Part shown: in pieces, positions 1 through 64,000 of the stretch | Layout of the letters: every line of letters begins with the position of its first letter | Position numbering within the stretch: the stretch's first letter is position 1 | Virus record (IMG/VR): IMGVR_UViG_3300023184_000038 | Location: 64,001-128,000 of that record | Reading direction: 5' to 3' (one strand) | DNA length: 64,000 bases | Source: a virus | Made by a program: the position numbers and the translations under genes | Notes under the pieces: model-generated | The model's database searches: none | Told to the model about the DNA's origin: nothing | Seen by the model: only the letters and a program-made list of their open reading frames with translations

Positions 1-62
1 CGCAATTTGCGAAAATGATGAAATTACATTTAATGTGGTTCAAAAATCAACAGCCAGGGTAA

Positions 63-815
63 ATGAAAATGGGATTATTGAAATTAGTTAAAAATCATAC
101 GGAGTCGCCGGGCATTGATTTTCATGAGTTTAGGGATATATTGTATTATGACAAATATAAATATCGAGCTCGGATATCTATTTCCGGTGTACGATTTACT
201 ATGTATACAAAAACGATACAGTCTTTTGTTAGGCTGATTAATCGTAGTCATGAATATAAATCTTATTCCACTATACAGCCAAAACAACTAGAGGAAATTA
301 GAAAAAATATAGATTCTATTTCAAATTATATTACCTATAGGAATGATATACAAAAAAACAAATTAGGTAGTATTAGAATTGAAGGGAATCGTGTAAGTGT
401 TTTCAGCAATGAGTTATCAGTATTACAACGGTTAACTGAACTGGGCAATATTGAAGTTGAGTATACCGAAGTTATTATGAGTGAGTTTGCAGGAGTAAAA
501 TATTTTGCAAATACGCCTAAATATAATTTTAGAGTGTATTTGAAGCGTAAACGGATAGAACCTACCACGATTAAGGATTTTTCTAATGTTATAAATAAAA
601 CAAAAGATTTATATCCTAGTTCCTCGCTTTCGGCATGGCTAATGGCAACAACCGTCGGTTCTGCAAGGTTTAAGTACTACAGTTGGCAATATAGCCATTC
701 ATCTGCTACGCATTTTATTGATTTTAATAATGAAAGTACTTTAAGTTATTTAGCATTAATGTACGGTGAATATTTGGGTCATAGGTACAAACTGGAAAAA
801 CGAATTGTAGAATGA
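63..815 (+). CDS. hypothetical phage protein
   Basis: 250-aa ORF in the main coding direction; no recognisable motif. Confidence 0.6.
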   Translation: MKMGLLKLVKNHTESPGIDFHEFRDILYYDKYKYRARISISGVRFTMYTKTIQSFVRLINRSHEYKSYSTIQPKQLEEIRKNIDSISNYITYRNDIQKNKLGSIRIEGNRVSVFSNELSVLQRLTELGNIEVEYTEVIMSEFAGVKYFANTPKYNFRVYLKRKRIEPTTIKDFSNVINKTKDLYPSSSLSAWLMATTVGSARFKYYSWQYSHSSATHFIDFNNESTLSYLALMYGEYLGHRYKLEKRIVE

Positions 816-821
816 TAAATA
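814..821 (+). promoter_or_regulatory. putative late promoter (GATAAATA, T4 TATAAATA-like)
   Basis: GATAAATA recurs shortly upstream of gene starts at 814, 3401, 5244, 14186, 23985, 25540, 45387, 46844, 53302, 61137 and on the minus strand at 34153-34160 and 35752-35759. Confidence 0.6.
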
Positions 822-841
822 CTCTACAATGGAGTATTTAT

Positions 842-1021
842 ATGGCAAAAATAGTTACAGAATCAGTAGTACTTACTTTTAGTAAGATTGCCAAAGATTC
901 AGACCCGGATAATTTTACAGATGATGATGTAAAATCATTATCTGAAGTTCAATCTGCTCTTATGCAAGTAGCACAAGAATTAATGGGTGATAACATTGTA
1001 GTTGAAGTAATGAGGGCATAA
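842..1021 (+). CDS. small hypothetical protein
   Basis: GGAG SD at ~831, ATG at 842 (MAKIVTES...). Confidence 0.6.
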   Translation: MAKIVTESVVLTFSKIAKDSDPDNFTDDDVKSLSEVQSALMQVAQELMGDNIVVEVMRA

Positions 1022-1023
1022 TA

Positions 1024-1410
1024 ATGAGTCAAACTACCACTCTTATTTTATTACCACAAACAACATATGACGGGGGCGGGAATGCTAACGTATATACTGT
1101 TGTTGGAAATTCTCAGCCGGCCGCAGCGTATTATTTAGGTAATCGTGATTTACAAACAGTTAATATTAATTTGACACAAGTAACTGGTAACATAGTTATT
1201 GAAGCAAGTTTAGCAACTACACCAACATCTACTGATTGGTTTAAAGTATATGAATTAGAAGCTAATATTAATGCCGCAGCCAATTCAGCACCATTAATAG
1301 CATCTAATGCATCAGTATATACAAATATTAACGGTAACTTTGTTGCAATGAGGGCAAAAGTAGTAAATTTTGCACACGGGGTTGTAAATTTTACAAAACT
1401 AAGTTATTAA
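1024..1410 (+). CDS. hypothetical beta-rich, probably virion protein
   Basis: 128-aa T/N/V/A-rich ORF in a late-type operon. Confidence 0.55.
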   Translation: MSQTTTLILLPQTTYDGGGNANVYTVVGNSQPAAAYYLGNRDLQTVNINLTQVTGNIVIEASLATTPTSTDWFKVYELEANINAAANSAPLIASNASVYTNINGNFVAMRAKVVNFAHGVVNFTKLSY

Positions 1411-1412
1411 GC

Positions 1413-2354
1413 ATGAGTAAAACAATTGTAATTATGCCGGGGGGTTTTCATCCCTTCCATGCAGGACACGCTGATTTATATCAGCAAACTAAAAAAGCAT
1501 TTCCCGGCGCCGATGTCTATGTGGCTGCAACTAATGACCAAAGTGAAAGACCTTTTCCCTTTTCTATAAAAGAGAAACTAGCAAAAGTAGCCGGCGTAGA
1601 GTCGGGACATTTTATTCAGGTAAAGAGCCCTTTTCAAGCAAAAGAGATTACACAGAACTATAATCCAGAACAAGATATATTAATTTTTGTTCGGAGTGAG
1701 AAAGATAAAACAGTACCACCATTAGCAGGTGGAACAAAGAAAGACGGAAGTCCTGCTTACTTCCAACCATGGACAGGAAAGAATTTACAACCATTTGGTA
1801 AACATGCTTATCTGGTATACTTAGATACAGTTCAATTTAGCGGAGGACTAACCAGTGCTTCACAGATTCGTGCTGAATGGCCAACGTTAGATATTACTGA
1901 AAAAAGTAACAGGGTAATGTCATTATATCCAGCCGCGCACAAGAATAAAAAGTTACAAAACAATATTATACGTATGCTAGATTTAGCAATGAACAGCCAA
2001 CAAGTTGTAGCAAAGCCCTCTGCTGTTAGTTTGAAACCAGTTGGAATACGTGAATCTAATGTGTTTACCAATGCACGAATGAATGCAATTAAAGCAGGTA
2101 AAAAAACGTTTAATGTACATAACAAAATATATACTGTAACAGGTGATATCAAAGACGAATTAGAAGCAAATAATTCAAAAATAGATAATATTACTGAATG
2201 TTTATATAAAATTAAGCCATTTATTGCAAATGCAACAAGCAAACAAAAAATTAAATTATTGAATTTAATGGTTGAGGCAAAAAACCTTAATAGTAAATCA
2301 ACTACGATACTATCTAATGTGTCCGATTCTGTAGATTATTTGCAGGAAAAATAA
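1413..2354 (+). CDS. cytidyltransferase-like (HxGH) nucleotidyltransferase domain protein
   Basis: N-terminal GGFHPFHAGH motif and SASQIR motif. Confidence 0.75.
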   Translation: MSKTIVIMPGGFHPFHAGHADLYQQTKKAFPGADVYVAATNDQSERPFPFSIKEKLAKVAGVESGHFIQVKSPFQAKEITQNYNPEQDILIFVRSEKDKTVPPLAGGTKKDGSPAYFQPWTGKNLQPFGKHAYLVYLDTVQFSGGLTSASQIRAEWPTLDITEKSNRVMSLYPAAHKNKKLQNNIIRMLDLAMNSQQVVAKPSAVSLKPVGIRESNVFTNARMNAIKAGKKTFNVHNKIYTVTGDIKDELEANNSKIDNITECLYKIKPFIANATSKQKIKLLNLMVEAKNLNSKSTTILSNVSDSVDYLQEK

Positions 2355-2407
2355 TTCGGTAGTCCTTGTTTGATGTAAATAGTTATATCAAACTTAAAGA
2401 GGACTTC

Positions 2408-3355
2408 ATGGTAACACGAAAAAAGAAAACAGATAATACGGAATCTAACACTATTCCAGTAGAGCAATTGCAAGAAATTGTAGAATCTATTGCTGCTGTC
2501 CCAGTGGCACCGGCCGAACCACCTGCACCGGCCGCACCACAACAAGGGCAAGTACAAGTAAACGTAGACTTTTTAAAAACTACAAGAGTTCATATCTCAA
2601 TGCCATGTTACGGCGGGATGTTAACGGAATCTACATTTATGAGTTTTATTAAATGGGCAAATACTGCTAGACAACTTGGTATTGATTGGACATTAGAAAC
2701 AATGGTCAATGAATCATTAATTAGTCGTGCTAGAAATACACTAACTGCAAAGTTTTTAGATATGCCTGAGGCAACACATTTATTTTTTGTAGATGCTGAC
2801 ATTGGATGGGAGCCATGGCATTTGTTAGTATTACTCAATCGTGACAAAGATGTTATCGGTGGATTATATCCAATGAAAACAATGCCTATTAAATGGGTAG
2901 TTAATGGATTTGAAGGTGCTGAAGAAGGACCAGATGGATTACAAGAAGTAAGTAAAGCGGGAACAGGGTTCTTATTAATGAAGAAAAATGTATTTGAAAA
3001 ATTAAAATCACATCCTGCAGTTAAACAATACAAAAATGATATTGGTCTAGACCCTAAATACGATCAACATTTAAAAACTTACTTTGATACTGCGGTACGT
3101 CAAAATCGTTATTATTCTGAAGATTGGACCTTTTGTGAAAATTACAGAGACATTGGCGGTAAAATTTGGGTAGATAAACGTGTTTTATTACGTCACAGTG
3201 GTTCTTATGTATTTTGTATGGAAAATCAAGAACATTTGATGAACACAGTTGGGCCTATGTACTTAGAACAGGAAAAACAAAAAGCAATAGTTGCTGCAAC
3301 AGCGGCTGCAGTACCCGGGACTGCCCCTTCAGGCATAGTTACATTAGCAACTTAA
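2408..3355 (+). CDS. GT-A fold glycosyltransferase-like protein
   Basis: MPCYGG, ESLISRARN, FFVDADIGW (DxD), GTGFLL and SEDWTFC motifs; GAGGA SD before ATG 2408. Confidence 0.7.
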   Translation: MVTRKKKTDNTESNTIPVEQLQEIVESIAAVPVAPAEPPAPAAPQQGQVQVNVDFLKTTRVHISMPCYGGMLTESTFMSFIKWANTARQLGIDWTLETMVNESLISRARNTLTAKFLDMPEATHLFFVDADIGWEPWHLLVLLNRDKDVIGGLYPMKTMPIKWVVNGFEGAEEGPDGLQEVSKAGTGFLLMKKNVFEKLKSHPAVKQYKNDIGLDPKYDQHLKTYFDTAVRQNRYYSEDWTFCENYRDIGGKIWVDKRVLLRHSGSYVFCMENQEHLMNTVGPMYLEQEKQKAIVAATAAAVPGTAPSGIVTLAT

Positions 3356-3373
3356 ATTATATATTCTAAGTAA

Positions 3374-3395
3374 GAAAGGCTCTTAGGAGCCTTTC
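3374..3395 (+). terminator. stem-loop, probable terminator
   Basis: GAAAGGCTC-TTAG-GAGCCTTTC after the ORF ending at 3355. Confidence 0.6.
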
Positions 3396-3412
3396 CCATT
3401 GATAAATATAGT

Positions 3413-5218
3413 ATGGATATTAAAGAATTAAATTCGTTTAAAGTGTCAGATGCTATTACATTTCATGACCATCTTAATCCTAGGCTGTTTCACGGGAATA
3501 GATTACAACCGGCCGTTGAAAAACAATTAAAAATTATTGCCCAAGATTTTTTACAAGAATTGGGAGTATATGATATTAATGTTAAAGATATAACAGTATC
3601 TGGCTCAAATGCAGCATATAGTTATACTAAGCATAGTGATTTAGATTTACATATATTAGTTGATTTATCTGAACAGCCAAATGATGAAGTATATAAAGAA
3701 TTATTTCATGCGAAAAAAACACTGTATAATGATAGCCATGACATTAAAGTTAATGGAATTCCAGTTGAATTGTATGTTCAAGATGTTGCATTTCCAGTAA
3801 TAAGTTTAGGTGAATATAGTGTATTAAACAATAAATGGATTAAAATTCCAAATAAGCGTAGAAGTAATTTTGACCATACCGATGCTAAAGCAAAGTATGA
3901 AAAATTAGCAAAATTAATAGAATATGCGTTACATGCTAACGATTTAAAACAAGTAAAAAATGTTTTAGAAACTATTAAAAGATACCGACAAACTGGATTA
4001 GAAAAGGGCGGAGAATTTGGCCCTGAAAATATTGTTTTCAAAGCATTGCGTAGCCAAGGCTTAATTACAAAATTATACGATTTAAGAGATAAATTACATA
4101 GTAAAAAATTAAGTTTAAGCGGGATGTATCAAGAAATTGATGAGGGTTTTGATCAACCATATCCAATAATATGGGAAAAGGGTTACCATGGAGATGTTGA
4201 TGCACTTGCTAAATTACCTGATGGTACTTATTTAAGCATTATGTTTAATAAGCAAGATAATGTTAAACCTGATGACAAGACATGGATGGTTGAATTTCAT
4301 AGAAACAACAGCCAAGAAGTAACAGGGGAGGGTGATGCACAAAAAGTATTTGCTACTGTATTGTCTGCCATTCAACAATTTATTATAAAATACAAACCAC
4401 TAAAAATATATTTCTCAGCAAGCAAAGAACCAGCGCCACTGAAACTCAGTAGCCCTGCTGGTGCTAAAGCAAACCCTGAAAGTCGTGCCAAGTTATATGA
4501 TAGATTAGTACTCCGTTATGCTAAATCTTGGGGATATAAGTTTTTCCGCGCTGACAATGGTTCTGATGTTATGTATCAATTTTCAAGAATACCAAAGCAA
4601 AAGACTGTGGGTGAAGATTACACTGGGCAATATGCTGCTGAAAAAACTCCAGTTGTAAGTCCTTATGCCGGCATCAAGGATAATCAATATCGTGGTGGGA
4701 TAAGTGAAGCAGCAGACATGGATTTTGAAGAAGGTGATTGTCCTATATTTGCCATTGCGTTACATCGTCTATCTAAGTTGCCATTAATGGCATTAGTTGA
4801 ATATGATGAAGAACTAGGTAGTACAGTATTAATCCATGCGTATGTAAAACTTGATGATAGATGGCGTCTGGATATCACTGGTGAAACAGATGTAGATTGG
4901 ATGTTACAAAAATATCCAAACAATGGTAACGCCGAAGAAATTGAGATTGGTGAGAAAGATTTGTTAGAATTGGGGTATGGAAAAAGCAAATGTCCTACTT
5001 TGCAACAGGTTCTACCCCATGCTAAAGAAGTTTTACAAAATATAAATGAAGCAAGTGGGTATATTCCAAGCGAAAAACAAAAGAATGATCCACGATTTAA
5101 GACGGCACTAACCGTAGATATTAGGCCAGATGCTATCAAAAAGAATGCAAAAGCATTTTATTGGAACACTAGTCGTGCCGGAATCCCTCCAACGGCAAAA
5201 GCAAACGGCAAAATATAA
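3413..5218 (+). CDS. modular protein with N-terminal Pol-beta-type nucleotidyltransferase domain
   Basis: GSNAAYSYTKHSDLDLH (GS...DxD) plus VELYVQD; further modules follow IDE, VGE, ISE and INE junctions. Confidence 0.7.
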   Translation: MDIKELNSFKVSDAITFHDHLNPRLFHGNRLQPAVEKQLKIIAQDFLQELGVYDINVKDITVSGSNAAYSYTKHSDLDLHILVDLSEQPNDEVYKELFHAKKTLYNDSHDIKVNGIPVELYVQDVAFPVISLGEYSVLNNKWIKIPNKRRSNFDHTDAKAKYEKLAKLIEYALHANDLKQVKNVLETIKRYRQTGLEKGGEFGPENIVFKALRSQGLITKLYDLRDKLHSKKLSLSGMYQEIDEGFDQPYPIIWEKGYHGDVDALAKLPDGTYLSIMFNKQDNVKPDDKTWMVEFHRNNSQEVTGEGDAQKVFATVLSAIQQFIIKYKPLKIYFSASKEPAPLKLSSPAGAKANPESRAKLYDRLVLRYAKSWGYKFFRADNGSDVMYQFSRIPKQKTVGEDYTGQYAAEKTPVVSPYAGIKDNQYRGGISEAADMDFEEGDCPIFAIALHRLSKLPLMALVEYDEELGSTVLIHAYVKLDDRWRLDITGETDVDWMLQKYPNNGNAEEIEIGEKDLLELGYGKSKCPTLQQVLPHAKEVLQNINEASGYIPSEKQKNDPRFKTALTVDIRPDAIKKNAKAFYWNTSRAGIPPTAKANGKI

Positions 5219-5273
5219 CTAACTTCAGTTACATGGGGTTTTTGATAAATACATTATCAGTACGGAACCTTAT

Positions 5274-5960
5274 ATGAAAATAACACAAATCACAGAAACT
5301 ACTACTAGCGGAAGTATTTCCCCGGTCGCCACTGTATTAGGGGCAACTCATACACGAGGAAATCCTAGTATATATGGCGGAAAAAAAGTTAAAAGTATGT
5401 TTTCTGGTAAAAAAACTAAAGAACCATATGGTAATAGCCTTCATGAAGGCGTTGAAATTAGTGAACAAGATTTGATTATGATGCCGGGACTAGGTAATAA
5501 AATAAATCCCGGCTTTATTAGTAAGCAAGATGATAGAACAGATAATGAAATTGCAATGGCTATAAATGATTTGTTTCAATCTGGTAGAAATGCTGAAAAA
5601 ATTTATAAAATGATTGAAGGCCGTAGTGAAGAAGTTGGTCTTGAGGGTTGGGTACAAGAAAAGATTATTAAAGCAAGTGACTATTTAAATACTGTTCGTG
5701 AATATTTAGAAGGACAAGAAATGTCAACTGTAGATGAAGGGCGACCGTTTAGGGGAGTTGATGGTGCATTTGACAGGGGAGATGATGAACGGCATGACTT
5801 AGACAGACCAAGAAAATGGCATGTAGTTATTGATGGAGATATTCAACCCCAAGGATTTAGTGACAGAGAAGATGCAAATATAGCCGGGCACAAAACACTT
5901 GCTGCCAATCCTAATTCTAGAGTAACTCTTAAACAAAAATGGGCGGATGACTATGAGTAA
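5274..5960 (+). CDS. hypothetical, putative internal head protein
   Basis: MKITQITE leader; GATAAATA at 5244. Confidence 0.55.
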   Translation: MKITQITETTTSGSISPVATVLGATHTRGNPSIYGGKKVKSMFSGKKTKEPYGNSLHEGVEISEQDLIMMPGLGNKINPGFISKQDDRTDNEIAMAINDLFQSGRNAEKIYKMIEGRSEEVGLEGWVQEKIIKASDYLNTVREYLEGQEMSTVDEGRPFRGVDGAFDRGDDERHDLDRPRKWHVVIDGDIQPQGFSDREDANIAGHKTLAANPNSRVTLKQKWADDYE

Positions 5961-7599
5961 TATCTTTGCAGGAATTTTGCTTAATGAATTATCAACTGAT
6001 AAATTAGCAAAATATAAAACAGCAGCCAGTGCGGATGCTACTAAATCTGATCAAGAAGGTAACTTCAAGCGCGGAGATAAAAGATTTAGTGGTATTGTAA
6101 AAGCAACTAATAAACAATTTGCAAATGATGCTAAAAAAGTTAAATTACCGGAAACAGTAACCGATGATGAAGATGATGATTATGTAGAACCGCCGAAGTC
6201 CGGAATTGATAAATTCCGCACTGCAGCTAGTATGGCCAATCTTGCTTTGACTCCGGCAATGTTAGCACAAACGGTTAGTACTGGAGCAAATGCATTAAGT
6301 AAACCCGCTGCTGCAGCAAGCGCCGCAAAGGTAGCGGCAAATCTAGGAGGTAGATTGCTCCCGGCGGCCGGCGCGGCACTTAGCGCGGCCTCAGCCGCAC
6401 ATAGAGCAAGTTTGGGTGATTATACTGGATCCGCGATTGATGCAGCCTCAGGCGCTGCATCTTTTGCCCCGGGCTGGGGAACAGCTGGTTCAATAGCTGG
6501 TATAGGTACTAACTTATTACGAGACCGGTGGAACACTGGTAATTGGTTCCCGACGGATGAACAACTGAAGGCAGCATACGGTAAAAAACCAGATGCACAA
6601 GTAGCACAAGGAGCAAAATCTGCCGCACCTGCACAAGCAGCAAAATCTGCCACTCCTGCACAAGCTGCAGCGCCGGTTGCAAAAACTACAGCCCCAGCCG
6701 CAAACACCAAGGGCTCTTGGCAAGAAATTTACAATTTAAATAAAACAATCATTGGGGCTAATCCCAATCTAATTAAACCGGGACAAAAATTAACATTGCC
6801 AAATGGCACAGTATACACAGTTAAACCCGGGGACTCTCTTAGTAAAATTGCAGCACAATCGGTACAAGAATCAATTTATATGCAATATGATAAAGTACCG
6901 TCTTCCATTATGTATGGTTTACTTGAAGCTAGTCAACAGTCAGCATCAATTAATATACCAAGCGGTCGTGGAATGAGTCCACTAGAGTGGCTGGCATCAT
7001 TAAGTAATAATCCTGACGCAGCAGTTGCCGGCGCTTCCCCTTCAAGGATTAAACCGGCTGGTGCTGCCTCTTCAAGGATTAAGCCGGAAGTTGGTGCTGA
7101 CCATGTAGATAGCACTGTCACTAGCAATACAGGTGACAATATGAGTAAAGCAAAACAATCTGCTGAACAATTCTTAGGTCGTAGAATTAGCAATGATGAA
7201 TGGGACCTTTTACTACGAGCAGTTACTGCTGAAGCAAGCGGCAACACAAAAGAGCAAGCCTGGGTAATGGGTGTTATATTAAATAGAGCTAGGTCAGGCC
7301 GTTGGGGAAGTAGTATCAATAAAGTATTATATGCACCAAACCAATTTCAAGCAGTGACTGGTACTAAGTATAATAGCAATCCAAGTTCTAACTTTACTAG
7401 AGGCCCAAATGCATCTCAACTAGCATCTATTGTAAAAGGTGCTATAGAAGTATTGCCAAATGTAGATCCATCAGTAATGAATTTTACAGCGGCTAATAGT
7501 GCTGCTTATGGAAGAGGCACTAATATTAATTTTAGAAATAAGTTAGCCGCAAGATCAGGCAGTCAACAAATTGGCCAAACTATATTTGGCACCGCATAA
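5953..7599 (+). CDS. LysM + SleB/Hydrolase_2 cell-wall hydrolase domain protein
   Basis: IYNLNKTIIGANPNLIKPGQKL and YTVKPGDSLSKIA (LysM); LLRAVTAEA...VILNRAR...VLYAPNQFQAV (SleB-like). Confidence 0.8.
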   Translation: MSNIFAGILLNELSTDKLAKYKTAASADATKSDQEGNFKRGDKRFSGIVKATNKQFANDAKKVKLPETVTDDEDDDYVEPPKSGIDKFRTAASMANLALTPAMLAQTVSTGANALSKPAAAASAAKVAANLGGRLLPAAGAALSAASAAHRASLGDYTGSAIDAASGAASFAPGWGTAGSIAGIGTNLLRDRWNTGNWFPTDEQLKAAYGKKPDAQVAQGAKSAAPAQAAKSATPAQAAAPVAKTTAPAANTKGSWQEIYNLNKTIIGANPNLIKPGQKLTLPNGTVYTVKPGDSLSKIAAQSVQESIYMQYDKVPSSIMYGLLEASQQSASINIPSGRGMSPLEWLASLSNNPDAAVAGASPSRIKPAGAASSRIKPEVGADHVDSTVTSNTGDNMSKAKQSAEQFLGRRISNDEWDLLLRAVTAEASGNTKEQAWVMGVILNRARSGRWGSSINKVLYAPNQFQAVTGTKYNSNPSSNFTRGPNASQLASIVKGAIEVLPNVDPSVMNFTAANSAAYGRGTNINFRNKLAARSGSQQIGQTIFGTA

Positions 7600-7609
7600 G
7601 GAATTATAA

Positions 7610-8050
7610 ATGTTAGCAGAAAATTTAAAAGTATTATTGGCAAGTGTTAACTCATTGTCTATCAAAGCACAAAACTTTCACTGGAACGTGGAGGGAGATA
7701 ACTTCCCTCAATATCACGAATATCTTGGTAATTTCTATGAAGAAGTATACAGTGCAGTAGATAAAATTGCTGAATACATTCGTACATTAGATAGTTATAG
7801 TCCAGGAAGCTTAACACGCTATACTGAATTAACAATCATTCAAGATCAACTTAAAATCCCTCGTGCCGAATTAATGTTTGTTGAATTGTTTGAAGATAAT
7901 GGCAAGATGATTGAATTACTTAATCATTGCTTTAGTTCTGCTACAGAAGAAAATAAACAAGGTATTGCTAACTTTATCGCTGAAAGATTAGATGCTCACG
8001 AAAAACATCAATGGCAGCTTAGAAGTATATTAAAAACTACAAGAGCATAA
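7610..8050 (+). CDS. dps: Dps/ferritin-like DNA protection protein
   Basis: FHWNVEG, HEYLGNFYEE, DKIAEYIR and HEKHQWQL ferroxidase motifs. Confidence 0.9.
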   Translation: MLAENLKVLLASVNSLSIKAQNFHWNVEGDNFPQYHEYLGNFYEEVYSAVDKIAEYIRTLDSYSPGSLTRYTELTIIQDQLKIPRAELMFVELFEDNGKMIELLNHCFSSATEENKQGIANFIAERLDAHEKHQWQLRSILKTTRA

Positions 8051-8075
8051 TATATATTTACCATAAGGAATTATA

Positions 8076-8495
8076 ATGCGATTATATGAAATAGAACCTA
8101 GACCTAGTATAGAGAAACAATTTGACCTTATTGAGAGTATGGTTGAAAGTTTTGCAAAACATCATAATGTTGACAGTGAGATAATATGGGAAGATTTAGA
8201 ATCAGTTGATGATTATGAATTATTGGTTGAAGCCGCTGCCTGGAGAACCAGTAAAGGAAAAAGTAAAAAAGGTGGATTAAACGCTAAAGGTGTAGCAAGT
8301 TATCGTAGAGAAAATCCTGGCAGCAAGTTGCAAATGGCAGTTACCACTAAGCCAAGCAAATTAAAGCCAGGCTCAAAAGCAGCCAAACGTCGGAAATCAT
8401 TTTGTGCAAGAATGGGCGGCGTTAAAGGACCAATGAAGAAACCTAACGGTGATCCCACACGCAAAGCATTGGCTTTACGCAAATGGAACTGTTAA
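8076..8495 (+). CDS. conserved phage protein with basic C-terminal domain
   Basis: acidic N-half ending LVE, then basic AAWRTSKGK...RRKSFCARM...RKWNC. Confidence 0.65.
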   Translation: MRLYEIEPRPSIEKQFDLIESMVESFAKHHNVDSEIIWEDLESVDDYELLVEAAAWRTSKGKSKKGGLNAKGVASYRRENPGSKLQMAVTTKPSKLKPGSKAAKRRKSFCARMGGVKGPMKKPNGDPTRKALALRKWNC

Positions 8496-9130
8496 TGAGA
8501 GCAAATGAAATAACAATAGATGACTCACAATCTCTTGTTGAATTTAGCAAGACTGATGCGGGTATACACAAAGAATTAATAGCCAAAGGATATAAACCTA
8601 TAGGCAAGCCGGGTGTGGATCAAACTGCATATATTGAACCGCGCAGCGGCATGATTCTCAAAATATTTGGGACTCGTCCAGGAAGTAAAACTTTTACAAA
8701 AGATCAAAAAATGTTTTTTATCTGGGCTAAATTTTGTATGGATAATTCATCTAACTTATTTTTACCACGATATTATGGGCATGAAAGTTTTAATTATAAC
8801 AATTCATTATATTTACAAATTCGTACTGAGAGATTGCAACACAATCCTAAATTAGGTCGTGCGGTTTCTAGTCTAGGCGAATATGCCAGTATTGGTTCTA
8901 TGGATGCACGTGGCACCTTGGATTATTTTGTAAAAAATCAACCTCAGCGAAGTTATTATGAAACAATAAAACAAACAATTGGCGAAGAAAATGTGATACC
9001 GTTGTTAAATACACTAGGCAACTTGTATAAAATTGCTAGTAAAAAGGGATATATGTGGGACCTGCACTCAGAAAATGTCATGACCAGAACCAATGGATGG
9101 CCAGTGATCAATGATCCTTGGACTATATAA
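8495..9130 (+). CDS. protein-kinase-like fold protein
   Basis: MRANEI leader; MILKIF, WDLHSENVM and VINDPW resemble kinase catalytic motifs. Confidence 0.6.
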   Translation: MRANEITIDDSQSLVEFSKTDAGIHKELIAKGYKPIGKPGVDQTAYIEPRSGMILKIFGTRPGSKTFTKDQKMFFIWAKFCMDNSSNLFLPRYYGHESFNYNNSLYLQIRTERLQHNPKLGRAVSSLGEYASIGSMDARGTLDYFVKNQPQRSYYETIKQTIGEENVIPLLNTLGNLYKIASKKGYMWDLHSENVMTRTNGWPVINDPWTI

Positions 9131-9133
9131 TAT

Positions 9134-10522
9134 ATGAGAGCAAAAGAATTTATTGTTGAAGCATTGACTCCAGAACAAACATCAAAACTGTTCCAACAGT
9201 TGGGTGTGAAATGGGATACTAATATTCATAACGCTATTTTTAACGGTAAATCACGAATATATATTCCAATGCCATCACAAATAGCAAACACTACTGTATC
9301 CCCAACACAACATAAAATTGAAAATACATTGTCTGACATTGGTTATCAAATAGCAGACTATGCTGCAGGGATAGCACAAAAGAAAAATGATCCAACTAGA
9401 AAAATTAAAATTGGTAAACTACTTACAGATAAATCATTACTACAAACATTTGCCAATGATCCGTACCGAGCCGCATCTACACAATCTAATGAGTTAGAGG
9501 TAGTGATATCTCGTGACCCAGTAGATATTGCTGGTATGAGTACTGACCGAGGTTGGACTAGTTGTATGAATCTAGACGGTGGAGAGAATAATAGATATGT
9601 ACCAACAGAAATACGGAACGGGGCAATTATTGCGTATTTAATTAGAAAGACTGATAAGAACATTGATAAGCCATTGGCACGAATATTGTTAAAACCTTAC
9701 TATTTTAAAAATCATATAATTTTAAATCCAGACAAAGTATACGGCACTGCTCCTGCATCATTTAACGAAGTAGTGAATGATTTTTGCAATAACGTTAATA
9801 GTAATAGTCCAGAAGGAGATTATAGACTACCCGGCGGTTGTTATCGAGATAGCGCAGAATATGTCATGCATCTTAAAGACTACAGTGATTTTAGTGGATT
9901 TACTGTTGCCAACCGAAAGATTATTGCCAACAACCCCAATAGCCCAATACAAGCATTAGTTAAGTTGGCCAAGGATGAAGATCCCGGGGTAAGAGAGATT
10001 GTAGCCAGTCGTGCAGCTTGTCCACTTGAAGTGTTAATTGAGTTGTCGACGGATAGCAACAGTACTGTAAGGTGGAGGGTGGGGTTGAATCAAAAAACAC
10101 CAAAAGACATATTAGTTAATTTAGCCAAGGATCAGGAGCCGGAGGTACGAGTAGGTGTAGCCGCTAACCGCCGAGCTTCAGATGAAGTGTTAGTTAGTTT
10201 AGCCAATGATCCAGAGGAAAATATTCGAGGAGAAGTGGCAAAAAATATCAATACTCCAATCAAAGTTTTGGTCCAGTTGAGCAAGGACCAAAACGTTTTG
10301 GTAAGATATGTGTTGGCTCGTAGTCCTAGTTGTCCAAGCAATATATTGTCTGAGTTGGCTAATGATGAAGTAGGAATGGTAAGAGCTGCTGTAGCCGGGA
10401 ACCGCAGTGCTCCGGGTGAAGTGTTAGCTAGGTTAGCAAACGATGCTTCTTGGAAGGTGAACGGCGTTGCAAAAGAAACGATTCACTGGATCACAACACA
10501 AGAGAAAAATAACAATTTATGA
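9134..10522 (+). CDS. protein with C-terminal HEAT/leucine-rich-variant repeats
   Basis: MRAKEFIVE leader; about eight 24-aa repeats LAKD..VR..VA.N..P. Confidence 0.75.
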   Translation: MRAKEFIVEALTPEQTSKLFQQLGVKWDTNIHNAIFNGKSRIYIPMPSQIANTTVSPTQHKIENTLSDIGYQIADYAAGIAQKKNDPTRKIKIGKLLTDKSLLQTFANDPYRAASTQSNELEVVISRDPVDIAGMSTDRGWTSCMNLDGGENNRYVPTEIRNGAIIAYLIRKTDKNIDKPLARILLKPYYFKNHIILNPDKVYGTAPASFNEVVNDFCNNVNSNSPEGDYRLPGGCYRDSAEYVMHLKDYSDFSGFTVANRKIIANNPNSPIQALVKLAKDEDPGVREIVASRAACPLEVLIELSTDSNSTVRWRVGLNQKTPKDILVNLAKDQEPEVRVGVAANRRASDEVLVSLANDPEENIRGEVAKNINTPIKVLVQLSKDQNVLVRYVLARSPSCPSNILSELANDEVGMVRAAVAGNRSAPGEVLARLANDASWKVNGVAKETIHWITTQEKNNNL

Positions 10523-11679
10523 GAGCAAAAGAATTTATTGTTGAAACTGCTATGATGGGCAAGATTGCAGACTCGGGCAAAATTATTCGCATCTTGAAGA
10601 AAGCACACACCGTGCCATTCAGTGATGAAAAAAACTGGTTGCTGGTAGATACTGATCCTGGCAAAGGCAACAGTGGACTGGGTATCAAATGGATTCCGGC
10701 CGACACAAGATTTGAATGGGTAAGACCTTATAAAGATAGTGTAGATGAAAACTTGTCTCCGCAGACCATACACAAATTGGCAGACCACAAAGGTGTAAAA
10801 TGGGATGACGAACCCAGTTTCCTTCAACTTACCAAACGATTAACAGGCAAAGAACATTTGGATGACTTAGATCAAGCAGGGTTGAACAAAGTTAAAAAAC
10901 ATTTGGATGGGTTGCAAGGGGTGGCGGAAGGCGGTGCCGAAACAAGTTGGTCCAATGACACCGATACAATTACACTACAGGATATTTTAGAATTAACCAA
11001 ACATATTAAACAAATAAATTTACCAATTAACGATAATCTAAAGAGTAAACTACTTCATTGGGAAGGTAACCCAGAAGAAATAGAAAGAGTTAATCAAGTA
11101 ACGGTGTCTAACCAATTTCCTATTTTAATTATGGTGGATGAGCAAGGTCAAATAGCCTGGATACTCGATGGCAACCATAGACTACACAAGGCAATACAAT
11201 CACAAGCAAAAACAATACCTGCTAAACTTATTAGACCCAGCAACCTTGATGATAAAGCAAAGAAAATATTTAATATAAAAGAGCAAGGTGTGGCGGAAGG
11301 CTCCGAGAACAATAATACAACAGCACAAAAAATATTCTTTGCTCGTAGTAATAAAACACCCAAAGGATGGAGTTATGACCATGTTGGATTTATAACTCAA
11401 GATGGAAAACAAATTCAAATGAGTGGGCATAAAGGCAATGATGTATATGTCACTAACGATGTGACTGATGATCCGGAGTTTCCTAAACAAAATATCAAAA
11501 TTGTATCATTATCAAAACCAGTATCGGTGCCTACAACTAACTCAGTAGGAGCAGAAAATTGTGGAACATTTGTGGCAAATGTATTACAAGCCAATGGTAT
11601 AAAAGGTATTGATACACAAAAAATATATAGTGTGTTCAAAAAACCTCAAGAGCAAGGTGTGGCGGAAGGCTTAAAATAA
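10519..11679 (+). CDS. modular protein: ParB/Srx-like module + permuted papain-like module, separated by QGVAEG
   Basis: FPILIM...ILDGNHRL (ParB-like); DHVGF...ENCGTFVA (His before Cys); three QGVAEG linkers. Confidence 0.7.
   Translation: MRAKEFIVETAMMGKIADSGKIIRILKKAHTVPFSDEKNWLLVDTDPGKGNSGLGIKWIPADTRFEWVRPYKDSVDENLSPQTIHKLADHKGVKWDDEPSFLQLTKRLTGKEHLDDLDQAGLNKVKKHLDGLQGVAEGGAETSWSNDTDTITLQDILELTKHIKQINLPINDNLKSKLLHWEGNPEEIERVNQVTVSNQFPILIMVDEQGQIAWILDGNHRLHKAIQSQAKTIPAKLIRPSNLDDKAKKIFNIKEQGVAEGSENNNTTAQKIFFARSNKTPKGWSYDHVGFITQDGKQIQMSGHKGNDVYVTNDVTDDPEFPKQNIKIVSLSKPVSVPTTNSVGAENCGTFVANVLQANGIKGIDTQKIYSVFKKPQEQGVAEGLK
10915..10932 (+). repeat. QGVAEG linker repeat copy 1
   Basis: CAAGGGGTGGCGGAAGGC. 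Confidence 0.85.
11281..11301 (+). repeat. QGVAEG linker repeat copy 2
   Basis: GAGCAAGGTGTGGCGGAAGGC. Confidence 0.9.
11650..11670 (+). repeat. QGVAEG linker repeat copy 3
   Basis: GAGCAAGGTGTGGCGGAAGGC, identical to copy 2. Confidence 0.9.
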
Positions 11680-11680
11680 A

Positions 11681-12574
11681 ATGAGAGCAACTGAATTTAT
11701 TACCGAGGAACACGAGCCAACCCGAATCAAACTTGGTAACAACGATGCCGCTAAGGCTTGGATTGACCGAGTCTACACAAAATATCCACATACCATGCAA
11801 AACAACCATGTCATGGTTTGGGGGTCAGGCGATGACCAACAGTTTGCTATGTTTGAACTGATACCTAGTTTTAGTAAACGCGGTGCAGTTGAAGTCAAAT
11901 GGTTTCAAGCATATCCTTTACGACAAGGCGTTGGATCACGTGCCATGCAAGAATTGCAGGCTATGGCCCGCGAAGATGGCATTGCTCTTACTTTATTCCC
12001 CTGGGACAAAGGACAAGTAAGTCAAAGTAAACTAACCAAGTTCTATCGAGGTCAAGGGTTTAAGCCCACCGTGAAGGGCAGCAAAAGCATGGCATGGACA
12101 CCAGAACTAAATGAAGCCGAACTCAGCATAGATGTACCTAACGAAGAATGGTTACAGGAAAAGATAGACTATGCCAAACGCAAAGGCCGCAATAGTTTTG
12201 GCGTGCCTTATATGGGCAGCACCACTGCTTATGTTCAAGGAACACCGTTAAAAGCTCGTGTGATGAGATTGGCTTCTTTGCCGGGCATGAGGAACGAACA
12301 AACCAATGTGCGTCAAAATGACCTAAAGTGGTTAATGGATTACATGGACCGAACAGGTAAGTTACCACCTATGAAAACCAGTTCCGACGATGAGTACATG
12401 CCCTACATCATGGTAGCCTACAATGGTGAAGCATGGGTCAACGAAGGTAATCACCGTATCATGGCCGCATATAGATTAAACTGGCAGACCATGCCCATAC
12501 AACTTGCTTACTTTGATGGCGGAGAACGTGTGGAAAGTGGTGCCATGTATCCAGGCAAGATTGGACTAGCATGA
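11681..12574 (+). CDS. GNAT acetyltransferase-like + ParB-like modular protein
   Basis: MRATEFITE leader; RQGVGSRAM...KFYRGQGF (GNAT); LNE junction; VNEGNHRI (ParB-like). Confidence 0.7.
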   Translation: MRATEFITEEHEPTRIKLGNNDAAKAWIDRVYTKYPHTMQNNHVMVWGSGDDQQFAMFELIPSFSKRGAVEVKWFQAYPLRQGVGSRAMQELQAMAREDGIALTLFPWDKGQVSQSKLTKFYRGQGFKPTVKGSKSMAWTPELNEAELSIDVPNEEWLQEKIDYAKRKGRNSFGVPYMGSTTAYVQGTPLKARVMRLASLPGMRNEQTNVRQNDLKWLMDYMDRTGKLPPMKTSSDDEYMPYIMVAYNGEAWVNEGNHRIMAAYRLNWQTMPIQLAYFDGGERVESGAMYPGKIGLA

Positions 12575-14070
12575 GAGCAAACGAATTCATAACCGAAATA
12601 TTTCAACCTGGTAAGAAAAACTGGGAATGGATACGCAGAGATAACACATACGCCAGTGCTCGTTTTAGTGTTGGCGATAGAACTTATACTTGGCAGGCGC
12701 ATGGTGCGGAATCCGATAATGATGGCCCTACTCATTGGATTCTTGAATTTAGAATTGAACGAGAATTAGCCGATCCTGACAGGTTAGATGTTTGGGGTAA
12801 GACTGGTACAGGTAACTCAGCAGAAGTAATGTCAACCGCAGTTGATATTACCCGTGAATTCATTAAAGAGTATGGTGATAAAATATCAGAATTAACTTTT
12901 GATGCCAAAGAAGATTCTCGTATTGGATTGTATGCTAAGATGATTGCACGTTTACTACCTGGGTGGGAATTGAATCAAACATACAATAAAAACTTTGGTA
13001 TGGAGTTTCGTTTAACTAACCCTAAATCAAATGAATTTATCACAGAGAGTTCGCAACAAACTACCTTACGACAACTGTACGGTGGTAACTATCCAGATCG
13101 TGATGAAGAATTTTGGGACTATGTGTCATCTAGTGAATTTGATCAACCATTGACAGTTGAAACAATGGCAAAACATAAAGTATTGATTATGTTACTCAGT
13201 CAATATCGTGCAGAACATATTGATGACATAACTGATATGTTAGATGATGATCAACAAGCAATTGTACAATCATATGTTAATGATCCGGCACTAGCAAGCA
13301 AAATAATAGTTGTTGCTAACAATAGAATCATTGATGGTAATCATCGTGCATTAGCTGCTGCAATCAAAGGTGTACCTATTAATTATGTTGATTTATCTGA
13401 ATTAGAAGAAGAACCGATAGATGAAGCAGAAACAGACACACCAAACGCTAGAGAGATATCAAAACAACTAAGAGCGGTAGGTTATTCACATGTAGGGTCT
13501 GGTGCTGATGCTACTGTTTGGGCAAAAGATGATAGTCATGTAATTAAGATATTGATGCCAGAAGATGCAGGTAGTAAAGCAGAACAAGTATTTCGTAAGT
13601 TTTATGAATTTTCAATGAGCCGGCAAGATTTGGCGTGTGTTCCTAGATTCAATGAAGTAACCACGATTGATATTAACGGTAAAGATTATACTCAGATTGA
13701 GATGGAGAAATTATCTTCTATTCCCAAAGGTTCGTTTGTTGAGGGTTTAATTTGGTTCCTGAGTGATTACACTAGTTCTCCTGAATCATGGGAAACAATA
13801 GAGCGTGAACTAGCAGACCCAAACACATGGAAAAATTACATCCCACAATATGCTAATGCATTTGCTAAAGTTTGGCAAAGTCTACTAGAAAATCCTGCAA
13901 GTAAAAAAACATATGCTATGTACAAACAGCTATATACTGTAATGCAAATATTATATAACACAGGCAGAATCAACAAATTTGGATGGGATTTGCATACAGC
14001 AAATGTCATGCTAAGACAGAACGGACAACCGGTAATAATTGATCCGTGGTTTAGTGAAGGTACATCCTAA
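12571..14070 (+). CDS. three-module protein: unknown + ParB-like + kinase-like
   Basis: MRANEFITE leader and an internal NEFITE copy; IIDGNHRA; GSGADATV...VIKI...WDLHTANVM...IIDPW. Confidence 0.7.
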   Translation: MRANEFITEIFQPGKKNWEWIRRDNTYASARFSVGDRTYTWQAHGAESDNDGPTHWILEFRIERELADPDRLDVWGKTGTGNSAEVMSTAVDITREFIKEYGDKISELTFDAKEDSRIGLYAKMIARLLPGWELNQTYNKNFGMEFRLTNPKSNEFITESSQQTTLRQLYGGNYPDRDEEFWDYVSSSEFDQPLTVETMAKHKVLIMLLSQYRAEHIDDITDMLDDDQQAIVQSYVNDPALASKIIVVANNRIIDGNHRALAAAIKGVPINYVDLSELEEEPIDEAETDTPNAREISKQLRAVGYSHVGSGADATVWAKDDSHVIKILMPEDAGSKAEQVFRKFYEFSMSRQDLACVPRFNEVTTIDINGKDYTQIEMEKLSSIPKGSFVEGLIWFLSDYTSSPESWETIERELADPNTWKNYIPQYANAFAKVWQSLLENPASKKTYAMYKQLYTVMQILYNTGRINKFGWDLHTANVMLRQNGQPVIIDPWFSEGTS

Positions 14071-14087
14071 TATATATGACTTATAAG

Positions 14088-14178
14088 AACACCCTTAGGA
14101 CCAGTACTAGTTACTGTAAGTGTGAGGCGGCTGCTGCCTATATAACCCAATTCGCTACTGGGAAGTATAAAGTGAGCA
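14088..14178 (+). ncRNA. candidate structured RNA (unassigned)
   Basis: intergenic stretch with three hairpins (CAGTA/TACTG, AGGCGG/CTGCCT, CCCA/TGGG) and a possible closing CTTA/TGAG helix. Confidence 0.4.
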
Positions 14179-14197
14179 TTAATTTGATAAATACATA

Positions 14198-14770
14198 ATG
14201 CGTTATACTGAGTTTATTATTGAATCTCCTGCAACTGAATTGGCTAAAAAATTGCCATCTTTGGATAAACATGATTATGATACTATTGATAGATTAATGT
14301 CAACTATAGCAAAAAGACATCGTATTACTGGTAAAGCATTGCACGATTTGTTTATTAAAAAATATCATCGGTCACCGGATGATTGGATTAAAAGCAAATT
14401 GGATGAAAATACATCATTGGATATTCAAGACGAAGTGGATAAGTTTTGTAATTGGGCTTGTCAAAAATTAAAAATTAAAACTAAACCGTACATAGAATTA
14501 AGTATGGATACTGAAGAAGCACAAAATAATCATCATACCGGAGGTCATGTCCCCGGTGAAAATAATATATGGGTTTATGCAAAAAATCGTAATTTAGTAG
14601 ATATTTTACGCACGGTGTTTCATGAATTGGTTCACGTACGGCAAGGTGAATTAAATATGATTACCCCAGGATCTAGTTATCCGGGTAGCCCAATTGAAGC
14701 CTTAGCAGATTTAATGGCCGGAAAATATATTAAAATTTACGGCAAACAACATCATAATATTTTTCAATAA
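14198..14770 (+). CDS. zincin-like metallopeptidase domain protein
   Basis: MRYTEFIIE leader; RTVFHELVH (HExxH) and downstream EALA. Confidence 0.7.
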   Translation: MRYTEFIIESPATELAKKLPSLDKHDYDTIDRLMSTIAKRHRITGKALHDLFIKKYHRSPDDWIKSKLDENTSLDIQDEVDKFCNWACQKLKIKTKPYIELSMDTEEAQNNHHTGGHVPGENNIWVYAKNRNLVDILRTVFHELVHVRQGELNMITPGSSYPGSPIEALADLMAGKYIKIYGKQHHNIFQ

Positions 14771-14821
14771 ATTGAAATAATATACTACGCCCGTTTTTAT
14801 CATAAAAGGTAAACAAACTTA

Positions 14822-14850
14822 TTGACTTTAAGATCCTACTACTGTATAAT
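14822..14850 (+). promoter_or_regulatory. sigma70-type promoter
   Basis: TTGACT-17 nt-TATAAT. Confidence 0.8.
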
Positions 14851-14873
14851 CTATCATTAACAAGGAGATTGCA

Positions 14874-15134
14874 ATGAGTGATAGAATTTTTAGTGGCGCA
14901 GAAAAAATTAAACTTACCCAGTTGGTAAATGAGGGCATGAATGTATTGAATGAAATTGAAACACTCAACGGAGGTTTGTCCGATACAGTCAAAGCAGTTG
15001 CTGAAGAAATGGAAATTAAAGCAAGTACTTTGAAAAAAGCAATCAAAATTGCCCATAAAGCAAGTTTAGGGCAAACTAATAAAGACCATGACGAACTTAA
15101 CCACATTCTTGAACTAGTAGGCAAAACACTTTGA
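14874..15134 (+). CDS. small dsDNA-binding protein (T4 DsbA/GapR-like)
   Basis: 86-aa helical protein (LSDTVKAVAEEMEIKASTLKKAIKIAHK) directly upstream of the polymerase. Confidence 0.55.
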   Translation: MSDRIFSGAEKIKLTQLVNEGMNVLNEIETLNGGLSDTVKAVAEEMEIKASTLKKAIKIAHKASLGQTNKDHDELNHILELVGKTL

Positions 15135-17845
15135 GTTATGTAGATGCTGTATTAGATAAAAATACAGATAAAATAATTGTAATTGAAAGAGATGGCAAGG
15201 GTGTACGCCAGTACAATGAATTCCCTGCCAATTATGTACTTTACTTTACTGACCCTAAAGGCAAACATCGTAGTTTATATGGTGATCCGGTAACTAGGTT
15301 CTCAACACGAAGTCGCGGCGAATTTGAAAAAGAACGTAGAATTCTTGCTAATAAAAAAATCTTTGAAAGCGATATTAACCCTATTTTTCGTTGTTTGAGC
15401 GAAAACTATTTAAACGTTGACGCACCAAAATTACATACTTGCTTTTTTGACATCGAAGTTGATTTCAATTCAGAAAAAGGATTTAGTCCAACTAGCGATC
15501 CCTTCAATCCGGTTACTGCTATCTCACTTTACTTAGATTGGTTAGGTCAATTAGTTACATTAGTAATTGCTCCCACACATATGAGTAGTGAGACCGCACA
15601 ACAGATTACTAGTGAAATTGAAAATACAATGTTATTCACTAATGAAATAGAAATGTTTGAAACATTTTTTACATTGATTGAAGATGCTGATGTATTAACT
15701 GGATGGAACTCTGAGGGATACGATATACCATATATGGTTAATCGTGTTACTAGGATAATGAGTAAAAATGATACTAGAAAATTTTGTTTATTGGGACAAC
15801 TTCCCAAACCTAGAGTATATGAAAGATATGGTAAAGAGGAAACTACATATGACTTAGTTGGACGAGTACATTTAGACTATTTACAACTTTACAAAAAATA
15901 TAACTATGAATCTAGACATAGTTATAAACTTGATGCCATTGGTGAAATGGAAGTAGGGGAAAATAAAACTCAATACGAAGGTACACTTGATCAATTATAT
16001 AACAAAGACTTTAAAAAGTTTATTGAATATAATAGGCAAGATACAATGTTATTAGTTAAAATTCATAATAAACTACAGTTTTTAGAACTTGCTAATCAAA
16101 TAGCACATGAAAATACTGTGTTGTTACCAACGGTTATGGGCTCGGTTGCTATGATTGAAATGGCAATTATGAATGAGGCTCATGCCCGCGGAGTAGTTAT
16201 TCCAGATAAAAAACGAAAGGTCGAAAATGCAGAAGAAACACAACCAGCGGCAGGTGCCTATGTTGCTACTCCCAAAACGGGAATTCATGAATGGGTCGGC
16301 GCAGTGGACATCAATTCGCTCTACCCCTCAGCAATCCGCGCTCTTAACATGTCCCCGGAAACCATTGTTGCTCAGGTCAGACAAACTTTAACTGATCAGT
16401 ACATGCTTGATAAAAGTCAACGCTTGGCACGTGAGAAAAAACGACATAAAGAAGGTGATGATGATGTTACTGGCAGTGTGCTTTGGGAAGGGCTATTTGG
16501 TAGTTTGGAATATACCTCAATTTTAAATCAAGATAGAGGTATGATGCTAACATTGGACTATGCTGACGGAACTGAAGTTGAAATGAGTGCGGCCGAAATA
16601 TGGAAATTACTATTTGATAGTAATAATCCATATATGATTAGTGCTAATGGTACTATCTTTACTCACGCAAATGAAGGTGTTATTCCAGGATTATTATCTA
16701 GGTGGTACTCGGATAGAAAAGTAATGCAGAAAAAACTTAAAGAAGCCACAACTACTGAAGATAAAGATTATTGGGATAAACGTCAACTTGTTCGTAAGAT
16801 TTTGTTGAACTCTGCATATGGTGCATTGTTGAATGAACATTGCAGATTCTATGACAAACGTATTGGTCAAAGTGTAACATTATGTGGTAGGCAAATTGTA
16901 AAACACATGAGTGCTCACATTAATGAAATTATCACAGGTAACTACGATTTCACAGGTCAAGGAATAGTGTATGGTGATACTGACTCTTGTTATTTTAGTG
17001 CATGGCCTGCAGTAAAAACAGAAGTTGAAGAAGGTAAAATGGAATGGTCAAAGGAAACTTGTATCGGATTGTATGATGGTATTGCCGAGCAAATTAACAT
17101 AGAGTTTCCTGTTTTTATGGAAAAAGCATTTCATTGTCCAAGAAAAAACGGATCTATTATTCGTGCTGGAAGAGAACTAGTAGCAGACCGTAGTTTGTTT
17201 ATTACTAAAAAAAGGTATGCAGTAAACATTTATGATAAAGAAGGTAAACGTTTAGATAAAGATGGTAAAATGGGATATATTAAAGCCATGGGTCTTGATT
17301 TAAAACGTGCTGATACCCCTAAATATGTACAAGAATTTTTAATGTCGGTATTAACACTGGTTTTATCTGGCAAGCAACGTGATGATGTTATAGAAATTAT
17401 TAAAACCTTTAAGCATGAAATGAGCCTGCAGGAAAGTTGGACTAAAGGTAGTCCGAAATCAGTTAACAAACTTACTGCATATGGCAATAAAGAAGAAAAT
17501 AGTAAAACAGGTAAGGCAAATATGCCAGGACATGTACGTGCTGCACTAAACTGGAATACTTTACGTAGAGTGCATAATGATAACTATTCAATGAAAATAA
17601 TGGATGGTATGAAAGTAGTTGTATGTAAATTAAAACAAAATCCAATGGGATATACTTCTATAGCATATCCTACTGATGAATTAAGATTACCGGTCTGGTT
17701 CAAAGAATTACCATTTAATGATGATGGAATGGAACGCACATTGATTGATGAAAAAATAGAAAATTTATTGGGCGTATTGTCTTGGGATTTACGTAGTAGC
17801 ACTGATACTAAATCAACTTTTGATGATTTATTTTCATTTGGTTAA
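15131..17845 (+). CDS. polB: family B DNA polymerase with 3'-5' exonuclease
   Basis: FFDIEV, GWNSEGYDIPY, YNRQD exonuclease motifs; DINSLYPS, KILLNSAYG, YGDTDS, KKRY polymerase motifs; TTG start. Confidence 0.95.
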   Translation: MSYVDAVLDKNTDKIIVIERDGKGVRQYNEFPANYVLYFTDPKGKHRSLYGDPVTRFSTRSRGEFEKERRILANKKIFESDINPIFRCLSENYLNVDAPKLHTCFFDIEVDFNSEKGFSPTSDPFNPVTAISLYLDWLGQLVTLVIAPTHMSSETAQQITSEIENTMLFTNEIEMFETFFTLIEDADVLTGWNSEGYDIPYMVNRVTRIMSKNDTRKFCLLGQLPKPRVYERYGKEETTYDLVGRVHLDYLQLYKKYNYESRHSYKLDAIGEMEVGENKTQYEGTLDQLYNKDFKKFIEYNRQDTMLLVKIHNKLQFLELANQIAHENTVLLPTVMGSVAMIEMAIMNEAHARGVVIPDKKRKVENAEETQPAAGAYVATPKTGIHEWVGAVDINSLYPSAIRALNMSPETIVAQVRQTLTDQYMLDKSQRLAREKKRHKEGDDDVTGSVLWEGLFGSLEYTSILNQDRGMMLTLDYADGTEVEMSAAEIWKLLFDSNNPYMISANGTIFTHANEGVIPGLLSRWYSDRKVMQKKLKEATTTEDKDYWDKRQLVRKILLNSAYGALLNEHCRFYDKRIGQSVTLCGRQIVKHMSAHINEIITGNYDFTGQGIVYGDTDSCYFSAWPAVKTEVEEGKMEWSKETCIGLYDGIAEQINIEFPVFMEKAFHCPRKNGSIIRAGRELVADRSLFITKKRYAVNIYDKEGKRLDKDGKMGYIKAMGLDLKRADTPKYVQEFLMSVLTLVLSGKQRDDVIEIIKTFKHEMSLQESWTKGSPKSVNKLTAYGNKEENSKTGKANMPGHVRAALNWNTLRRVHNDNYSMKIMDGMKVVVCKLKQNPMGYTSIAYPTDELRLPVWFKELPFNDDGMERTLIDEKIENLLGVLSWDLRSSTDTKSTFDDLFSFG

Positions 17846-17852
17846 ACTGGTG

Positions 17853-17881
17853 TTGACTTGTGCAAAAAAATCCACTATAAT
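17853..17881 (+). promoter_or_regulatory. sigma70-type promoter
   Basis: TTGACT-17 nt-TATAAT. Confidence 0.75.
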
Positions 17882-17931
17882 ACACATAGAAAATACCTAA
17901 ATAGTATTACAATTTTTAATAAAGGAAAAAC

Positions 17932-18657
17932 ATGAAAGATAATTTAAAAGATTTAGTTGCTTATACACATGGCATTGAAGGAATAGATACTGTAAAAATT
18001 ACTGGTACAGATACATCAACTATTATTAATGCAGCCGCCGAAGATAAAACCGTTATAATTATCGGGGAATTTAAAAATCCTATCGCTGATTTTATTGGTA
18101 CGTTTGGTATGCCTAATTTATCTAAATTAAAGACAATACTTGGATTTGATAATTATGATGAAAATGCTAAGATCAATGTTACGCAAAGTACAACTGCTCC
18201 GGGAACTCCTGTAGGAATTCACTTTGAATCTAAAGACGGCGACTTTATTAATGATTATCGGTTTATGAGTAAAGCCTTAGCAGAAGAAAAAGTGCGTGTA
18301 ATGAAATTTAGAGGTACTACTTGGGACGTAAGTTTTGAACCCACTATCGCAGGAATAATGCGTTTAACAAAACAACAACAATCTGCCGACGATGTAAATT
18401 TTACATTGAAAGTTGAAAAGGGAGATTTAAAAATGTACTTTGGTGATTTAGGAACTCACTCAGGTAATTGTCTATTTCATCCCATGGTTACAGGCACGTT
18501 GACTAATGTATGGAAATTTCCTGTTAAACAATTTCTTGCTATTATAAATTTAGCAGGAGATAAAATGATTCGCATTGCAGATGCCGGAGCATTAGAAATA
18601 GTAATTGACAGTGGAATTGCAAAATACACATATCTATTACCAGCAGTTATTAAATAA
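17932..18657 (+). CDS. probable sliding clamp (gp45/PCNA-like)
   Basis: 241 aa, follows polB, C-terminal YTYLLPA typical of clamps. Confidence 0.65.
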   Translation: MKDNLKDLVAYTHGIEGIDTVKITGTDTSTIINAAAEDKTVIIIGEFKNPIADFIGTFGMPNLSKLKTILGFDNYDENAKINVTQSTTAPGTPVGIHFESKDGDFINDYRFMSKALAEEKVRVMKFRGTTWDVSFEPTIAGIMRLTKQQQSADDVNFTLKVEKGDLKMYFGDLGTHSGNCLFHPMVTGTLTNVWKFPVKQFLAIINLAGDKMIRIADAGALEIVIDSGIAKYTYLLPAVIK

Positions 18658-18693
18658 CATGATTTTTGAGCAAGATAATCTAGCAAATAAAAA

Positions 18694-19062
18694 ATGATAA
18701 AGAACATTAATCGTCACGGTAAGTATATGGATGTAATTGGCGTTAATACTAACAATCACATTGTTACCTACGGTGGAGCACAAGGTGTAGGCAATCTAAG
18801 ATTCAATACTAATAATCAAAATATGGAAATATATGACGGTAATAGTTGGGCTGCACTCCATATGGGATATGTTACGGTAGGACTAACTCCTGACGCAGAA
18901 TCATTACTTGATTGGGCTAGAAAAAAGCGTGATGAAGAAATGGAATTAGAAGCACTAGCCGAAACTAATTCTACTATCAAAGACTTGATGGATACTATTA
19001 AGCAAAAGCAAGAACAATTAGAAATAGTTAAAATCTTGATTGAGAAAGAAGTAACAGTTTGA
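18694..19062 (+). CDS. hypothetical phage protein
   Basis: GNLRFNTNNQNMEIYDG motif plus C-terminal coiled coil. Confidence 0.6.
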   Translation: MIKNINRHGKYMDVIGVNTNNHIVTYGGAQGVGNLRFNTNNQNMEIYDGNSWAALHMGYVTVGLTPDAESLLDWARKKRDEEMELEALAETNSTIKDLMDTIKQKQEQLEIVKILIEKEVTV

Positions 19063-20675
19063 AACAAGACAATCTTTCAGCAAAGCATAACCCAGAGTGG
19101 GCATTGTTCTTACCCGCAGTCAGTAGTTTTTACATTGCTGGTTTGGGTAAGCAACGCAAGGGCCAGAATTATTTTGACCAAGCACGAATCCCTGCAAGTT
19201 TTAATGGTGATGTAGAGAAACTAAACTTTCTTAACAGTAAAGAAGGTCTTTACTATTACAAGTGGGGACTATACAGTGCTGGTCACGCTAATTTAGATAC
19301 AACCGTTGATGATCCTAATGAATCTGTCATACGTGAACGTGAAGCAGGTACTTTCATGTTGGGAGATAGTGGTGGATTTCAAATTTTAAAAGGTCAATGG
19401 CCAGCAGATTGGAAAGATCCTAACTGTCCTCGTGCTATGAAAAAACGTAAAGCAGTATTGAAATGGATGGATACATACATGGATTACGGTATGTGTTTAG
19501 ATATCCCAAGTCAATCTGAATTTACTTATCATTTACAAGATAAGAACGGGGTTTCATTGCATGGTATAAAAAAGATTGAGGAAGCTATTACTGCCACTCA
19601 CATTAATAATGAATATTTCATTGCAAATCGTTCGGGCAAATGTAAGTTTTTAAATGTATTACAGGGGCGTGATCATACTGCTAGTGGCACTTGGTATGCT
19701 GAAATGAAAAAGTATTGCGACCCAACTATATATCCAGAAAATCATTTTAATGGATGGGCGTTTGGTGGTCAGGTAAAAATTGACCCGCATTTGATGTTAA
19801 CAAGGATGGTAGATATTATCCATGACGGATTGCTACAAGAAGGTAAACACGATTTGATTCATTGTTTGGGTACAAGTATATTGGAATATGCAGTATTGTT
19901 TACTGATATACAAAAGGCAATTCGTAAATATCACAATCCAAAACTTCAAATTACATTTGATTGTGCAAGCCCATTCTTTGCCGCTGCTAAAGGGTTGGCA
20001 TATTTCAATACTAATATTGAACATAATAAAAAATGGTCCTATAGCATGGAAAAGACAGCAGAGAAAAAGTCTTATGCTAATGATACTCGCAAGTTTAGGG
20101 ACGCTGTATTATCTGAAAACATCCATAAAGTGTTTACAGATAGTCCAGTAACTGATATACTTACACTTAAGGATTTGTGCTATCGTGGTCAGGGGTTTAT
20201 AGGTCAACATGGTAAAGAAACTAAAACAAGTTGGGATACATTGAGTTATACATTGCTTCAAAGTCATAATGTTTGGATGCATATGAATGCAGTTCAAGAA
20301 GCCAATCGTAAATATGAAATAGGTTTAATTCCAAAAATGTTGTCTCATCAGTTTGAGGGTGGTAGATTTTTTACAGAATTGGTTGATGAAATCTTTTCAA
20401 AAAGTACAAAGCAAGAAGCGGTAGATTTAATTGATAAACATGATAGTTATTGGAAACAATTTCAATCAGGTAGTCAGGGCATCAGTGGTAAGAAAACTGA
20501 TAATTCTAGGACTAAGCATAAGCAATTGTATGAGGAAACGGATGATAGTTATTATCAACAATTTCAATCAGGTAGTCAGAGCAGCAGTGGTAAAAAAACT
20601 GATAATTCTAGGTCGATGTATGATGAATTGTTTGAGGAAGTTAGTAACGATATAAATGAAGTAATAGGAAAATAA
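19059..20675 (+). CDS. dpdA: TGT-fold guanine transglycosylase, DpdA-like (7-deazaguanine DNA insertion)
   Basis: LGDSGGFQI TGT signature, LDIP, NVLQG, WAFGG, IHCLG, TFDCAS; clustered with folE/queD/queE. Confidence 0.75.
   Translation: MKQDNLSAKHNPEWALFLPAVSSFYIAGLGKQRKGQNYFDQARIPASFNGDVEKLNFLNSKEGLYYYKWGLYSAGHANLDTTVDDPNESVIREREAGTFMLGDSGGFQILKGQWPADWKDPNCPRAMKKRKAVLKWMDTYMDYGMCLDIPSQSEFTYHLQDKNGVSLHGIKKIEEAITATHINNEYFIANRSGKCKFLNVLQGRDHTASGTWYAEMKKYCDPTIYPENHFNGWAFGGQVKIDPHLMLTRMVDIIHDGLLQEGKHDLIHCLGTSILEYAVLFTDIQKAIRKYHNPKLQITFDCASPFFAAAKGLAYFNTNIEHNKKWSYSMEKTAEKKSYANDTRKFRDAVLSENIHKVFTDSPVTDILTLKDLCYRGQGFIGQHGKETKTSWDTLSYTLLQSHNVWMHMNAVQEANRKYEIGLIPKMLSHQFEGGRFFTELVDEIFSKSTKQEAVDLIDKHDSYWKQFQSGSQGISGKKTDNSRTKHKQLYEETDDSYYQQFQSGSQSSSGKKTDNSRSMYDELFEEVSNDINEVIGK
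20442..20640 (+). repeat. 102-nt in-frame tandem duplication in the DpdA-like C-terminus
   Basis: DSYWKQFQSGSQGISGKKTDNSR / DSYYQQFQSGSQSSSGKKTDNSR. Confidence 0.85.
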
Positions 20676-20676
20676 T

Positions 20677-20886
20677 ATGCCATATAAAAATCATATAACA
20701 CATTTACATGAAATATGTAGAGCATCTGAAGATAAAATTAGAAGATTAGAAAGTTCTAAAGCGGATGAAAACTACATAGAAACTGAAAAAAATCAACTAG
20801 ATAAGTATTATGCTGAACTTTCTAAGTTAGATAAACTTCAGTGGATAGAAGATCATGAACGTATTAACTTTGAGGATGATAGATAA
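20677..20886 (+). CDS. hypothetical protein
   Basis: 69-aa ORF within the operon. Confidence 0.55.
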   Translation: MPYKNHITHLHEICRASEDKIRRLESSKADENYIETEKNQLDKYYAELSKLDKLQWIEDHERINFEDDR

Positions 20887-21338
20887 TGGATCCTGTAGAA
20901 ATGGCACTGTTTGAAAAACGTGTACGAATTAGCTCTCAGGCTAAACGTATGATATATGTAACCTTTCAAAAAGAAGGGATACATTGCTATCCGGCAGCAG
21001 CAACTGATATTAATTTAAAAACAGAAAATGAATATGATGTTTCATTTTTATCTAATCCGCATAGGCATATATTTCACTTTAATGTATCAATACAAATATT
21101 TCATAATGACCGCGATATTGAATTTATTCAATTTAAACGCTGGCTTGAAAATTTGTATAAAGAAGGTACTTTGGAATTGAATCATAAAAGTTGTGAGATG
21201 ATGTCAGATGATTTGTACGAACAAATATCTCGGCGCTATCCCAATCGTGATATTGTAATAACTGTCTCAGAAGATAATGAGAACGGAGCTACAATTTATT
21301 ATAATGTAAGTAGACCAGTGCATTATGTTAGTATTTAA
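20886..21338 (+). CDS. QueD-like T-fold protein
   Basis: EGIHCYP, PHRHIFHF, DRDIEFI, SCEMMS and VSEDNENG resemble the 6-pyruvoyl-tetrahydropterin synthase fold. Confidence 0.65.
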   Translation: MDPVEMALFEKRVRISSQAKRMIYVTFQKEGIHCYPAAATDINLKTENEYDVSFLSNPHRHIFHFNVSIQIFHNDRDIEFIQFKRWLENLYKEGTLELNHKSCEMMSDDLYEQISRRYPNRDIVITVSEDNENGATIYYNVSRPVHYVSI

Positions 21339-21350
21339 AGAAAGAACCCA

Positions 21351-21542
21351 ATGGCAAAATTAACTAAATTATTAAAAGTAAGTGAATCACTTAGTATCAA
21401 TCGGTATGATAACGGATGGATGCTTGAAATTAGCGGTAAGGATAAAGAAAATGATTGGAAAACTACCAAAACATTATGTAACAGTGAAGAAGAATTATTA
21501 GCAATTATTAAAGAGTGGAATTCAATCCAATTGGACAATTAA
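21351..21542 (+). CDS. hypothetical protein
   Basis: 63-aa ORF. Confidence 0.55.
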   Translation: MAKLTKLLKVSESLSINRYDNGWMLEISGKDKENDWKTTKTLCNSEEELLAIIKEWNSIQLDN

Positions 21543-21568
21543 ATTTTATTAAACAGAAAGAAATTAAT

Positions 21569-21775
21569 ATGGCAAAACTAACTTTTCAACCTAATCCCCG
21601 CGTTCAACAACTATTTGAGGATCTTGATAAATTTAAAGAATTTTGTGTCAATTTTGGATACAAATATGATGAGTCAGAATTATATGACATGCGTAGTTAT
21701 GCATGTAGACAATTTAATAAATTCATTACCGGTAAGGTTCCTAAAGACCAATGGCAGGAAAACGCTCGTCCATGA
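21569..21775 (+). CDS. hypothetical protein
   Basis: ORF MAKLTFQPNPR... Confidence 0.55.
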   Translation: MAKLTFQPNPRVQQLFEDLDKFKEFCVNFGYKYDESELYDMRSYACRQFNKFITGKVPKDQWQENARP

Positions 21776-22209
21776 AAATAGTGTTGGTCACTGGTGGATT
21801 TGATCCTCTGCACAGTGGTCACATTGAGTACTTTAGGTCTGCCAAGAGTCTAGGTGATCAACTAATTGTGGGTTTGAACAGTGACGAATGGTTGGCTCGT
21901 AAAAAGGGTCAACCTTTTATGCCGCTAAGTGAACGCAGAATTATAGTTGGCAATCTTAAAGACGTTACTGCAACAATCGTGTACAATGATGACAATGGTT
22001 CTAGTTGCAAAGCAATAGAACAATTACTACTACATTGTAGTCCAGATGATGAATTAATTTTTGCAAACGGCGGTGATAGAACTAAAGAAAATATACCCGA
22101 AATGAGTATAACTGATAGTAGAGTAAAATTTATGTTTGGGGTCGGTGGAGAAAACAAGATAAATTCCAGCAGCTGGATTTTACGCCAATGGGACAAATGG
22201 AAGAACTAA
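21772..22209 (+). CDS. cytidylyltransferase family protein (RfaE domain II-like)
   Basis: TGGFDPLHSGH, GLNSD, FANGGDR, SSSWIL. Confidence 0.85.
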   Translation: MKIVLVTGGFDPLHSGHIEYFRSAKSLGDQLIVGLNSDEWLARKKGQPFMPLSERRIIVGNLKDVTATIVYNDDNGSSCKAIEQLLLHCSPDDELIFANGGDRTKENIPEMSITDSRVKFMFGVGGENKINSSSWILRQWDKWKN

Positions 22210-23384
22210 TGAGAAAACTATATTACATGGGGCTTGAGCCCTACAAAGCAAGATACACCCTGCAGTTACAAGACTGGAATGAAACTGTATTCAAGAAAAG
22301 AAAACTTGATTATGTAATTGTGCCCGGCGAAACTCTTAGCAATGATCAAGCAATTGTAACAGGTCAAGTATTAGATGCACATGGTCGTACATACTTTGGT
22401 ATGTCACAACTGATGAATTTAATCAAAATGATGAAGGCTGGAGAATTAACCAATGAAGATGTTATTTACTTTGAGGATATGTTTCAGCCTGGAATCGAAA
22501 GCCTCCCGTATATTCTTAAGCAAATCGGTTCTGCTCACCGGCCTAGGATTTATGTTCGCTGTCTTGCTCAGTCCATTGATCCTGATGATTTTGTTCATGT
22601 ATGGGGTATGCAACATTTCATGGGACATTATGAAAAAATGGTGGACTCGTTTGTAGATGGTGTACTTGCTACTAATGAAGAAATGGTAATGCACATGAAG
22701 ATTGCAGGTTGGAAGGCTCCGATCTACAATATCAGTGGATTAGCATTCGGCAAGGCAGAAGTACAAAGTCGTGTTACTGATATTAAACCATTTGCTGATC
22801 GTAAATACCGTGTAGTATTCTCTGCACGTTGGGATCAAGAGAAGCAGCCCGATTTTTATATGGATTTGATAGAAGCATGGCATGCTCAACCTGGATTGGA
22901 AGAAGTTGAATTTTGTGTATGTAGTGGTAGTTTGTTGAAATCAAATAACGAAAGTTATATGACTCGTACCCGTGAGTTGTTTCTTGCCGGCAAACTTAAA
23001 ATATATGAAAACTTAGAAAAAAATGATTACTATACTATCGTTAATGATAGTCGTGTTGTGTTTAATTGCGCCCTTCAAGATTGGGTTTCCAACACAGTCA
23101 GTGAAGCAGATAGTCTTGGGTGTAATGTTTTATACCCTGCTTATCGGTCTTTCCCTGAAACTTTTTCTAATGACCATACCAGACTTTATGTCCCTTGGAG
23201 TATAGAGGATGCTATGGATAAGTTGGAAGCGTTATTGGACTTCCCTCACCCAAGAATGGGAGAGATCAGTGACTACAATAATGGTACAATTGATCGTATC
23301 ATTGATATTTTAGAAGGTGGTGGACAGAGTATGTTGAGAATGTCCACTGATTATAGAAAACATACCCGCGAATCAAAATATTAA
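22209..23384 (+). CDS. GT-B fold glycosyltransferase
   Basis: VVFSARWDQEKQP and VSNTVSEADSLGCNVLYP...SFPE. Confidence 0.7.
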   Translation: MRKLYYMGLEPYKARYTLQLQDWNETVFKKRKLDYVIVPGETLSNDQAIVTGQVLDAHGRTYFGMSQLMNLIKMMKAGELTNEDVIYFEDMFQPGIESLPYILKQIGSAHRPRIYVRCLAQSIDPDDFVHVWGMQHFMGHYEKMVDSFVDGVLATNEEMVMHMKIAGWKAPIYNISGLAFGKAEVQSRVTDIKPFADRKYRVVFSARWDQEKQPDFYMDLIEAWHAQPGLEEVEFCVCSGSLLKSNNESYMTRTRELFLAGKLKIYENLEKNDYYTIVNDSRVVFNCALQDWVSNTVSEADSLGCNVLYPAYRSFPETFSNDHTRLYVPWSIEDAMDKLEALLDFPHPRMGEISDYNNGTIDRIIDILEGGGQSMLRMSTDYRKHTRESKY

Positions 23385-23394
23385 GGAGAAAATT

Positions 23395-23583
23395 ATGAAC
23401 GCACATACAGATATTAAAACACAATTGGCAGCATACGAAGCCGAACATGAAAAGTTTGAAAAAGGTAATGCAGCAGCTGGAACTCGTGCCCGTAAAGCAT
23501 TGGGTGAACTAGCAAAAGCAGTTAAGGCTCGTCGTAACGAAATCACCGCAGAAAAAACAGCAAGAAAAGAAGCCAAGTCTTAA
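23395..23583 (+). CDS. histone H1-like (Hc1-type) small basic protein
   Basis: KGNAAAGTRARKALGELAK...RRNEI. Confidence 0.7.
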   Translation: MNAHTDIKTQLAAYEAEHEKFEKGNAAAGTRARKALGELAKAVKARRNEITAEKTARKEAKS

Positions 23584-23585
23584 TA

Positions 23586-23801
23586 ATGGCAACTCGTAAA
23601 AAGAAATCAGAAGTAACTATTGATGCGTCCGGTCCGGATGTTGTACAGATAGTTAAAGGTAATCACTTAACAGTTACTACATTTCCAAATGGCAAAACTA
23701 AATTAGTTTGGGATTGGGATGCCCTATTACAAGAAGTCAAAGAGGCTATTGCTAATGTTGAGGGAAAACCAGCAAAAAAGTCAAAGTCAACTGTAAAGTG
23801 A
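23586..23801 (+). CDS. hypothetical protein
   Basis: 71-aa ORF. Confidence 0.55.
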   Translation: MATRKKKSEVTIDASGPDVVQIVKGNHLTVTTFPNGKTKLVWDWDALLQEVKEAIANVEGKPAKKSKSTVK

Positions 23802-23983
23802 AAACACAACAGGAAATTTGGGAATCATTTGCAAAACCCGTTTTCCCTCATCTCAATGAACATCAGTTGGCTGAATTAAAGATTGAGGCTGTAATGGATT
23901 GGGGCTTAGGCATTGACACTGAATTGAGTGTCATGTACGACAAGTACGTAATGATGAAGAATTTAATGGATGCAACGTACTAA
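23798..23983 (+). CDS. hypothetical protein
   Basis: 61-aa ORF, GTGA overlap with the previous gene. Confidence 0.5.
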
Positions 23984-23984
23984 A

Positions 23985-24057
23985 GATAAATAATAATGTA
24001 AGATACACAACGGTATCTTACATTTCAAAAACAAACCATCACAAAGGAAGGTTATCT
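23985..24057 (+). promoter_or_regulatory. GATAAATA promoter plus structured folE leader
   Basis: 12-bp perfect hairpin AATGTAAGATAC/GTATCTTACATT at 23995-24024. Confidence 0.5.
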
Positions 24058-24735
24058 ATGAGTTATAATAAAACAAAAACAGATCCAGAGTTGGGTCAAA
24101 AAGTTCATCAACACTTAGTTAAAATGGGAGTTGAAACTCCTACAAAAAAATCACCGATTTCAGATCGTAAAGACAAGATTGCAGTAATTGAACCATTGTT
24201 TGCTGAAATTATGAAAACATTAGGTCTTGACTTGAGTGACGATAGTTTATGCGATACTCCAAAGCGTGTTGCCCGAATGTATGTCAACGAAATCTTTTGG
24301 GGATTAGACTACGATGCATTCCCAAAATGTACCGCAGTTGATAACAAAATGAAATACAACGAAATGGTTTGCGAACGTAATATCAATGTACAAAGTAATT
24401 GTGAACATCACTTTGTAGTCATCGACGGGCTAGCAACTGTAGCATATGTTCCCAATCAAAAAGTGCTTGGATTGAGTAAAATCAATCGTATAGTAGAATA
24501 CTTTAGCAAGCGTCCACAAATACAAGAACGATTGACTGAACAAGTATTTCATGCATTGCAATATATCCTTGAAACAGAAGATGTTGCGGTTATGATAGAT
24601 GCACAACATTATTGTGTTAAAAGCAGGGGAGTTGAGGATACAGGTAGTTCAACCGTTACAAGTAAACTTGGTGGTGGATTCAAAAGTGACCCGGCTGCTA
24701 GAGCAGAATTTTATCAACTAGCAAGACAGAGATAA
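24058..24735 (+). CDS. folE: GTP cyclohydrolase I
   Basis: [41 protein letters not shown]. Confidence 0.95.
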
Positions 24736-24856
24736 AATTAATGGAAATTTTTATAATTATCGGTATCAGTGCATTGGCATTGATTTTAGTTTTTATGGAT
24801 AAATCATCTGATTGCAATAAAAATTGTTCTCAAGGCAGAAAGTGTGATTGTAAATA

Positions 24857-25093
24857 ATGGGATTTCGTAAACCAATGGACTACACCAATGTTCATCATCA
24901 AATTTATATGGCTGGTGTAGAATTGCATTCTGGTCATAATGACGGATACACTACTTGGGAAATCAAAAAAGATTTACATCGTATCAAATGGTTATTAGAT
25001 GAAATCATGGCTGATTCACCTACTTACGCCGACGAAAAAGAATTCTTAGATGAACATTCTAAAGTAAAGATGTGGAGAACATTAAAAAAATGA
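24857..25093 (+). CDS. hypothetical protein
   Basis: 78-aa ORF. Confidence 0.55.
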   Translation: MGFRKPMDYTNVHHQIYMAGVELHSGHNDGYTTWEIKKDLHRIKWLLDEIMADSPTYADEKEFLDEHSKVKMWRTLKK

Positions 25094-25548
25094 TATTCAA
25101 CAAAATCAAAGAACTAAAAGAGCAAGGGCTTAGAATTGGAATCACTTTTAGCCAGTTTGATTTACTTCACGCTGGACATATTGCTATGCTTAGCCAAGCT
25201 AAAAATCACTGTGACTATCTTATTGCTGGATTACAAAACAATGCACAGTGGGATCGTCCTGAAAAGAATGCACCCATTCAAAGTATTGTTGAAAGACAGA
25301 TTAGTTTAAGTGCAGTGAGATTCGTAGATGAAATTGTAGTTTACAATACAGAAAAAGATTTGGAAGATATTCTACTTACATTACCCATTGATGTACGAAT
25401 TTTAGGTGTAGAATACAAAGATAAAGATTTTACCGGTTATGGAATATGCCAACAGCGTAACATTGAATTAGTGTTCAATGGGCGTGATCACAGTTTTAGT
25501 AGTTCAAGTTTGCGTAAAAGAGTAGTTGAAGCAGCAAAGGATAAATAA
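25090..25548 (+). CDS. TagD-like (glycerol-3-phosphate) cytidylyltransferase
   Basis: FDLLHAGH, CDYLIAGL, RDHSFSSSSLR. Confidence 0.85.
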   Translation: MIFNKIKELKEQGLRIGITFSQFDLLHAGHIAMLSQAKNHCDYLIAGLQNNAQWDRPEKNAPIQSIVERQISLSAVRFVDEIVVYNTEKDLEDILLTLPIDVRILGVEYKDKDFTGYGICQQRNIELVFNGRDHSFSSSSLRKRVVEAAKDK

Positions 25549-25552
25549 TATA

Positions 25553-25617
25553 ACCGGTCTCTTATGGGCTCATCCCGGTATAAAAATTCTGCGTCCTATG
25601 CTATAATAACATAGGAG
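25553..25617 (+). promoter_or_regulatory. candidate preQ1-I-like riboswitch upstream of queD
   Basis: ACCGG-loop-CCGGT stem, ATAAAAA tail, then TCCTATG/CATAGGA hairpin covering the SD. Confidence 0.45.
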
Positions 25618-25623
25618 AACAAC

Positions 25624-26100
25624 ATGGCAAAATATATTTCAACAAAGACCTATAATCAACTAGGTCCGGTTGCATATCGTCAATGGCGTGCAGACAGTCA
25701 TTGTAATTTAATACACGGATATGCATTAAGTTTTCATTTAGAATTTGAATGTGATACACTTGACGCACGTAATTGGTGCATGGACTTTGGTGGTTTAAAA
25801 CCGTTAAAAGGCTTATTAGAAGATTGGTTTGATCACACTCTATTAGTGGCACAAGATGATCCAATGCGTGAACATTTACTAAACTTGGGTAAGTTAAAAC
25901 TAGCAAAGATAACTGAAGTAGAAAAGACTGGATGTGAGGGAATTGCAGCCTTTTTGTACGAATATATTAATACCATCTTTTTACCTAATTACGGTGAGAA
26001 AGACCGAGTATGGTGTAGTAAAGTAGAAGTCAGAGAAACAGATAGTAATATGGCTATGCGAGTGGGTCATAGAGAAGATAATGAATATCTAAATGATTGA
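25624..26100 (+). CDS. queD: 6-carboxy-5,6,7,8-tetrahydropterin synthase
   Basis: HCNLIHGY, MDFGGLK, FDHTLL, GCEGIA, VRET. Confidence 0.9.
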   Translation: MAKYISTKTYNQLGPVAYRQWRADSHCNLIHGYALSFHLEFECDTLDARNWCMDFGGLKPLKGLLEDWFDHTLLVAQDDPMREHLLNLGKLKLAKITEVEKTGCEGIAAFLYEYINTIFLPNYGEKDRVWCSKVEVRETDSNMAMRVGHREDNEYLND

Positions 26101-26770
26101 TATACAGTATATTAATAGCAATGTTGCAATGTCCGATATAGTTGCCGACATTGTTGAATATACTATTAAACATTCTATTGGCCCTTGCAAAATTGCATTT
26201 CCTACAGGTAATACACCCATAGAAATGTATGCCAACTTAGTATTACGTCCAATCAATTGGGAAAACACATATAGTTTTCAATTAGATGAATATGTGGGGC
26301 TACCTAACGGTCATCCCAAGCTGTATACTCAATTTATGTATGAACATTTATATTCTAAAGTAAATATTAATCAATTGCATATATTTTCTCCAATACTTAA
26401 TATTAACTATGATAACATTATTAATACTCACGGTGGATTAGATTTAGCAATATTGGGATTGGGGCACAACGGACATATAGCCTTTAATGAACCGGGTTCG
26501 GAATTTAATTCAGTTACTCGGCAAATTGTGTTGGAAGAATCCACTAGAGTAAACAATAGTAAATGGTTTAAATCGTTAAATGAAGTTCCAACTACTGCAA
26601 TGACAATGGGATTGTCTACTATAATGAGTGCCAGACATATTGTATTAATGGTACAAGGTATTAATAAATTTACAATGCTTAAACAAGCACTATGGGGCAA
26701 AAGAACTGAACATATTCCATGTAGTGTACTTCAAACTCATTCTAATATTAAAGTATTATATTGTGATTAA
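26093..26770 (+). CDS. nagB: glucosamine-6-phosphate deaminase
   Basis: PTGNTP, FQLDEYVGL, LGLGHNGHIAFNEPG, AMTMG. Confidence 0.9.
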   Translation: MIDIQYINSNVAMSDIVADIVEYTIKHSIGPCKIAFPTGNTPIEMYANLVLRPINWENTYSFQLDEYVGLPNGHPKLYTQFMYEHLYSKVNINQLHIFSPILNINYDNIINTHGGLDLAILGLGHNGHIAFNEPGSEFNSVTRQIVLEESTRVNNSKWFKSLNEVPTTAMTMGLSTIMSARHIVLMVQGINKFTMLKQALWGKRTEHIPCSVLQTHSNIKVLYCD

Positions 26771-26786
26771 TTTGGTAATCTTAGTA

Positions 26787-26815
26787 TTGAGTTTCTATTA
26801 AATCTGTGCTATAAT
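26787..26815 (+). promoter_or_regulatory. sigma70-type promoter for queE
   Basis: TTGAGT-17 nt-TATAAT with extended TG. Confidence 0.65.
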
Positions 26816-26851
26816 GTCAAAAAATGTTTATATCATTAAAGGAATAGTACA

Positions 26852-27700
26852 ATGGCAAAATTAAAAGTAGCAGAACTCTTCTATAGTATACAGGGAGAAG
26901 GTAGATATATGGGTGTCCCTTCAGTCTTTCTACGCACATTTGGATGTAACTTCAAATGTGCAGGATTTGGTATGCCTAAGGGTGAACTAAGTCGTGAAGT
27001 AGAAGATATTGCTGCCAATATACATTTATATAATCAGTATACGCAACTTCCATTAGTTAGTACTGGATGCGATAGTTATGCTAGTTGGGATCCAAGATTC
27101 AAAGACTTGAGTCCAGTACTTACTACTGATAGTATTGTTGACAGTATTATGTCTATGCTTCCACACAATCGTTGGATGGAAGAACATCTGGTTATCACAG
27201 GAGGTGAACCTTTACTAGGATGGCAGCGTAGTTATATTGATTTACTTTCACATGACAAGATGAAAGGGTTACAAGAACTAACTTTTGAAACAAATGGTAC
27301 TCAATCTCTACAACAAGAATTGAAAAGTTATTTGCAGCAGTGGGGAATTAATCGTTCTAGAGGTGCAATTACATTTAGTGTTAGTCCTAAACTTAGTATT
27401 AGTGGTGAGAAGTGGGAAGAAGCAATATGTCCTGACATCATTAATGAGTACTCACAAACGGGTCGTACATATTTAAAGTTTGTTGTTGCAACTAAACAAG
27501 ATGTAGAGGAAGCACAAACAGCCGTTAATCAATATCGTACTAATGGATTTAGAGGGCATGTGTATTTGATGCCATGTGGTGGCGTTGAAAGTGTGTATAA
27601 CTTGAATGCAAAAAATGTTGCACTTGAAGCAATGCGTTTAGGCTGGCGTTATAGTGATAGACTTCAAGTCCCACTGTTCAAAAACGAGTGGGGAACTTGA
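26852..27700 (+). CDS. queE: 7-carboxy-7-deazaguanine synthase (radical SAM)
   Basis: ELFYSIQGEG, FLRTFGCNFKC...CDS, ITGGEPLL, FETNGT, SVSPK. Confidence 0.9.
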   Translation: MAKLKVAELFYSIQGEGRYMGVPSVFLRTFGCNFKCAGFGMPKGELSREVEDIAANIHLYNQYTQLPLVSTGCDSYASWDPRFKDLSPVLTTDSIVDSIMSMLPHNRWMEEHLVITGGEPLLGWQRSYIDLLSHDKMKGLQELTFETNGTQSLQQELKSYLQQWGINRSRGAITFSVSPKLSISGEKWEEAICPDIINEYSQTGRTYLKFVVATKQDVEEAQTAVNQYRTNGFRGHVYLMPCGGVESVYNLNAKNVALEAMRLGWRYSDRLQVPLFKNEWGT

Positions 27701-27945
27701 TGCCCTCAATTGATTGGACTACACAATCAGCTAGTGACTATCATTTCAAACAAAGAACTGTGGGTAAACAATTAAAGTTTACTCTAATACCTAGACTATG
27801 CCATATAACAAAGCGTAGAATATGGCTAGAGTATGCATATTGTGTTACTGCAATGTACAGAAGCGGTGATATTAACTTTGATTATGAAAATCGTTGGTAT
27901 AGTAAAGATGAATATTTAATAGCAAGATTAAGGGATTTAATATGA
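27700..27945 (+). CDS. hypothetical protein
   Basis: ORF overlapping the queE stop. Confidence 0.5.
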   Translation: MPSIDWTTQSASDYHFKQRTVGKQLKFTLIPRLCHITKRRIWLEYAYCVTAMYRSGDINFDYENRWYSKDEYLIARLRDLI

Positions 27946-28121
27946 AGTTTGAAATGCGTTGGCTTGTGGTTGAGGCGCCATCTGGCCCTGAAAAGATATT
28001 GCAATATCGTTATGAAAGAGAAATAACAGATTACAGTATAGAAAACCCAAGAACAGGATCCTTTGTTAAAAGAAATGAGTTAACTGATTGGATTACTGTT
28101 ACAACAGTAGATGAGGTATAA
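27942..28121 (+). CDS. small hypothetical protein (not in ORF track)
   Basis: 59-aa ORF MKFEMRWLVV... fills the gap and overlaps the previous stop. Confidence 0.5.
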   Translation: MKFEMRWLVVEAPSGPEKILQYRYEREITDYSIENPRTGSFVKRNELTDWITVTTVDEV

Positions 28122-28122
28122 A

Positions 28123-29484
28123 ATGCGAACATATAATAAACGAATAGCATTTCTAATTAGTGACCAGCATTTTATTACGCATGGTGGGATAGGGCAGTTT
28201 GCTAAAGGTTTTACTGAATTAGGAGACCGCATCAATTGGAAAGTTGACATTATCTTAGACAAAGAACCAACAAACGATTTATCTATACTAGTTAAATCAT
28301 TGGGTGCAAATATCATATATACAGATTCTGGTCTACGCTATTCTGACCATACTGCTACGTTTGCTTTTAAAGATAGTATTAATTTTGAAAAAATGGTTAA
28401 TTTCAGAAAAAGCATTATGCTTGCGTTAGAAACTAATATTTATGATATGATTATTTGTAACACGCAAGAAGCAATGAGTGCAGCATATTCTATGGGGTTA
28501 GGAAAATATATTCCAGTAGTATTTTACACACATTCGTATAGTATGGTTTTTAGAGATGAGCAAGATTTTAGTGATGTTTGTATAGATGAATATCATAACT
28601 TTTTCAATAAGCATATGGAACTATCTCATAGTTTTGTTGGAACTCAAAGTCAAAAGAATGTTGATGAGATGACTAAGTATGGTGCAAAGAATGTATCACT
28701 ATTGCGTATGCCATTAAGTGAACGAGAATTGTTAGTACGCAATGATAATCCGCGCAAAGGTGTATTGTTTATTGGACGATGGGAAGAACGAAAAAATCCA
28801 GAAGCATATATTCGTGTTATGAAAGAATGTAAATTGCCTTGCAGAGTAATGACCAATAAAACAGGTGCTAAAAAATTTGAAAAAGCATTTGCTGATAATA
28901 ACATCACAGATTATGAAATCAAAATAAGTATTATTGGCAAAGAAAAAGTAGATTTTATTAAAAGTTGTAGTGTATTTTTTATGCCAGCATTAGGAGAAAA
29001 CTATCCGTTTGCGTTTAGTGAATGTTTGGGACATATGCCATGTGTTGTGTTAGATAATCAAGATTGGTCTAATAATTTTGACGAAAAATATTTTTATAAA
29101 GAAAAATTAAACAATGTATCAATGTTAATTCAACGATTATACAATACTACAAATTACTACGATACCGGAGCATTAGAATATATTAAATTACTAGATGACG
29201 ATACCGCTATAGGCTGGATAAAATTTTTAGATAAGTTTGTTTCTAAAAAAAGTAATACTAATTCAGCAAAAATAAATTCGACAGAAACAGTATGTTATCA
29301 AGACTATATTAAAGAATTAAACAGAGGGCATTTAGCCCGTGAAGATATTGAAAGTGTATTGGCAAATCGTCATAAATTTATTATCAATGTATATACAGAT
29401 GATAATACGTATTTAAGTAAAGATCCAAAATTTAAGCCAATAGAAGAACAGTCACCTAGTGTGTCATTATTTGAATGGGTATGA
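28123..29484 (+). CDS. GT-B (family 4-like) glycosyltransferase
   Basis: HGGIGQF, LFIGRWEERKNP, MPALGENYPFAFSE. Confidence 0.75.
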   Translation: MRTYNKRIAFLISDQHFITHGGIGQFAKGFTELGDRINWKVDIILDKEPTNDLSILVKSLGANIIYTDSGLRYSDHTATFAFKDSINFEKMVNFRKSIMLALETNIYDMIICNTQEAMSAAYSMGLGKYIPVVFYTHSYSMVFRDEQDFSDVCIDEYHNFFNKHMELSHSFVGTQSQKNVDEMTKYGAKNVSLLRMPLSERELLVRNDNPRKGVLFIGRWEERKNPEAYIRVMKECKLPCRVMTNKTGAKKFEKAFADNNITDYEIKISIIGKEKVDFIKSCSVFFMPALGENYPFAFSECLGHMPCVVLDNQDWSNNFDEKYFYKEKLNNVSMLIQRLYNTTNYYDTGALEYIKLLDDDTAIGWIKFLDKFVSKKSNTNSAKINSTETVCYQDYIKELNRGHLAREDIESVLANRHKFIINVYTDDNTYLSKDPKFKPIEEQSPSVSLFEWV

Positions 29485-30317
29485 TGAAAAAAGTATTAAT
29501 AACAGGTAATTCAGGTTATATCGGTAGTCATCTTTCCAAGATGTTAGCAGATTCTTATGAAGTATATGGGTTAGATATTACCCTTCCACAGACAGATCGG
29601 CTTAAAGATTGGTATAATATTGATATTCGTAAATTATTTACTATTGACCAAGAATTTGATGCAGTAATACATTTAGCAGCCTTAGTTAATGTAGGTGAAA
29701 GTGAGCAGCAACCCATAAGTTATTATATTACCAATTTGAATGGGACGATGAATGTCATCAATAAGATTAAGACAAAGAATTTTATTTTTGCAAGTACTGG
29801 CGCAGCAGCGGGATGTGAGAGTGCATATGGTATTAGTAAACGTGCTGCGGAAGATGTGGTGCGTGAATATTGCACTATACATAATCCCAAAGATTACACA
29901 ATATTTAGGTTCTATAACGTAATTGGTAGTGATGGTTTTTTGCCAACTAATCCAGACGGGTTGATGTATAATTTAATGAAATCAAAAGAAAAGGGCGAAT
30001 TTACTATTTTTGGGAATGACTATGATACCCGAGATGGAACTTGCATACGTGATTATGTACATGTTAATGAGATATGTGAAGCATTAGGTAGTGCTATTGA
30101 GAGGCCAAGTAATCAAATAGAATGTTTAGGGCATGGAGTAGGTTATACTGTTGCCGAGATAGTTAATACGTTCAAAAAAGTAAACAATATACCTAATATT
30201 AATTTACTTACTAAGATAGGTCCAAGAAGAAAGGGTGACTTAGCAGTATCTGTATTAGATAATGTGTCACCCTATATGAAGAATCTTTATACTTTAGAGC
30301 AGTTACTTAAAGTTTAA
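29481..30317 (+). CDS. galE: NAD-dependent epimerase (UDP-glucose 4-epimerase-like)
   Basis: TGNSGYIGSH, HLAA, YGISK (YxxxK), DGTCIRDYVHV. Confidence 0.8.
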   Translation: MMKKVLITGNSGYIGSHLSKMLADSYEVYGLDITLPQTDRLKDWYNIDIRKLFTIDQEFDAVIHLAALVNVGESEQQPISYYITNLNGTMNVINKIKTKNFIFASTGAAAGCESAYGISKRAAEDVVREYCTIHNPKDYTIFRFYNVIGSDGFLPTNPDGLMYNLMKSKEKGEFTIFGNDYDTRDGTCIRDYVHVNEICEALGSAIERPSNQIECLGHGVGYTVAEIVNTFKKVNNIPNINLLTKIGPRRKGDLAVSVLDNVSPYMKNLYTLEQLLKV

Positions 30318-32059
30318 GAAGCCCATTTTTTATAGGGCTTTGGTAATTTATTTTCCGCCACACCTTGCTTTCTAATCTTAACATTACCCCTCATTCGGTC
30401 AACACTTTCAGGAGTAGGAATATTTAGGCTACGGAACTGAGCTGTGCCTTGTGCAGCAACTGGTCCTCCATGTAAACTATCACGCTCTTCACCTTTGCTG
30501 TTACGCCACTTACCGTCAGTGCCTTGTGTCAGTGGTTCTTTTGTTTGATAGTCTCGTGGAACAAACGGTGCATTTGCACTAGGCTCTGGACTTGGGCTAG
30601 GTGATGAAGTAGATGCTGCTTTCCAGCCAGCCGCGTTCATTGCGTCTACAGTTTGATCACCGGGCTGTTTGCCGTCAGCTTTTCCATTTACAATTCGCAA
30701 ATACGAAGCCATTCCATACTGTGTACCAGAGCCTGCTGGCTTTTCAATCCAGTATGTTTTGCTTTGTGTATCAAGAACAGCTGGATAATTCTGACCATTA
30801 TAGTTAGTAGTTGTTAAAGTAAATCCATTACCTAAATCTTTTTCATTTGCCGGCGGTCCTCCAGCAGTGGCACCAGTATTACTAAAATCATTTATATTAG
30901 CTCCTGGTGGCAATCGTGGACGAATTGGTGCTTCAGCAGAGGCACCAGTATTACTAAAATCATTTATATTAGCTCCTGGTGGCAATCGTGGACGAATTGG
31001 TGCTTCATCTTCTTCTGTCACACCTTGCTTCTTATATACATCCTTGAATGCTTTATTAAAAATGTCAGTAGCTTGCTTAGTTGTTTTTTTAGCAGTGGTT
31101 GGCGTGGCAGTATGTTGTGGGTCAGAGTCGCTATAGTGGTCTCTTGAACCATATGTGCTATGACTTCTTGTGCCATCAGATTTCATACGTCCTTTGGGTT
31201 CTTGACTATGCATTTCCGCCACATCAGATTCTGGTTTCTTCTGCCCGTACATGTCTTTTCCATCTTTATCATAATGAGTTGGGGGAAAATCATACGCTTT
31301 ATTATGAATATCTTGCCTGGCCCATCTATTCATCTCACGCGGCCGGGGAATTAATTTTACCGTAGGCGTATGCTTATCTTTCAATGCCCAGTTATTCATT
31401 CCTTCCGCCACACCTTGCTCTAAACGATTCTGCGCTTTAGCAAATCCTGCAACACTGCGGTTGGCTTTTTCTGGACTACGCTTTGTTGGGTCTGCTTTAT
31501 GTTTCATAGAGTCGGAACTTACTTTTTGTTGATAACTCTTTAGTGCATTATTGCTAACTTCCGCCACACCTTGCTCGGCCATTCCTAACTTACGCATTAC
31601 CGCCGGAGAAGCGATTTTGTTTTTTATACAATTGGGATATTTTTTCCCAAACATAGTTTTCATGCCTTCTTTGTGATATCCTTTCCAGCAAGCTTCGTCT
31701 AAACTTTTCTGTGAGTGATCTCCGTGTGTTTCACACATACCACAGTCTTCACAGACCATTTCCATCTCAATGCTTTCGTTGTGTTTCTTTTTACCAGCGC
31801 AATGAGCCTTTTGACTAAATCCTTTGGGATGTGAGCAATTGATACTGCTTTTATATTTTTGACTCCATCCCTCATTATAGTTATCATACTTATTACGAAC
31901 AGCATCTAACTTTTTTTCACTAGCACCTTCACGTCCTGCTTTGGCTAATGCCTTCATACCATTTTTGCCATACTTTTCATTGCCCTTGGCAGCACGACTC
32001 ATTGGTCGTTTATTCTCTATTACTTTTTCTGTGCTAACAATTATGTGATTTATTTTCAT
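30314..32059 (-). CDS. modular polyprotein-like protein with five GVAE-type linkers
   Basis: 581 aa; EQGVAE x2, DVAE, KQGVTE, KQGVAE; short modules such as WSQKYKSSINC and CWKGY. Confidence 0.7.
   Translation of the reverse strand: MKINHIIVSTEKVIENKRPMSRAAKGNEKYGKNGMKALAKAGREGASEKKLDAVRNKYDNYNEGWSQKYKSSINCSHPKGFSQKAHCAGKKKHNESIEMEMVCEDCGMCETHGDHSQKSLDEACWKGYHKEGMKTMFGKKYPNCIKNKIASPAVMRKLGMAEQGVAEVSNNALKSYQQKVSSDSMKHKADPTKRSPEKANRSVAGFAKAQNRLEQGVAEGMNNWALKDKHTPTVKLIPRPREMNRWARQDIHNKAYDFPPTHYDKDGKDMYGQKKPESDVAEMHSQEPKGRMKSDGTRSHSTYGSRDHYSDSDPQHTATPTTAKKTTKQATDIFNKAFKDVYKKQGVTEEDEAPIRPRLPPGANINDFSNTGASAEAPIRPRLPPGANINDFSNTGATAGGPPANEKDLGNGFTLTTTNYNGQNYPAVLDTQSKTYWIEKPAGSGTQYGMASYLRIVNGKADGKQPGDQTVDAMNAAGWKAASTSSPSPSPEPSANAPFVPRDYQTKEPLTQGTDGKWRNSKGEERDSLHGGPVAAQGTAQFRSLNIPTPESVDRMRGNVKIRKQGVAENKLPKPYKKWAS
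30353..30369 (-). repeat. QGVAE linker repeat copy 4
   Basis: reverse complement AGCAAGGTGTGGCGGAA. Confidence 0.85.
30869..31007 (-). repeat. 72-nt tandem duplication
   Basis: EAPIRPRLPPGANINDFSNTGA twice, nucleotide-identical. Confidence 0.9.
31011..31030 (-). repeat. degenerate linker repeat copy 5 (KQGVTE)
   Basis: reverse complement AAGCAAGGTGTGACAGAAGA. Confidence 0.7.
31214..31225 (-). repeat. degenerate linker repeat copy 6 (DVAE)
   Basis: reverse complement GATGTGGCGGAA. Confidence 0.65.
31401..31420 (-). repeat. QGVAEG linker repeat copy 7
   Basis: reverse complement GAGCAAGGTGTGGCGGAAGG. Confidence 0.9.
31558..31576 (-). repeat. QGVAE linker repeat copy 8
   Basis: reverse complement GAGCAAGGTGTGGCGGAAG. 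Confidence 0.9.
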
Positions 32060-32538
32060 TTACTACCCTTTTCTTTATATGCCCAACGAGGTCCACCACC
32101 GCCGCCACCTGTTTCATTAAACCATGCATTGGATTCAGCTTGAGGTAAAGATTTTAGCCATTTAGAAAGCACTCCGGCCGCTGGGATCTTTCCATTTTTG
32201 TCAACAAATCTAGTGGAAATGACTCCTTTACGATTATCACCTATTTGCGGACTCAGCCAAACGCCATTCCACGCAGGTTCCCACATCATTATTTTTGTTG
32301 GATTGAATTCCCATTTTGTTGGGGAGAGCGGTCTAAGCAGATACACAGTTCCAGTTCCTCCGGGCGATGGGTTTGGAATTTCTTTATAATTACCTTTGGG
32401 AATTTGAATTGAAGCTTGACCAATCTTGCTTGCAGGGACCATATGGGTCCAGTTACTGGGTACAACATCATTACCACTACCTTTAGCAGTAGTTGCGGCA
32501 GGTGCTCCCTGAGATGCCAGCCACTCTAGTGGACTCAT
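32056..32538 (-). CDS. hypothetical protein
   Basis: 160-aa ORF with ATGA overlaps on both sides. Confidence 0.6.
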   Translation of the reverse strand: MSPLEWLASQGAPAATTAKGSGNDVVPSNWTHMVPASKIGQASIQIPKGNYKEIPNPSPGGTGTVYLLRPLSPTKWEFNPTKIMMWEPAWNGVWLSPQIGDNRKGVISTRFVDKNGKIPAAGVLSKWLKSLPQAESNAWFNETGGGGGGPRWAYKEKGSK

Positions 32539-34133
32539 TGTTCATCCTTCATCAGGAACCCTAGTTTTTTCATGGCTGTCAGATAGGCTCTCCACAATTT
32601 ATCAGGCCAACCGGTTGGTCGTTCGTAAGTCTTTCCGTCTACGGTTGCACGTTTTGGTAAAGGGCCAATATCTTGCACTGGATCTCCTGATTTACCCCAG
32701 GGCTTGTCGGTTGCTGCAACTGCCAGTGCTGGCAATTGACCAGACATAGCCTTCTCTCTAAGGTCTTCTATACCATCTATTGTTGCTTTTATATCTACTT
32801 TTAAATCGGCATCAGTAGTATCTAGTCCAAAATAACGCACAAGTATAGGCAACTGTTTTTTAATTATATCAACATCTTCTTTTGATATAAATCCAGCTGC
32901 TACAGCCTGTCCAACTGTACCTGCCTGCCCGGCTCCGCCTTCAGGTCCTCCGCCAGGCACACCGCCTTCAGGTCCTCCGCCAGGCACACCGCCTTCAGGT
33001 CCTCCGCCAGGCACACCGCCTTCAGGTCCTCCGGGAGGTTTATCTTCTGGTTTTTCTTCTTTGTTATTCCACCAGTCCCATAATGCTTTACCACCTTCAT
33101 ATGCTCCCCATAAGCCTAATCCCACGCTTCCAGCTTTTCCTAACTTACCAAGACCACTACCAATACTACGCATTGGATTACGGGCAGCAGCTGCTGCGGT
33201 CCGTCTAGCAGTTGATTGAGCTGTAATTGCTGCCCTTCTAGCTGCCTGGGCTGCTCTATTCCTAGCGCCGGGACTGCCACCTCGGACTAGTCTACCAAGT
33301 CCCCGAACTAACGGAGCAATAAATTCATTTAATTGTTCTGGCTTATTTTCAATTAAAATAGTAAAAATTCTAATTTGTTCAGCAGGTGAAAATTCATGTA
33401 GATTTTCAGATATCAGCCTACGTTTGAGAGTATTTCTACTTTCTGTTGTTACCTTATATTTTTTAAGAATATTGTTTAATTGAGTCAATGCAGTAGTTAA
33501 ATCAGCGGCAGGGCCGATATCTTTATCTGCATTTCCTGATTTACCCCTAAGATTGCCCGCTGCTGCAGCACCTGCTGCACCACCTGCAGTATTTGCACCC
33601 GCCTCGGCATCCATTCTATCAGCAATTCGTTCAGCTTGTGCTGCTGCGTCCGGTGCTTGATTTGCTGTAGTTGATGAATCAGTAGAAGAGTTTCCTGCTT
33701 GATTTGGTGTATCTGAGGAATCAGTAGAAGAGTTTCCTGCTTGATTTGGTGTATCTGGGTAAGGTTCAAACTTGTAAGGGGCAGAGTCAGTGCCGGGCCC
33801 AGGATCTTTACCGGCTTGGTTAGTTCCCGAAACACCGCGGCTAGTACCAAACGTTCCAAAATTAGAAGAAGCATTGTTAGGAGATGTGCTAAATATTGGT
33901 TCATCTGGCTTTCCACCAACTACACTCTTAACTGTATTCAAGTTGCTTGTACCAACGTTTAGTTCTTTTGCTTTTGCTTGATCGTCGGGGTCTTTAAAAT
34001 AACTTAGTGGAGGCTTTTCACCGGGCATTCTGGCTAAAATATACGGATCTTTACGGTCTGCATTACCCAACCATTTTTCTTGTTCGGGAGTAGGAGTCCA
34101 TTCTTCCCGCAAAATTAATTCATTTATTTTCAT
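32535..34133 (-). CDS. low-complexity putative internal virion protein
   Basis: MKINELILRE leader; Gly/Pro/Ala repeats; GATAAATA upstream. Confidence 0.65.
   Translation of the reverse strand: MKINELILREEWTPTPEQEKWLGNADRKDPYILARMPGEKPPLSYFKDPDDQAKAKELNVGTSNLNTVKSVVGGKPDEPIFSTSPNNASSNFGTFGTSRGVSGTNQAGKDPGPGTDSAPYKFEPYPDTPNQAGNSSTDSSDTPNQAGNSSTDSSTTANQAPDAAAQAERIADRMDAEAGANTAGGAAGAAAAGNLRGKSGNADKDIGPAADLTTALTQLNNILKKYKVTTESRNTLKRRLISENLHEFSPAEQIRIFTILIENKPEQLNEFIAPLVRGLGRLVRGGSPGARNRAAQAARRAAITAQSTARRTAAAAARNPMRSIGSGLGKLGKAGSVGLGLWGAYEGGKALWDWWNNKEEKPEDKPPGGPEGGVPGGGPEGGVPGGGPEGGVPGGGPEGGAGQAGTVGQAVAAGFISKEDVDIIKKQLPILVRYFGLDTTDADLKVDIKATIDGIEDLREKAMSGQLPALAVAATDKPWGKSGDPVQDIGPLPKRATVDGKTYERPTGWPDKLWRAYLTAMKKLGFLMKDEQ
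32935..33033 (-). repeat. 27-nt tandem repeat x3.7 (GGPEGGVPG)
   Basis: CCGCCTTCAGGTCCTCCGCCAGGCACA repeated. Confidence 0.9.
33676..33757 (-). repeat. 42-nt tandem duplication (DTPNQAGNSSTDS)
   Basis: two identical 40-nt copies. Confidence 0.9.
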
Positions 34134-34158
34134 TTTAGTTTACCTTGTTTAGTATTTA

Positions 34159-35700
34159 TCAATGCCTTAACAATAGAGTACTTAATACACCTGGATCGTT
34201 TGCACTAACATCCCCTTCACCGGGAGCAACAATAACATTGTACTTCATGCCAGTTGGAATTGAATTTCTTTTGGACATGTATTCAGTATAACTTAATATA
34301 CTTGATGCACTAATGCCGTATTCGTTTGCAATACGTTGTTTCATTTGAGCAAGAGCCTCAGGACTAGCAGGTTGCCATGCACCATCTGATGTCTTTTTCA
34401 AGTTACCCTTTTCATCCTTAGCCAACAAGTCATAAAATAGTTTTTCAGGCACTATACGACTATTCTTAGTTTTATCTAAGTTTGGATCTTGTGCCTTAAT
34501 TTGTTTCTCTTGTGTAGTATTAGCACCTTCACTCCAATTGATAATAAAGTTAGGCGGCTTATTAGCCAATGCTGCTCCGGCCATCTTAGTGTAAGCATAG
34601 AATCTAACATCAGGATGTTTAGCAGCCATTTTCAATGCTAAATCTAAGTATTCTGGACTAAAGAAGTCACCAGCATCATGCCAGCGAACTGTTGTTTGCC
34701 AACCATTAGGGAATTTCTTATCACCCTTTGCTGCTGCTTGTGCCTCAACAGAGATTTCATTGCTTAGTTGATTAAAGAAACCATCTGGATCATTCAATAG
34801 ATATGTTAGTATTCTTCCGTCACTTTGCCATGCTGCCTTAAATTGAATCTTACCGCCCTTCATGGCAAAGCACTCTACTTTACAAGAGCCAGCACCGGGA
34901 CAAGTATTAACAACGATTAACTTATTGGTTTGTTCATCTAGTGCAATTCCTACTAATGCTGCGAATCCAACATTAAAAAATTGTTCAAACTCTCCATTAC
35001 TATGCTTCATCTTTTCATTTTGCTTTAGTAACGCTTTGGGACGAATTGCCAATGTTTGTTTAATTTTATCCTCATCATATGTTTGACCATCTGGACTTAA
35101 GTATGTAACTACACTACTACGATGGATGTAAGGCATTTTGTATTTGTCTGTTTTAGTTTTACCAGTAGTATACTTTTCGTTGCCTTTCTTATCTACTTTG
35201 ATATTACCTGCTTTATCTAAGTCGGGTGTGCCAACGATACGTTTCATGTAGTCTTGAAACTCTTGGCTATCTAAATCACGAGTTTGTGCTGGCAGTTTGG
35301 TTGCTTCGTCTACATCTTTATACACACTACCTGCTTTATGTGCTGCATCAGTATAAGTACCGTGTAGTTTTTGTAACTGAGATAATGCTTTAGGTCCGTG
35401 AGTTTTTAAAATTTCAGCATATGCTTTGTCAGATGCTGCTTTGTTCGGGACTCTACCACCGCCGCCGTGATTTAAATAGGCTTTATGATATGCTGTCTTA
35501 GCATCAGATTCATTGATCTGTCCTAATCCAGATAGTTTACGAATTCTATCTAAGTGTTCTTGGCCTTCCGCCACACCTTCTTCTTCATCTGGCATATCAC
35601 TTGCACTAGCAACAAATTGTTGGGGAGTCATAATTTTTATTCCCGATGGTGCGCCTGCTAAATTAGAATTAGTTGACTCTAATATATCATTTATTTTCAT
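34159..35700 (-). CDS. gp88-like (radical-SAM-related) domain protein with processed-type N-terminus
   Basis: MKINDILE leader after GGAG; EGVAEG linker; TCPGAGSCKVEC, VRWHDAGDF, FYAYTK. Confidence 0.65.
   Translation of the reverse strand: MKINDILESTNSNLAGAPSGIKIMTPQQFVASASDMPDEEEGVAEGQEHLDRIRKLSGLGQINESDAKTAYHKAYLNHGGGGRVPNKAASDKAYAEILKTHGPKALSQLQKLHGTYTDAAHKAGSVYKDVDEATKLPAQTRDLDSQEFQDYMKRIVGTPDLDKAGNIKVDKKGNEKYTTGKTKTDKYKMPYIHRSSVVTYLSPDGQTYDEDKIKQTLAIRPKALLKQNEKMKHSNGEFEQFFNVGFAALVGIALDEQTNKLIVVNTCPGAGSCKVECFAMKGGKIQFKAAWQSDGRILTYLLNDPDGFFNQLSNEISVEAQAAAKGDKKFPNGWQTTVRWHDAGDFFSPEYLDLALKMAAKHPDVRFYAYTKMAGAALANKPPNFIINWSEGANTTQEKQIKAQDPNLDKTKNSRIVPEKLFYDLLAKDEKGNLKKTSDGAWQPASPEALAQMKQRIANEYGISASSILSYTEYMSKRNSIPTGMKYNVIVAPGEGDVSANDPGVLSTLLLRH
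35563..35580 (-). repeat. GVAEG linker repeat copy 9
   Basis: reverse complement GAAGGTGTGGCGGAAGGC. Confidence 0.85.
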
Positions 35701-35775
35701 ATGTCTCCGTAAATCATTTACTTTATTAGGCAAATATGCTATAATATACTATATTTATCACTACTGGCAATTCTT

Positions 35776-36810
35776 ATGACAAATAATCATATCAAACGTA
35801 TTGGGTTTGCGTGTAAGTTTTCTGAAGTTAATACTAAAAACTTTGTAGTTAGTGTGCCTGAATTAAACACGGGCGGCACAACTTTAACTTGGTTAAAACG
35901 TCAAAAACAAGAAGTAGCAGAACAAAAATTGTGGGATACTATGGAAAAAAATATAACCCATACTCATAATCTTGTAATGAAAGTTGGATCCCTTGTACCG
36001 GACCTCAGAATGGTTAGATTAACTAGCGATATGCTAACTGCATATACCCATCCTGATTGGGAATATTTTTATAAACGCCATGATGTGATTACCCGTATGG
36101 AAGAATTATTCACTAAAGTGGGCAATTCTGCTAGAGAAAATGATGTTAGATTGTCTTTTCATCCGGGACAATTTACTGTTTTAGCAAGCGCAAGTGATGA
36201 TATCATAAATAACAGTATTAAAGAGTTTGAATATCATGCGGATATGGCTCGTAGTATGGGGTATGGTAAACAGTTTCAAGACTTTAAAATCAATGTTCAT
36301 ATTTCAGGTAGACGAGGTCCGCAAGGAATCAAAGATGTAATGAAACGTCTAACCGTAGAAGCTAGAAATATGATTACTATTGAAAATGATGAAATGACAT
36401 GGGGAATTGATTCAAGTATGGAATTGATAGATACTTGTGCATTGGTACTAGATATACATCATCATTGGATTAAAACTGGAGAATATATTGAAAATAATGA
36501 TGATCGTATTAAAAGGATTTGTGATAGTTGGCGTGGCGTGCGCCCTGTTATACATTACTCCGTTAGTCGTGATGACTTACTTGTTGGCCATTCCCGATTA
36601 CAGCGCCCCGCTCTTTTTCCGTTAATGGAGTCCGGGCATAATAAACAAAAACTTAGAGCACATTCTGATTTTTATTGGAATGATGCAGTCAATGATTGGG
36701 CATTGACTCACTGGCAATGGGCGGATATTGTCTGTGAGAGCAAAGCAAAAAATCTTGCCTCATTTGCATTATATGAACTACGTAAGGATAAAGAATGTTC
36801 AACAAATTAA
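35776..36810 (+). CDS. uvsE: UV damage endonuclease UvsE/UvdE
   Basis: RIGFAC, RLSFHPGQF, TIENDE, LDIHHH, RAHSD, ESKAK. Confidence 0.9.
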   Translation: MTNNHIKRIGFACKFSEVNTKNFVVSVPELNTGGTTLTWLKRQKQEVAEQKLWDTMEKNITHTHNLVMKVGSLVPDLRMVRLTSDMLTAYTHPDWEYFYKRHDVITRMEELFTKVGNSARENDVRLSFHPGQFTVLASASDDIINNSIKEFEYHADMARSMGYGKQFQDFKINVHISGRRGPQGIKDVMKRLTVEARNMITIENDEMTWGIDSSMELIDTCALVLDIHHHWIKTGEYIENNDDRIKRICDSWRGVRPVIHYSVSRDDLLVGHSRLQRPALFPLMESGHNKQKLRAHSDFYWNDAVNDWALTHWQWADIVCESKAKNLASFALYELRKDKECSTN

Positions 36811-37256
36811 AAAATATATTTAGTAAATCTAAACCAGTCATCTCTACTGTAGAAACAATTCCTAGTAGTGTAACTTCAAGTATACCAAAAGAAAAAAGAA
36901 AAAGAAAGCCAAAAGAAAAAAAAGAAGAGAAAATTTTAAGTGCTAAAGAATTAGCCACTAGCAACGGAGAACCATATGTTAACATTGTTAAAATGGATAT
37001 TGATCATGATGATATTAATAGTGGTTCTGTAGAATTAGATTTCAATGACAAATTTGTTTTAAACTTAATTCGTGCAGGTTACAAAATAAAAACTACTGAT
37101 ACTGATAATGATATAGTTGATCGGTGGTGGATTGGACTGTGTAGGGCGACCGTACTGGAAACGTTTGATCAGGAAATGGGAGATCCAGATAAGAGAAACA
37201 GCTATCGTAATGTACGAACTAAAGATTTGGGTGATGGGCGTACAGAAGTCAGTTAA
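36795..37256 (+). CDS. hypothetical phage protein
   Basis: 153-aa ORF. Confidence 0.6.
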   Translation: MFNKLKNIFSKSKPVISTVETIPSSVTSSIPKEKRKRKPKEKKEEKILSAKELATSNGEPYVNIVKMDIDHDDINSGSVELDFNDKFVLNLIRAGYKIKTTDTDNDIVDRWWIGLCRATVLETFDQEMGDPDKRNSYRNVRTKDLGDGRTEVS

Positions 37257-37285
37257 CAATTTGGTTAAGCACACTAAAAAAGTTG

Positions 37286-37314
37286 TTGACAATAAAGAAA
37301 AAACAGTGTATAAT
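37286..37314 (+). promoter_or_regulatory. consensus sigma70 promoter
   Basis: TTGACA-17 nt-TATAAT. Confidence 0.85.
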
Positions 37315-37371
37315 ACACGCATTGTTAGACAATAGTGTTTAACAATAAAAAACTTTCTTAAGGAAAATAAA

Positions 37372-38685
37372 ATGGCAACAGTAAATGCAACCGCTGTAAA
37401 AACAGCAACAGCAAAAACAACCGCTAATAAAACTTCACTGACAGTATTGAATGGTCAATCTGTTGCTGTGGTAATTGCATCGGTACCCTCTGAAAAGACT
37501 AAACTAGTGTGGCGTCCAAACCGTCAGAAGGTAAATATTAGTCAATTAGATAATGTCTTGGCTAAGACTAAATCTCAATTAAAGAACAAAAATGTCGTTG
37601 ACTTGACTAATGAAATTTCGGGTTACAAGAAGTTTCAAAATATTATTGCTTTCTTAAAGGCAAACAACATTAAATTTAAGGTTGTAGACATACCTAAATT
37701 TGAGAATCACAAACTCCGTGCTTTAATCATCCCTGAGGAAGTACAACGTCTATTAGATAAACCTCATTGTGCTAAAATCAGTAGCGGGTTTGATCCTCGC
37801 TTACTAAGCCCTATCTTTATTGTGCGACTGAAGGGCACTAATCAATTGCTGGTTATCGACAGTATGCACACATTAACTGTAGTTGGTTCATTTGCAAAAG
37901 AAGGTATTTGGGATAACGTTCCTGCAGATTGGCTTGACTTTGAATATCCATGCTGGGTAGTAGATACTGACCAAGAGAGTTTTTCTCTATTGGCTGGTCT
38001 CTATCGTAACGGTGAAGGTTCTAAGCCTTGGGACGAATTTGACTATCATCGTGTTCATGTTCGTAGCTATCGTTTGTATGGGGACAATGGTCTTAATGAC
38101 AAATACAAACTAGCTGCTGAGAAACAAACTCATTGTGAAAGTGAAGATACGATTCCAATGGCACCTAATCATCCTCATGCAGGTCGTGCCGGTACGTTGA
38201 CTCATATCAAGGCTTTGACTAGCTTTACTGATGATGATATGGATAAATTCAAATTCATTATTTCAACGAATAACAAATACTGGCATGGTTCAGAAGTGGA
38301 CTCGCAAGCATTTGGTTTCTATGGTCACTTGTATGCAGGACTAATGAATGGCAACGTGCCTATGAAGGGTAAAGCGTTTGATGAATTCATGAAGAATATT
38401 CATGCTATCGTTAAAACTTTCTTTGTTGGGTTTCCTGAGTTGCGTAGCATCACCGCAGAAACACACAAGGCATGGTTGAAGATTCAAGGCAAAGATGCAA
38501 AGACTCCACCTTATAACTGTGCATTAGCATTGGTACTTAAAATGTACAAGAAAATGCACGGTAAGCACTTGGTTACTACTGATGTAAGTGATTTCATTTA
38601 TACACCAGCACCGGGAATCACGCATGATATCTATGATTCTCTTCCGCTGAATATTCGTCAGAATGTCGGTAACTACACTCTCTAA
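37372..38685 (+). CDS. hypothetical protein with divergent ParB/Srx-like domain
   Basis: VQRLLD...FDPRLLSPIFI...VIDSMHT pattern. Confidence 0.55.
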   Translation: MATVNATAVKTATAKTTANKTSLTVLNGQSVAVVIASVPSEKTKLVWRPNRQKVNISQLDNVLAKTKSQLKNKNVVDLTNEISGYKKFQNIIAFLKANNIKFKVVDIPKFENHKLRALIIPEEVQRLLDKPHCAKISSGFDPRLLSPIFIVRLKGTNQLLVIDSMHTLTVVGSFAKEGIWDNVPADWLDFEYPCWVVDTDQESFSLLAGLYRNGEGSKPWDEFDYHRVHVRSYRLYGDNGLNDKYKLAAEKQTHCESEDTIPMAPNHPHAGRAGTLTHIKALTSFTDDDMDKFKFIISTNNKYWHGSEVDSQAFGFYGHLYAGLMNGNVPMKGKAFDEFMKNIHAIVKTFFVGFPELRSITAETHKAWLKIQGKDAKTPPYNCALALVLKMYKKMHGKHLVTTDVSDFIYTPAPGITHDIYDSLPLNIRQNVGNYTL

Positions 38686-39115
38686 TCACGGGTGGTTCTA
38701 TAACATTATCCAAGCACAAACTCTTGTGCTTGGATATGGTATTACACTCAGGGATCTACCCGTTGACAGATTGTTAGAATATTCTAACCACGTTGCGGCT
38801 GCACAACAGTTTTGTAATTTATATTATGGTGATGTTCATCAGATTAAAGATTTAGAACGATACGTTAAAAAACAATGGGCAGAATATAGACTTGAACTAA
38901 GCAATGATAAACTAGAATGGTTAGATCCAGTACATGGAATTAACCTCAAGGATCTAGAAAATTTTGTTGCTGATAGAATCATCAATTACCCATATGACAC
39001 TATCAGAAAAGTAAAGTCAAAGTTTCTCCCGTTTACTATTAATAACCCACTACTGTTCTCTAACATCAATTCCAATCCTGATATGTTTTTGGAAGAGGTC
39101 AAGTTGACAAAATAA
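38663..39115 (+). CDS. hypothetical, possibly degenerate GIY-YIG/T5orf172-like
   Basis: FYNII...GYGIT...DRLLEYS...LE pattern. Confidence 0.45.
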   Translation: MSVTTLSNHGWFYNIIQAQTLVLGYGITLRDLPVDRLLEYSNHVAAAQQFCNLYYGDVHQIKDLERYVKKQWAEYRLELSNDKLEWLDPVHGINLKDLENFVADRIINYPYDTIRKVKSKFLPFTINNPLLFSNINSNPDMFLEEVKLTK

Positions 39116-39132
39116 TTTTATTATGCTATACT
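39104..39132 (+). promoter_or_regulatory. sigma70-type promoter
   Basis: TTGACA-17 nt-TATACT. Confidence 0.8.
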
Positions 39133-39138
39133 ACTGAT

Positions 39139-40134
39139 ATGAAATACGCACTAATAGATACCGCAAATACCTTCTTCCGTGCTAGGCACATTGCATCACG
39201 CAATAGTACTGCGGAAGAAAAAGTAGCGATGGCCTTACATCTTACATTGGCTAGCACAAATCAAATTGTGCGTAAGTTCCAAATTGACCATGTGGCTTTT
39301 TTATTGGAGGGAAAATCGTGGAGAAAATCCTACTATGCTCCGTATAAAAGGAATCGTGTTGTAGATACAATGTCTCAAACAGAGGCAGAGGTTGAAGAAA
39401 ACACCATGTTTTGGCAAACATATGACACCTTCACGACCTGGCTCAAAGAGAAGACAAACACAAGTGTCTTGCGTGATCCAAACGCTGAGGCTGATGACTT
39501 GATTGCACGTTTTATACACTTGCATCCAGAAGATGAACATTTCATTATCAGTAGCGATACTGACTTTCTACAATTAATTGGTCCAAACGTAAAACAGTAC
39601 AACGGTATTACAAATGAATTAATTACACTTGAGGGCTACCTGAAGGATAATGGTAAGCCTGTATTAAATAAAGAAAAGAAACCTAAACTACTTGAGGATC
39701 CACAATATATACTATTCCGGAAATGCATGAGGGGAGATTCAACCGACAATGTGTTCAGTGCTTTTCCCGGGGTGCGTGAGAAAGGTAGCAAAAATAAAGT
39801 TGGATTGATTGAGGCATACGCTGATAGAACTAAGCAAGGCTATGCGTGGAACAATATGCAATTGCAGCATTGGCAGGACCACAATGGTGTGGAACACCGT
39901 GTGCGTGACGACTATGAACGAAATCGCAAATTAATTGATCTTACCGCTCAACCCGATGATATTAAACTGTCAGTAGATACAAACATTCGTGAAGGTGTTC
40001 GTAGAACTACTACCCCGCAAGTTGGTATTCACTTGATGAAGTTTGCTGGAAAATATGAATTGAATAAAATTGCTGATAATGCTGATACCTATGCAAGGTG
40101 GCTTAATAGCCCATATCAAGGAGTACTAAAATGA
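39139..40134 (+). CDS. rnh: 5'-3' exonuclease / T4 RNase H-like flap endonuclease
   Basis: LIDTAN, WRKSYYAPYKRNR, EADDLIA, SSDTDFLQL, GDSTDNV. Confidence 0.9.
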   Translation: MKYALIDTANTFFRARHIASRNSTAEEKVAMALHLTLASTNQIVRKFQIDHVAFLLEGKSWRKSYYAPYKRNRVVDTMSQTEAEVEENTMFWQTYDTFTTWLKEKTNTSVLRDPNAEADDLIARFIHLHPEDEHFIISSDTDFLQLIGPNVKQYNGITNELITLEGYLKDNGKPVLNKEKKPKLLEDPQYILFRKCMRGDSTDNVFSAFPGVREKGSKNKVGLIEAYADRTKQGYAWNNMQLQHWQDHNGVEHRVRDDYERNRKLIDLTAQPDDIKLSVDTNIREGVRRTTTPQVGIHLMKFAGKYELNKIADNADTYARWLNSPYQGVLK

Positions 40135-40150
40135 TTTTTGTAGTGGAAGC

Positions 40151-40396
40151 ATGAACGAAGTACAGTACAAAGCACATGAAGAATGGGCCAAGCAGAGAGT
40201 AGAAATTGCCGAGCGTGAGACAGATCAGGCTTTGCATTTGGTTGCAATGGCGCATTTGAATTTAATACAACATCTCAATTACGGGTTTGACCCAAAGACT
40301 GCACATAGCACCTTGATCAGTGTGGGTCAAATATACCCTAAACTAAAAGTAAAGATGGATGAATTAACTTGGGAATTAGAGAATAAAAACGTTTGA
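40151..40396 (+). CDS. hypothetical protein
   Basis: 81-aa ORF. Confidence 0.5.
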   Translation: MNEVQYKAHEEWAKQRVEIAERETDQALHLVAMAHLNLIQHLNYGFDPKTAHSTLISVGQIYPKLKVKMDELTWELENKNV

Positions 40397-40481
40397 TATT
40401 GGCACAAGATAATTTGACCAAACTTCTTGTTTTATATCCTAAAATGATATATAATAGTAGAATATTATAAGGAGAACTATC

Positions 40482-41324
40482 ATCGCACAACATACACACT
40501 ACTGGAGTTGCAGTCCTTTTGCAGATTGGATTCGTGGTACTAAAAAACTTAGTTCCGGAACAACCGAAGAATGGGATAACTGGACAACTCGGGCTCAAAT
40601 AAAACACAATTTTCGCTACTGGTTGGCTGAGGAAGCACTTGGACATATCCAAGATTTTGTAACATGGCCTGTAAGGACTCTATATGATATCAAATACTAC
40701 ATTAACAACCGTTGGGTTACTCGTACTAATAGTCTTACCGCTCATCCCCGGGATATTAAGCCGGGTAAATGGCAGGACGTGGGGAACCGCTTTTTGCCTT
40801 GCCTATTCAATGAGTTGGTGGATTTTGTTGAGATAGAAACTGCATGGAGCCACATTGCTTGGGGTAGTAAAGAAGATCGTGCTAAATATAATCCTCCATT
40901 CTATGCTACGGGTTGGTTCCGTTGGAGAACATGGCGTAGTCCTCAAGCCGGACTAGATCATCTTGATTGGGCAATGACACTTACTAATGTAGAATGGTTA
41001 GCCGAAGATAAAAAAGGTGAGGCAGTGCTAACCAGTCAGGCAATTTCAGCAAAAGAAATCAAAGAACTTTATATATGGTGGACCACTGTATATCACAATC
41101 GTCCAGATCCTATGGATGCAAGTGGTTGGAGTGATCACTGTGAAGCCATGCGGTTGAAATTTCCCGGCAGTTTCTTTTCCAGTTTAAACAGTAAAGATCC
41201 AGAAGATAAAAAAGCCAGTGATAAAGCGCATAAACTTATGCAAAAAATTGAAAAAGCCTACGAAAAAGAAGATACTGAAATGCTGATTCGTTTAATTAAA
41301 GCCAGAGATAGTTTGTGGACTTGA
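40482..41324 (+). CDS. Trp-rich hypothetical protein, probable non-canonical ATC start
   Basis: frame is open 47 codons upstream of the TTG at 40623; AGGAG at 40470-40474 lies 7 nt before ATC. Confidence 0.6.
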   Translation: MAQHTHYWSCSPFADWIRGTKKLSSGTTEEWDNWTTRAQIKHNFRYWLAEEALGHIQDFVTWPVRTLYDIKYYINNRWVTRTNSLTAHPRDIKPGKWQDVGNRFLPCLFNELVDFVEIETAWSHIAWGSKEDRAKYNPPFYATGWFRWRTWRSPQAGLDHLDWAMTLTNVEWLAEDKKGEAVLTSQAISAKEIKELYIWWTTVYHNRPDPMDASGWSDHCEAMRLKFPGSFFSSLNSKDPEDKKASDKAHKLMQKIEKAYEKEDTEMLIRLIKARDSLWT

Positions 41325-41325
41325 T

Positions 41326-41775
41326 ATGAAAAAGATATACTATGAAAAGATTGGGCGCAGGTATGTCCCTGTTAGTGAATACAACAGTGAATACTTTGAC
41401 AGTTTTTCAAAAGGCAATCATTTGGTCATGTGCTATCCCGGCGGGCAAAGTCGTAGATACAACATTGACCCTAACTATGCTGCTATGATTGCTGCAGGAA
41501 GAGTAGCCGCGGATGAAATTACTCGTGCTATACACCTGGCTAGTGAACTTAAACCGCAATCAACTCCTATCACTGAAGGTCAGCGTAAGGCTTGGAATAA
41601 ATTATCTAAAGAGTTTGGCGATGACCGGTTTGCTTTGCAGCATGGTAGTGCCAGAGATTTAGCAGAAGCTGGGGTGAATACTATGATGATAGAAGCAGAT
41701 AAATTAATGACTAACCCTGCTGTAAAGAAAGCCTACGACCATTTCTTATTAGTTGCTGAATTAACAAAGGATTAA
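41326..41775 (+). CDS. hypothetical phage protein
   Basis: 149-aa ORF. Confidence 0.6.
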   Translation: MKKIYYEKIGRRYVPVSEYNSEYFDSFSKGNHLVMCYPGGQSRRYNIDPNYAAMIAAGRVAADEITRAIHLASELKPQSTPITEGQRKAWNKLSKEFGDDRFALQHGSARDLAEAGVNTMMIEADKLMTNPAVKKAYDHFLLVAELTKD

Positions 41776-41777
41776 AA

Positions 41778-42134
41778 ATGACTACTCAAATACCTGTACA
41801 GGGAATCATGTTAGATGCTGACTATGGCCAAAGCAAATCTTACACTATTGCTTGCGATTGTCACGACGGTGATCATCAGGTGCATATGTGGATAGAACTA
41901 GATAGTGAACAAGATATTAACTTGGTTAATATGACATTCTATGTCAACACCACTACTCCATTTTGGAAACAAGGGTTTAGTCGTTTTAAAGCTGCATGGG
42001 ATATTCTTGTACACGGATATAGAGAAGATCAACACACATTACTATTAAGCAAACAAGCAGCATTGAATGTTGCAAATACCATTACTCAAGTGGTAAAGGA
42101 GTTAGAAACTCATGACAACTCTAAAAATGAATAA
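41778..42134 (+). CDS. hypothetical protein
   Basis: 118-aa ORF with AAGGA SD. Confidence 0.6.
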   Translation: MTTQIPVQGIMLDADYGQSKSYTIACDCHDGDHQVHMWIELDSEQDINLVNMTFYVNTTTPFWKQGFSRFKAAWDILVHGYREDQHTLLLSKQAALNVANTITQVVKELETHDNSKNE

Positions 42135-42312
42135 TCTATGCTGCCAACTACCAAAATCATATTCGGAAGAGTATGATTGTTACTTTTGCGAATCGTGTAA
42201 TACATGGTCAGAAGATAAGTGTGATGATATCAACTGTGAATATTGTATTAATAGACCAGTATTTCCAAACGACTATCATCACGTTCAGGTAAACAAAGGA
42301 GTAGAATCATGA
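42112..42312 (+). CDS. small Cys-rich (zinc-binding) protein
   Basis: CYFCESC...KCDDINCEYC. Confidence 0.55.
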   Translation: MTTLKMNNLCCQLPKSYSEEYDCYFCESCNTWSEDKCDDINCEYCINRPVFPNDYHHVQVNKGVES

Positions 42313-42704
42313 TTAATTCAGAAGAATTAAGTGAATTAGCCAAAGCAACCATAGCAGCGAGTATATGGAGACCAGACAGTGTTACAGATGAGCCGGAAGT
42401 TAAGCTATCACAATGGAGAGTATACTTAGTAAAAGCTGATATAGACTCTACAGGAGATACTATTCATTTTGTGGGGGCTGCGGGATATCGCTATAGTGAG
42501 GGCAGGGTATGTAGTCCGGTACAGACATATGACCCTACTACCAAAAAAGGTATAACCCGTAGCGGCAGAATATATGAATTAGTTGGGCCATCTGGACACA
42601 ATCGTGATGCATTGTATGTATGGAATCGTTGGTTAGCCAGATTTAATCCAATTCCAGAAATAGTTGATTTGACTGACACATACAGTAATAACAGTAATGC
42701 CTAG
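42309..42704 (+). CDS. hypothetical protein
   Basis: HFVG...GRVCS...TRSGRIYELVG motif. Confidence 0.6.
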   Translation: MINSEELSELAKATIAASIWRPDSVTDEPEVKLSQWRVYLVKADIDSTGDTIHFVGAAGYRYSEGRVCSPVQTYDPTTKKGITRSGRIYELVGPSGHNRDALYVWNRWLARFNPIPEIVDLTDTYSNNSNA

Positions 42705-42945
42705 TCTAGCAGAATATTTTGAAAAAAATAGATATAAATCTAAATTTGAATTTATGGCTAGGGTAACTGGATTACATAATAAAATTAGATGGGTTGGCAG
42801 TGTGGGTAACGATACGATTATTAGTGAAGCCGAAGGCCCGGTCTTACATATTTTATTAGATTTGCCATTAAAAATTAATGGAGTATATCAATATATTTTA
42901 GTAACTAAACATACAACCGTTAAACGATTAATAGAAATAAAATGA
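42697..42945 (+). CDS. hypothetical protein
   Basis: 82-aa ORF. Confidence 0.55.
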   Translation: MPSLAEYFEKNRYKSKFEFMARVTGLHNKIRWVGSVGNDTIISEAEGPVLHILLDLPLKINGVYQYILVTKHTTVKRLIEIK

Positions 42946-43232
42946 TTAATTTTAATTTTCATATAACAAATCCTTTTAGTAAAAGGTGGGATATACTTAG
43001 TAGTAAGCATGGCAATATAACCAAAAATAAAGCATGGGAGATAAACAGTTATGCTACCTCTGCAATACTATCTGTAACTTTTGAAGTTTTAATGTGTTCT
43101 GACCATGCAGGGATACGTTTACAATTTGGATTACTAGGATATGAGATAGAATTACATATATATGATTCTCGGCATTGGAACTATACTACCAACACTTGGG
43201 AAACTGAGGCAACATTAAAGGAATATAAATGA
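42942..43232 (+). CDS. hypothetical protein
   Basis: 96-aa ORF. Confidence 0.55.
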   Translation: MINFNFHITNPFSKRWDILSSKHGNITKNKAWEINSYATSAILSVTFEVLMCSDHAGIRLQFGLLGYEIELHIYDSRHWNYTTNTWETEATLKEYK

Positions 43233-43684
43233 CAAAAAACGCATTAATAGCCAAGCCTATTGTTAAGAATCAATTTTGGATTATTACCAATGGTAAAGAA
43301 AAAGTAGGAAATGTACTAGCAAACGGATCCGGATTTGAATTGAAACTTAACGGTAATAAAACTCAATTTAAAAATACAAATGCTATTGCTAAAAAGGCAA
43401 ATATTGAATTCACCTCATCAAAAATTAATAAGGTATCTTCAGAAGTTAAATTCTCTAAATATCCCACAACTAACCGGGTGTTTAATTCTATATTAGATAT
43501 TAAAAGAAAACTGCATATATATACTAAAACACAAAAAAGTAAATGTTATTATGCAGCCGGATGGTATTCTATTAAACAAAACACAGAATATACTACTATA
43601 TTCTGTCCAAAATATATTTTTATACAAAGATATCCATATTATGGCCCGTTTATGAATGCTGATGATGTAAAAATTGATAAATAA
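43229..43684 (+). CDS. hypothetical phage protein
   Basis: 151-aa ORF. Confidence 0.6.
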   Translation: MTKNALIAKPIVKNQFWIITNGKEKVGNVLANGSGFELKLNGNKTQFKNTNAIAKKANIEFTSSKINKVSSEVKFSKYPTTNRVFNSILDIKRKLHIYTKTQKSKCYYAAGWYSIKQNTEYTTIFCPKYIFIQRYPYYGPFMNADDVKIDK

Positions 43685-43687
43685 TTG

Positions 43688-43891
43688 ATGAATAATTTAA
43701 AGAACTTTATTGATAAAGTTTCCTATGTAGAATCAAGACAGGGTAAAACTTTGGCGTTATCTATAACTGAAGCCAGAGCGTTGCGTGATGATTTATCTAA
43801 ATTGTTATTAGATACATATGAAGTTGGACAACACAAAGTAAGTTTGCCGGAACCTACCTTTCAAGTGGAATTAATAGGTAGGAAATTTTAA
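43688..43891 (+). CDS. hypothetical protein
   Basis: 67-aa ORF. Confidence 0.55.
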   Translation: MNNLKNFIDKVSYVESRQGKTLALSITEARALRDDLSKLLLDTYEVGQHKVSLPEPTFQVELIGRKF

Positions 43892-44191
43892 ATGTCACGA
43901 ACGCAACCAAAAATACTAATTGAGTTAGTAGATAAAATCACATATAAATGTGATCAAATTGTTGAGGCGGCCGGCATATGGGCAGTATTTTATGATGCCC
44001 AACCAATAAATTTAAAATCTCAACATTATTTAGATAGCGAAGCTACTCCAAAATATAAAAAGACAAGTTTTTCTAATCCTGGCCATGCAAGGAATTTATG
44101 TCGTAAATTAAATTTGCAGTTTAAGACGAATAAATTTTCTGTAGTGTTTATGAATTCAGGTACCCGGGTATATCCCGATGACCAACCGTAA
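43892..44191 (+). CDS. hypothetical phage protein
   Basis: 99-aa ORF (KYKKTSFSNPGHA). Confidence 0.6.
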   Translation: MSRTQPKILIELVDKITYKCDQIVEAAGIWAVFYDAQPINLKSQHYLDSEATPKYKKTSFSNPGHARNLCRKLNLQFKTNKFSVVFMNSGTRVYPDDQP

Positions 44192-44588
44192 GACACTAAA
44201 AGAAACTATTACTTCCGCTGTTGTATTACAACTGCCAAATACTTATTCGGATTTCAACGGTATTCCGGTAGATAAATTATTATTTAAATGGTGGTTTACC
44301 GGACGATCAGATGGGTTACGACTTACTGAGTTTGGCGATTCTATGTTTAGATTAGCAGAAATTGAATGTTATACAGTTGATTTTCAACGAAGAACAGACA
44401 TGTCGGACCATGCATATATGTTGGAACTTACTAAAAAAATTAAATGTCCATATTATTTGGGAGTAAATAAGAGTGAAGATAAAAAGAAAATCCCCTATAT
44501 CAAATTATATGATAGTAAAATTGCAATGCTTATTAGTTTATACGGAACTCTAGTAGAATACTTAGATTCAATAAAGGTAAAATCATGA
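44178..44588 (+). CDS. hypothetical phage protein
   Basis: 136-aa ORF. Confidence 0.6.
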   Translation: MTNRKTLKETITSAVVLQLPNTYSDFNGIPVDKLLFKWWFTGRSDGLRLTEFGDSMFRLAEIECYTVDFQRRTDMSDHAYMLELTKKIKCPYYLGVNKSEDKKKIPYIKLYDSKIAMLISLYGTLVEYLDSIKVKS

Positions 44589-44758
44589 CCGAAGAAAAGA
44601 AAAGCAAAAATCCATTCATAGCAATGGCACAAGAAGCTAAAAAGAAAAACACAGTTAGTCCTGGATTAGGTAAGGCTACTAAACAACAAGGACCTAAAGT
44701 AAACACTAAGGGCTTTGGTAAATCCTCAGTTATGCGTAGAACTGGGCGAGGAGGATAA
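44585..44758 (+). CDS. small basic protein (not in ORF track)
   Basis: 57-aa MTEEKKSKNPF...RRTGRGG, ATGA overlap. Confidence 0.5.
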   Translation: MTEEKKSKNPFIAMAQEAKKKNTVSPGLGKATKQQGPKVNTKGFGKSSVMRRTGRGG

Positions 44759-44844
44759 ATATTGTGTCAACGAATATGACAGCATCCGCGTTGTATATAT
44801 ATAGAGTAATTGTCTCTATTCATTTAACTTAAAAGGAACAAAAA

Positions 44845-45180
44845 ATGAAACTAGTACTAGCATTAATCGCATCTTTAGGGATTGCATCCGCTTTCGCACA
44901 AACAGCCGCACCCGCTGCGGCCCCGGCCAAGAAAGAAGAAGCTAAAAAGACTCCAGCCGACAAGGTTGAGGCAACGGCACCAGCCGCGGCTAAACCAGTA
45001 GCAGCACCGGCAGCAGCAAAATGTGATCCTGTTAAAGATAAGGATTGCAAAGAAGTAAAAATGGCTAAGAAAAAAGAAGCAGATAAAAAACCCGAAGCAA
45101 AAGCTGCGGATGTTAAGCCTGCAAAAAGTGATGCCAAAGAGCCAGCAAAGGCTGCTGATAGCACTCCGGTTAAAAAATAA
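44845..45180 (+). CDS. secreted Ala/Lys/Pro-rich protein
   Basis: signal peptide MKLVLALIASLGIASAFA; low-complexity mature part. Confidence 0.7.
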   Translation: MKLVLALIASLGIASAFAQTAAPAAAPAKKEEAKKTPADKVEATAPAAAKPVAAPAAAKCDPVKDKDCKEVKMAKKKEADKKPEAKAADVKPAKSDAKEPAKAADSTPVKK

Positions 45181-45386
45181 TCAGGTAGTAGAAGAAGAAG
45201 ATGATGATACAAATGGACCTGACAATGTATATATTGCTACTGCATATAAACGACCTAAAAATAGTTTGATTACGATATCGGAAGATGACGTTGAACTAAC
45301 TGAATATGTAAAAACAAGATTATTAATAGCCAGGGCATTTGCTATCAAAAAATATCAAGCGAAAAGAAATGAAAATTTCTCGATAG

Positions 45387-45422
45387 GATAAATAGATATG
45401 AAGTTAGGGTTCTTCTTAAAAA
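45387..45422 (+). repeat. 36-bp direct repeat (left), includes GATAAATA
   Basis: GATAAATAGATATGAAGTTAGGGTTCTTCTTAAAAA; 35/36 identical to 46844-46879. Confidence 0.9.
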
Positions 45423-45443
45423 CCCACCTTTAAGGAATGTTTA

Positions 45444-46841
45444 ATGTCGGACCAAGATAGAATACATAAAGTAATTTCTATTACAAATACTATAAGTCCA
45501 ACGTTTTGCTTTGCCAAATGGCATCATTCTACTATATATTTACATACACAAAAAACACATAGTTGTTATCATCCCGCTCCGCATGCAATTCCCATAACAG
45601 AATTAATTGAAAACCCAGCAGCATTGCATAATACGCAACAAAAAAAAAATGAACGCAAATTGATGCTGGATGGTGTCAGCCCCAATGGGTGCCAATATTG
45701 TCAAAACATTGAGGCAATTGGTCCTGACTATATTAGTGACCGGCATATTAAAAATGCAATATATTACACTCCCGACCGTCAATTAGAAATTACTAATGGA
45801 AATTGGAATAATAATATTAATCCTGCATACATTGAGGTAGCATTTAGCAATGAGTGTAATTTTAAATGTGGATATTGTAGTCCAGAGTCTAGTTCTAGTT
45901 TTTACAATGAACTTAAAAAATTTGGACCATATTATATGTCAGCCAATCATACACTAAGTTTGGATAATACATTTGTTCAAATAGAAAATAAAAATACATA
46001 CATTGATTCTTGGTGGAAATGGTGGCCGGAAATGTCAACCACTCTTAAAACTCTACGAATTACCGGAGGTGAACCATTATTACATAAAAGCACATGGAAT
46101 TTATTTGATAAATTAATAAAAGATCCAAAACCTGAATTAGAGTTAAACTTAAATAGTAACTTTGGAGTAAAATCTATTATAGTTGACAAATTAATTGAAA
46201 ACGTAAATTTACTTAAAGAGACTAAATCCATTAAACAATTTAAATTATTTTCTAGCATGGATACATGGGGTACTAGGGCCGAATATATCCGTACAGGATT
46301 AGACTTAACCTTATGGGAACAGAATCTGGATACTTTTATTAGAAATACCCATTCTGAAGTTTCAATAATGTGTACGTTTAATATATTAAGTGTTACTTCA
46401 TTTATTTCTTTTTTACAAAAAGTATTGGACTGGCGCACTACATATAACTCTATAATTAAGGTTGACCGCAGCGGCCGGCCTAATTATAGAAAAATAAGAT
46501 TTGATACTCCTTATCTAAAAGAACCAATCCAATATGATATGCACCTTTTACCAAAAGAAGAATTTCTTTATTATTTTGATAATATAGTAGATTTTATCAA
46601 GTGTAATCTAGATGAAGAAGATATTACAAAATTTTCAAATATGGAATATGAAAAGTTTCGAAGGGTGCGTGATTACTTTGCCACAGTACAATACAATACC
46701 GATAAACTAGTAGAAGGACGAACGTGCTTTTATAAATGGTTTACAGAATATGACCTTAGAAGAAATACTAACTTATTGACAGTATTTCCGGAAATGACAG
46801 ATTTTTATACACAATGTAAAAATCAAGATAATATCACCTAA
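45444..46841 (+). CDS. radical SAM protein with N-terminal Cys-rich (twitch/SPASM-like) domain
   Basis: CNFKCGYC (CxxxCxxC), ITGGEPLL; N-terminal CFAKW...SCYH...GCQYC. Confidence 0.85.
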   Translation: MSDQDRIHKVISITNTISPTFCFAKWHHSTIYLHTQKTHSCYHPAPHAIPITELIENPAALHNTQQKKNERKLMLDGVSPNGCQYCQNIEAIGPDYISDRHIKNAIYYTPDRQLEITNGNWNNNINPAYIEVAFSNECNFKCGYCSPESSSSFYNELKKFGPYYMSANHTLSLDNTFVQIENKNTYIDSWWKWWPEMSTTLKTLRITGGEPLLHKSTWNLFDKLIKDPKPELELNLNSNFGVKSIIVDKLIENVNLLKETKSIKQFKLFSSMDTWGTRAEYIRTGLDLTLWEQNLDTFIRNTHSEVSIMCTFNILSVTSFISFLQKVLDWRTTYNSIIKVDRSGRPNYRKIRFDTPYLKEPIQYDMHLLPKEEFLYYFDNIVDFIKCNLDEEDITKFSNMEYEKFRRVRDYFATVQYNTDKLVEGRTCFYKWFTEYDLRRNTNLLTVFPEMTDFYTQCKNQDNIT

Positions 46842-46843
46842 AT

Positions 46844-46879
46844 GATAAATAGATATGAAGTTAGAGTTCTTCTTAAAAA
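46844..46879 (+). repeat. 36-bp direct repeat (right)
   Basis: GATAAATAGATATGAAGTTAGAGTTCTTCTTAAAAA. Confidence 0.9.
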
Positions 46880-46909
46880 TTCAACACTAACACACACAGA
46901 AGAAAAAAT

Positions 46910-47095
46910 ATGTTAAACCAATTAGCAGGTTATTTTCATAACCTATTCAATAAATTCGGCAGGCCCCAGACTTATGGCTCTGCACTAGAAGAATATATAG
47001 TAAGCCATTCCCCAAAAAATACATGTGACATAGATCGGTTGATCCATCAATTTGAAATTTCTCAAAAGAAAAATACCGGGAGATTATGGTTGTGA
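46910..47095 (+). CDS. small protein, DUF3563-like
   Basis: LEEYIV...DIDRLIHQFE pattern. Confidence 0.5.
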   Translation: MLNQLAGYFHNLFNKFGRPQTYGSALEEYIVSHSPKNTCDIDRLIHQFEISQKKNTGRLWL

Positions 47096-47193
47096 CTTAC
47101 TAGTGACTAGTTACTGACGAAGAATGGGAGAGGTTGAATTACCCTGAAAAATTTCAACCCAAAACTAAATAACATACATTCAAAGGATCCATT

Positions 47194-47439
47194 ATGTTTA
47201 CACCTGATTTTTATATTGATTTACTACAATCCTCAAAAAGGATGGCAACTAATCAAATTTACAAAGACGAGAGATTAAATAAGGTTGCCAACAACTTTAT
47301 AGATGCCCAAACAGTCTTTGCAAAGATGATGGTAAAGAATACAATAGAGATGTTGTCTTATGCTGCGGACAGCATGAGCAAAACAATTTATCCTCATAGT
47401 GAGGATGAAACAGTCAAGGTAAAGACTGAGAAAAAATAA
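47194..47439 (+). CDS. small amphipathic helical protein (phasin-like?)
   Basis: 81 aa, FIDAQTVFAKMM. Confidence 0.5.
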   Translation: MFTPDFYIDLLQSSKRMATNQIYKDERLNKVANNFIDAQTVFAKMMVKNTIEMLSYAADSMSKTIYPHSEDETVKVKTEKK

Positions 47440-47479
47440 GCCAGTTCACACACACCGACATTAACACAAGGAGAATAAT

Positions 47480-47734
47480 ATGTCATTACCCGAAGTAAAA
47501 TTCAACAAAAACGGTTACGAGATTCGTACTCAGATTCTAGATATGGCTAAAGGCCTTATTTCTGAAGAATATCATTCTAAGTTCAACGGCTGGGAAATGA
47601 CTGTTGCTAAGGATGAAAAAACTGGCAAGCTAGTTACTACAGTAGGTATGCCTGAATTTCCAGGACTTGACAAGGTTTTAGAAACTGCTGAAAAAATGTA
47701 TGCTTTTGTAAACCAAAATACAACTAAGAAGTAA
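47480..47734 (+). CDS. hypothetical phage protein
   Basis: KNGYEIR...AEKMYAFV; AGGAG SD. Confidence 0.65.
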   Translation: MSLPEVKFNKNGYEIRTQILDMAKGLISEEYHSKFNGWEMTVAKDEKTGKLVTTVGMPEFPGLDKVLETAEKMYAFVNQNTTKK

Positions 47735-47747
47735 TTCTTACCAAAAA

Positions 47748-47773
47748 GAATGCCCTATTGATTTAGGGCATTC
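47748..47773 (+). terminator. stem-loop, probable terminator
   Basis: GAATGCCCTA-TTGATT-TAGGGCATTC. Confidence 0.6.
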
Positions 47774-47778
47774 CTGCC

Positions 47779-47807
47779 TTGACAGTAAATATGGGTTGTG
47801 ATATACT
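47779..47807 (+). promoter_or_regulatory. sigma70 early promoter (related to the cassette repeat)
   Basis: TTGACA-GTAAATATGGGTTGTGA-TATACT. Confidence 0.8.
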
Positions 47808-47838
47808 ATACTCTTCATTAATTTGCAAGTAATATGTT

Positions 47839-49230
47839 ATGAAAAATATAATTTTACTAAGTTTATTTATTTTAACGGGTTGCGGGGGCGGTGGCGGTTC
47901 CGAAGTTGCTGATAAAATAGATCGATTGCCGATATCAACGCAAGTAAAACCGATCGAGACAATAAATTTTGCAACAACTGCATGTTCAGTGCCATCCTAC
48001 AAATACGGCGAGGTACAATTTCCAATAGAATATTTGAATACAACTACGTTAACAATTAATAATTCTACCCAACGATTACCAAATTCTGTCAATCGGGCCC
48101 TGGCTACTAAAGATGATTGGCCTAGTCGAGGTGGTCCTTGGGCCTTTAAGGCTGATTCAGGATGTAATAACCAATCAACTTATGCTTATAATTTATGGAA
48201 AGAAACTCTAACCCGTATTGCCTCTGCAGGTGCTGACAGAGTTTATATATACAATCGTGGTGATTGGGATGATTTAACAAAATCAGTTTGGACAGGAGTT
48301 AATCAAGCAGTATCCAATGAGGAATTAAAATTTATTGTGGATGAGGCTACAAAAAGAAAACTTAAAGTGTATTATATATGGCAGTTGGCTGACCATGACA
48401 TAACACCAAATCATAATCGTATTCCTACTTCTGATGAAAATAATACCTTATCTTTAGTTGATTTAACTAAATTAATGAATGCATGGCATAAATTATTGTT
48501 AGAACAAGCCGCATACGCTAATAAAATTGGTATTTCGGGAATGTCGGTTGATGTAACCTTAAATACGTTTATTTCAAGTGAAAATAGAGAGTACTGGGTA
48601 ACAAAAACAGTTGATATAATAAATGACGTTAGAAAGATATATTTTGGTGAACTTATTTACGGTGCCGGACGTTCTAGGGTTCCCAACGAACATTTAACTG
48701 TTAATATTCTTGATCATAGAATTGTTTCAAAAGTTGATGCGGTAATGATCCCATTGCATATTGATATGAGTACCGTAATGCAACACGATAGTGCCTCATA
48801 TAAAAATTTAACAATGCAATTTTTAAAAGAGGCAAAAATTGATATAGATAAGCAACTAAACGGAGTTCCATTTAATGTTCCAATTATATTTGCGGGTCAC
48901 AAAACTTCCACCAATGAAAATAAAGATATTGAGGATTCATTTTGTGTAGCAGATTATAATTGGACTTCCACGACGGTTCAGCTAGAATGTATACAACGGT
49001 CTATTTTATCAAATTTTCATAAACAGGCAAACGCAATTCAAGGAATATTTGAGGCTATTATTTCTCAACTATATTTTACAAATAATTACACGATATTAAT
49101 TGATGGATATTGGTTTACTGATGATTTAATTCCGGGTAATGATATTCATACAGGGTTTCCTAATTTATCTAGGTCTATTCGGAATAAACCTGCAGAAAAC
49201 ATAGTTAAAAATTGGTTTTCCAAAGGTTGA
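47839..49230 (+). CDS. lipoprotein with TIM-barrel glycoside-hydrolase-like domain
   Basis: lipobox LTGC-GGGGGS; IINDVRKIYFGELIYGA and RNKPAENIVKNWF resemble GH113-like proteins. Confidence 0.6.
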   Translation: MKNIILLSLFILTGCGGGGGSEVADKIDRLPISTQVKPIETINFATTACSVPSYKYGEVQFPIEYLNTTTLTINNSTQRLPNSVNRALATKDDWPSRGGPWAFKADSGCNNQSTYAYNLWKETLTRIASAGADRVYIYNRGDWDDLTKSVWTGVNQAVSNEELKFIVDEATKRKLKVYYIWQLADHDITPNHNRIPTSDENNTLSLVDLTKLMNAWHKLLLEQAAYANKIGISGMSVDVTLNTFISSENREYWVTKTVDIINDVRKIYFGELIYGAGRSRVPNEHLTVNILDHRIVSKVDAVMIPLHIDMSTVMQHDSASYKNLTMQFLKEAKIDIDKQLNGVPFNVPIIFAGHKTSTNENKDIEDSFCVADYNWTSTTVQLECIQRSILSNFHKQANAIQGIFEAIISQLYFTNNYTILIDGYWFTDDLIPGNDIHTGFPNLSRSIRNKPAENIVKNWFSKG

Positions 49231-49285
49231 CATTAAATGGATTTGGTGATATAATAGAGTCTTAGTCAGTAAAGAAAAGGAAATA
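49225..49285 (+). promoter_or_regulatory. repeated early promoter cassette 1
   Basis: GGTTGACATTAAATGGATTTGGTGATATAATAGAGTCTTAGTCAGT. Confidence 0.9.
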
Positions 49286-49287
49286 AA

Positions 49288-49518
49288 ATGCAAGTAGGAA
49301 CACTTATCAAGTCTTTTGACTTCCCCGGAAATCTAAACTGCTACATGATTGGTACCGTTACAAAGGTCGTAGATGACCTCATTACATGCGTAACTATACG
49401 TCAAGTATTTGACGGTAAGGCATTACCCCTTGAAGAATTCAATAAGGAATTCCGTACAGGGGTGCAGGGCTCTGGTATGTTTGACGACAAGTTTGAACGT
49501 GTCATAATCTTAGGTTGA
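49288..49518 (+). CDS. small early protein
   Basis: 76 aa between promoter repeats. Confidence 0.65.
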   Translation: MQVGTLIKSFDFPGNLNCYMIGTVTKVVDDLITCVTIRQVFDGKALPLEEFNKEFRTGVQGSGMFDDKFERVIILG

Positions 49519-49570
49519 CATTAAATGGTTTTGGGTGTATAATAGACTCTTAAACAGTTAATTAATGGAC
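49513..49570 (+). promoter_or_regulatory. repeated early promoter cassette 2
   Basis: GGTTGACATTAAATGGTTTTGGGTGTATAATAGACTCTTAAACAGTTAATTAA. Confidence 0.9.
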
Positions 49571-49576
49571 AGTATT

Positions 49577-49831
49577 ATGCAACAGACATACCTCTATTTC
49601 ACACCGGAATTTGTCAAGGAAGTCCTGCAGATGCACGATTTCCATTGTGTCTTTGAACTGGATGCACCCGATCACATCTTTGCCAGGCTGATGACAGCCG
49701 AGTTCTACTCAACCCGAGATGTCCGTGAACGTGAGGCTGAGTTTAAACAATGCTGGGCACTAAGCGAGATATACTGCCCACACGAAGGCATTGACCGTCG
49801 TAGCGAATACGGAATAGAGACCGTAGGTTGA
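49577..49831 (+). CDS. small early protein
   Basis: MQQTYLYF...; the upstream ATG at 49565 lies within the SD part of the repeat. Confidence 0.6.
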   Translation: MQQTYLYFTPEFVKEVLQMHDFHCVFELDAPDHIFARLMTAEFYSTRDVREREAEFKQCWALSEIYCPHEGIDRRSEYGIETVG

Positions 49832-49884
49832 CATTAAATGGATTTTGTGATATAATAGATACTTAGACAGTTAATTAAAGGACT
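49826..49884 (+). promoter_or_regulatory. repeated early promoter cassette 3
   Basis: GGTTGACATTAAATGGATTTTGTGATATAATAGATACTTAGACAGTTAATTAAAGGAC. Confidence 0.9.
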
Positions 49885-49889
49885 ACACA

Positions 49890-50156
49890 ATGGCTAAAAA
49901 AATCTCTATCAAAGTTTTCGCAGATCCAAGTCATGCATGGGCCCGCTTCCCTAAATCACATTTGGTAGCACTTGGTATTGAGAATAAGATTTCTACTTAC
50001 AGTTACCAAAACGGCACTAATGCTTTCTTGGAAGAAGACTGTGATTTGCCAGTACTGGTTAACGCACTCCGGCAGCGTGGATATGAAATTAAATTCAACG
50101 AAAGCCATGCTAATAAGCAAAGCAAAATCCGCAATTACTCTACATACCGGGCTTGA
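49890..50156 (+). CDS. small early protein
   Basis: DPSHAW...FLEEDCD motif. Confidence 0.65.
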   Translation: MAKKISIKVFADPSHAWARFPKSHLVALGIENKISTYSYQNGTNAFLEEDCDLPVLVNALRQRGYEIKFNESHANKQSKIRNYSTYRA

Positions 50157-50208
50157 CATTAAATAGGTTTTGTGATATAATAGACTCTTAAACAGTTAAT
50201 TAAAGGAC
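50151..50208 (+). promoter_or_regulatory. repeated early promoter cassette 4
   Basis: GCTTGACATTAAATAGGTTTTGTGATATAATAGACTCTTAAACAGTTAATTAAAGGAC. Confidence 0.9.
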
Positions 50209-50214
50209 ATTGAA

Positions 50215-50499
50215 ATGACTAAGCAAGATTACACAATGTATATTTACAAAGCAGACAAGCGCACCAAAACTGGCGAACGTTTGTTCTCGACCACTGTTTG
50301 GGTGGCACGTTCCGAAAAAGGTATGCGGCAAGAGTGCAACGAACTCTACAACTTGTACCCTGCTACCAAAGGCTGGCGTTTTGAATATGTGCCTACAATG
50401 AAAACTGTACGTAACTTGATGTCCGGAGTTGATATCCAAATTCCACACGACACTCCCTGGGCTTGTAATCCTTCTAGCGAAACTTATTGGTCAACTTAA
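50215..50499 (+). CDS. small early protein
   Basis: 94 aa ending TPWACNPSSETYWST. Confidence 0.65.
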   Translation: MTKQDYTMYIYKADKRTKTGERLFSTTVWVARSEKGMRQECNELYNLYPATKGWRFEYVPTMKTVRNLMSGVDIQIPHDTPWACNPSSETYWST

Positions 50500-50509
50500 G
50501 GAAAATAAA

Positions 50510-51193
50510 ATGGCACGTACCCCAGTATCTACTTTTTCATACCCCTCAGAATTGGTTTGGGCAGCAGCCGCAGCCGCACATAGGGTAGTTGGTACTTATA
50601 TTAAAGTTAGTTCACCAATCGGTACTGAATCATCGGATAATAAGCAGTCTCCGGCTAAGCCACTGGCAGTCGCAGTTGTTCAGTCTAACCGTACCATAAT
50701 GGAAAAGTTTATTGCAGAGAAATCTGTAACTGATGCTGACCTGGAAGAAGGTGAAAAAATTCGTAAATTTTTTCAGGGGTTGACTTTTCAAATTCTTAAA
50801 GGTAAAGTGTTATCCGATTTTGACAATAACGCCCTGGCAATAAGTTGCCGAGACACCATTACGTCTAATTATGAATTGGCAGTAATTGCTAGTTTGCCTG
50901 CAGGATATGAACGTGGGCAAAAAAGAGCAAATATTCAAGGTCGCATTGACTTTGCTAAGGGCGGATTTATTGCTAAAGTGGGAGATAAGATTACTCTTAA
51001 TATTGAAGTGCTTAAATCTGTATACTCTCAACAATGGGGAGTTTTTTACAGTACTGCAATTACTGATAATGACCAAGTACTTTTCTTCAGTTACAAAACT
51101 GAATTAGCGGCTGGTGCTTTTATTAAAATATCGTGTACAGTTAAGGCTCACCGGGACAATTTAACTCAACTTAACCGTGTAAAAATTCTTTAA
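50510..51193 (+). CDS. hypothetical protein with possible C-terminal OB fold
   Basis: MARTP start after AAGGA; KVGDKITL...TVKAH...TQLNRV. Confidence 0.6.
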   Translation: MARTPVSTFSYPSELVWAAAAAAHRVVGTYIKVSSPIGTESSDNKQSPAKPLAVAVVQSNRTIMEKFIAEKSVTDADLEEGEKIRKFFQGLTFQILKGKVLSDFDNNALAISCRDTITSNYELAVIASLPAGYERGQKRANIQGRIDFAKGGFIAKVGDKITLNIEVLKSVYSQQWGVFYSTAITDNDQVLFFSYKTELAAGAFIKISCTVKAHRDNLTQLNRVKIL

Positions 51194-51427
51194 TTTTAAA
51201 GATAATCAATGAATGAACAATTAAGAAAACTAGTAGAACGAGCCGGCGCGCCTGCTGATGTACTAAATGAAATTTGGTTTCATATATTTTGTCAAAAGTT
51301 TGCCAATCTGTTACTTGCTGAAATGGAAGATGATTTTAAATGAATTCTACTTTAGCGTATCGGATTGAGATATTTCTTGTTATGTTTGTAACAATATTTT
51401 TTACTTTAATTTATATGGGAGTTTTTT

Positions 51428-51589
51428 ATGAAAAATAATATACTGTATTACAGTTTGGGTATGTTACTATTGACCTTCATTACAGGATGTAGTACAATAG
51501 CAGGTACAGTGCATGGAATAGGAGATGATGTTAAATCAGGAACTGAAACATTGTCCGGTTGGATCAAACCCTCTAAACAAGCAAAATAA
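51428..51589 (+). CDS. entericidin-like small lipoprotein (not in ORF track)
   Basis: 53 aa, lipobox ITGC followed by STIAGTVHGIGDDV. Confidence 0.55.
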   Translation: MKNNILYYSLGMLLLTFITGCSTIAGTVHGIGDDVKSGTETLSGWIKPSKQAK

Positions 51590-51590
51590 T

Positions 51591-51716
51591 ATGAATTTTA
51601 TTAGTGGATTAATTATTGGTATCATTATTGCTACCGTGGGTATTAGTGGTTTGGCCAACATTGCAGATAGGGCAGTTGATAAAACCAAAGTAATACTCAA
51701 GGAACATATTAAATAA
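51591..51716 (+). CDS. small membrane protein
   Basis: MNFISGLIIGIIIATVG. Confidence 0.5.
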   Translation: MNFISGLIIGIIIATVGISGLANIADRAVDKTKVILKEHIK

Positions 51717-51722
51717 TGTTAT

Positions 51723-51959
51723 ATGTTAAGATTTTTACCTGTGATTATAAAACCACTAGCGGTGATTCTATTCGTGTCAATTCTAGTAGTACAGTGGGTA
51801 AAAGTAGATAATTCCAAATATGATGATAGTGATTTTATTTCAATTGTTTACCAATGTTCAGAATTAAATAAATATGACCATGTGCCTAGGCAAGTAGATA
51901 TAGAATGTGAATTTCGTAGAGAAAACAAACAGCGTAACTTAAAGAAAGTAGTACCATGA
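51723..51959 (+). CDS. small membrane protein
   Basis: N-terminal hydrophobic segment. Confidence 0.5.
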   Translation: MLRFLPVIIKPLAVILFVSILVVQWVKVDNSKYDDSDFISIVYQCSELNKYDHVPRQVDIECEFRRENKQRNLKKVVP

Positions 51960-53296
51960 GCGCAAGTTGGATTAATAAATTAAATGAATCAGATAGCCGT
52001 TTACATAAGCAAAACGTAATTGCACAGGCGCTATCAGCGAGTGTCCTTGGTAGTACTAACGCAACTAATTTTTTGATGCTGGCAAAGGCCTGTTATAATC
52101 CATATGTAACATATGGTGTTAAACAAATTTCAAATACAGTTGGAATTGTTGGAACTAAAAATCCATGGGAAGATTTTGTAGACCTATTGGAAAATCTTAG
52201 TTTACGCAAAATTACTGGCAATGCTGCCCGTGATGCTATTCAAGACCTTGCAGAACAATTTGATAGTGAAGAATGGAATACATTTTTGGCTCCGGTATTA
52301 CGCCGAGACCTTCGTGCAGGACTTACTGAAAATACAATTAATAAAATTTGTAAAAACACAAAATTTGAAATTCCAGTATTTAGTTGTCAACTTGCAACTA
52401 ATTGTGAGGGGCGCCCTGAGATGAAGGGCATCAAACGTCTTGAACCCAAACTAGATGGTGTTCGTATGTTATTGATGGTTATCCCAGGTGCTAGTGAAGG
52501 ATTGACTACGATCTGTTTTAGTCGTAACGGTAAAACTTTTGAAAACTTCACTCATATTGAAGATCAGATTCGTGATAATTGGCTTAAACTAGTTCGCAAA
52601 GCCGCAACTACTAGTAATTTAAGTATGGGGTTTGTACTTGACGGTGAAGTGATTGGTAATAGTTTCCAAGAACTGATGCGACAAGCACGCCGTAAAACAG
52701 GTGTACAAGCAGAGGATAGTGTCTACAATGTGTTTGACATTTTGCCACTAGAGGCTTTCCGTGAAGGTCATTGGAATACACAACTAGAAAAACGTATTAG
52801 AATTCTTGATGATATGCGTCCCATCATTGATACCATGCCTAACGTTGAACTCTTGCCACATATTATGGTTGACTTAGATACAGCCGCAGGTAAAGATCAA
52901 CTTGAACGTTATGCTAAGGATAATGTTAATGCCGGATTTGAAGGCATTATGATTAAAGAAATGGAAGCCCCTTATATCTGTAAGCGGTCAACAGATTGGA
53001 TGAAATGGAAGCCTACAATTACAGTAGATTTAGAAGTTGTTGGTATGGAGGAAGGCACTGGCCGAAATGTTGGAAGATTGGGTGCATTAATTTGCAGTGG
53101 AATTGATGATGGTAAAGAAATAACAGTCAATGTTGGCAGTGGATTTAGTGATAAAGACCGAGATGATTATTATCTCAATCGTAATATTATACTTGGACGC
53201 ACTGCCGAAGTGATGTGCGATATTATTACACAAAATAGTGACGGTACATATTCTTTACGTTTTCCGCGTTTTGTTAGATTTCGTGATGATAAATGA
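51956..53296 (+). CDS. lig: ATP-dependent DNA ligase
   Basis: EPKLDGVR, LDGEV, FEGIMIK, WMKWK, SLRFPRF. Confidence 0.95.
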   Translation: MSASWINKLNESDSRLHKQNVIAQALSASVLGSTNATNFLMLAKACYNPYVTYGVKQISNTVGIVGTKNPWEDFVDLLENLSLRKITGNAARDAIQDLAEQFDSEEWNTFLAPVLRRDLRAGLTENTINKICKNTKFEIPVFSCQLATNCEGRPEMKGIKRLEPKLDGVRMLLMVIPGASEGLTTICFSRNGKTFENFTHIEDQIRDNWLKLVRKAATTSNLSMGFVLDGEVIGNSFQELMRQARRKTGVQAEDSVYNVFDILPLEAFREGHWNTQLEKRIRILDDMRPIIDTMPNVELLPHIMVDLDTAAGKDQLERYAKDNVNAGFEGIMIKEMEAPYICKRSTDWMKWKPTITVDLEVVGMEEGTGRNVGRLGALICSGIDDGKEITVNVGSGFSDKDRDDYYLNRNIILGRTAEVMCDIITQNSDGTYSLRFPRFVRFRDDK

Positions 53297-53327
53297 TAAT
53301 TGATAAATATTTAACAAAGGACCAATA

Positions 53328-53531
53328 ATGTTTTTGAATCGGCTTGATATAGAAAAAATAGGTAGAATTAGTAAATCATTTTCAAATTCAGAAGTGTTTG
53401 AAATCAAGCAAGATACCAGATCAGGCATTGGAGCGGTCACTACATTACATGTGCAAACTACTATACATGGACTTGAAGGGGATTTTGAAGGAGAATTTGT
53501 AATAACTATTAGTTCTACTGAAAGTTGGTAA
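53328..53531 (+). CDS. hypothetical protein
   Basis: 67-aa ORF with AAGGA SD. Confidence 0.55.
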   Translation: MFLNRLDIEKIGRISKSFSNSEVFEIKQDTRSGIGAVTTLHVQTTIHGLEGDFEGEFVITISSTESW

Positions 53532-53550
53532 TATACATCTGGGCAACAAC

Positions 53551-53748
53551 ATGAATATAACAAAAATTTCTGACCAAAACAATATAATGTTTCGTCAACA
53601 GACGATTAATAATTTGGATAAACGACATGAGGCGCTGAGAATAGAAGAACTAAGAGTCCGAGAGGATATTAAAGCAAATCAGGCCAAACGAATTGAATTG
53701 AACCGGGAGTTAGGGAGACCTGGACAGAATATTGATACATTAGCATGA
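53551..53748 (+). CDS. hypothetical protein
   Basis: 65-aa ORF. Confidence 0.5.
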   Translation: MNITKISDQNNIMFRQQTINNLDKRHEALRIEELRVREDIKANQAKRIELNRELGRPGQNIDTLA

Positions 53749-53874
53749 TATTATTAATTGGATTTGTTATTGGATTACTGTTCGGAGTTGCTTTTTTACT
53801 TTGGTACCGGAATAGATAAATTTATATATGGAAGTTCTTTGATGAATCACGCTGCAATACTTGAAGAGGATACT

Positions 53875-54093
53875 ATGGAAAAGCCAAAATCAGCTGACGG
53901 GGTGTCAGGCATGTTGCTTAAAACAATGGATGGGAAATTTATTTTCCGAGTATATAATTTTTATGATTTTAAGGATTATACTATTGAACATAGTGATTTA
54001 AACATAACTATAAATGATCCTGATGCATATTTTTATATGGATTCTGTATTAGATCATAGTCCAGCAACTTTAGGTATTACCAAGGATAAATAA
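53875..54093 (+). CDS. hypothetical protein
   Basis: GAGGA SD before MEKPKS. Confidence 0.55.
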   Translation: MEKPKSADGVSGMLLKTMDGKFIFRVYNFYDFKDYTIEHSDLNITINDPDAYFYMDSVLDHSPATLGITKDK

Positions 54094-54314
54094 TGACTTA
54101 TGTAACAGTAGAAGCCGAAATTGATTTAAGTGAAATTGACTTAGAAGATTTAATTGAAGAACTAGAAAGTCGTAATGCATATGAAAATAAAACAGAATCA
54201 GAATTGTATCGGTCATTACTTACTATTATTTGGCAAAAACGTAGAGCAGGTAATGTTAGTTATGATAAAGAGCTTGACACATTAATTTATGATGTACTAG
54301 GTCATGTTATATGA
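54093..54314 (+). CDS. hypothetical protein
   Basis: 73-aa ORF. Confidence 0.55.
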   Translation: MTYVTVEAEIDLSEIDLEDLIEELESRNAYENKTESELYRSLLTIIWQKRRAGNVSYDKELDTLIYDVLGHVI

Positions 54315-54514
54315 CATCCAATTTAATTGGACAACTATATAAGTTTGAAGATGGCAATACAATTGAAATAATTCAAATAAAACAACGTGATGACGGGGAT
54401 AGTGCTACCGATTGGGTTACCTTTCATGTTCAACAGGGAAACGGCATTCCACAAAAATTGTTGATGACACACGCTGAATTTATATCAACTTACGGGCATT
54501 TGTTTACTAAGTAA
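54311..54514 (+). CDS. hypothetical protein
   Basis: 67-aa ORF. Confidence 0.55.
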   Translation: MTSNLIGQLYKFEDGNTIEIIQIKQRDDGDSATDWVTFHVQQGNGIPQKLLMTHAEFISTYGHLFTK

Positions 54515-54553
54515 GAGTATACCATACGTTCGGTATTGACTAAATATTATGGT

Positions 54554-56185
54554 ATGTTTAAAAAAATAATAAATCTTTCTAATCTAACTCTTTTAGTTGC
54601 GTTGGCTCTTAGTACCATTGCAGCCTATTATAGTATTATTGGTCTTACGGCAATCTTTGCTGCTGCCGTAATACCTATTATAATTATGGGTTCTATTTTA
54701 GAAATAGCCAAAATTACTGCAACAGTTTGGTTACGAAGATATTGGAACAAAGCAGGATTGATAATTAAACTGTATCTAGTGCCTGCAATAATTTCTTTAG
54801 CAGTTATAACAAGTATGGGAATATTTGGCTTTTTAAGTAAAGCGCATATGGACCAAAATATACCAACCGGTGATATAGCAGCCAAAGTTGCTTTACTAGA
54901 CGAAAAAGTTAAAACGCAAAGAGACAATATTAAATCTGCTAGGGAAGCCCTTGCCCAAATGGATACCCAAGTTAATAATGTAATGAATAAGGGTGACACT
55001 GAAAAATCAGCCGAACGTAGCGTTCAAATTAGGCGGCAACAAGCAACTGAACGCGGTAAACTACAAAAAGAAATAGAAATTGCTAATATCGCTATTGGAA
55101 AGTTGAATGAAGAAAAAGCACCCATTGCTAGTCAATTACGCAAAGTGGAAGCAGAGGTCGGTCCCGTAAAATATATTGCTGCATTAATTTACGGAGATAA
55201 TCCAGACCAAAATCTCTTAGAAAGTGCAGTACGATGGGTTATCATATTACTTGTTATTGTGTTTGACCCATTGGCAATTGCTTTGGTATTAGCAGCAAAT
55301 CAAAGTAAAGATTGGGATGATGAGACTGAAGAAATTAAAAAAATAGATACCTTTTTTAATAATGGTAAGAAAATTTCTCAACATTTAGATGAAAATGAAA
55401 AGGTAGTTGAAGATGAATCTATACTACAAAAGCATCCATATCTAACTAAAAAGTTTGAAAATTTTAAAAATCTCAACCCAATAGTTGCTCCACCTTCTTA
55501 TGAAGCCGACGACGGGCCACTGAGTGGTAGTCAAATTGACCAACTTAAAAAAACAGTAGAACCTCAACTTTCATTTGTTCAAGGAGACTATAATGTATCT
55601 CATCCAACTCTTAAAAATTGGAATATAGATGCTAATATATTACCGCCCAAAGAAGAGTATAAAGAAGTAACTGAATTTGAAGGAATTAAGGATCCAATTA
55701 CAAAAGAATGGGAACAAACGGGTCCAGAGTACACTGTACAAATACCAATTAATCCTACAAAAATTGAAACTGAGGGAGTAACCGTTATTCCTGAATATTA
55801 CATATCAGGTGATTATGCAGTTTATCAAGGTAAAAATATGCATGTAAATGTGTTAAAAGACCTACGCCCTGATTTATTTAAATTAACTGCGGATTTAACT
55901 ACTACGCCCGGTATCATTACTACAAAATTTGGAACTTCTTTTCCCAAAATAGCAAATCGTGGTGATATTTTTGTTAGAGTAGATGCATTACCAAACTTGG
56001 TTTTTAAATTTAATGGATCCAGTTGGATAGCAGTAAATAAAAATCAATCGGACACCTACCTTTTTAATCAAGAATACATTAAGTATTTAATTGAAAAAAT
56101 AGACTGCGGTGAATATGACATTGACCTTCTTTCAGAACATGAAAAACTTCAAATAGAAGAATATTTAAGTAACCAAAAAAGTTGA
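54554..56185 (+). CDS. membrane protein with coiled-coil region
   Basis: three N-terminal TM segments, coiled coil, fourth TM (IVFDPLA). Confidence 0.7.
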   Translation: MFKKIINLSNLTLLVALALSTIAAYYSIIGLTAIFAAAVIPIIIMGSILEIAKITATVWLRRYWNKAGLIIKLYLVPAIISLAVITSMGIFGFLSKAHMDQNIPTGDIAAKVALLDEKVKTQRDNIKSAREALAQMDTQVNNVMNKGDTEKSAERSVQIRRQQATERGKLQKEIEIANIAIGKLNEEKAPIASQLRKVEAEVGPVKYIAALIYGDNPDQNLLESAVRWVIILLVIVFDPLAIALVLAANQSKDWDDETEEIKKIDTFFNNGKKISQHLDENEKVVEDESILQKHPYLTKKFENFKNLNPIVAPPSYEADDGPLSGSQIDQLKKTVEPQLSFVQGDYNVSHPTLKNWNIDANILPPKEEYKEVTEFEGIKDPITKEWEQTGPEYTVQIPINPTKIETEGVTVIPEYYISGDYAVYQGKNMHVNVLKDLRPDLFKLTADLTTTPGIITTKFGTSFPKIANRGDIFVRVDALPNLVFKFNGSSWIAVNKNQSDTYLFNQEYIKYLIEKIDCGEYDIDLLSEHEKLQIEEYLSNQKS

Positions 56186-56210
56186 TATTAATCGTCAACT
56201 ATGATATAAT
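56182..56210 (+). promoter_or_regulatory. sigma70-type promoter
   Basis: TTGATA-17 nt-TATAAT. Confidence 0.7.
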
Positions 56211-56240
56211 ATCTGTATTGTAACTTTATCGGATTATTTT

Positions 56241-56900
56241 ATGAAATTTCATGTTATTACTATTGCTGTTCTACTAGCAGTTTCAGGTTGTTCCTCAACC
56301 AAAGAAGCCAAAATAGAAGGTGCCCCAATAACAGCATTAACCGCTCAAAAACTTAGTACTAGTTTTAAACGACAAGGTGTAAAAATTGAATGGGATTGTA
56401 TTTGGGGTACAGGGATGTTTGATGCAACTTGTATTAAAACTAATATTAAATCTATTGAAGTAACCGGATATGCTACATCATTTGGCAACAGTGAGGTAAT
56501 GCGTGAACAATCCTTTAAAGTTGCTCATGATGTTGCACTAGATAAACTTATTAGATTTGTAAAACAAGATATTACTAGTAACCGTGTTGTTTCTACATTG
56601 GGCAAAAATGTTGAAAAAGCGCAAGACCGAATTAAAAATCGTATTAAAGCCGATGAGGATGTTGCGATGAGTGACGAGGATATTGGTAAAGATACAAATT
56701 TTGCTGTTCGTGAAAACACAAATGACACAGTTCGTAATTTTACAGAAACAGTTAGAACAAATTCTCAAGGAATTATCCGCGGTGCAAGAGCAATTGATGA
56801 AAATATTGTTGATAGGCAAACAGTAGCAGTGACAATCCGTTGGGATACTGCAAGCGAAAAAGCATCAATATATTTGCGTAAACGGTTTATCTCTAATTAA
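56241..56900 (+). CDS. lipoprotein (LPP20-like)
   Basis: lipobox VSGC. Confidence 0.65.
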   Translation: MKFHVITIAVLLAVSGCSSTKEAKIEGAPITALTAQKLSTSFKRQGVKIEWDCIWGTGMFDATCIKTNIKSIEVTGYATSFGNSEVMREQSFKVAHDVALDKLIRFVKQDITSNRVVSTLGKNVEKAQDRIKNRIKADEDVAMSDEDIGKDTNFAVRENTNDTVRNFTETVRTNSQGIIRGARAIDENIVDRQTVAVTIRWDTASEKASIYLRKRFISN

Positions 56901-56902
56901 TA

Positions 56903-57919
56903 ATGTTTAAATTATTCATTCTGGCATCATGCCTGGTGCTAGTATCATGTGCCTCTACTTCAAATTCAATTCAAAATAATGCAACACGGGTAATTGGAAA
57001 AGGAAACACATTTGAAGAGGCAAAACAAAATGCCTTTAAGGAAGCAATTGAATTTAAAGTGGGTTCACTTATATTAAGTGAAAGAGAAACATTAAATATG
57101 AAATTGGTGAAAGATGAAATATTAGTGTACAGTGCAGGATATATAGATGATTATTCCATTATTAATCAATCTACTCAAAATAATTATGTCTATGTGACTA
57201 TGGATGTATTAGTAGCAGACAGTAAGTTAAATTACCGATTGTTATCTTCTGGAATAAAAATCAAAGAAATTAACGGCGAAAAAATTCATACTCAATATAA
57301 TTCATTAATTGCTGAAAGAAAAAGTGGTGATGATATACTAGCAAGAGTATTAAATGATTATCCAAAACGAGCATTTAATATTACCCAAGGTGTGCATTAT
57401 TTTAAAATTGATTCAAATCGTAATGGTTTATTAATCATCCCATATGATATGGGATGGAATTATAATTATATTGTTTCATTAAATGAAGCCTTATCTTTAT
57501 TGTCAACTGAAAATCGCACATCTGTAACAGGTAAAGTAACTATTATGGCAAAAGACCCCAAAGATTTTATTATAGGTAAACGCACCATATATAAGTTTGA
57601 TGAACTGCATAGACTAAACCAATTAAATCAAGCCATGACATGGGAAAATACAGCACATATTCAAGTAACTATTCAAGATAGAAATTTATACCCAATATAT
57701 CAATCATGCTATGAATCACAAAGTATTAACGGAATGAAACCGTCATTTTATCATTCTGGAAATGACTTTGTAATTAAAGGAAATGAACGAGACCAAGACA
57801 ATATTATTATACCCATTGGACTCAATTCAAAATTAAATACAATACTTAAAGATAGTTATAGAATAGAATTATCACTTGTAACATATAATAATTGTATTGG
57901 TGGGATTAAAAAGAGATAA
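56903..57919 (+). CDS. lipoprotein
   Basis: lipobox LVSC; GKGNTFEEAKQNA. Confidence 0.65.
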   Translation: MFKLFILASCLVLVSCASTSNSIQNNATRVIGKGNTFEEAKQNAFKEAIEFKVGSLILSERETLNMKLVKDEILVYSAGYIDDYSIINQSTQNNYVYVTMDVLVADSKLNYRLLSSGIKIKEINGEKIHTQYNSLIAERKSGDDILARVLNDYPKRAFNITQGVHYFKIDSNRNGLLIIPYDMGWNYNYIVSLNEALSLLSTENRTSVTGKVTIMAKDPKDFIIGKRTIYKFDELHRLNQLNQAMTWENTAHIQVTIQDRNLYPIYQSCYESQSINGMKPSFYHSGNDFVIKGNERDQDNIIIPIGLNSKLNTILKDSYRIELSLVTYNNCIGGIKKR

Positions 57920-57927
57920 GTAATTAT

Positions 57928-59133
57928 ATGACCACAGAACTTAAATTAAGCCATTGCTCTTTTTGCGGTAGCCACAAAGATAAAGTAAAGAAATTAATAG
58001 TAAGTGAGGATGTTGCTATTTGTAGTGATTGTATTGACTTGTGCAATCAATTAATGATAGATGATATTACTGAAAAAATGCCCGAAATTAAATCAGAATA
58101 TCAGTATGATCCTATTACTATAAAAGAATATTTAGATGAACATATTATAGGGCAAAAAAATGCTAAAGTGGTATTAAGTGTAGCAATCGCCAATCATTAT
58201 AAACGCATACGAAGCCCTTCACCTGATTTAGAAATTCAAAAAGGAAATGTATTGTTAATTGGACCAACTGGTTCAGGTAAAACATTGTTGGCTAAAACAG
58301 TAGCAAAGTATCTTAAAGTTCCATTTGTAGTAGCCGATGCAACTAGTTTAACTGAAGCCGGATATGTTGGAGATGATGTAGAAAGTATGATTTCTATGTT
58401 GTTGAACTCTGCTGGTGGCGATGTAAAACTTGCAGAACAAGGAATTGTATTTATTGATGAAATTGATAAAATTGCTAGAAAAAGCGAAAGTACTAGTATT
58501 ACCCGAGATGTGTCCGGTGAGGGAGTGCAACAAGCATTGCTGAAAATGGTAGAAGGTACTATTTGCCGTATACCCGCAGGTGGTGGGAGAAAAGCACCAA
58601 ACGGTGATATGATTGAAGTTAATACAAAAAATATTTTATTTATAGGCGGCGGAGCGTTTGTTGGATTAAAGGAAATCATCAATAATAGATTGAATGGAAC
58701 CAGTATTGGGTTTGGTGCTGACATTAAAGATAAGCAAAAAGAAAGCGAGTTACATTTAGTATCACCTGATGATTTAACTAGTTTTGGAATGATTCCGGAA
58801 TTTATCGGTAGATTTACCACAACGGTAAGTGTGGCAAATCTAACTAAAGCCGAATTAATTAAAGTTTTAACTAGTGTAAAAAACAATTATATTGACCAAT
58901 ACAAGTATTTGTTAAGTATTGATGGTATTGAATTGAACTTTACCAATGATGCATTAGGACAATTGGCTGAAAATACGCTTAAATTGAATACAGGGGCACG
59001 AGGGTTACATACTGAAATAGAAAAGGTATTAATGCATCATATGTACAATACTAAACAATACCGCAGTGATAAAATTACTACATTAGAAATCACTCAGGAA
59101 CAGGTATTAGAACCCAAAGTAGTTAACGGTTAA
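57928..59133 (+). CDS. clpX: ATP-dependent Clp protease ATPase subunit ClpX
   Basis: CSFCG zinc finger, GPTGSGKT, FIDEIDK, RDVSGEGVQQALLK, IGF loop, TGARGL. Confidence 0.95.
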   Translation: MTTELKLSHCSFCGSHKDKVKKLIVSEDVAICSDCIDLCNQLMIDDITEKMPEIKSEYQYDPITIKEYLDEHIIGQKNAKVVLSVAIANHYKRIRSPSPDLEIQKGNVLLIGPTGSGKTLLAKTVAKYLKVPFVVADATSLTEAGYVGDDVESMISMLLNSAGGDVKLAEQGIVFIDEIDKIARKSESTSITRDVSGEGVQQALLKMVEGTICRIPAGGGRKAPNGDMIEVNTKNILFIGGGAFVGLKEIINNRLNGTSIGFGADIKDKQKESELHLVSPDDLTSFGMIPEFIGRFTTTVSVANLTKAELIKVLTSVKNNYIDQYKYLLSIDGIELNFTNDALGQLAENTLKLNTGARGLHTEIEKVLMHHMYNTKQYRSDKITTLEITQEQVLEPKVVNG

Positions 59134-59181
59134 CCAAAATAATATATTTGTTAATATTTTCCTGTTAGAATAAATACATAT

Positions 59182-59241
59182 TGTAATACGCCGATGGTCG
59201 GGTATTACATAAAATCATCTTGCTTAATAAAGGAGAAAACG
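59182..59241 (+). promoter_or_regulatory. structured 5' leader with ROSE-like TTGCT/AGGAG element
   Basis: TGTAATAC-GCCGATGGTCGG-GTATTACA hairpin, then TTGCT-N6-AGGAG. Confidence 0.55.
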
Positions 59242-61116
59242 ATGAGCAAAGTTATAGGTATCGATTTAGGTACAACAAATTCATGTGTAGCAATAATTGA
59301 AAATGGCGCTACAAAAATAATTGAAAATTCTGAAGGAAACCGTACTACACCAAGTATAGTAGCATATGCCAATGGTGAGATTTTAGTAGGAGCTTCCGCA
59401 AAAAGACAAGCGGTAACTAATCCCAAAAATACTATCTATGCTAGTAAACGACTAATTGGTCGTAAATTTAAAGAAGATGCTGTTCAAAAAGATATCAATT
59501 TAATGCCCTACAAAATTGTTGCGGCAGATAATGGTGATGCTTGGGTAGAAGTCAATGACGATAAATTGGCTCCGCCTCAAATCTCAGCAGAGGTTCTTCG
59601 TAAAATGAAAAAAACGGCTGAGGATTATTTGGGTGAAACAGTAACTCAAGCCGTTATCACTGTTCCAGCATACTTTAATGATAGTCAACGACAAGCAACT
59701 AAAGACGCAGGAAAAATTGCAGGACTAGAGGTGCTACGAATTATCAATGAACCAACTGCGGCAGCACTAGCCTACGGTATGGATAAAGAAGATAAACGTG
59801 ACCGCAAAATTGCAGTTTATGATTTAGGTGGTGGTACATTTGACGTAAGCATTATTGAAATTGCTAATGTAGATAATGATAAACAAATTGAGGTTCTCTC
59901 AACTAACGGTGATACCTTCTTAGGCGGTGAAGATTTTGACCAGCGTATTATGGATTATCTAGTAGATGAATTCAAGAAAGATACTGGGGTCGACCTGAAA
60001 AAAGATGTATTAGCATTACAACGATTAAAAGAAGCGGCTGAAAAAGCCAAAATAGAATTATCTAGTTCGGTACAAACTGATGTTAATTTGCCATATATTA
60101 CAGCAGATGCTAGTGGACCTAAGCATATGAATGTAAAACTTACTAGAAGTAAATTAGAACAACTAGTAGAAGAATTAATTCAACGCAGTATTGGTCCGTG
60201 CAAAATTGCAATGGCTGATGCAAAGGTTACCACAACTGATATTGATGAAGTTATTTTGGTTGGTGGTATGACTCGTATGCCAAAAGTACAAGAAGTTGTT
60301 GAAAAATTGTTTGGAAAAGCTCCTCGTAAAGATGTTAATCCAGATGAGGCTGTAGCCGCTGGCGCTGCTATTCAAGGTGATGTATTGGGAGGAGGAAGGA
60401 CTGATGTTTTACTATTAGATGTTACTCCGTTAAGTTTGGGCATTGAAACTATGGGCGGAATTATGTCTAAATTAATTCAAAAAAATACTACTATTCCCAC
60501 AAAGGCATCACAAACATTTTCAACTGCTGAAGATAATCAACCGGCCGTTACTGTTAAAGCATTTCAAGGAGAACGTGAGTTAGTTCAACACAATAAATTA
60601 TTGGGAGAGTTTAATTTAGAAGGTATTGCACCAGCTAGACGCGGCCAACCCCAAATTGAAATTGCGTTTGATATTGATGCTAATGGTATTATGCATGTAA
60701 GTGCTAAAGATAAAAACACCGGTAAAGAAAACAAAATCACTATTAAATCTAATAGCGGGTTAAGTGAAGCCGAGATTCAAACCATGATCAAAGATGCGGA
60801 ACTCAACGCTGAAGAAGACAAAAAACAACGTGAATTGATTGAGGCACGTAATAACGCTGAGTCATCATTACACCAAGTTAAAGAAGATATAGACAAATAC
60901 AGCGAATTGATTAGTCCTGAAGAAAAAACCAACATTGATGATACTGTGCAGGCTATTAAAGATGCTATCACGGGAACAGATGTTAAAATTATCACTGATA
61001 GTATTCCTAAATTATATGAGGCAATGAAGCCGCTTATTGCTAAAAAACATGAGGCTGAAGAAAAATCTAAAAATAAAGAAGATACTACAGTAGTTGATGC
61101 TGAAATTGTATCATAA
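59242..61116 (+). CDS. dnaK: Hsp70 chaperone DnaK
   Basis: [32 protein letters not shown]. Confidence 0.97.
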
Positions 61117-61144
61117 TATATTGCATAATATACTATGATAAATA

Positions 61145-61202
61145 TGTGTGAGTGCCGATAGTCGGGCTCACACAGTCATATTTGCTTATAAGGAGAAATA
61201 AA
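61145..61202 (+). promoter_or_regulatory. structured 5' leader with ROSE-like TTGCT/AGGAG element
   Basis: TGTGTGAG-TGCCGATAGTCGGG-CTCACACA hairpin, then TTGCT-N4-AGGAG. Confidence 0.6.
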
Positions 61203-61664
61203 ATGACAAAAACTTTAACCCTTCGTTCCGCTGATATTCCAGCATTTCACAAATTTGGTATCGGTTTCGATAACATGTTTGACGAACTATTGCGAGTAAA
61301 TGCTCAACAATCAAACAATAATTATCCACCGTACAACATTGTGCAAATCAATGAGGACGAATTTATGATTAGTATTGCTGTTGCAGGATTCGGGCACGAT
61401 AATCTAACAGTTACTAAGGAAAAAAACTTCTTAATAATTGACGGTGCACATAGTACCGACACTGTTAATACCAACACTATTAACTATCTACATAGAGGTA
61501 TCAGTGAAAGAAATTTCCGTAGGGAATTTCAATTAGCCGATCATGTGGAAATTACTAATGCTCATTTAGAGTTAGGCATACTTAATCTTTATCTAAAACG
61601 TGAAGTTCCCGAGGCACAAAAGCCCAGGAATATACAAATTACAGTTGCCGGCCCTACGTTATAG
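61203..61664 (+). CDS. ibpA: small heat-shock protein (IbpA/Hsp20)
   Basis: YPPYNI, AVAGF, YLHRGISERNF, LELGIL. Confidence 0.9.
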   Translation: MTKTLTLRSADIPAFHKFGIGFDNMFDELLRVNAQQSNNNYPPYNIVQINEDEFMISIAVAGFGHDNLTVTKEKNFLIIDGAHSTDTVNTNTINYLHRGISERNFRREFQLADHVEITNAHLELGILNLYLKREVPEAQKPRNIQITVAGPTL

Positions 61665-61737
61665 TAGTTGGATCGTCTGTACAGTATTCAAATAAGACTA
61701 ACCAAAACTATTTGCATAATGAAATAAATACTGTATA

Positions 61738-61827
61738 ATAGCAGTGTGCAATAACTGCACATTGCTATAAATTACAACTGGTAACTAAATAGTATAATAG
61801 AGAGGAAATGTACAACATGTTGTACAT
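61738..61827 (+). promoter_or_regulatory. hairpin and perfect 20-bp palindrome upstream of clpS
   Basis: ATAGCAGTGTGCA/TGCACATTGCTAT (61738-61768); ATGTACAACATGTTGTACAT (61808-61827). Confidence 0.5.
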
Positions 61828-61846
61828 AATTTAAAAAGGGAAATAC

Positions 61847-62155
61847 ATGTCTAATATAGAAACTAAAGTAAAAATCAAACCAAATCTTGGATTGCAGGAA
61901 CCGCCCTTATTCAAAATAATTTACATTAACGATGAAGTAACTAGTATGGAATTTGTAGTAACATCCTTGATTGATTATTTTAGTTATAATACAGATACTG
62001 CTGCTGTTATAACTAAAAGCATACATGATCAGGGTAGTGCAGTTGTTGCTATTTTACCGTATGAAATAGCAGAACAAAAGGGAATAGAAGTTACATTAAA
62101 TGCTAGACAAAATGGATTTCCATTACAAATTAAAGTAGAATCTGACGCTAATTAA
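61847..62155 (+). CDS. clpS: Clp protease adaptor ClpS
   Basis: PPLFKIIYINDEVTSMEFV, IHDQGSA, EIAEQK, FPL. Confidence 0.9.
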   Translation: MSNIETKVKIKPNLGLQEPPLFKIIYINDEVTSMEFVVTSLIDYFSYNTDTAAVITKSIHDQGSAVVAILPYEIAEQKGIEVTLNARQNGFPLQIKVESDAN

Positions 62156-62850
62156 AAATTTATTTCAACTCGTTTAGCCCAATAGGGATTGCGTTTGAAA
62201 TAAGAATTATTAATATAGTTGATACCATTAAAATTGGTATCAACTATTTTTCCATAAGTACCGTATATCCAACTAACAACTTTTTTTTCAGTATCACTAC
62301 CTAATACAAGATTTAATGGTAGTTGATTTTTAATAAAGCCCGGTTCTTCACCAAAATATAGTTCAATTCCGGGCACTGAGTTAGTAACTATTATGATACG
62401 TTTAACATCAACATGTCTTTGTAATTTTTCAATTGAATTTTTTAGATAGGTTATGTCCTCATATCCTAAAAATTCAAGTTCAGCAGTAGTTTTTAAATCA
62501 GTATTGTTTGTAGTATTATACTGTCCAGTTGCTCCGATAATAGCAACCCCGTCGATTATAGCCACATTGTGGTACAATATAGCAGTTTTTGCAACATGCC
62601 GGCACATTGAAGAAAGTTTAGCAGTTCTTTCTGCCATATCTTCTACATCTTTATATTCCAATGTACCGGGAATATAGAATATACCCTGATAAAATCTACT
62701 TAAATGTACTAGAGTTTGATATATTGTTCGTAGATCGTCACTTATGTTTCCAGCCACAATACAATATAAACTAGTGGCTTTGTTTTCCCAGTTAAACGTT
62801 TCCTCTGGCAAAAGATTTAAATCACTAATTACATCAAACCCTATATTCAT
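62152..62850 (-). CDS. calcineurin-like metallophosphoesterase, degenerate
   Basis: ISDLN, AGNI, IPGTLEY, WIYGTY: fold motifs with metal-ligand His residues replaced. Confidence 0.6.
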   Translation of the reverse strand: MNIGFDVISDLNLLPEETFNWENKATSLYCIVAGNISDDLRTIYQTLVHLSRFYQGIFYIPGTLEYKDVEDMAERTAKLSSMCRHVAKTAILYHNVAIIDGVAIIGATGQYNTTNNTDLKTTAELEFLGYEDITYLKNSIEKLQRHVDVKRIIIVTNSVPGIELYFGEEPGFIKNQLPLNLVLGSDTEKKVVSWIYGTYGKIVDTNFNGINYINNSYFKRNPYWAKRVEINF

Positions 62851-62856
62851 ATAGAA

Positions 62857-63282
62857 TTATTTAGTAACTTTTTTAACCCTAGGTTGTTTGAGTGCTATAA
62901 CATTAGAGGTTGTTGTTTTAGATGTTTTTGCCGGAGTTGCTGCAACTGCCGGTTTAACCACTTTAGTTTTAGCTTTAGCAATTTTCTTCTCTGAGGAATC
63001 AACTATACCGTCTTTATTCAAGTCTAACTTTTCTACCCAAACTGCTTTTTCTTCGGAAGAAACAACCCCATCTTTATTTAAATCTCGGGTATCTTTAGTG
63101 TTTACCATTTCAGTAACAACTGGTTTAGTTTCTACAACTGCGGGAATAACGGGTTCTACTATTGGTGGTTCTATTTTATAAGGGACACTAAAATTCATAT
63201 TAGATGTTTCTTCCTTCTTTTCTCTGAAGAAAAACCACCATACTAATACTGCTACCACCAAAACTGCTACAATAATTTCCAT
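62857..63282 (-). CDS. membrane-anchored protein with two EF-hand-like loops
   Basis: N-terminal TM; DLNKDGVVSSEE and DLNKDGIVDSSE. Confidence 0.6.
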   Translation of the reverse strand: MEIIVAVLVVAVLVWWFFFREKKEETSNMNFSVPYKIEPPIVEPVIPAVVETKPVVTEMVNTKDTRDLNKDGVVSSEEKAVWVEKLDLNKDGIVDSSEKKIAKAKTKVVKPAVAATPAKTSKTTTSNVIALKQPRVKKVTK

Positions 63283-63359
63283 TTTTAATCTCCTAAACAT
63301 CTATTTAATATCGGGAAAAAGATTGTATTTTTTTTAATTTATGTGAGCATAAATAGAGT

Positions 63360-64000
63360 ATGCGTGATATACTTAATATTTTAGAAACACTAGTTACCGA
63401 GGGGTCTATTTTATCTGCCGGTGAAATTGCCAAATACCCTGCACGGTTTAATAAATTTATACAAAATATAACAGATGGTAGACCTTTTTATACCACTGAC
63501 GGGGAAGAAGTCATAATCAATCCAAATGAAGCTACTAGATTTTTAGAGTTACATAATGACCCAGATGGGTCTAAATTTAAGGGCGCTCTTAAGGCAATAG
63601 TAGATGATGGTAGAGAATTGCCTCTTAGTAAATTTGTAAAAACTAAAGAATTTGGGGGTGAGGGTTTAACTGGCCAAGCCGGAGAAATTGCAGGCAAAGA
63701 ATCTGCACAATTAAAACCAAAACAAATAGGCATTACCGGACAAAATATTCCGTCGTATGAATTCGGAAACATGATTGTAAATAATACCATATTACAAAGT
63801 ACTCCGCAAGGACAGGCTGTTATTCAAATGGCATATAGTATTATGGCTGATGAAGATCCAGTAATACCCGAAGAATTTAGAACAAAAGATAATGTCAAAA
63901 TTCTTAAAGCAATAGTTGATTATGCAGGCGAGTATTTGGGAGTATTAGCATTGTTGTATAATAAAACTCGTTTTCCTAAAAAGCAAGACTTTTTAACTTG
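63360..64000 (+). CDS. partial hypothetical protein (runs off the window)
   Basis: CATAAATA upstream; MRDILNILETLVTE leader; frame appears open to the end. Confidence 0.55.
   Translation, partial: MRDILNILETLVTEGSILSAGEIAKYPARFNKFIQNITDGRPFYTTDGEEVIINPNEATRFLELHNDPDGSKFKGALKAIVDDGRELPLSKFVKTKEFGGEGLTGQAGEIAGKESAQLKPKQIGITGQNIPSYEFGNMIVNNTILQSTPQGQAVIQMAYSIMADEDPVIPEEFRTKDNVKILKAIVDYAGEYLGVLALLYNKTRFPKKQDFLT

Follow-up and report, generated by a model that had tools for sequence, protein, structure and literature searches.

Why do the genes of one phage locus, whose products carry quite different domains, begin with nearly the same few residues? The locus lies in a 64,000-nucleotide stretch of DNA (the window; positions 64,001 to 128,000 of IMG/VR record IMGVR_UViG_3300023184_000038), which is part of a 143,665-base contig of an uncultured jumbo phage, about 41% complete, with the T4-type phages among its relatives. 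A sequence-only reading had listed the recurring starts and likened them to the N-terminal sequence that targets T4 internal proteins to the capsid. We found every listed start in its place, and the first 27 nucleotides of the genes at 9134 and 10519 are indeed identical. From the genes we infer, with moderate confidence, that the common start M-R-A-x-E-F-I-x-E is a capsid-targeting propeptide of T4 type, so that the proteins that bear it would be targeted to the prohead, cleaved, packaged as cargo and ejected with the DNA. Because the leader is nearly identical to the tag that loads proteins into the T4 head, the tagged enzymes are probably packed in the virion and delivered with the DNA.

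The gene block and its shared start

The features on which the argument draws are the following (window coordinates).

3400–3408, + strand: T4-late-promoter-like word TGATAAATA; the ATG of the 601-aa gene follows after 4 nt
3413–5218, + strand: 601-aa protein; homologues have C-end cargo modules and QGVAE joints
5243–5251, + strand: late-promoter-like word preceding the tightly packed gene block 5274–14070
5274–5960, + strand: 228-aa protein with a family-specific N-terminus of MKITQITE type, kept in homologues
5947–7599, + strand: 550-aa LysM and cell-wall hydrolase protein (Hydrolase_2; Pfam), without strict leader
7610–8050, + strand: Dps/ferritin-like protein (Pfam), conserved anchor of the variable locus, without strict leader
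8076–8495, + strand: 139-aa basic DUF6321 protein (Pfam), degenerate leader
8495–9130, + strand: 211-aa kinase-like protein, leader variant without Glu9
9134–10522, + strand: 462-aa protein with strict leader, an N-domain without assignment and HEAT/LRV repeats
10519–11679, + strand: 386-aa protein with strict leader and three independently mobile modules
10915–10932, 11284–11301 and 11653–11670, + strand: QGVAEG joints at the module borders of the 10519 protein
11681–12574, + strand: 297-aa protein with strict leader, a GNAT-like domain (weak) and a DGNHR-motif domain (ParB/Srx-like lead)
12571–14070, + strand: 499-aa protein with strict leader and DUF6934-like, DGNHR-motif and T7-kinase-like domains, and an internal leader copy
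13030–13047, + strand: internal leader copy of the 12571 protein
14185–14193, + strand: late-promoter-like word; the ATG at 14198 follows after 4 nt
14198–14770, + strand: 190-aa protein with leader-type N-terminus (Glu9 invariant), a helical domain of HTH-like type and a minimal zincin, its HExxH invariant
14822–14850, + strand: good sigma-70-like promoter (11/12), which opens the DNA polymerase module and marks the end of the cargo block
30314–35760, − strand: second block of four genes (581, 160, 532 and 513 aa)
34153–34161 and 35752–35760, − strand: promoter word at the two MKIN-type starts of the second block

No terminator was found on the + strand inside the block 5274–14070. The 601-aa protein is a probable part of the same cargo block, and the second block has QGVAE joints in two of its proteins (581 and 513 aa) and a GP88 domain in its last gene. 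The longest open reading frame for the kinase-like protein begins at 8483; the ATG at 8495, which overlaps the stop of the preceding gene, is the likelier start. Genes for 7-deazaguanine DNA modification adjoin the array.

The leader comprises nine residues, with I-x-E at residues 7–9. In its strict form, M-[RK]-x-x-E-[FIL]-[ILV]-x-E, it heads five open reading frames of the whole 143,665-base contig (9134, 10519, 11681, 12571 and 14198), all of them clustered at 9134–14198. Inside proteins the same motif occurs once in 44,812 residues, giving an expectation of 0.005 at N-termini against the five observed. The looser starts at 5274, 8076, 8495, 34133, 35700 and 63360 are undecidable by motif alone and are the weaker evidence. 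A generic test for [LIV]-x-E within residues 2–10 was dropped as too common for use, being passed by 12–19% of all open reading frames against 8–12% at a control position. Other observations separate the looser starts: those at 8076 and 8495 are supported by homologues that have the full leader, and those at 34133 and 35700 by the late-promoter-like word and the common QGVAE joints, while 63360 gained no support and the MKITQITE start at 5274 is uncertain as a leader. With two glutamates in nine residues followed by polar sequence, the leader lacks the hydrophobic core of at least 10 residues after a basic N-region by which Sec and Tat signal peptides are recognized; on the 14198 protein it is unstructured in a confident model.

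A modular signal on exchangeable, putative cargo

That the leader behaves as a modular signal at the protein level, on unrelated proteins and with a core matching the T4 capsid-targeting sequence (CTS), is borne out by its distribution. It heads at least 14 groups unrelated by BLAST (47 open reading frames) at polymerase-anchored loci, and 21 groups (74 open reading frames) when pattern-anchored IMG/VR loci are taken with the window's own array. Among the matches listed, it is present on 69/120 and 38/119 homologues of two array proteins, in many architectures. We also scanned with a 17-base pattern from the leader that leaves Glu9 outside. Glu9 was nevertheless present together with Ile7 in 116 of the 130 viral matches, and 108 of these 130 were true starts of open reading frames with both residues, compared with 1 of 120 matches in prokaryote genomes, a negative control in which matches occurred at chance level. 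Some homologues keep just M-R-A-x-E-F or M-R-A-x-E-I, without Glu9. Two cultured relatives with a protease of the same family, Sinorhizobium phage Phosso and Vibrio phage 2.275.O, gave no match to a degenerate form of the leader pattern. Searches of 50,697 phage records gave no match either, by megablast with the array or by tblastn, among cultured phages, with the leader family of about 125 aa.

The locus is hypervariable upstream of the DNA polymerase gene, the genes found from the Dps-like anchor to the polymerase differing in nearly all of 30 loci. In dozens of architectures the three 10519 modules reappear at 85–100% identity, with ParB_N, GH19, deaminase, GNAT and GP88 as partner domains; the AlphaFold model of the 10519 protein is poor (mean pLDDT 52), in part owing to the poor quality of its mixed-architecture alignment. 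The 8495 kinase-like protein and the C-terminal domain of the 12571 product are paralogues, and the 12571 gene seems to have arisen when two leader genes were recently fused in frame. Since its internal leader copy persists only in one 92%-identical homologue, that copy gives no evidence of selection and is possibly a neutral fusion scar. An E-N-F-V-x-E copy precedes a normally leader-headed module inside chains, in three different contexts.

As to what the putative cargo is, the domain calls of the sequence-only reading fared unevenly. Pfam confirmed the HEAT/LRV and GP88 calls, and likewise DUF6321, Dps and LysM with hydrolase; PHROG and Atlas supported the kinase-like call, and fold and the invariant HExxH the zincin. 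GNAT is weak in the window's protein and clear in its homologues, ParB-like is a weak lead, and papain-like went unsupported (CHAP, E 0.056). PDB sequence searches with three array proteins found only the LRV repeat, and a Foldseek search of the PDB with the 14198 model gave no match at E ≤ 0.001. DUF6321 has the full leader directly attached in relatives, and DUF6321 genes are located in head modules of cultured phages; we found nothing usable on this family in the literature or in cyanophage virion data for its homologues.

Head machinery, apparent late transcription and a proposed route

A leader of this type calls for a T4 gp21-type protease and a scaffold core in the lineage, and both were found in relatives. 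Capsid, protease and late sigma genes were not found on the window's own contig, and PF03420 and PF07068 had no match there; because the contig is a fragment it is without the head module, and the absence of these matches is uninformative. The link to the protease therefore comes from relatives with 57–77% polymerase identity. A PF03420 (Peptidase_S77) protease scored above the cut-off in the nearest relative that has head genes, as well as in 3/3 complete leader-bearing genomes. Two relatives, G001 and the complete genome G009, keep the T4 gene order of portal, core proteins, protease, scaffold and capsid, with a small core protein and a gp67-like protein beside the protease. The protease of this clade keeps the His85 and Ser140 motifs, the T4 capsid-protein cut site L-T-E aligns with the clade's L-A-E, and at the L-I-E where gp21 cuts itself the aligned residues are L-I-E or L-K-E (PMC9958956). 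The start of the clade's capsid protein (L-L-E or L-I-E at residue 7) was considered as a seven-residue leader and rejected; the alignment with T4 gp23 puts the cut about 42 residues in.

The array also appears, from its promoter words, to be transcribed late. The word TGATAAATA precedes the genes at 3413, 5274, 14198, 34133 and 35700 as well as the tail sheath, tube, fibre and adaptor genes, and its 8-base core GATAAATA occurs in 15 copies against 7 expected, a count reached by 0/100 shuffles. The word [TG]ATAAATA precedes the portal and other head genes in G001, where there is also a gp55-type late sigma. The promoter word stands before a few non-structural genes too, and it is not used before the head genes of the more distant G006 and G009.

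We propose that the genes would be transcribed late, alongside the head and tail genes, and that the leader would carry each protein into the prohead's scaffolding core. There a gp21-type (Peptidase_S77) protease would cut after glutamate (Glu9, possibly Glu5), and the mature proteins would remain in the head and leave it with the DNA at infection. The cargo would consist of an exchangeable assortment, single enzymes as well as multi-module chains, with kinase-like, GNAT-like, ParB/Srx-like, zincin, HEAT, DUF6321 and GP88 domains; the modules of a chain are joined by the fixed peptide QGVAEG, which also agrees with the hydrophobic-x-Glu cutting rule. A further step, possible though doubtful, is that the ATGAGAGCA start and the 17-base QGVAEG joint are plug-and-play recombination joints that also encode the address and the protease sites, letting related jumbo phages swap cargo modules. 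As the same DNA words would encode both, new combinations of modules would be packaged and cut automatically, and the phages would have a built-in generator of diversity for injected effectors.

Alternatives, significance and known systems

Could the common start have some other meaning? The locus has a candidate cutter of its own, and the proteins might be virion cargo of the polyvalent-protein kind cut by the 14198 zincin, the leader being either an address or the recognition site of that zincin. Within the locus the 14198 gene is conserved best, occurring in 51/80 polymerase-anchored loci; its HExxH is invariant, and its fold is a minimal zincin like SPRTN and Wss1 (Z 7.3–7.4). Moreover, polyvalent proteins, proposed to be processed by their own zincin, share the palette of kinase, GNAT, ParB and lysozyme domains (PMC5512222). 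Nevertheless we think this explanation unlikely: this zincin lies within 10 kb in just 12/119 leader loci, the PolyVal peptidase and kinase models of Pfam had no match to the window's proteins even at E up to 1 (a Kinase-PolyVal cluster appears just as a 0.77 Atlas lead), and the leader and the joint both end in hydrophobic-x-Glu, the rule of T4 gp21, which is kept at the clade's capsid and protease sites. An explanation without any peptide role, in which the start is a DNA or RNA element (a recombination joint, or a translation-initiation region of coupled or leaderless genes), would account for the near-fixed codons 2–3 (AGA GCA, 25/27 and 21/27, against 32% and 45% usage), a bias at the DNA level; for the 27 bases common to 9134 and 10519; for the many starts that are stop-start coupled or 4 nt behind the promoter word; and for the QGVAE joint, which is clearly conserved as DNA. 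It fails to account for codons 5–9, which vary synonymously while the residues hold, for a Glu9 kept between phages with just 57% polymerase identity, or for internal peptide copies that differ in the residues ahead of the core, and we regard it as improbable.

It seems to us just as improbable that the leader serves turnover or handling in the infected cell, for instance as a degron read by the ClpA/C-like unfoldase and ClpP that the phage itself encodes, with no part in packaging. A gene for a ClpA/C-type double AAA+ protein does lie about 3 kb upstream of the block, and ClpP is encoded by this phage and by 4/5 large relatives. However, the complete genome G009 has leader open reading frames and no ClpP, the Clp genes are unlinked to leader loci (2/119 and 6/119), leader-like copies persist within chains, where an N-degron could not act, and the core is identical to that of the T4 CTS. 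We give very little credence to the leader as the recognition sequence of a dedicated modifying enzyme: the radical-SAM gene that would suggest it, which adjoins ClpP on the contig and has a homologue in G009, is about 50 kb from the array, and radical-SAM genes occur in 0/80 polymerase-anchored loci and 8/119 leader loci, nor is there another recurrent enzyme neighbour at leader loci of the kind expected for a RiPP-like maturase.

If the capsid-targeting reading is true, the T4 rule predates the T-even phages by far and extends well beyond them: T4 and jumbo phages, with capsid proteins just about 31% identical, would both have kept it. The sorting of proteins into the T4 core is still called mysterious (PMC9958956). 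The injected proteins of uncultured phages could then also be listed from sequence alone, and the list would here include kinases and wall hydrolases, a minimal zincin, and domains resembling acetyltransferases and ParB. As a class these would be prime candidates for host takeover in the first minute and for counter-defence; in T4, type IV restriction enzymes are blocked by each of the three internal proteins (PMC12373910). The leader could double as a portable packaging tag.

The closest known system is that of the T4 internal proteins, whose CTS is cut once, next to about 10 N-terminal residues (PMC8442874). Both there and here proteins that are otherwise unrelated bear a tag of about that length, whose core E-F-I-x-E is identical and whose last residues are hydrophobic-x-Glu (PMC8442874). 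The window's lineage has a homologous protease, portal, capsid protein and gp67-like core protein (PMC9958956), a late-type promoter word is common to both, and the locus is hypervariable between conserved anchors, as are the ip loci of T-even phages (PMC12373910). The differences are that the leader here is one residue shorter and begins M-R-A rather than M-K-T-Y; that T4 carries small inhibitors, whereas the proposed cargo here is mostly large enzymes and multi-module chains, in hundreds of architectures from uncultured jumbo phages; and that a second fixed joint, QGVAEG, lies between modules.

The proposed cargo itself recalls the polyvalent proteins (Iyer et al. 2017, PMC5512222). There, too, domains of kinase, GNAT, ParB/Srx-like, zincin and peptidoglycan-hydrolase type follow one another in chains, in late or virion contexts, and one polypeptide has several effector domains, shuffled between relatives, as was found here. 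Delivery with the DNA, cutting into units and recombinational variability have been predicted for them as proposed here (PMC5512222). They differ in that the PolyVal models find no match here, that the domains here are spread over separate leader-tagged genes as well as chains, and that the proposed address and cut sites here are of T4 prohead-protease type. The ejection proteins of phiKZ-like phages (SPN3US, phiKZ, 201phi2-1) are also numerous inside the head, with propeptides cut after x-Glu by a gp21-related protease; there too paralogues have identical N-termini, and the propeptides are thought to be CTS-like (PMC5694885). Those propeptides, however, are mostly longer than 100 residues with the motif A/S-x-E, neither the phage lineage nor the head gene set is related, and no fixed nine-residue tag runs across unrelated families. 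In the Dar system of P1 (DarA, DarB, DdrB, Hdf), accessory anti-restriction proteins are packaged in the head and injected, among them a ParB-like and zincin protein processed before packaging (PMC5512222), but there is no common short leader, packaging follows an ordered hierarchy of protein-protein contacts, and the head is of another type. Judged from its genes, the array is probably a T4-type internal-protein system in variant form, its cargo resembling polyvalent proteins: a known trick made larger and modular.

The leader as a modular signal

Within the contig the strict motif M-[RK]-x-x-E-[FIL]-[ILV]-x-E opens exactly five ORFs (those starting at 9134, 10519, 11681, 12571 and 14198), against 0.005 expected N-terminal copies, and occurs internally once in 44,812 residues. 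Every start listed in the sequence-only reading is present, and, as it stated, 9134 and 10519 do not differ over their opening 27 nt. The motif alone does not settle the looser starts it had included: [LIV]-x-E falls within residues 2-10 of 12-19% of ORFs. Homologues with the full leader uphold 8076 (+, DUF6321) and 8495 (+, kinase-like), while 63360 finds no support; 34133 and 35700, minus-strand starts in a second block, have a promoter word and peptide joints in common with the array. The 499-aa protein of 12571-14070 has the appearance of two leader genes recently fused in frame: it repeats the leader core at residues 153-159, and in many relatives its downstream 349 residues are a leader-tagged gene in their own right.

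The source is a single linear IMG/VR viral contig of 143,665 bases (the window being bases 64,001-128,000), with a CheckV completeness estimate of ~41%. The family-B DNA polymerase that it encodes (15131-17845) shares 47-50% identity with the enzymes of Sinorhizobium phage Phosso and Agrobacterium phage Atu_ph07 and ~42-43% with those of Rak2-like jumbo phages; there is no close DNA-level match among 50,697 phage records. We gathered 80 loci by the polymerase gene alone (77-100% identity). Upstream of it lies a hypervariable stretch framed by a Dps-like gene, a 190-aa zincin gene and an 86-aa gene, in which leader ORFs of 134-780 aa vary in number by locus. With their first 12 residues trimmed, 47 such ORFs sort into 14 groups without BLASTP similarity to each other.

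Among the 130 IMG/VR matches listed for a 17-base leader pattern, 117 are true ORF starts, 116 encode Ile7 and Glu9 (Glu9 lying outside the search pattern), and 108 have both properties. Run over 596 Gb of prokaryote genomes, the pattern gave 120 matches with both properties in only 1, a clean negative control. The viral ORFs from the matches listed, together with the window's array proteins, form at least 21 unrelated groups, the largest being one of ~125-aa proteins with basic C-ends and frequent tandem copies. The strict leader also stands on 69 of the 120 and 38 of the 119 database homologues listed for two array proteins, in many differing architectures. These comparisons indicate that the leader is a modular, protein-level, virus-specific signal.

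The ~125-aa family (IMG/VR loci L092-L170, e.g. L166:8056-8430, -) bears the strict leader, and its conserved basic C-end has S-P-V followed by F-K-G-Y-K-R-K or similar; its genes adjoin tail genes in the more distant relatives G006 and G009, and it has no cultured-phage matches. Another kind of leader, M-x-x-I/L-x-E-L-F, is similar to the T4 Alt N-terminus. Several proteins of G001, the nearest relative having the head region, begin with it (L087:2181-3041, L090:10336-10560, L090:18101-19357), among them the small core protein beside the portal gene, as do many array-protein homologues (P0082, P0093 and others).

Proposed link to head assembly, probable late expression and rival readings

The T4 capsid targeting sequence (CTS), MKTYQEFIAE, is cut once beside these ~10 residues (PMC8442874). 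Its core E-F-I-x-E recurs in the leader. The T4 prohead protease gp21 takes short N-terminal peptides off IPI-III, Alt and gp24, 65 residues off gp23, and nine by self-cleavage (PMC5694885, PMC9958956); the N-terminal Leu/Ile-x-Glu motifs in the T4 proteins that we inspected agree with this. Genes for tail sheath, tube, fibre and neck lie on the window's contig, which over its 143,665 bases (~41% of the genome) has no head module. G001 (polymerase identity 77%) has a Peptidase_S77 gene above the Pfam cut-off, in the order portal, small core protein, gp67-like protein, protease, scaffold, major capsid protein, and the protease is present in all three complete leader-bearing genomes (345, 525 and 338 kb). 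The relatives' portal, protease and capsid proteins match T4 gp20, gp21 and gp23 directly by BLASTP. In the alignments the catalytic His85 and Ser140 motifs of gp21 are conserved, the gp23 cut site L-T-E corresponds to L-A-E, and the gp21 self-cut site L-I-E to L-I-E or L-K-E; the start of the gp67-like core protein contains E-F-I-I-N-E.

The word TGATAAATA, one base different from the T4 late promoter, has 21 copies in the contig, almost all directly upstream of ORFs on the coding strand. Among the genes behind it are those for tail sheath (as TATAAATA), tube, fibre and adaptor proteins, together with 3413, 5274, 14198, 34133 and 35700. Its 8-base core GATAAATA occurs 15 times in the window against 7 expected, a count reached by none of 100 shuffles. 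In G001, [TG]ATAAATA lies ahead of the portal and other head genes, not ahead of the polymerase gene, and a gp55-type late sigma is encoded in G001 and G009; in G006 and G009 the word is not used ahead of head genes. The genes of 5274-14070 are packed or overlapping, with no plus-strand terminator found.

Promoter features
14822-14850, good sigma-70-like promoter, opens the polymerase module
3400-3415, 14185-14200, 43675-43690, spans with the late-promoter-like word, which ends just 4 nt 5' of the ATG

Transcripts from a word so placed would therefore be leaderless or nearly so.

Taking targeting, cleavage, packaging and injection together, all inferred from sequence, we lean towards a T4-type leader, a capsid-targeting propeptide that a gp21-like protease would cut. 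A degron for phage Clp would fit the phage-encoded ClpA/C-like and ClpP proteins, but the complete genome G009 has leaders without ClpP, and the Clp genes are unlinked to leader loci. Recognition by a nearby maturase would predict a recurrent enzyme of that kind, and none is found around the leader loci. Less probably than the gp21-like protease, the locus's own conserved zincin may do the cutting. A role purely at the DNA or translation level might be seen in codons 2-3, almost invariantly AGA GCA, yet it leaves unexplained why residues 5-9 are conserved while their codons change synonymously at near background rates.

The contig itself encodes, outside or at the edge of the window, a ClpA/C-type double AAA+ unfoldase with a Clp_N domain (L084:1827-4091, +) and a ClpP (L085:2684-3271, +); ClpP is present in four of five large relatives, sometimes in two copies.

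Joints between modules

The 10519 protein consists of the leader and three modules, with QGVAEG between them at residues 133-138, 256-261 and 379-384.

QGVAEG joints
10915-10932, 11284-11301, 11653-11670, +, QGVAEG
30353-30364, 31403-31414, 31559-31570, 35566-35577, -, QGVAEG

BLAST match ends among 119 homologues of this protein pile up exactly at the joints. Every one of the modules is found again (85-100% identity) in dozens of different architectures, with partners including ParB_N, GH19, cytidine deaminase, pterin dehydratase, GNAT, DUF6886, DUF6934, DUF6321 and GP88; inside a chain, module 1 has E-N-F-V-x-E ahead of it, in three different contexts. The V-A-E of the joint obeys the hydrophobic-x-Glu rule and is similar to the capsid site L-A-E. 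At the DNA level, the identical 12 bases GGTGTGGCGGAA appear in 54 of 88 in-ORF joint copies (~2 Mb of related phage DNA) despite the rare codons GTG (14%) and GCG (8%), conservation extends over ~17 bases with unconserved flanks, and one copy lies just three residues short of a protein C-end. This DNA-level conservation and the near-terminal copy suggest that a recombination-joint role is at least as well supported as a cut-site role.

MSPLEWLAS, the first nine residues of a 160-aa gene (32512-32538, -), recurs exactly in the LysM-hydrolase protein at residues 343-351 (6973-6999, +) and may be another shared joint. An 1118-aa acidic low-complexity protein after the tail tube genes (contig 54848-58204; L083:14848-18204, +), with internal duplications, contains Q-G-M-A-E-G and G-V-A-E-R; it matches no family and is possibly a tape-measure-like protein or an internal one.

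Predicted cargo and precedents

Pfam-confirmed domains
gene 5947, +, LysM and Hydrolase_2
gene 7610, +, Dps/ferritin
gene 8076, +, DUF6321
gene 9134, +, LRV/HEAT
34159-35700, -, GP88

Pfam thus bears out the HEAT-repeat and gp88-like calls of the sequence-only reading. Its kinase-like call is backed by a match (E 1.5e-9) between the last 200 residues of the 12571 protein and a PHROG annotated as T7-type protein kinase; Atlas clusters with Phage_T7_kinase on ~10% of members (TM by row 0.80-0.88) offer a lead only, and the 8495 protein is a paralogue of this part. The zincin call agrees with an invariant HExxH in the 14198 family, whose model (mean pLDDT 80) leaves the leader disordered and shows an HTH-like helical domain and a C-domain with best structural matches almost all to zincins, SPRTN and Wss1 included, at middling scores (Z 7.3-7.4). 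GNAT falls below cut-off in the window (E 0.007) and is clear in homologues, ParB-like becomes a ParB/Srx-like lead only (DGNHR motif, Atlas TM 0.60), and papain-like found no support.

DUF6321 is present in 537 cultured phage records. In the T7-like Pelagibacter phage HTVC031P it is a small basic gene between scaffold and capsid genes (L376:2983-3228), and in the T4-like cyanophage S-TIM4 the end of a 365-aa protein starting M-A-T-N-E-I-I-E, adjoining the terminase gene (L375:2176-3273).

The domain palette of the putative array cargo is that of the polyvalent proteins (Iyer et al., PMC5512222); no PolyVal Pfam model matches array proteins. The nearest published precedents are the T4 CTS, the T-even ip loci and the polyvalent proteins, beside which the system stands out for a core nearly identical to the T4 tag, its breadth in uncultured jumbo phages, and a putative cargo that is enzyme-rich and shuffled.

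Follow-up and report, generated by a model that had tools for sequence, protein, structure and literature searches.

The stretch of viral DNA analyzed here, referred to as the window, is 64,000 nucleotides long and carries copies of a 17-bp repeat inside two polyprotein genes and one gp88-like gene (Table 1). A search with the 17-mer allowing up to three mismatches gave eight matches, where 0.05 are expected from shuffled sequences, and a ninth copy is eroded. All nine keep the reading frame, as had been claimed in an earlier note made from the sequence alone, which had the sites right and the positions 0 to 3 nt off. The conserved core comprises positions 2 to 16 of the 17-mer, i.e., 15 bp (AAGGTGTGGCGGAAG), and the same genome (G000) contains two further copies upstream of the window, at positions 55388 and 56951. 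The codon check agreed with that note too, as eight of the nine copies use GTG GCG GAA and ordinary Val-Ala-Glu is written GTA GCA GAA (26867 and 35914) or GTT GCT GAA (approximately 14997), and two genes do end a few codons past their final copy.

Table 1. Repeat copies, genes, and cassettes in the window, with positions counted from its first nucleotide
Feature	Position	Strand	Remarks
Gene row with similar leaders (MRAxEFIxE-like)	9134..14770	+	Context; repeat in only one of these genes
386-aa polyprotein gene	10519..11679	+	Capsid-targeting-like leader MRAKEFIVE; two modules meeting at eroded junction; two cassettes bounded by repeats; tail of 3 residues
Eroded junction SVDE	10738..10749	+	Protease-type site without DNA repeat; full QGVAE here in ortholog L206
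Repeat copy 1	10915..10931	+	1 mismatch
118-aa cassette, ParB/sulfiredoxin-like predicted fold	10930..11283	+	Elsewhere next to 4 different partners on each side, upstream and downstream
Repeat copy 2	11284..11300	+	Exact
118-aa cassette, conserved His and Cys	11299..11652	+	Elsewhere 7 upstream and 5 downstream partners
Repeat copy 3	11653..11669	+	Exact; GLK and stop come next
581-aa polyprotein gene	30314..32059	-	Leader; x-x-E-joined modules; four repeat-bounded segments; 11-residue tail
Repeat copy	30351..30367	-	2 mismatches; close to stop codon
Repeat copy	31011..31027	-	QGVTE, 3 mismatches
62-aa cassette	31028..31213	-	89% identical to cassette in L641, whose neighbors differ
Repeat copy, eroded (ninth)	31212..31228	-	SDVAE, 6 mismatches, GTG GCG GAA intact; still cassette edge
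Repeat copy	31401..31417	-	Exact
47-aa cassette	31418..31558	-	Homologs in other phages (L733, L700), within their gp88-like gene
Repeat copy	31557..31573	-	1 mismatch
gp88-like (PF17338) gene	34159..35733	-	Leader from ATG at 35700; hosts cassette array in relatives
Repeat copy, empty site	35564..35580	-	Orthologs hold 1 to 5 cassettes here, site on each side

The further claim that all copies lie at module boundaries holds for the cassette edges, including that of the eroded copy, as L641 is 89% identical to residues 277 to 349 of the 581-aa protein, from the eroded copy to the next one; it does not hold for the copy at 35564, an empty site that joins no two cassettes. The 386-aa gene has alleles (L609/L218 and L206) with common ends and different cassettes. 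The equal 369-nt spacing of its copies is probably due to chance, because the cassettes of other alleles differ in length and cassette lengths range widely. The model of its first repeat-bounded cassette (pLDDT, 91.5) matched sulfiredoxin (E value, 3e-4; TM, about 0.4), and the second probably adopts a permuted papain/NlpC-P60 (YiiX-like) fold, judging from a middling structural match to YiiX (Z, 6.5; rmsd, 3.1; 99 aligned).

The repeat is conserved as DNA among the relatives of this phage. A count of the repeat in the genome and its relatives, as the earlier note had suggested, gave copies in 24 of the 25 related records, some of them from phages that share only about 50% protein identity; the capsid protein of one relative has 65 to 70% identity with its counterparts in GAP32, CBB, and PA5oct. 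Synonymous sites, which the note had proposed to compare with codon usage, are also conserved, with the same rare codons in 129 of 189 independent core copies (0.5% expected) and a single one of 64 wobble combinations in 59 of 137 matches. All 617 cores lie in frame, on the coding strand, and inside open frames. Conservation is confined to about 20 bp with sharp core edges, and the site forms no palindrome. Among the residues of the joint, Glu and Val vary least, and internal joints are nearer the consensus than terminal ones (0.74 versus 1.15 mismatches). The best copies in the cultured jumbo relatives 2.275.O, Phosso, PA5oct, CBB, and Yen9-03 and in cyanophage S-SRM01 had at least two mismatches, and S-SRM01 codes for similar polyproteins without any repeat. 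Two other origins were discarded: a host-encoded repeat, the bacterial-genome matches listed being scattered single copies, and a Chi-like hotspot, whose sub-motifs occur elsewhere in the genomes, with the full core restricted to in-frame array positions.

Modules are gained, lost, replaced, and reordered singly at this joint, across host genes and divergent phages. Homology between phages stops at the repeat, with 591 one-sided versus 12 two-sided pairs (99 versus 76 in the control). The 386-aa gene has other cassettes in a phage that is about 98.5% identical (flanks, 98.4 to 98.6%), and in the divergent phages L728/L748 one array appears circularly permuted, with cassettes 97 to 99.6% and flanks 79 to 85% identical. 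Alignment of orthologous loci, another check put forward in the note, located module gain and loss exactly at the repeat, as at 35564 (Table 1). The silent sites, the breakpoints, the empty and filled alleles, and the permuted array strongly support the role in DNA exchange that had been proposed for the repeat.

Arrays contain 1 to 9 cassettes per gene, adjacencies between cassettes are reused in 2 of 346 cases (with one tandem dimer), and the modules, of about 45 to 200 aa, vary widely in length, with a floor near 140 nt and no helical phasing. We found no target duplication on insertion, as adjacent sites had variants in common at no higher rate than distant sites (9.2% versus 9.8%), no leader-end polarity of the cassettes, and no attC-like asymmetry in which the site is carried with one cassette end (56 versus 43). 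Variants shared between cores grade across the core, variant sites seldom propagate, and no fixed crossover point within the core could be shown from the shared variants. Robust linkage switches near positions 7 to 9, where a narrow crossover would likewise explain the robust shared variants, a point against short-homology exchange. Some cassettes join without the repeat, at bare x-x-E junctions or short E|G microhomologies, and non-consensus x-x-E junctions also take insertions. As a pattern, old joints decay to bare x-x-E protease sites.

The second role proposed in the note, that of a protease site, is supported indirectly. As the cleavage motif of T4 gp21 is L/I-X-E (PMC9026906), the V-A-E of the joint lies outside it and would have to be an extension. 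L/I-x-E occurs inside cassettes at 0.53 of the expected frequency (z, -6.1) and at 1.13 in other proteins, an avoidance that makes sense only if the interiors meet the protease. V-x-E shows no clear depletion in cassette interiors (1.02 overall and 0.74 among the short ones), an observation that goes against cleavage at the joint. A second hydrophobic-x-E directly follows the joint in 43 of 307 cassettes versus 12 expected. We identified a gp21-type prohead protease (PF03420) in 6 of 20 relatives (E value, about 1e-25) and did not find it in G000, which is 41% complete; the capsid propeptide of relatives contains L-x-E sites. Considering the avoidance of L/I-x-E in cassette interiors and the presence of this protease in relatives, together with the low variability of Glu and Val, cleavage at the joint by the head protease appears likely from these sequence patterns. 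Leaders such as MRAKEFIVE and MKINDILE fit the capsid-targeting pattern ending in hydrophobic-x-E; a strict regular expression picked out 84 of 266 genes, with similar-looking leaders in many of the rest.

The explanation that we favor, with a probability of about 0.6, is a standardized joint for short-homology exchange that also serves as a protease site, i.e., a PeSL- or recer-like shuffling of T4-type internal proteins and not an integron. The 15-bp core would be the standard in-frame joint of a cassette pool common to a clade of freshwater T4-type jumbo phages of roughly 350 kb. Exchange would proceed by short-homology recombination inside the core through the general T4-type machinery (UvsX, gp32, gp46/47, and UvsW), with unequal crossing-over and with excised circles that could re-enter at any other copy. 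A single joint sequence would be kept because cassettes with drifted joints fall out of the exchangeable pool, and a joint eroded to bare x-x-E would fix its module in place. Given the capsid-targeting-like leader of these genes, the polyprotein would be packaged in the prohead, where a gp21-type protease would cut past the Glu of the joint and free each module, and the freed modules would probably be injected to act against host defenses. Relatives code for the RecA/UvsX family (UvsX-type recombination genes), and the need for a dedicated recombinase in T4-type cassette shuffling has been left open (PMC2839356).

It is possible, if doubtful, that the same cassettes are moved by a dedicated sequence-specific enzyme reading the 15-bp core, an unrecognized recombinase or nickase coded by phage or host, which corresponds to the integron-like model of the earlier note. 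Fifteen base pairs is short for UvsX, the published statement being only that homology patches of <50 bp suffice (PMC2839356). The sharp core edges look like protein recognition, and so does the way in which a rare-codon sequence stays fixed despite AT drift in phages with about 50% protein identity. Such an enzyme would also fit the seldom propagating variant sites and the linkage switch near positions 7 to 9, and the length floor would suit circles. However, with positive controls, no match to PF00589 or phrog_1 turned up in G000 or in as many as 7 relatives with a completeness of 90% or more, and PF00239, PF07508, PF01548, PF00078, PF01867, and PF01797 had none in 3 to 7 near-complete relatives, which gave no tyrosine or serine recombinase, IS110, reverse transcriptase, Cas1, or Y1 match; PF03837, PF04404, and PF04098 had no match in near-complete relatives either. 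These family searches were a loose first look that divergent enzymes may escape. Neither a tyrosine-recombinase motif nor an attC-like hairpin was found, and the non-palindromic site, the lack of helical phasing, and the insertions at non-consensus x-x-E junctions also argue against this enzyme. Of the integron-like model, the promoterless in-frame domains moved singly have stood, and integrase and attC were not found in our searches, leaving an analogy only. A far-reaching form of this reading, about as doubtful, is a new recombinase class or co-opted host enzyme that reads a 15-bp non-palindromic coding site and runs a system of in-frame domain cassettes, with circles passing between jumbo phages and the head protease cutting at that same site.

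That the DNA is fixed for a cause other than recombination, such as translational pausing, mRNA processing, or a protein-binding site, with shuffling as a by-product of homology and whole-domain selection, is improbable: every copy is in frame on the coding strand and S-SRM01 manages similar polyproteins without the repeat, which would fit it, but internal joints are nearer the consensus, which is expected if exchange renews joints, and the same genes tolerate eroded joints. We consider it very improbable that the peptide is a flexible spacer, left uncut in a polyprotein that acts whole like recer-linked surface proteins, since Glu is the least variable joint residue, L/I-x-E is avoided in cassette interiors, and second hydrophobic-x-E sites accumulate past the joint, even if the preference of T4 gp21 for L/I-X-E (PMC9026906) and the barely depleted V-x-E would agree with it.

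The short-homology joint that we prefer would amount to a natural plug-and-play standard for domains, as it preserves the reading frame, guides exchange, and probably also frees the product. Small proteins of at least 430 families, most of them without annotation (12 Pfam families in the 150 tested), are marked off by the repeat, and, as the cassette proteins are probably injected, these would provide a library of candidate anti-defense or host-takeover proteins that has precise boundaries and is ready for use. A 15-bp coding site that can be silently recoded also makes the need for a recombinase in T4-type cassette shuffling testable. Our literature search, which covered few subscription papers, found no published description of the motif or the concept.

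Integrons rely on the tyrosine recombinase IntI, an attI site, and attC sites formed by imperfect inverted repeats of 55 to 141 nt. The system described here resembles them in its promoterless cassettes moved singly, large shared pool, and reordering, may also use circular intermediates (one array is circularly permuted), and differs in that integrase and attC hairpin were not found, its cassettes are in-frame domain fusions, and no leader-end polarity was seen. Unlike in CRISPR-like acquisition, Cas1 was not found in near-complete relatives and the repeat is not duplicated on insertion. The polyvalent proteins that phages and conjugative elements encode are multi-domain cargo released by embedded peptidases (PMC5512222); ParB-like, GNAT, and nucleotidyltransferase domains in multi-domain cargo and a predicted early delivery are shared with them, but that paper describes no DNA joint and does not contain the word "linker."

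Another likeness is with recer, 15-bp direct repeats within albumin-binding surface protein genes that were proposed to drive in-frame domain shuffling (as cited in PMC3467074). Both are in-frame direct repeats of about 15 bp between domains and conserved as DNA, but recer concerns Gram-positive surface proteins that carry a few related domains, without a role for a protease, whereas here phage genes hold at least 430 unrelated cassette families that move among phages. In the PeSL cassettes of RB49/phi1, recombination between repeats deletes, inserts, and circularizes modules (PMC2839356, PMC4122927), and its homology-driven minicircles (PMC2839356), which inverse PCR detects, are a precedent for the exchange proposed here. 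As in PeSL, repeats flank accessory modules, gain and loss take place at the repeats between close relatives, and no dedicated recombinase is known; PeSL, however, are intergenic promoter/terminator sequences of about 100 bp with a stem-loop that move whole genes, while the 15-bp joint lies in frame within coding sequence and what it moves is domains. Last come the T4 internal proteins, which are packaged, cleaved past a Glu, and injected. IPI to IPIII and Alt have a capsid targeting sequence and are processed by gp21 (PMC9026906, PMC3012670). The clade resembles them in short leaders that fit the N-terminal pattern with hydrophobic-x-E at its end, in coding for a gp21-family protease, and in the great diversity of its small cargo, although in T4 these are single small genes and here many modules follow one leader in one frame, connected by a linker fixed at the DNA level.

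Eight copies of the 17-bp repeat lie in the window within three mismatches, against 0.05 in shuffles, and the ninth copy counted in the earlier note, which has six mismatches and keeps GTG GCG GAA, is a genuine module edge; with every window copy in frame, that count of nine holds. Two further copies were found upstream, within the gene of an 1118-aa protein of the same contig, and exact-match scans returned at least 120 matches in a viral collection and at least 120 in a metagenome collection. The 15-bp core of the repeat, which we call the joint, is fixed as DNA, as had been claimed. For 120 loci among the exact matches listed, we set aside one exact copy each and found GGT GTG GCG GAA in 129 of the 189 remaining in-frame GVAE peptides, versus 0.5% predicted from the codon usage of the same genes; GCG accounts for 7% of the Ala codons of these genes and 85% of those at the joint. 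When the three four-fold sites were left free in a scan, a single one of the 64 combinations accounted for 59 of 137 matches. All 617 cores with at most one mismatch are in the QGVAEG frame, conservation ends at about 20 bp with nothing conserved farther out, and the site has no palindromic symmetry. An AAGG-8 nt-AAGG pattern gives the core a 12-bp period; one locus (L117) has a 12-bp duplication in the joint, giving QGVAEGVAE, and erosion of TVEQGVAE to TVAE appears to be a 12-bp loss. In two database proteins, P0006 and P0008, the capsid-targeting-like leader passes directly into the joint (MRAKEFIVAE G and MRAKEFTK GVAE G), which may mean that the joint arose from the cut site of the leader itself.

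Coordinates of the repeat genes and associated features (window positions unless prefixed G000)
Feature	Position	Strand	Observation
1118-aa leader protein	G000:C1:54848-58204		upstream of window; two to three repeat copies, two internal duplications
Two-cassette gene	10519-11679	+	two repeat-bounded cassettes
Its cassettes	10915-11669	+	equal length (369 nt), probably coincidence, as other alleles differ
Adjoining leader gene	11681-12574		also modular; homology break near residue 146, without repeat
Four-gene island	30314-35733	-	higher GC (41-45%), skew flipped, inside plus-strand region; three of four genes with leader-like starts
Polyprotein gene	30314-32059	-	581 aa
Ninth repeat copy	31212-31228	-	
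Tandem duplication in protein	30855-30998	-	72 nt x2
Tandem duplication in protein	32908-33038	-	27 nt x4
Tandem duplication in protein	33654-33753	-	42 nt x2-3
gp88-like (PF17338) gene	34159-35733	-	

Among 741 unique sites, homologous pairs were one-sided in 591 cases and two-sided in 12, versus 99 and 76 at random in-frame positions, and identity drops from about 0.9 to 0.3 within one or two codons of the core. The window's own genes show the module gain and loss at the repeat that the earlier note had proposed: the copy at 35564 is an empty site, filled in orthologous gp88-like genes by one to five cassettes with the site on each side, and another contig, L609, is 98.4 to 98.6% identical to the two-cassette gene downstream and 94% upstream, with both cassettes different. 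Elsewhere the window's two cassettes have 4+4 and 7+5 different neighbours, and cassettes also cross between non-orthologous genes. In 300 arrays, 615 cassettes fall into 430 families; of 346 adjacencies, just 2 are seen more than once. At one site the order is A-B-C in L728 and C-A-B in L748, with cassettes 97 to 99.6% identical and flanks 79 to 85%. A circle of three cassettes, opened at a different joint, would produce this order, although this is a single case and other routes exist; L101 has a head-to-tail cassette dimer. The repeat is real, and its role as a cassette-shuffling joint is strongly supported.

Both cassettes of the gene at 10519 are predicted to be single domains (pLDDT 91.5 and 87.7), and both occur elsewhere on their own, as stand-alone genes. 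The first is modelled as a ParB/sulfiredoxin-like fold, while the second, in which a His and a Cys are conserved, is probably a permuted papain fold of the YiiX-like type (middling Z). Few of 150 cassettes have Pfam matches (GNAT, Pol-beta nucleotidyltransferase, DnaJ zinc finger, and several DUFs).

The second proposed role, as a protease site, has indirect support. T4 internal proteins enter the prohead via a 10-residue leader, and gp21 cleaves after L/I-X-E (PMC9026906). Similar leaders start the window's three repeat genes and their neighbours. A PF03420 protease is encoded by relatives, one of which has a capsid propeptide with L-x-E sites that precede a G or N. Among 190 single changes in the joint, few fall on the Glu codon's first two positions (3) or on the middle position of Val (2). 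The most telling new clue lies inside cassettes, where L/I-x-E is avoided (0.53 of expected, z = -6.1) while L/I/V-x-D, -Q, and -K reach about 1.2; in other small phage proteins L/I-x-E is at 1.13. Counting against cleavage, V-x-E is not clearly avoided (1.02, and 0.74 in short cassettes), and the surrounding linker may therefore be required for cutting at VAE. The polyproteins would be packaged, cut, and injected.

The contig holding the window as its bases 64001-128000 has 143,665 bp and an estimated completeness of 41%, and repeat-carrying relatives are phages of 340 to 375 kb. The major capsid protein of one of them is 65 to 70% identical to those of Vibrio phage 2.275.O, PA5oct, GAP32, CBB, and fHe-Yen9. 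The core is found in 24 of 25 related records, including each of the 7 with a completeness of 90% or more, and the median identity of the contig's proteins to two near-complete relatives is only 49 to 52%.

How the exchange takes place is best explained, with a probability of about 0.6, by short-homology exchange at a self-maintaining standard. Core variants at positions 2 to 7 tend to accompany the upstream module, and variants at 9 to 16 the downstream one, with low sharing inside the core on both sides. This fits crossovers spread over short homology, and also a narrow crossover near positions 7 to 9 with variant sites mostly inactive. A dedicated enzyme acting at the joint seems less likely, as the near-complete relatives yielded no tyrosine or serine recombinase, IS110 transposase, reverse transcriptase, or Cas1, nor any HUH transposase, RecT, ERF, or Rad52, while a RecA/UvsX gene is present, together with what we take, from reading the sequences of the conserved proteins, to be gp32-, gp46/47-, and UvsW-like genes. 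Short-homology exchange is favored too by cassettes joined at bare x-x-E junctions, and by the PeSL repeats of RB49 and phi1, which give minicircles by recombination with no recombinase known (PMC2839356). Insertion does not copy its target, since variant sharing is no higher between adjacent sites than between distant ones (9.2% versus 9.8%). Internal sites are closer to the consensus than terminal ones. In the database protein P0012, the middle of a dCMP deaminase gene is replaced by the ParB-like cassette, with both joins right after Glu, which is possibly an off-target insertion or could be a misassembly.

A literature search, with most subscription papers outside its coverage, found no paper on the joint. 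The integron-like system envisaged in the earlier note keeps its cassette shuffling and loses the comparison, as by the integron's defining tests this is not one and near-complete relatives showed no known site-specific recombinase. The joint works like PeSL shuffling and like the recer shuffling cited in PMC3467074. The cultured cyanophage S-SRM01 codes for a 609-aa chain (L834:1498-3327) of related modules delimited by Glu at x-x-E, as here, but without any DNA repeat, and, being cultured, it could serve to test the cleavage idea. As these polyproteins are repeat-free and a scan of the genomes of cultured jumbo relatives did not find the 15-mer, the DNA-standardised joint is one clade's refinement of the T4 internal-protein principle.

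Follow-up and report, generated by a model that had tools for sequence, protein, structure and literature searches.

A covarying pseudoknot in the leaders of phage queD-like genes is a candidate ligand-ON riboswitch with a preQ1-I-like core

The queD-like gene considered here belongs to an uncultured lake phage known from a 143.7-kb IMG/VR virus record that is rated 41% complete; the stretch that was analysed (the window, 64,000 nucleotides) comprises bases 64001–128000 of that record. The gene begins with the ATG at 25624 and is preceded by a leader of 70 bases, upstream of which a cytidylyltransferase-like ORF (25072–25548) ends in the stop codon TAA (25546–25548), and its own stop codon overlaps the start of the next ORF (26093). 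A T4-like family-B DNA polymerase (phrog_262), FolE, two nucleotidyltransferases, a glycosyltransferase, a NagB-like protein, a QueE-like radical SAM enzyme and an epimerase are encoded in the neighbourhood, with FolE upstream of the queD-like gene and the QueE-like radical SAM gene downstream of it. A 538-aa ORF (19059–20675), for which no Pfam TGT, PHROG or NCBIfam match was found, separates the polymerase region from the deazaguanine genes.

The product of the gene is a T-fold protein of the PTPS family (Table 1). This protein and its counterparts downstream of related leaders fall far below the NCBI equivalog cutoff for QueD (TIGR03367; 36 bits for the window protein against a cutoff of 89.25), and 'QueD-like' is therefore the accurate name. 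A PDB sequence search with the protein gave no match. It carries the motif C-N-L-I-H-G-Y, where we take the canonical QueD motif to be CxxxHGH, with a further His at the place where the window protein has AYRQW; judged from these residues, its zinc site may differ from that of canonical QueD.

In a first-pass annotation of the window, the leader had been put forward as a candidate preQ1-I-like riboswitch that follows a promoter and precedes a 7-bp hairpin (TCCTATG/CATAGGA) burying the Shine–Dalgarno sequence of queD. All of the sequence elements named in that annotation are present (Table 1), including the promoter-like box, the end of which overlaps the TAA stop of the upstream ORF, and the hairpin, which RNAfold also finds and which does cover the Shine–Dalgarno sequence. 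When the single leader is folded, both hairpins form (−14 kcal/mol), the loop of the first (P1) consisting of the 17 nt between ACCGG and CCGGT. The z-score of this fold against shuffles is only −0.22, which is no better than chance, and the reality of the element therefore rests on comparative evidence.

Table 1. Features of the queD-like gene and its leader (positions are those of the window; RNA letters are used for elements of the transcript)
Feature	Position	Strand	Basis or remark
GATAAATA box, T4-late-promoter-like	25540..25547	+	Sequence; promoter function inferred
P1 5' strand, ACCGG	25553..25557	+	Pairs with 25575–25579
L1 start, U-C-U	25558..25560	+	First base variable, C invariant, U near-invariant (126-sequence alignment)
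L1 variable linker	25561..25565	+	Alignment
P2 5' strand, GGGC, within the P1 loop	25566..25569	+	Pairs with 25593–25596
L2, UCAUC	25570..25574	+	U, C and A conserved; final C25574 invariant in all 126 sequences
P1 3' strand, CCGGU	25575..25579	+	Alignment, covariation, RNAalifold
L3, AUAAAAAUUCUGC (A-rich tail ATAAAAATTCTGC of the DNA)	25580..25592	+	Invariant alignment columns
P2 3' strand, GUCC	25593..25596	+	Covariation; P2 duplex −5.6 kcal/mol
Anti-SD arm, UCCUAUG	25594..25600	+	UCC common to the P2 3' strand
SD arm, CAUAGGA	25610..25616	+	Contains part of the Shine–Dalgarno AGGAG
Shine–Dalgarno, AGGAG	25613..25617	+	6 nt ahead of ATG
QueD-like T-fold (PTPS family) protein, 158 aa	25624..26100	+	Pfam PTPS 1e-15

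The partner of the P1 loop, described as not obvious in the first-pass annotation, has now been found: GGGC in the loop (25566–25569) is complementary to GTCC (25593–25596), so that the 5-bp P1 and a 4-bp P2, formed by the P1 loop and the sequence following L3, make up an H-type pseudoknot. Such complementarity is found in every lineage, between loop bases situated 5–6 nt ahead of the P1 3' strand and the stretch after a conserved UGC, the GGGC/GUCC of the window having its counterparts in GGAC/GUCC, GGCG/CGCC, GGCAU/AUGCC, GACGC/GUGUC, GACUU/AAGUC, GACAA/UUGUC, AGUGU/GCACU, GGUG/CACC and GAAC/GUUC. P1 also varies in the leaders of relatives, where it is found as ACCGG/CCGGU, AGCGG/CCGCU, AGAGG/CCUCU and AGUGG/CCACU.

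Covariation was tested after 126 distinct sequences had been aligned with MAFFT, no structure information being supplied. The cells assigned to P1 and P2 are paired in 91.1% of cases (98.9% for P1 and 83.3% for P2) compared with 69.4% after shuffling, and the covariation score is 0.542 compared with 0.162, none of 500 shuffles reaching the former value; shuffle-based measures of this kind can be inflated by kinship among the sequences. When the partners were slid by 1–3 columns the covariation was 0.05–0.12. Changes on both sides are found in seven of the ten pairs, namely all five of P2 and two of P1 (2–34, as GC, CG or UA, and 3–33, as CG, AU or UA), and P1 is predicted independently by RNAalifold. 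A cruder test for perfect helices, in which at least 4 bp were formed by 78% of leaders with their own P2 partner and by 51% with a foreign one, discriminates weakly because a GGC core is common to many P2 helices and bulges occur in some. The pseudoknot is, in our judgement, almost certainly a real and conserved structure.

About 15 of the unpaired bases are invariant: the C and U in L1, UCA and the last C of L2, and A.A.A and U-C-Y-G-C in L3. The 13 nt of L3 thus comprise an A-rich first half, with A invariant at positions 3, 5 and 7, followed by the conserved U-C-Y-G-C. Such a set of invariant unpaired bases is typical of a binding pocket, to which these bases may belong. Two variable columns of L3 (39 and 41) co-vary with the P1 pair 3–33 (MI 0.84 and 0.75), which suggests that L3 docks along P1, and common ancestry could also give the same co-variation. 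In the subgroup to which the window belongs, the L1 linker reads CUUAUGGG (25561–25568 compared with 25595–25600), and a second register can be drawn in which UAUGGG pairs with all of CCUAUG, the anti-SD arm, in 6 bp that include two G-U pairs; alternatively, CUUAUG could pair with CAUAGG. Across lineages, GGGC/GUCC is the sole supported register of P2.

With the QueD-like protein as query, 496 relatives were recovered from viral contigs and 80 of them retained, and a covariance model places one copy of the element directly upstream of the QueD relative in 60 of these 80 contigs (32–63 bits). This model, derived from relatives, has a single match in the window, at 25553–25600 (55.9 bits, E 1.4e-16), the next best match scoring 7.7 bits. 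A degenerate pattern for the conserved half matches at least 120 stretches of viral contigs, nearly all of them true copies, and the collected total from uncultured phage contigs stands at no fewer than 177 instances, with at least 127 distinct aptamers. At two loci (L028 and L029) there is also a partial second match, at 2309–2335, that covers positions 1–26 of the model only (21.3 bits); the full copy follows about 600 nt downstream of it. Among the 119 matches listed for contigs of cellular genomes, L276 and L315 (47 and 57 bits) are the only true copies and the others are chance matches; L276 sits on a 5.5-kb MAG contig and may be mis-binned phage DNA. Among cultured phages, QueD is closest in Acidovorax phage ACP17, Xanthomonas phage BUDD, Dinoroseobacter phage R26L and Sinorhizobium phage Phosso, and the model has no hit in the queD regions of these four. 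When the leader was compared by BLAST with 50,697 phage records, only chance matches appeared, and megablast of the locus gave no match. The element looks confined to phages, and is abundant in lake viromes. A full-text literature search, the scope of which took in few subscription journals, found no description of the motif.

The association with one kind of gene is close. Among the matches listed, 133 of the 138 distinct downstream ORFs fall into a single QueD-like cluster, representatives of which all match Pfam PTPS, the exceptions being a 58-aa ORF ahead of queD, a cupin, a methyltransferase and one protein of no assigned kind. The flanks fetched for 173 motif loci contain FolE in 67 cases and a QueE-like gene in 66, and FolE is present in all five of the large relatives tested. 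Canonical QueC and Pfam TGT were not detected in the phage's own 143.7-kb record (41% complete), and the motif-bearing jumbo genomes of L129 and L137 (98–100% complete) gave marginal PP-loop hits only when searched for QueC; a QueC-like gene is found near the motif at three of the 173 loci (L049, L068 and L166). The part of the pathway common to phages with the motif would be GTP -> H2NTP -> CPH4 -> CDG. Sugar-handling genes (21751–30317 in the window) accompany motif-bearing queD across loci: by tblastn against the 173 loci, the epimerase has a match in 60, the glycosyltransferase in 51 and each of the nucleotidyltransferases in about 45. The NagB-like gene (26093–26770) has a match at just one other motif locus in the same search.

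The idea of a promoter directly ahead of the element has gained support, in that promoter-like boxes recur just upstream of P1 whatever the upstream gene. Among 136 distinct upstream contexts, which differ in their upstream genes, 49 have a TAAATA that ends 3–12 nt ahead of P1 and another 16 have a TATAAT-like box at the same distance, several of them with TTGACA upstream. If these boxes function as promoters, the 5' end of the RNA would fall at or beside P1, and the aptamer would form the 5' end of the mRNA. A further promoter-like sequence is found in the loop of the anti-SD hairpin (25599–25607), which reads TGCTATAAT and corresponds to the extended −10 promoter consensus. Most relatives with this type of platform have GCTAWAAT at the same loop, though a hairpin loop needs no particular sequence, and an internal promoter at this site would yield a short, unregulated transcript lacking the aptamer.

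The aptamer sequences of the preQ1-I riboswitches of Bacillus subtilis and Thermoanaerobacter tengcongensis (PMC10639078) were used for comparison, and the phage element has a core like theirs, with a 5-bp P1 ending in GG and then CA-Y-C-CC..U-AUAAAAA; the invariant C25574, directly before the P1 3' strand, is at the position of C17 in the B. subtilis aptamer. Both preQ1-I and the phage element are small H-type pseudoknots in which the P1 loop and the 3' tail pair to give P2, both have an A-rich L3 opening with AUAAAAA, and both stand before a gene of the queuosine/7-deazaguanine pathway. In the solved structures of preQ1-I, C17 is the base that pairs with the ligand; by analogy, an invariant C beside P1 would argue for a ligand with a guanine-like face, or, when taken with the shared part of the pathway, with a guanine- or pterin-like one. 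The phage element differs from preQ1-I in several respects. In preQ1-I the first base of L1 is a conserved U that contacts the ligand, whereas in the phage element this base (column 6 of the 126 sequences) is U in 57, C in 39 and A in 30. L3 of the phage element has 13 nt and the invariant end UCYGC, compared with about 6–8 nt ending in A, its P2 has 4–7 bp, the P2 3' strand overlaps the strand opposite the Shine–Dalgarno sequence or start codon rather than the Shine–Dalgarno sequence itself, from which ON control is predicted, and the element occurs almost only in uncultured phage contigs. In addition, its L1 (N-C-U plus linker) has 3–11 nt, compared with 2 nt in preQ1-I (PMC10639078).

Of the preQ1-I likeness originally proposed, therefore, the architecture, the link to queD and the conservation among phages have held up, whereas membership has not, since RF00522 and the other Rfam families miss the element. 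In a search of the phage's own record with RF00522, hits were listed down to 8.7 bits and none lay at the motif even at E<=10; the records of five relatives likewise gave no hit at the motif, the gathering score of the family being 39 bits. Scans with all of Rfam agree: no family of Rfam 15 hits the whole window at its gathering score, and no preQ1 family is listed at E<=10 for 25450–25750, the chance hits on these 301 nt being snoRNAs and Mu-gpT-DE, which merely matched the Shine–Dalgarno hairpin.

These results bear on the possibility that the element is a divergent preQ1-I riboswitch, a further 'type' that still binds preQ1 or preQ0 and is too distant from the Rfam seed to score. The core common to the B. 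subtilis aptamer (PMC10639078), the identical H-type topology and the association with a que gene would all be accounted for in this way. However, such a member would have to lack any RF00522 hit at E<=10 in six records, would have U, C or A as the first base of L1 and an L3 that ends in an invariant UCYGC rather than A, and would follow an inverted platform logic. Moreover, canonical QueC was detected neither in the phage's own record nor in the two 98–100% complete genomes of relatives, so that there is mostly no route to preQ0 or preQ1. We consider a divergent preQ1-I member quite unlikely. The element is accordingly not filed here as a member of preQ1-I; to judge by its sequence it works like a small pseudoknot riboswitch, and it may share common ancestry with the preQ1-I class.

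The helix by which the ribosome site is occluded begins with bases of the P2 3' strand, as in the window, where GUCC (25593–25596) overlaps the occluding arm UCCUAUG. In minimum free energy folds, 96% of 142 distinct leaders have two or more of the five bases after UGC paired within the ribosome window (−16 to +6), and 87% have three or more, the corresponding values for shuffled sequences being 52% and 40%; with a shuffled control already at 52%, the discriminating power of this measure is only moderate. Different lineages build the occluder in different ways, and every version overlaps the P2 3' strand. In the window type it is CCUAUG/CAUAGG, over the Shine–Dalgarno sequence; others that cover the Shine–Dalgarno sequence are ACUCC/GGAGU and UGUCU/AGACA, and those that cover the start codon and second codon are UGUCAUC/GAUGGCA, AAGUCAUC/GAUGACUU, UGUCAUUG/CAAUGGCA and UGUCAUA/UAUGACA. 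Helices of the start-codon type show matching changes in the base preceding AUG or in codon 2. In the window, the energy of the hairpin changes from −7.3 to −1.1 kcal/mol when GUCC is blocked, and the energies of hairpin and P2 (Table 1) are balanced; the means over all leaders are −7.6 kcal/mol for the platform and −5.2 kcal/mol for P2.

Because the P2 3' strand begins the occluding helix, knot and occlusion are mutually exclusive, which implies ligand-ON control; the absence of any terminator-like site from the leader places that control at translation. The feedback repression suggested in the first-pass annotation runs counter to this arrangement, in which the ribosome site should become accessible once the aptamer is stabilized. 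Since pseudoknotted structures are not scored by ViennaRNA, the direction is drawn from strand overlap and simple energies; on that basis, if the element is a metabolite-binding riboswitch, it is likely an ON switch. Nearly all known preQ1 riboswitches, and most riboswitches of biosynthetic genes, are OFF switches, and an ON switch is unusual for a biosynthetic gene. A negative-feedback riboswitch, the ligand-bound form of which represses queD, would be in keeping with the existence of a Shine–Dalgarno hairpin and with the preQ1 riboswitches described from T. tengcongensis and B. subtilis (PMC10639078), yet the Shine–Dalgarno sequence and start codon of the phage gene lie outside the aptamer, no terminator follows, and in the 96% of leaders in which the P2 3' strand is also the 5' arm of the occluder, folding of the aptamer removes occlusion. 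We regard OFF control as very improbable.

A similar arrangement is known from the adenine riboswitch of Vibrio vulnificus add, a translational ON switch in which a strand of the aptamer doubles as part of the occluder of the ribosome site and ligand binding frees the Shine–Dalgarno sequence and start codon. The add riboswitch differs from the phage element in being bacterial, in having a known ligand and in its aptamer, a purine-binding three-way junction rather than a pseudoknot. A second parallel is the leader of T4 gene 32 mRNA, where an H-type pseudoknot at the 5' end of an mRNA of a T4-like phage serves translational control by way of cooperative binding of the gp32 protein; that leader, in contrast to the phage element, is not known to have conserved loops resembling a pocket, a competing anti-SD helix or any link to queD.

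The gene 32 leader illustrates how the conserved fold might act in cis independently of any ligand, either as a protein operator, for example for autoregulation by the QueD-like protein or by a phage translational regulator, or as a translational element dependent on folding or temperature. The structure and its overlap with the platform would serve any effector that stabilizes or melts the knot, and the neighbourhood is T4-like, with a family-B DNA polymerase (phrog_262) and TAAATA boxes. The element nevertheless accompanies queD across lineages with differing promoters and neighbouring genes, so that the enzyme itself is the only constant candidate protein, and a 44-nt RNA with some 15 invariant unpaired bases and a core like that of preQ1-I has traits typical of an aptamer for a small molecule. 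A ligand-independent element of this kind therefore seems unlikely to us. Covarying helices, invariant unpaired bases, a putative 5' leader and metabolically coherent genes, the features by which a riboswitch is generally recognized, are found together here, and the element is probably a metabolite-binding riboswitch, the binding of a small molecule being deduced from these features.

Our current working hypothesis, which on balance we consider the best explanation, is that of a two-state pseudoknot switch turned ON by its ligand. The leader of queD would encode a compact aptamer of about 44 nt (25553–25596) consisting of P1, P2 and the 13-nt L3. By default the switch would be OFF, with GUCC outside P2 and engaged in the hairpin UCCUAUG/CAUAGGA, and the Shine–Dalgarno sequence occluded. 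A small molecule would stabilize the pseudoknot, so that P2 holds GUCC, the hairpin collapses and the ribosome site opens, whereupon the QueD-like enzyme, and probably also the product of the overlapping ORF that follows it, would begin to be translated.

It is tempting to speculate on the nature of the ligand. Since QueC is mostly absent and present in only a few of the phages, the likeliest ligands are at or before CDG; from the gene content, the likeliest candidates would be dihydroneopterin triphosphate (the substrate of QueD), CPH4, CDG and 7-deazaguanine, and guanine or folate is possible. An ON switch would suit a substrate, acting in a feed-forward manner, better than an end product, although no ligand that we can name makes ON control of a QueD-like gene obviously logical. 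A more far-reaching proposal, which we put forward tentatively and rate at somewhat short of an even chance, is that the element represents a new phage-specific class of riboswitch that shares only its scaffold with preQ1-I and senses an intermediate or precursor of DNA hypermodification, for example one of the four likeliest candidates given above, turning ON translation of the first committed enzyme.

To our knowledge, riboswitches are rare in phages, and the few that have been reported are copies of bacterial classes. The glutamine riboswitch of phage Melnitz, for instance, belongs to a bacterial class (PMC9004378). The element described here, by comparison, is a covarying pseudoknot specific to queD-like genes that matches no family catalogued in Rfam 15, and it is predicted to control entry into the 7-deazaguanine DNA-modification pathway. 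Were it to bind a metabolite, it would constitute a new ligand–RNA pair on one of the smallest aptamer scaffolds known and an ON-type relative of a class that is known for OFF control, and would provide a direct handle on how phages regulate their anti-restriction DNA chemistry. Should the tentative reading as a new class be true, a virus would be using a metabolite sensor of its own to time or dose the modification of its DNA.
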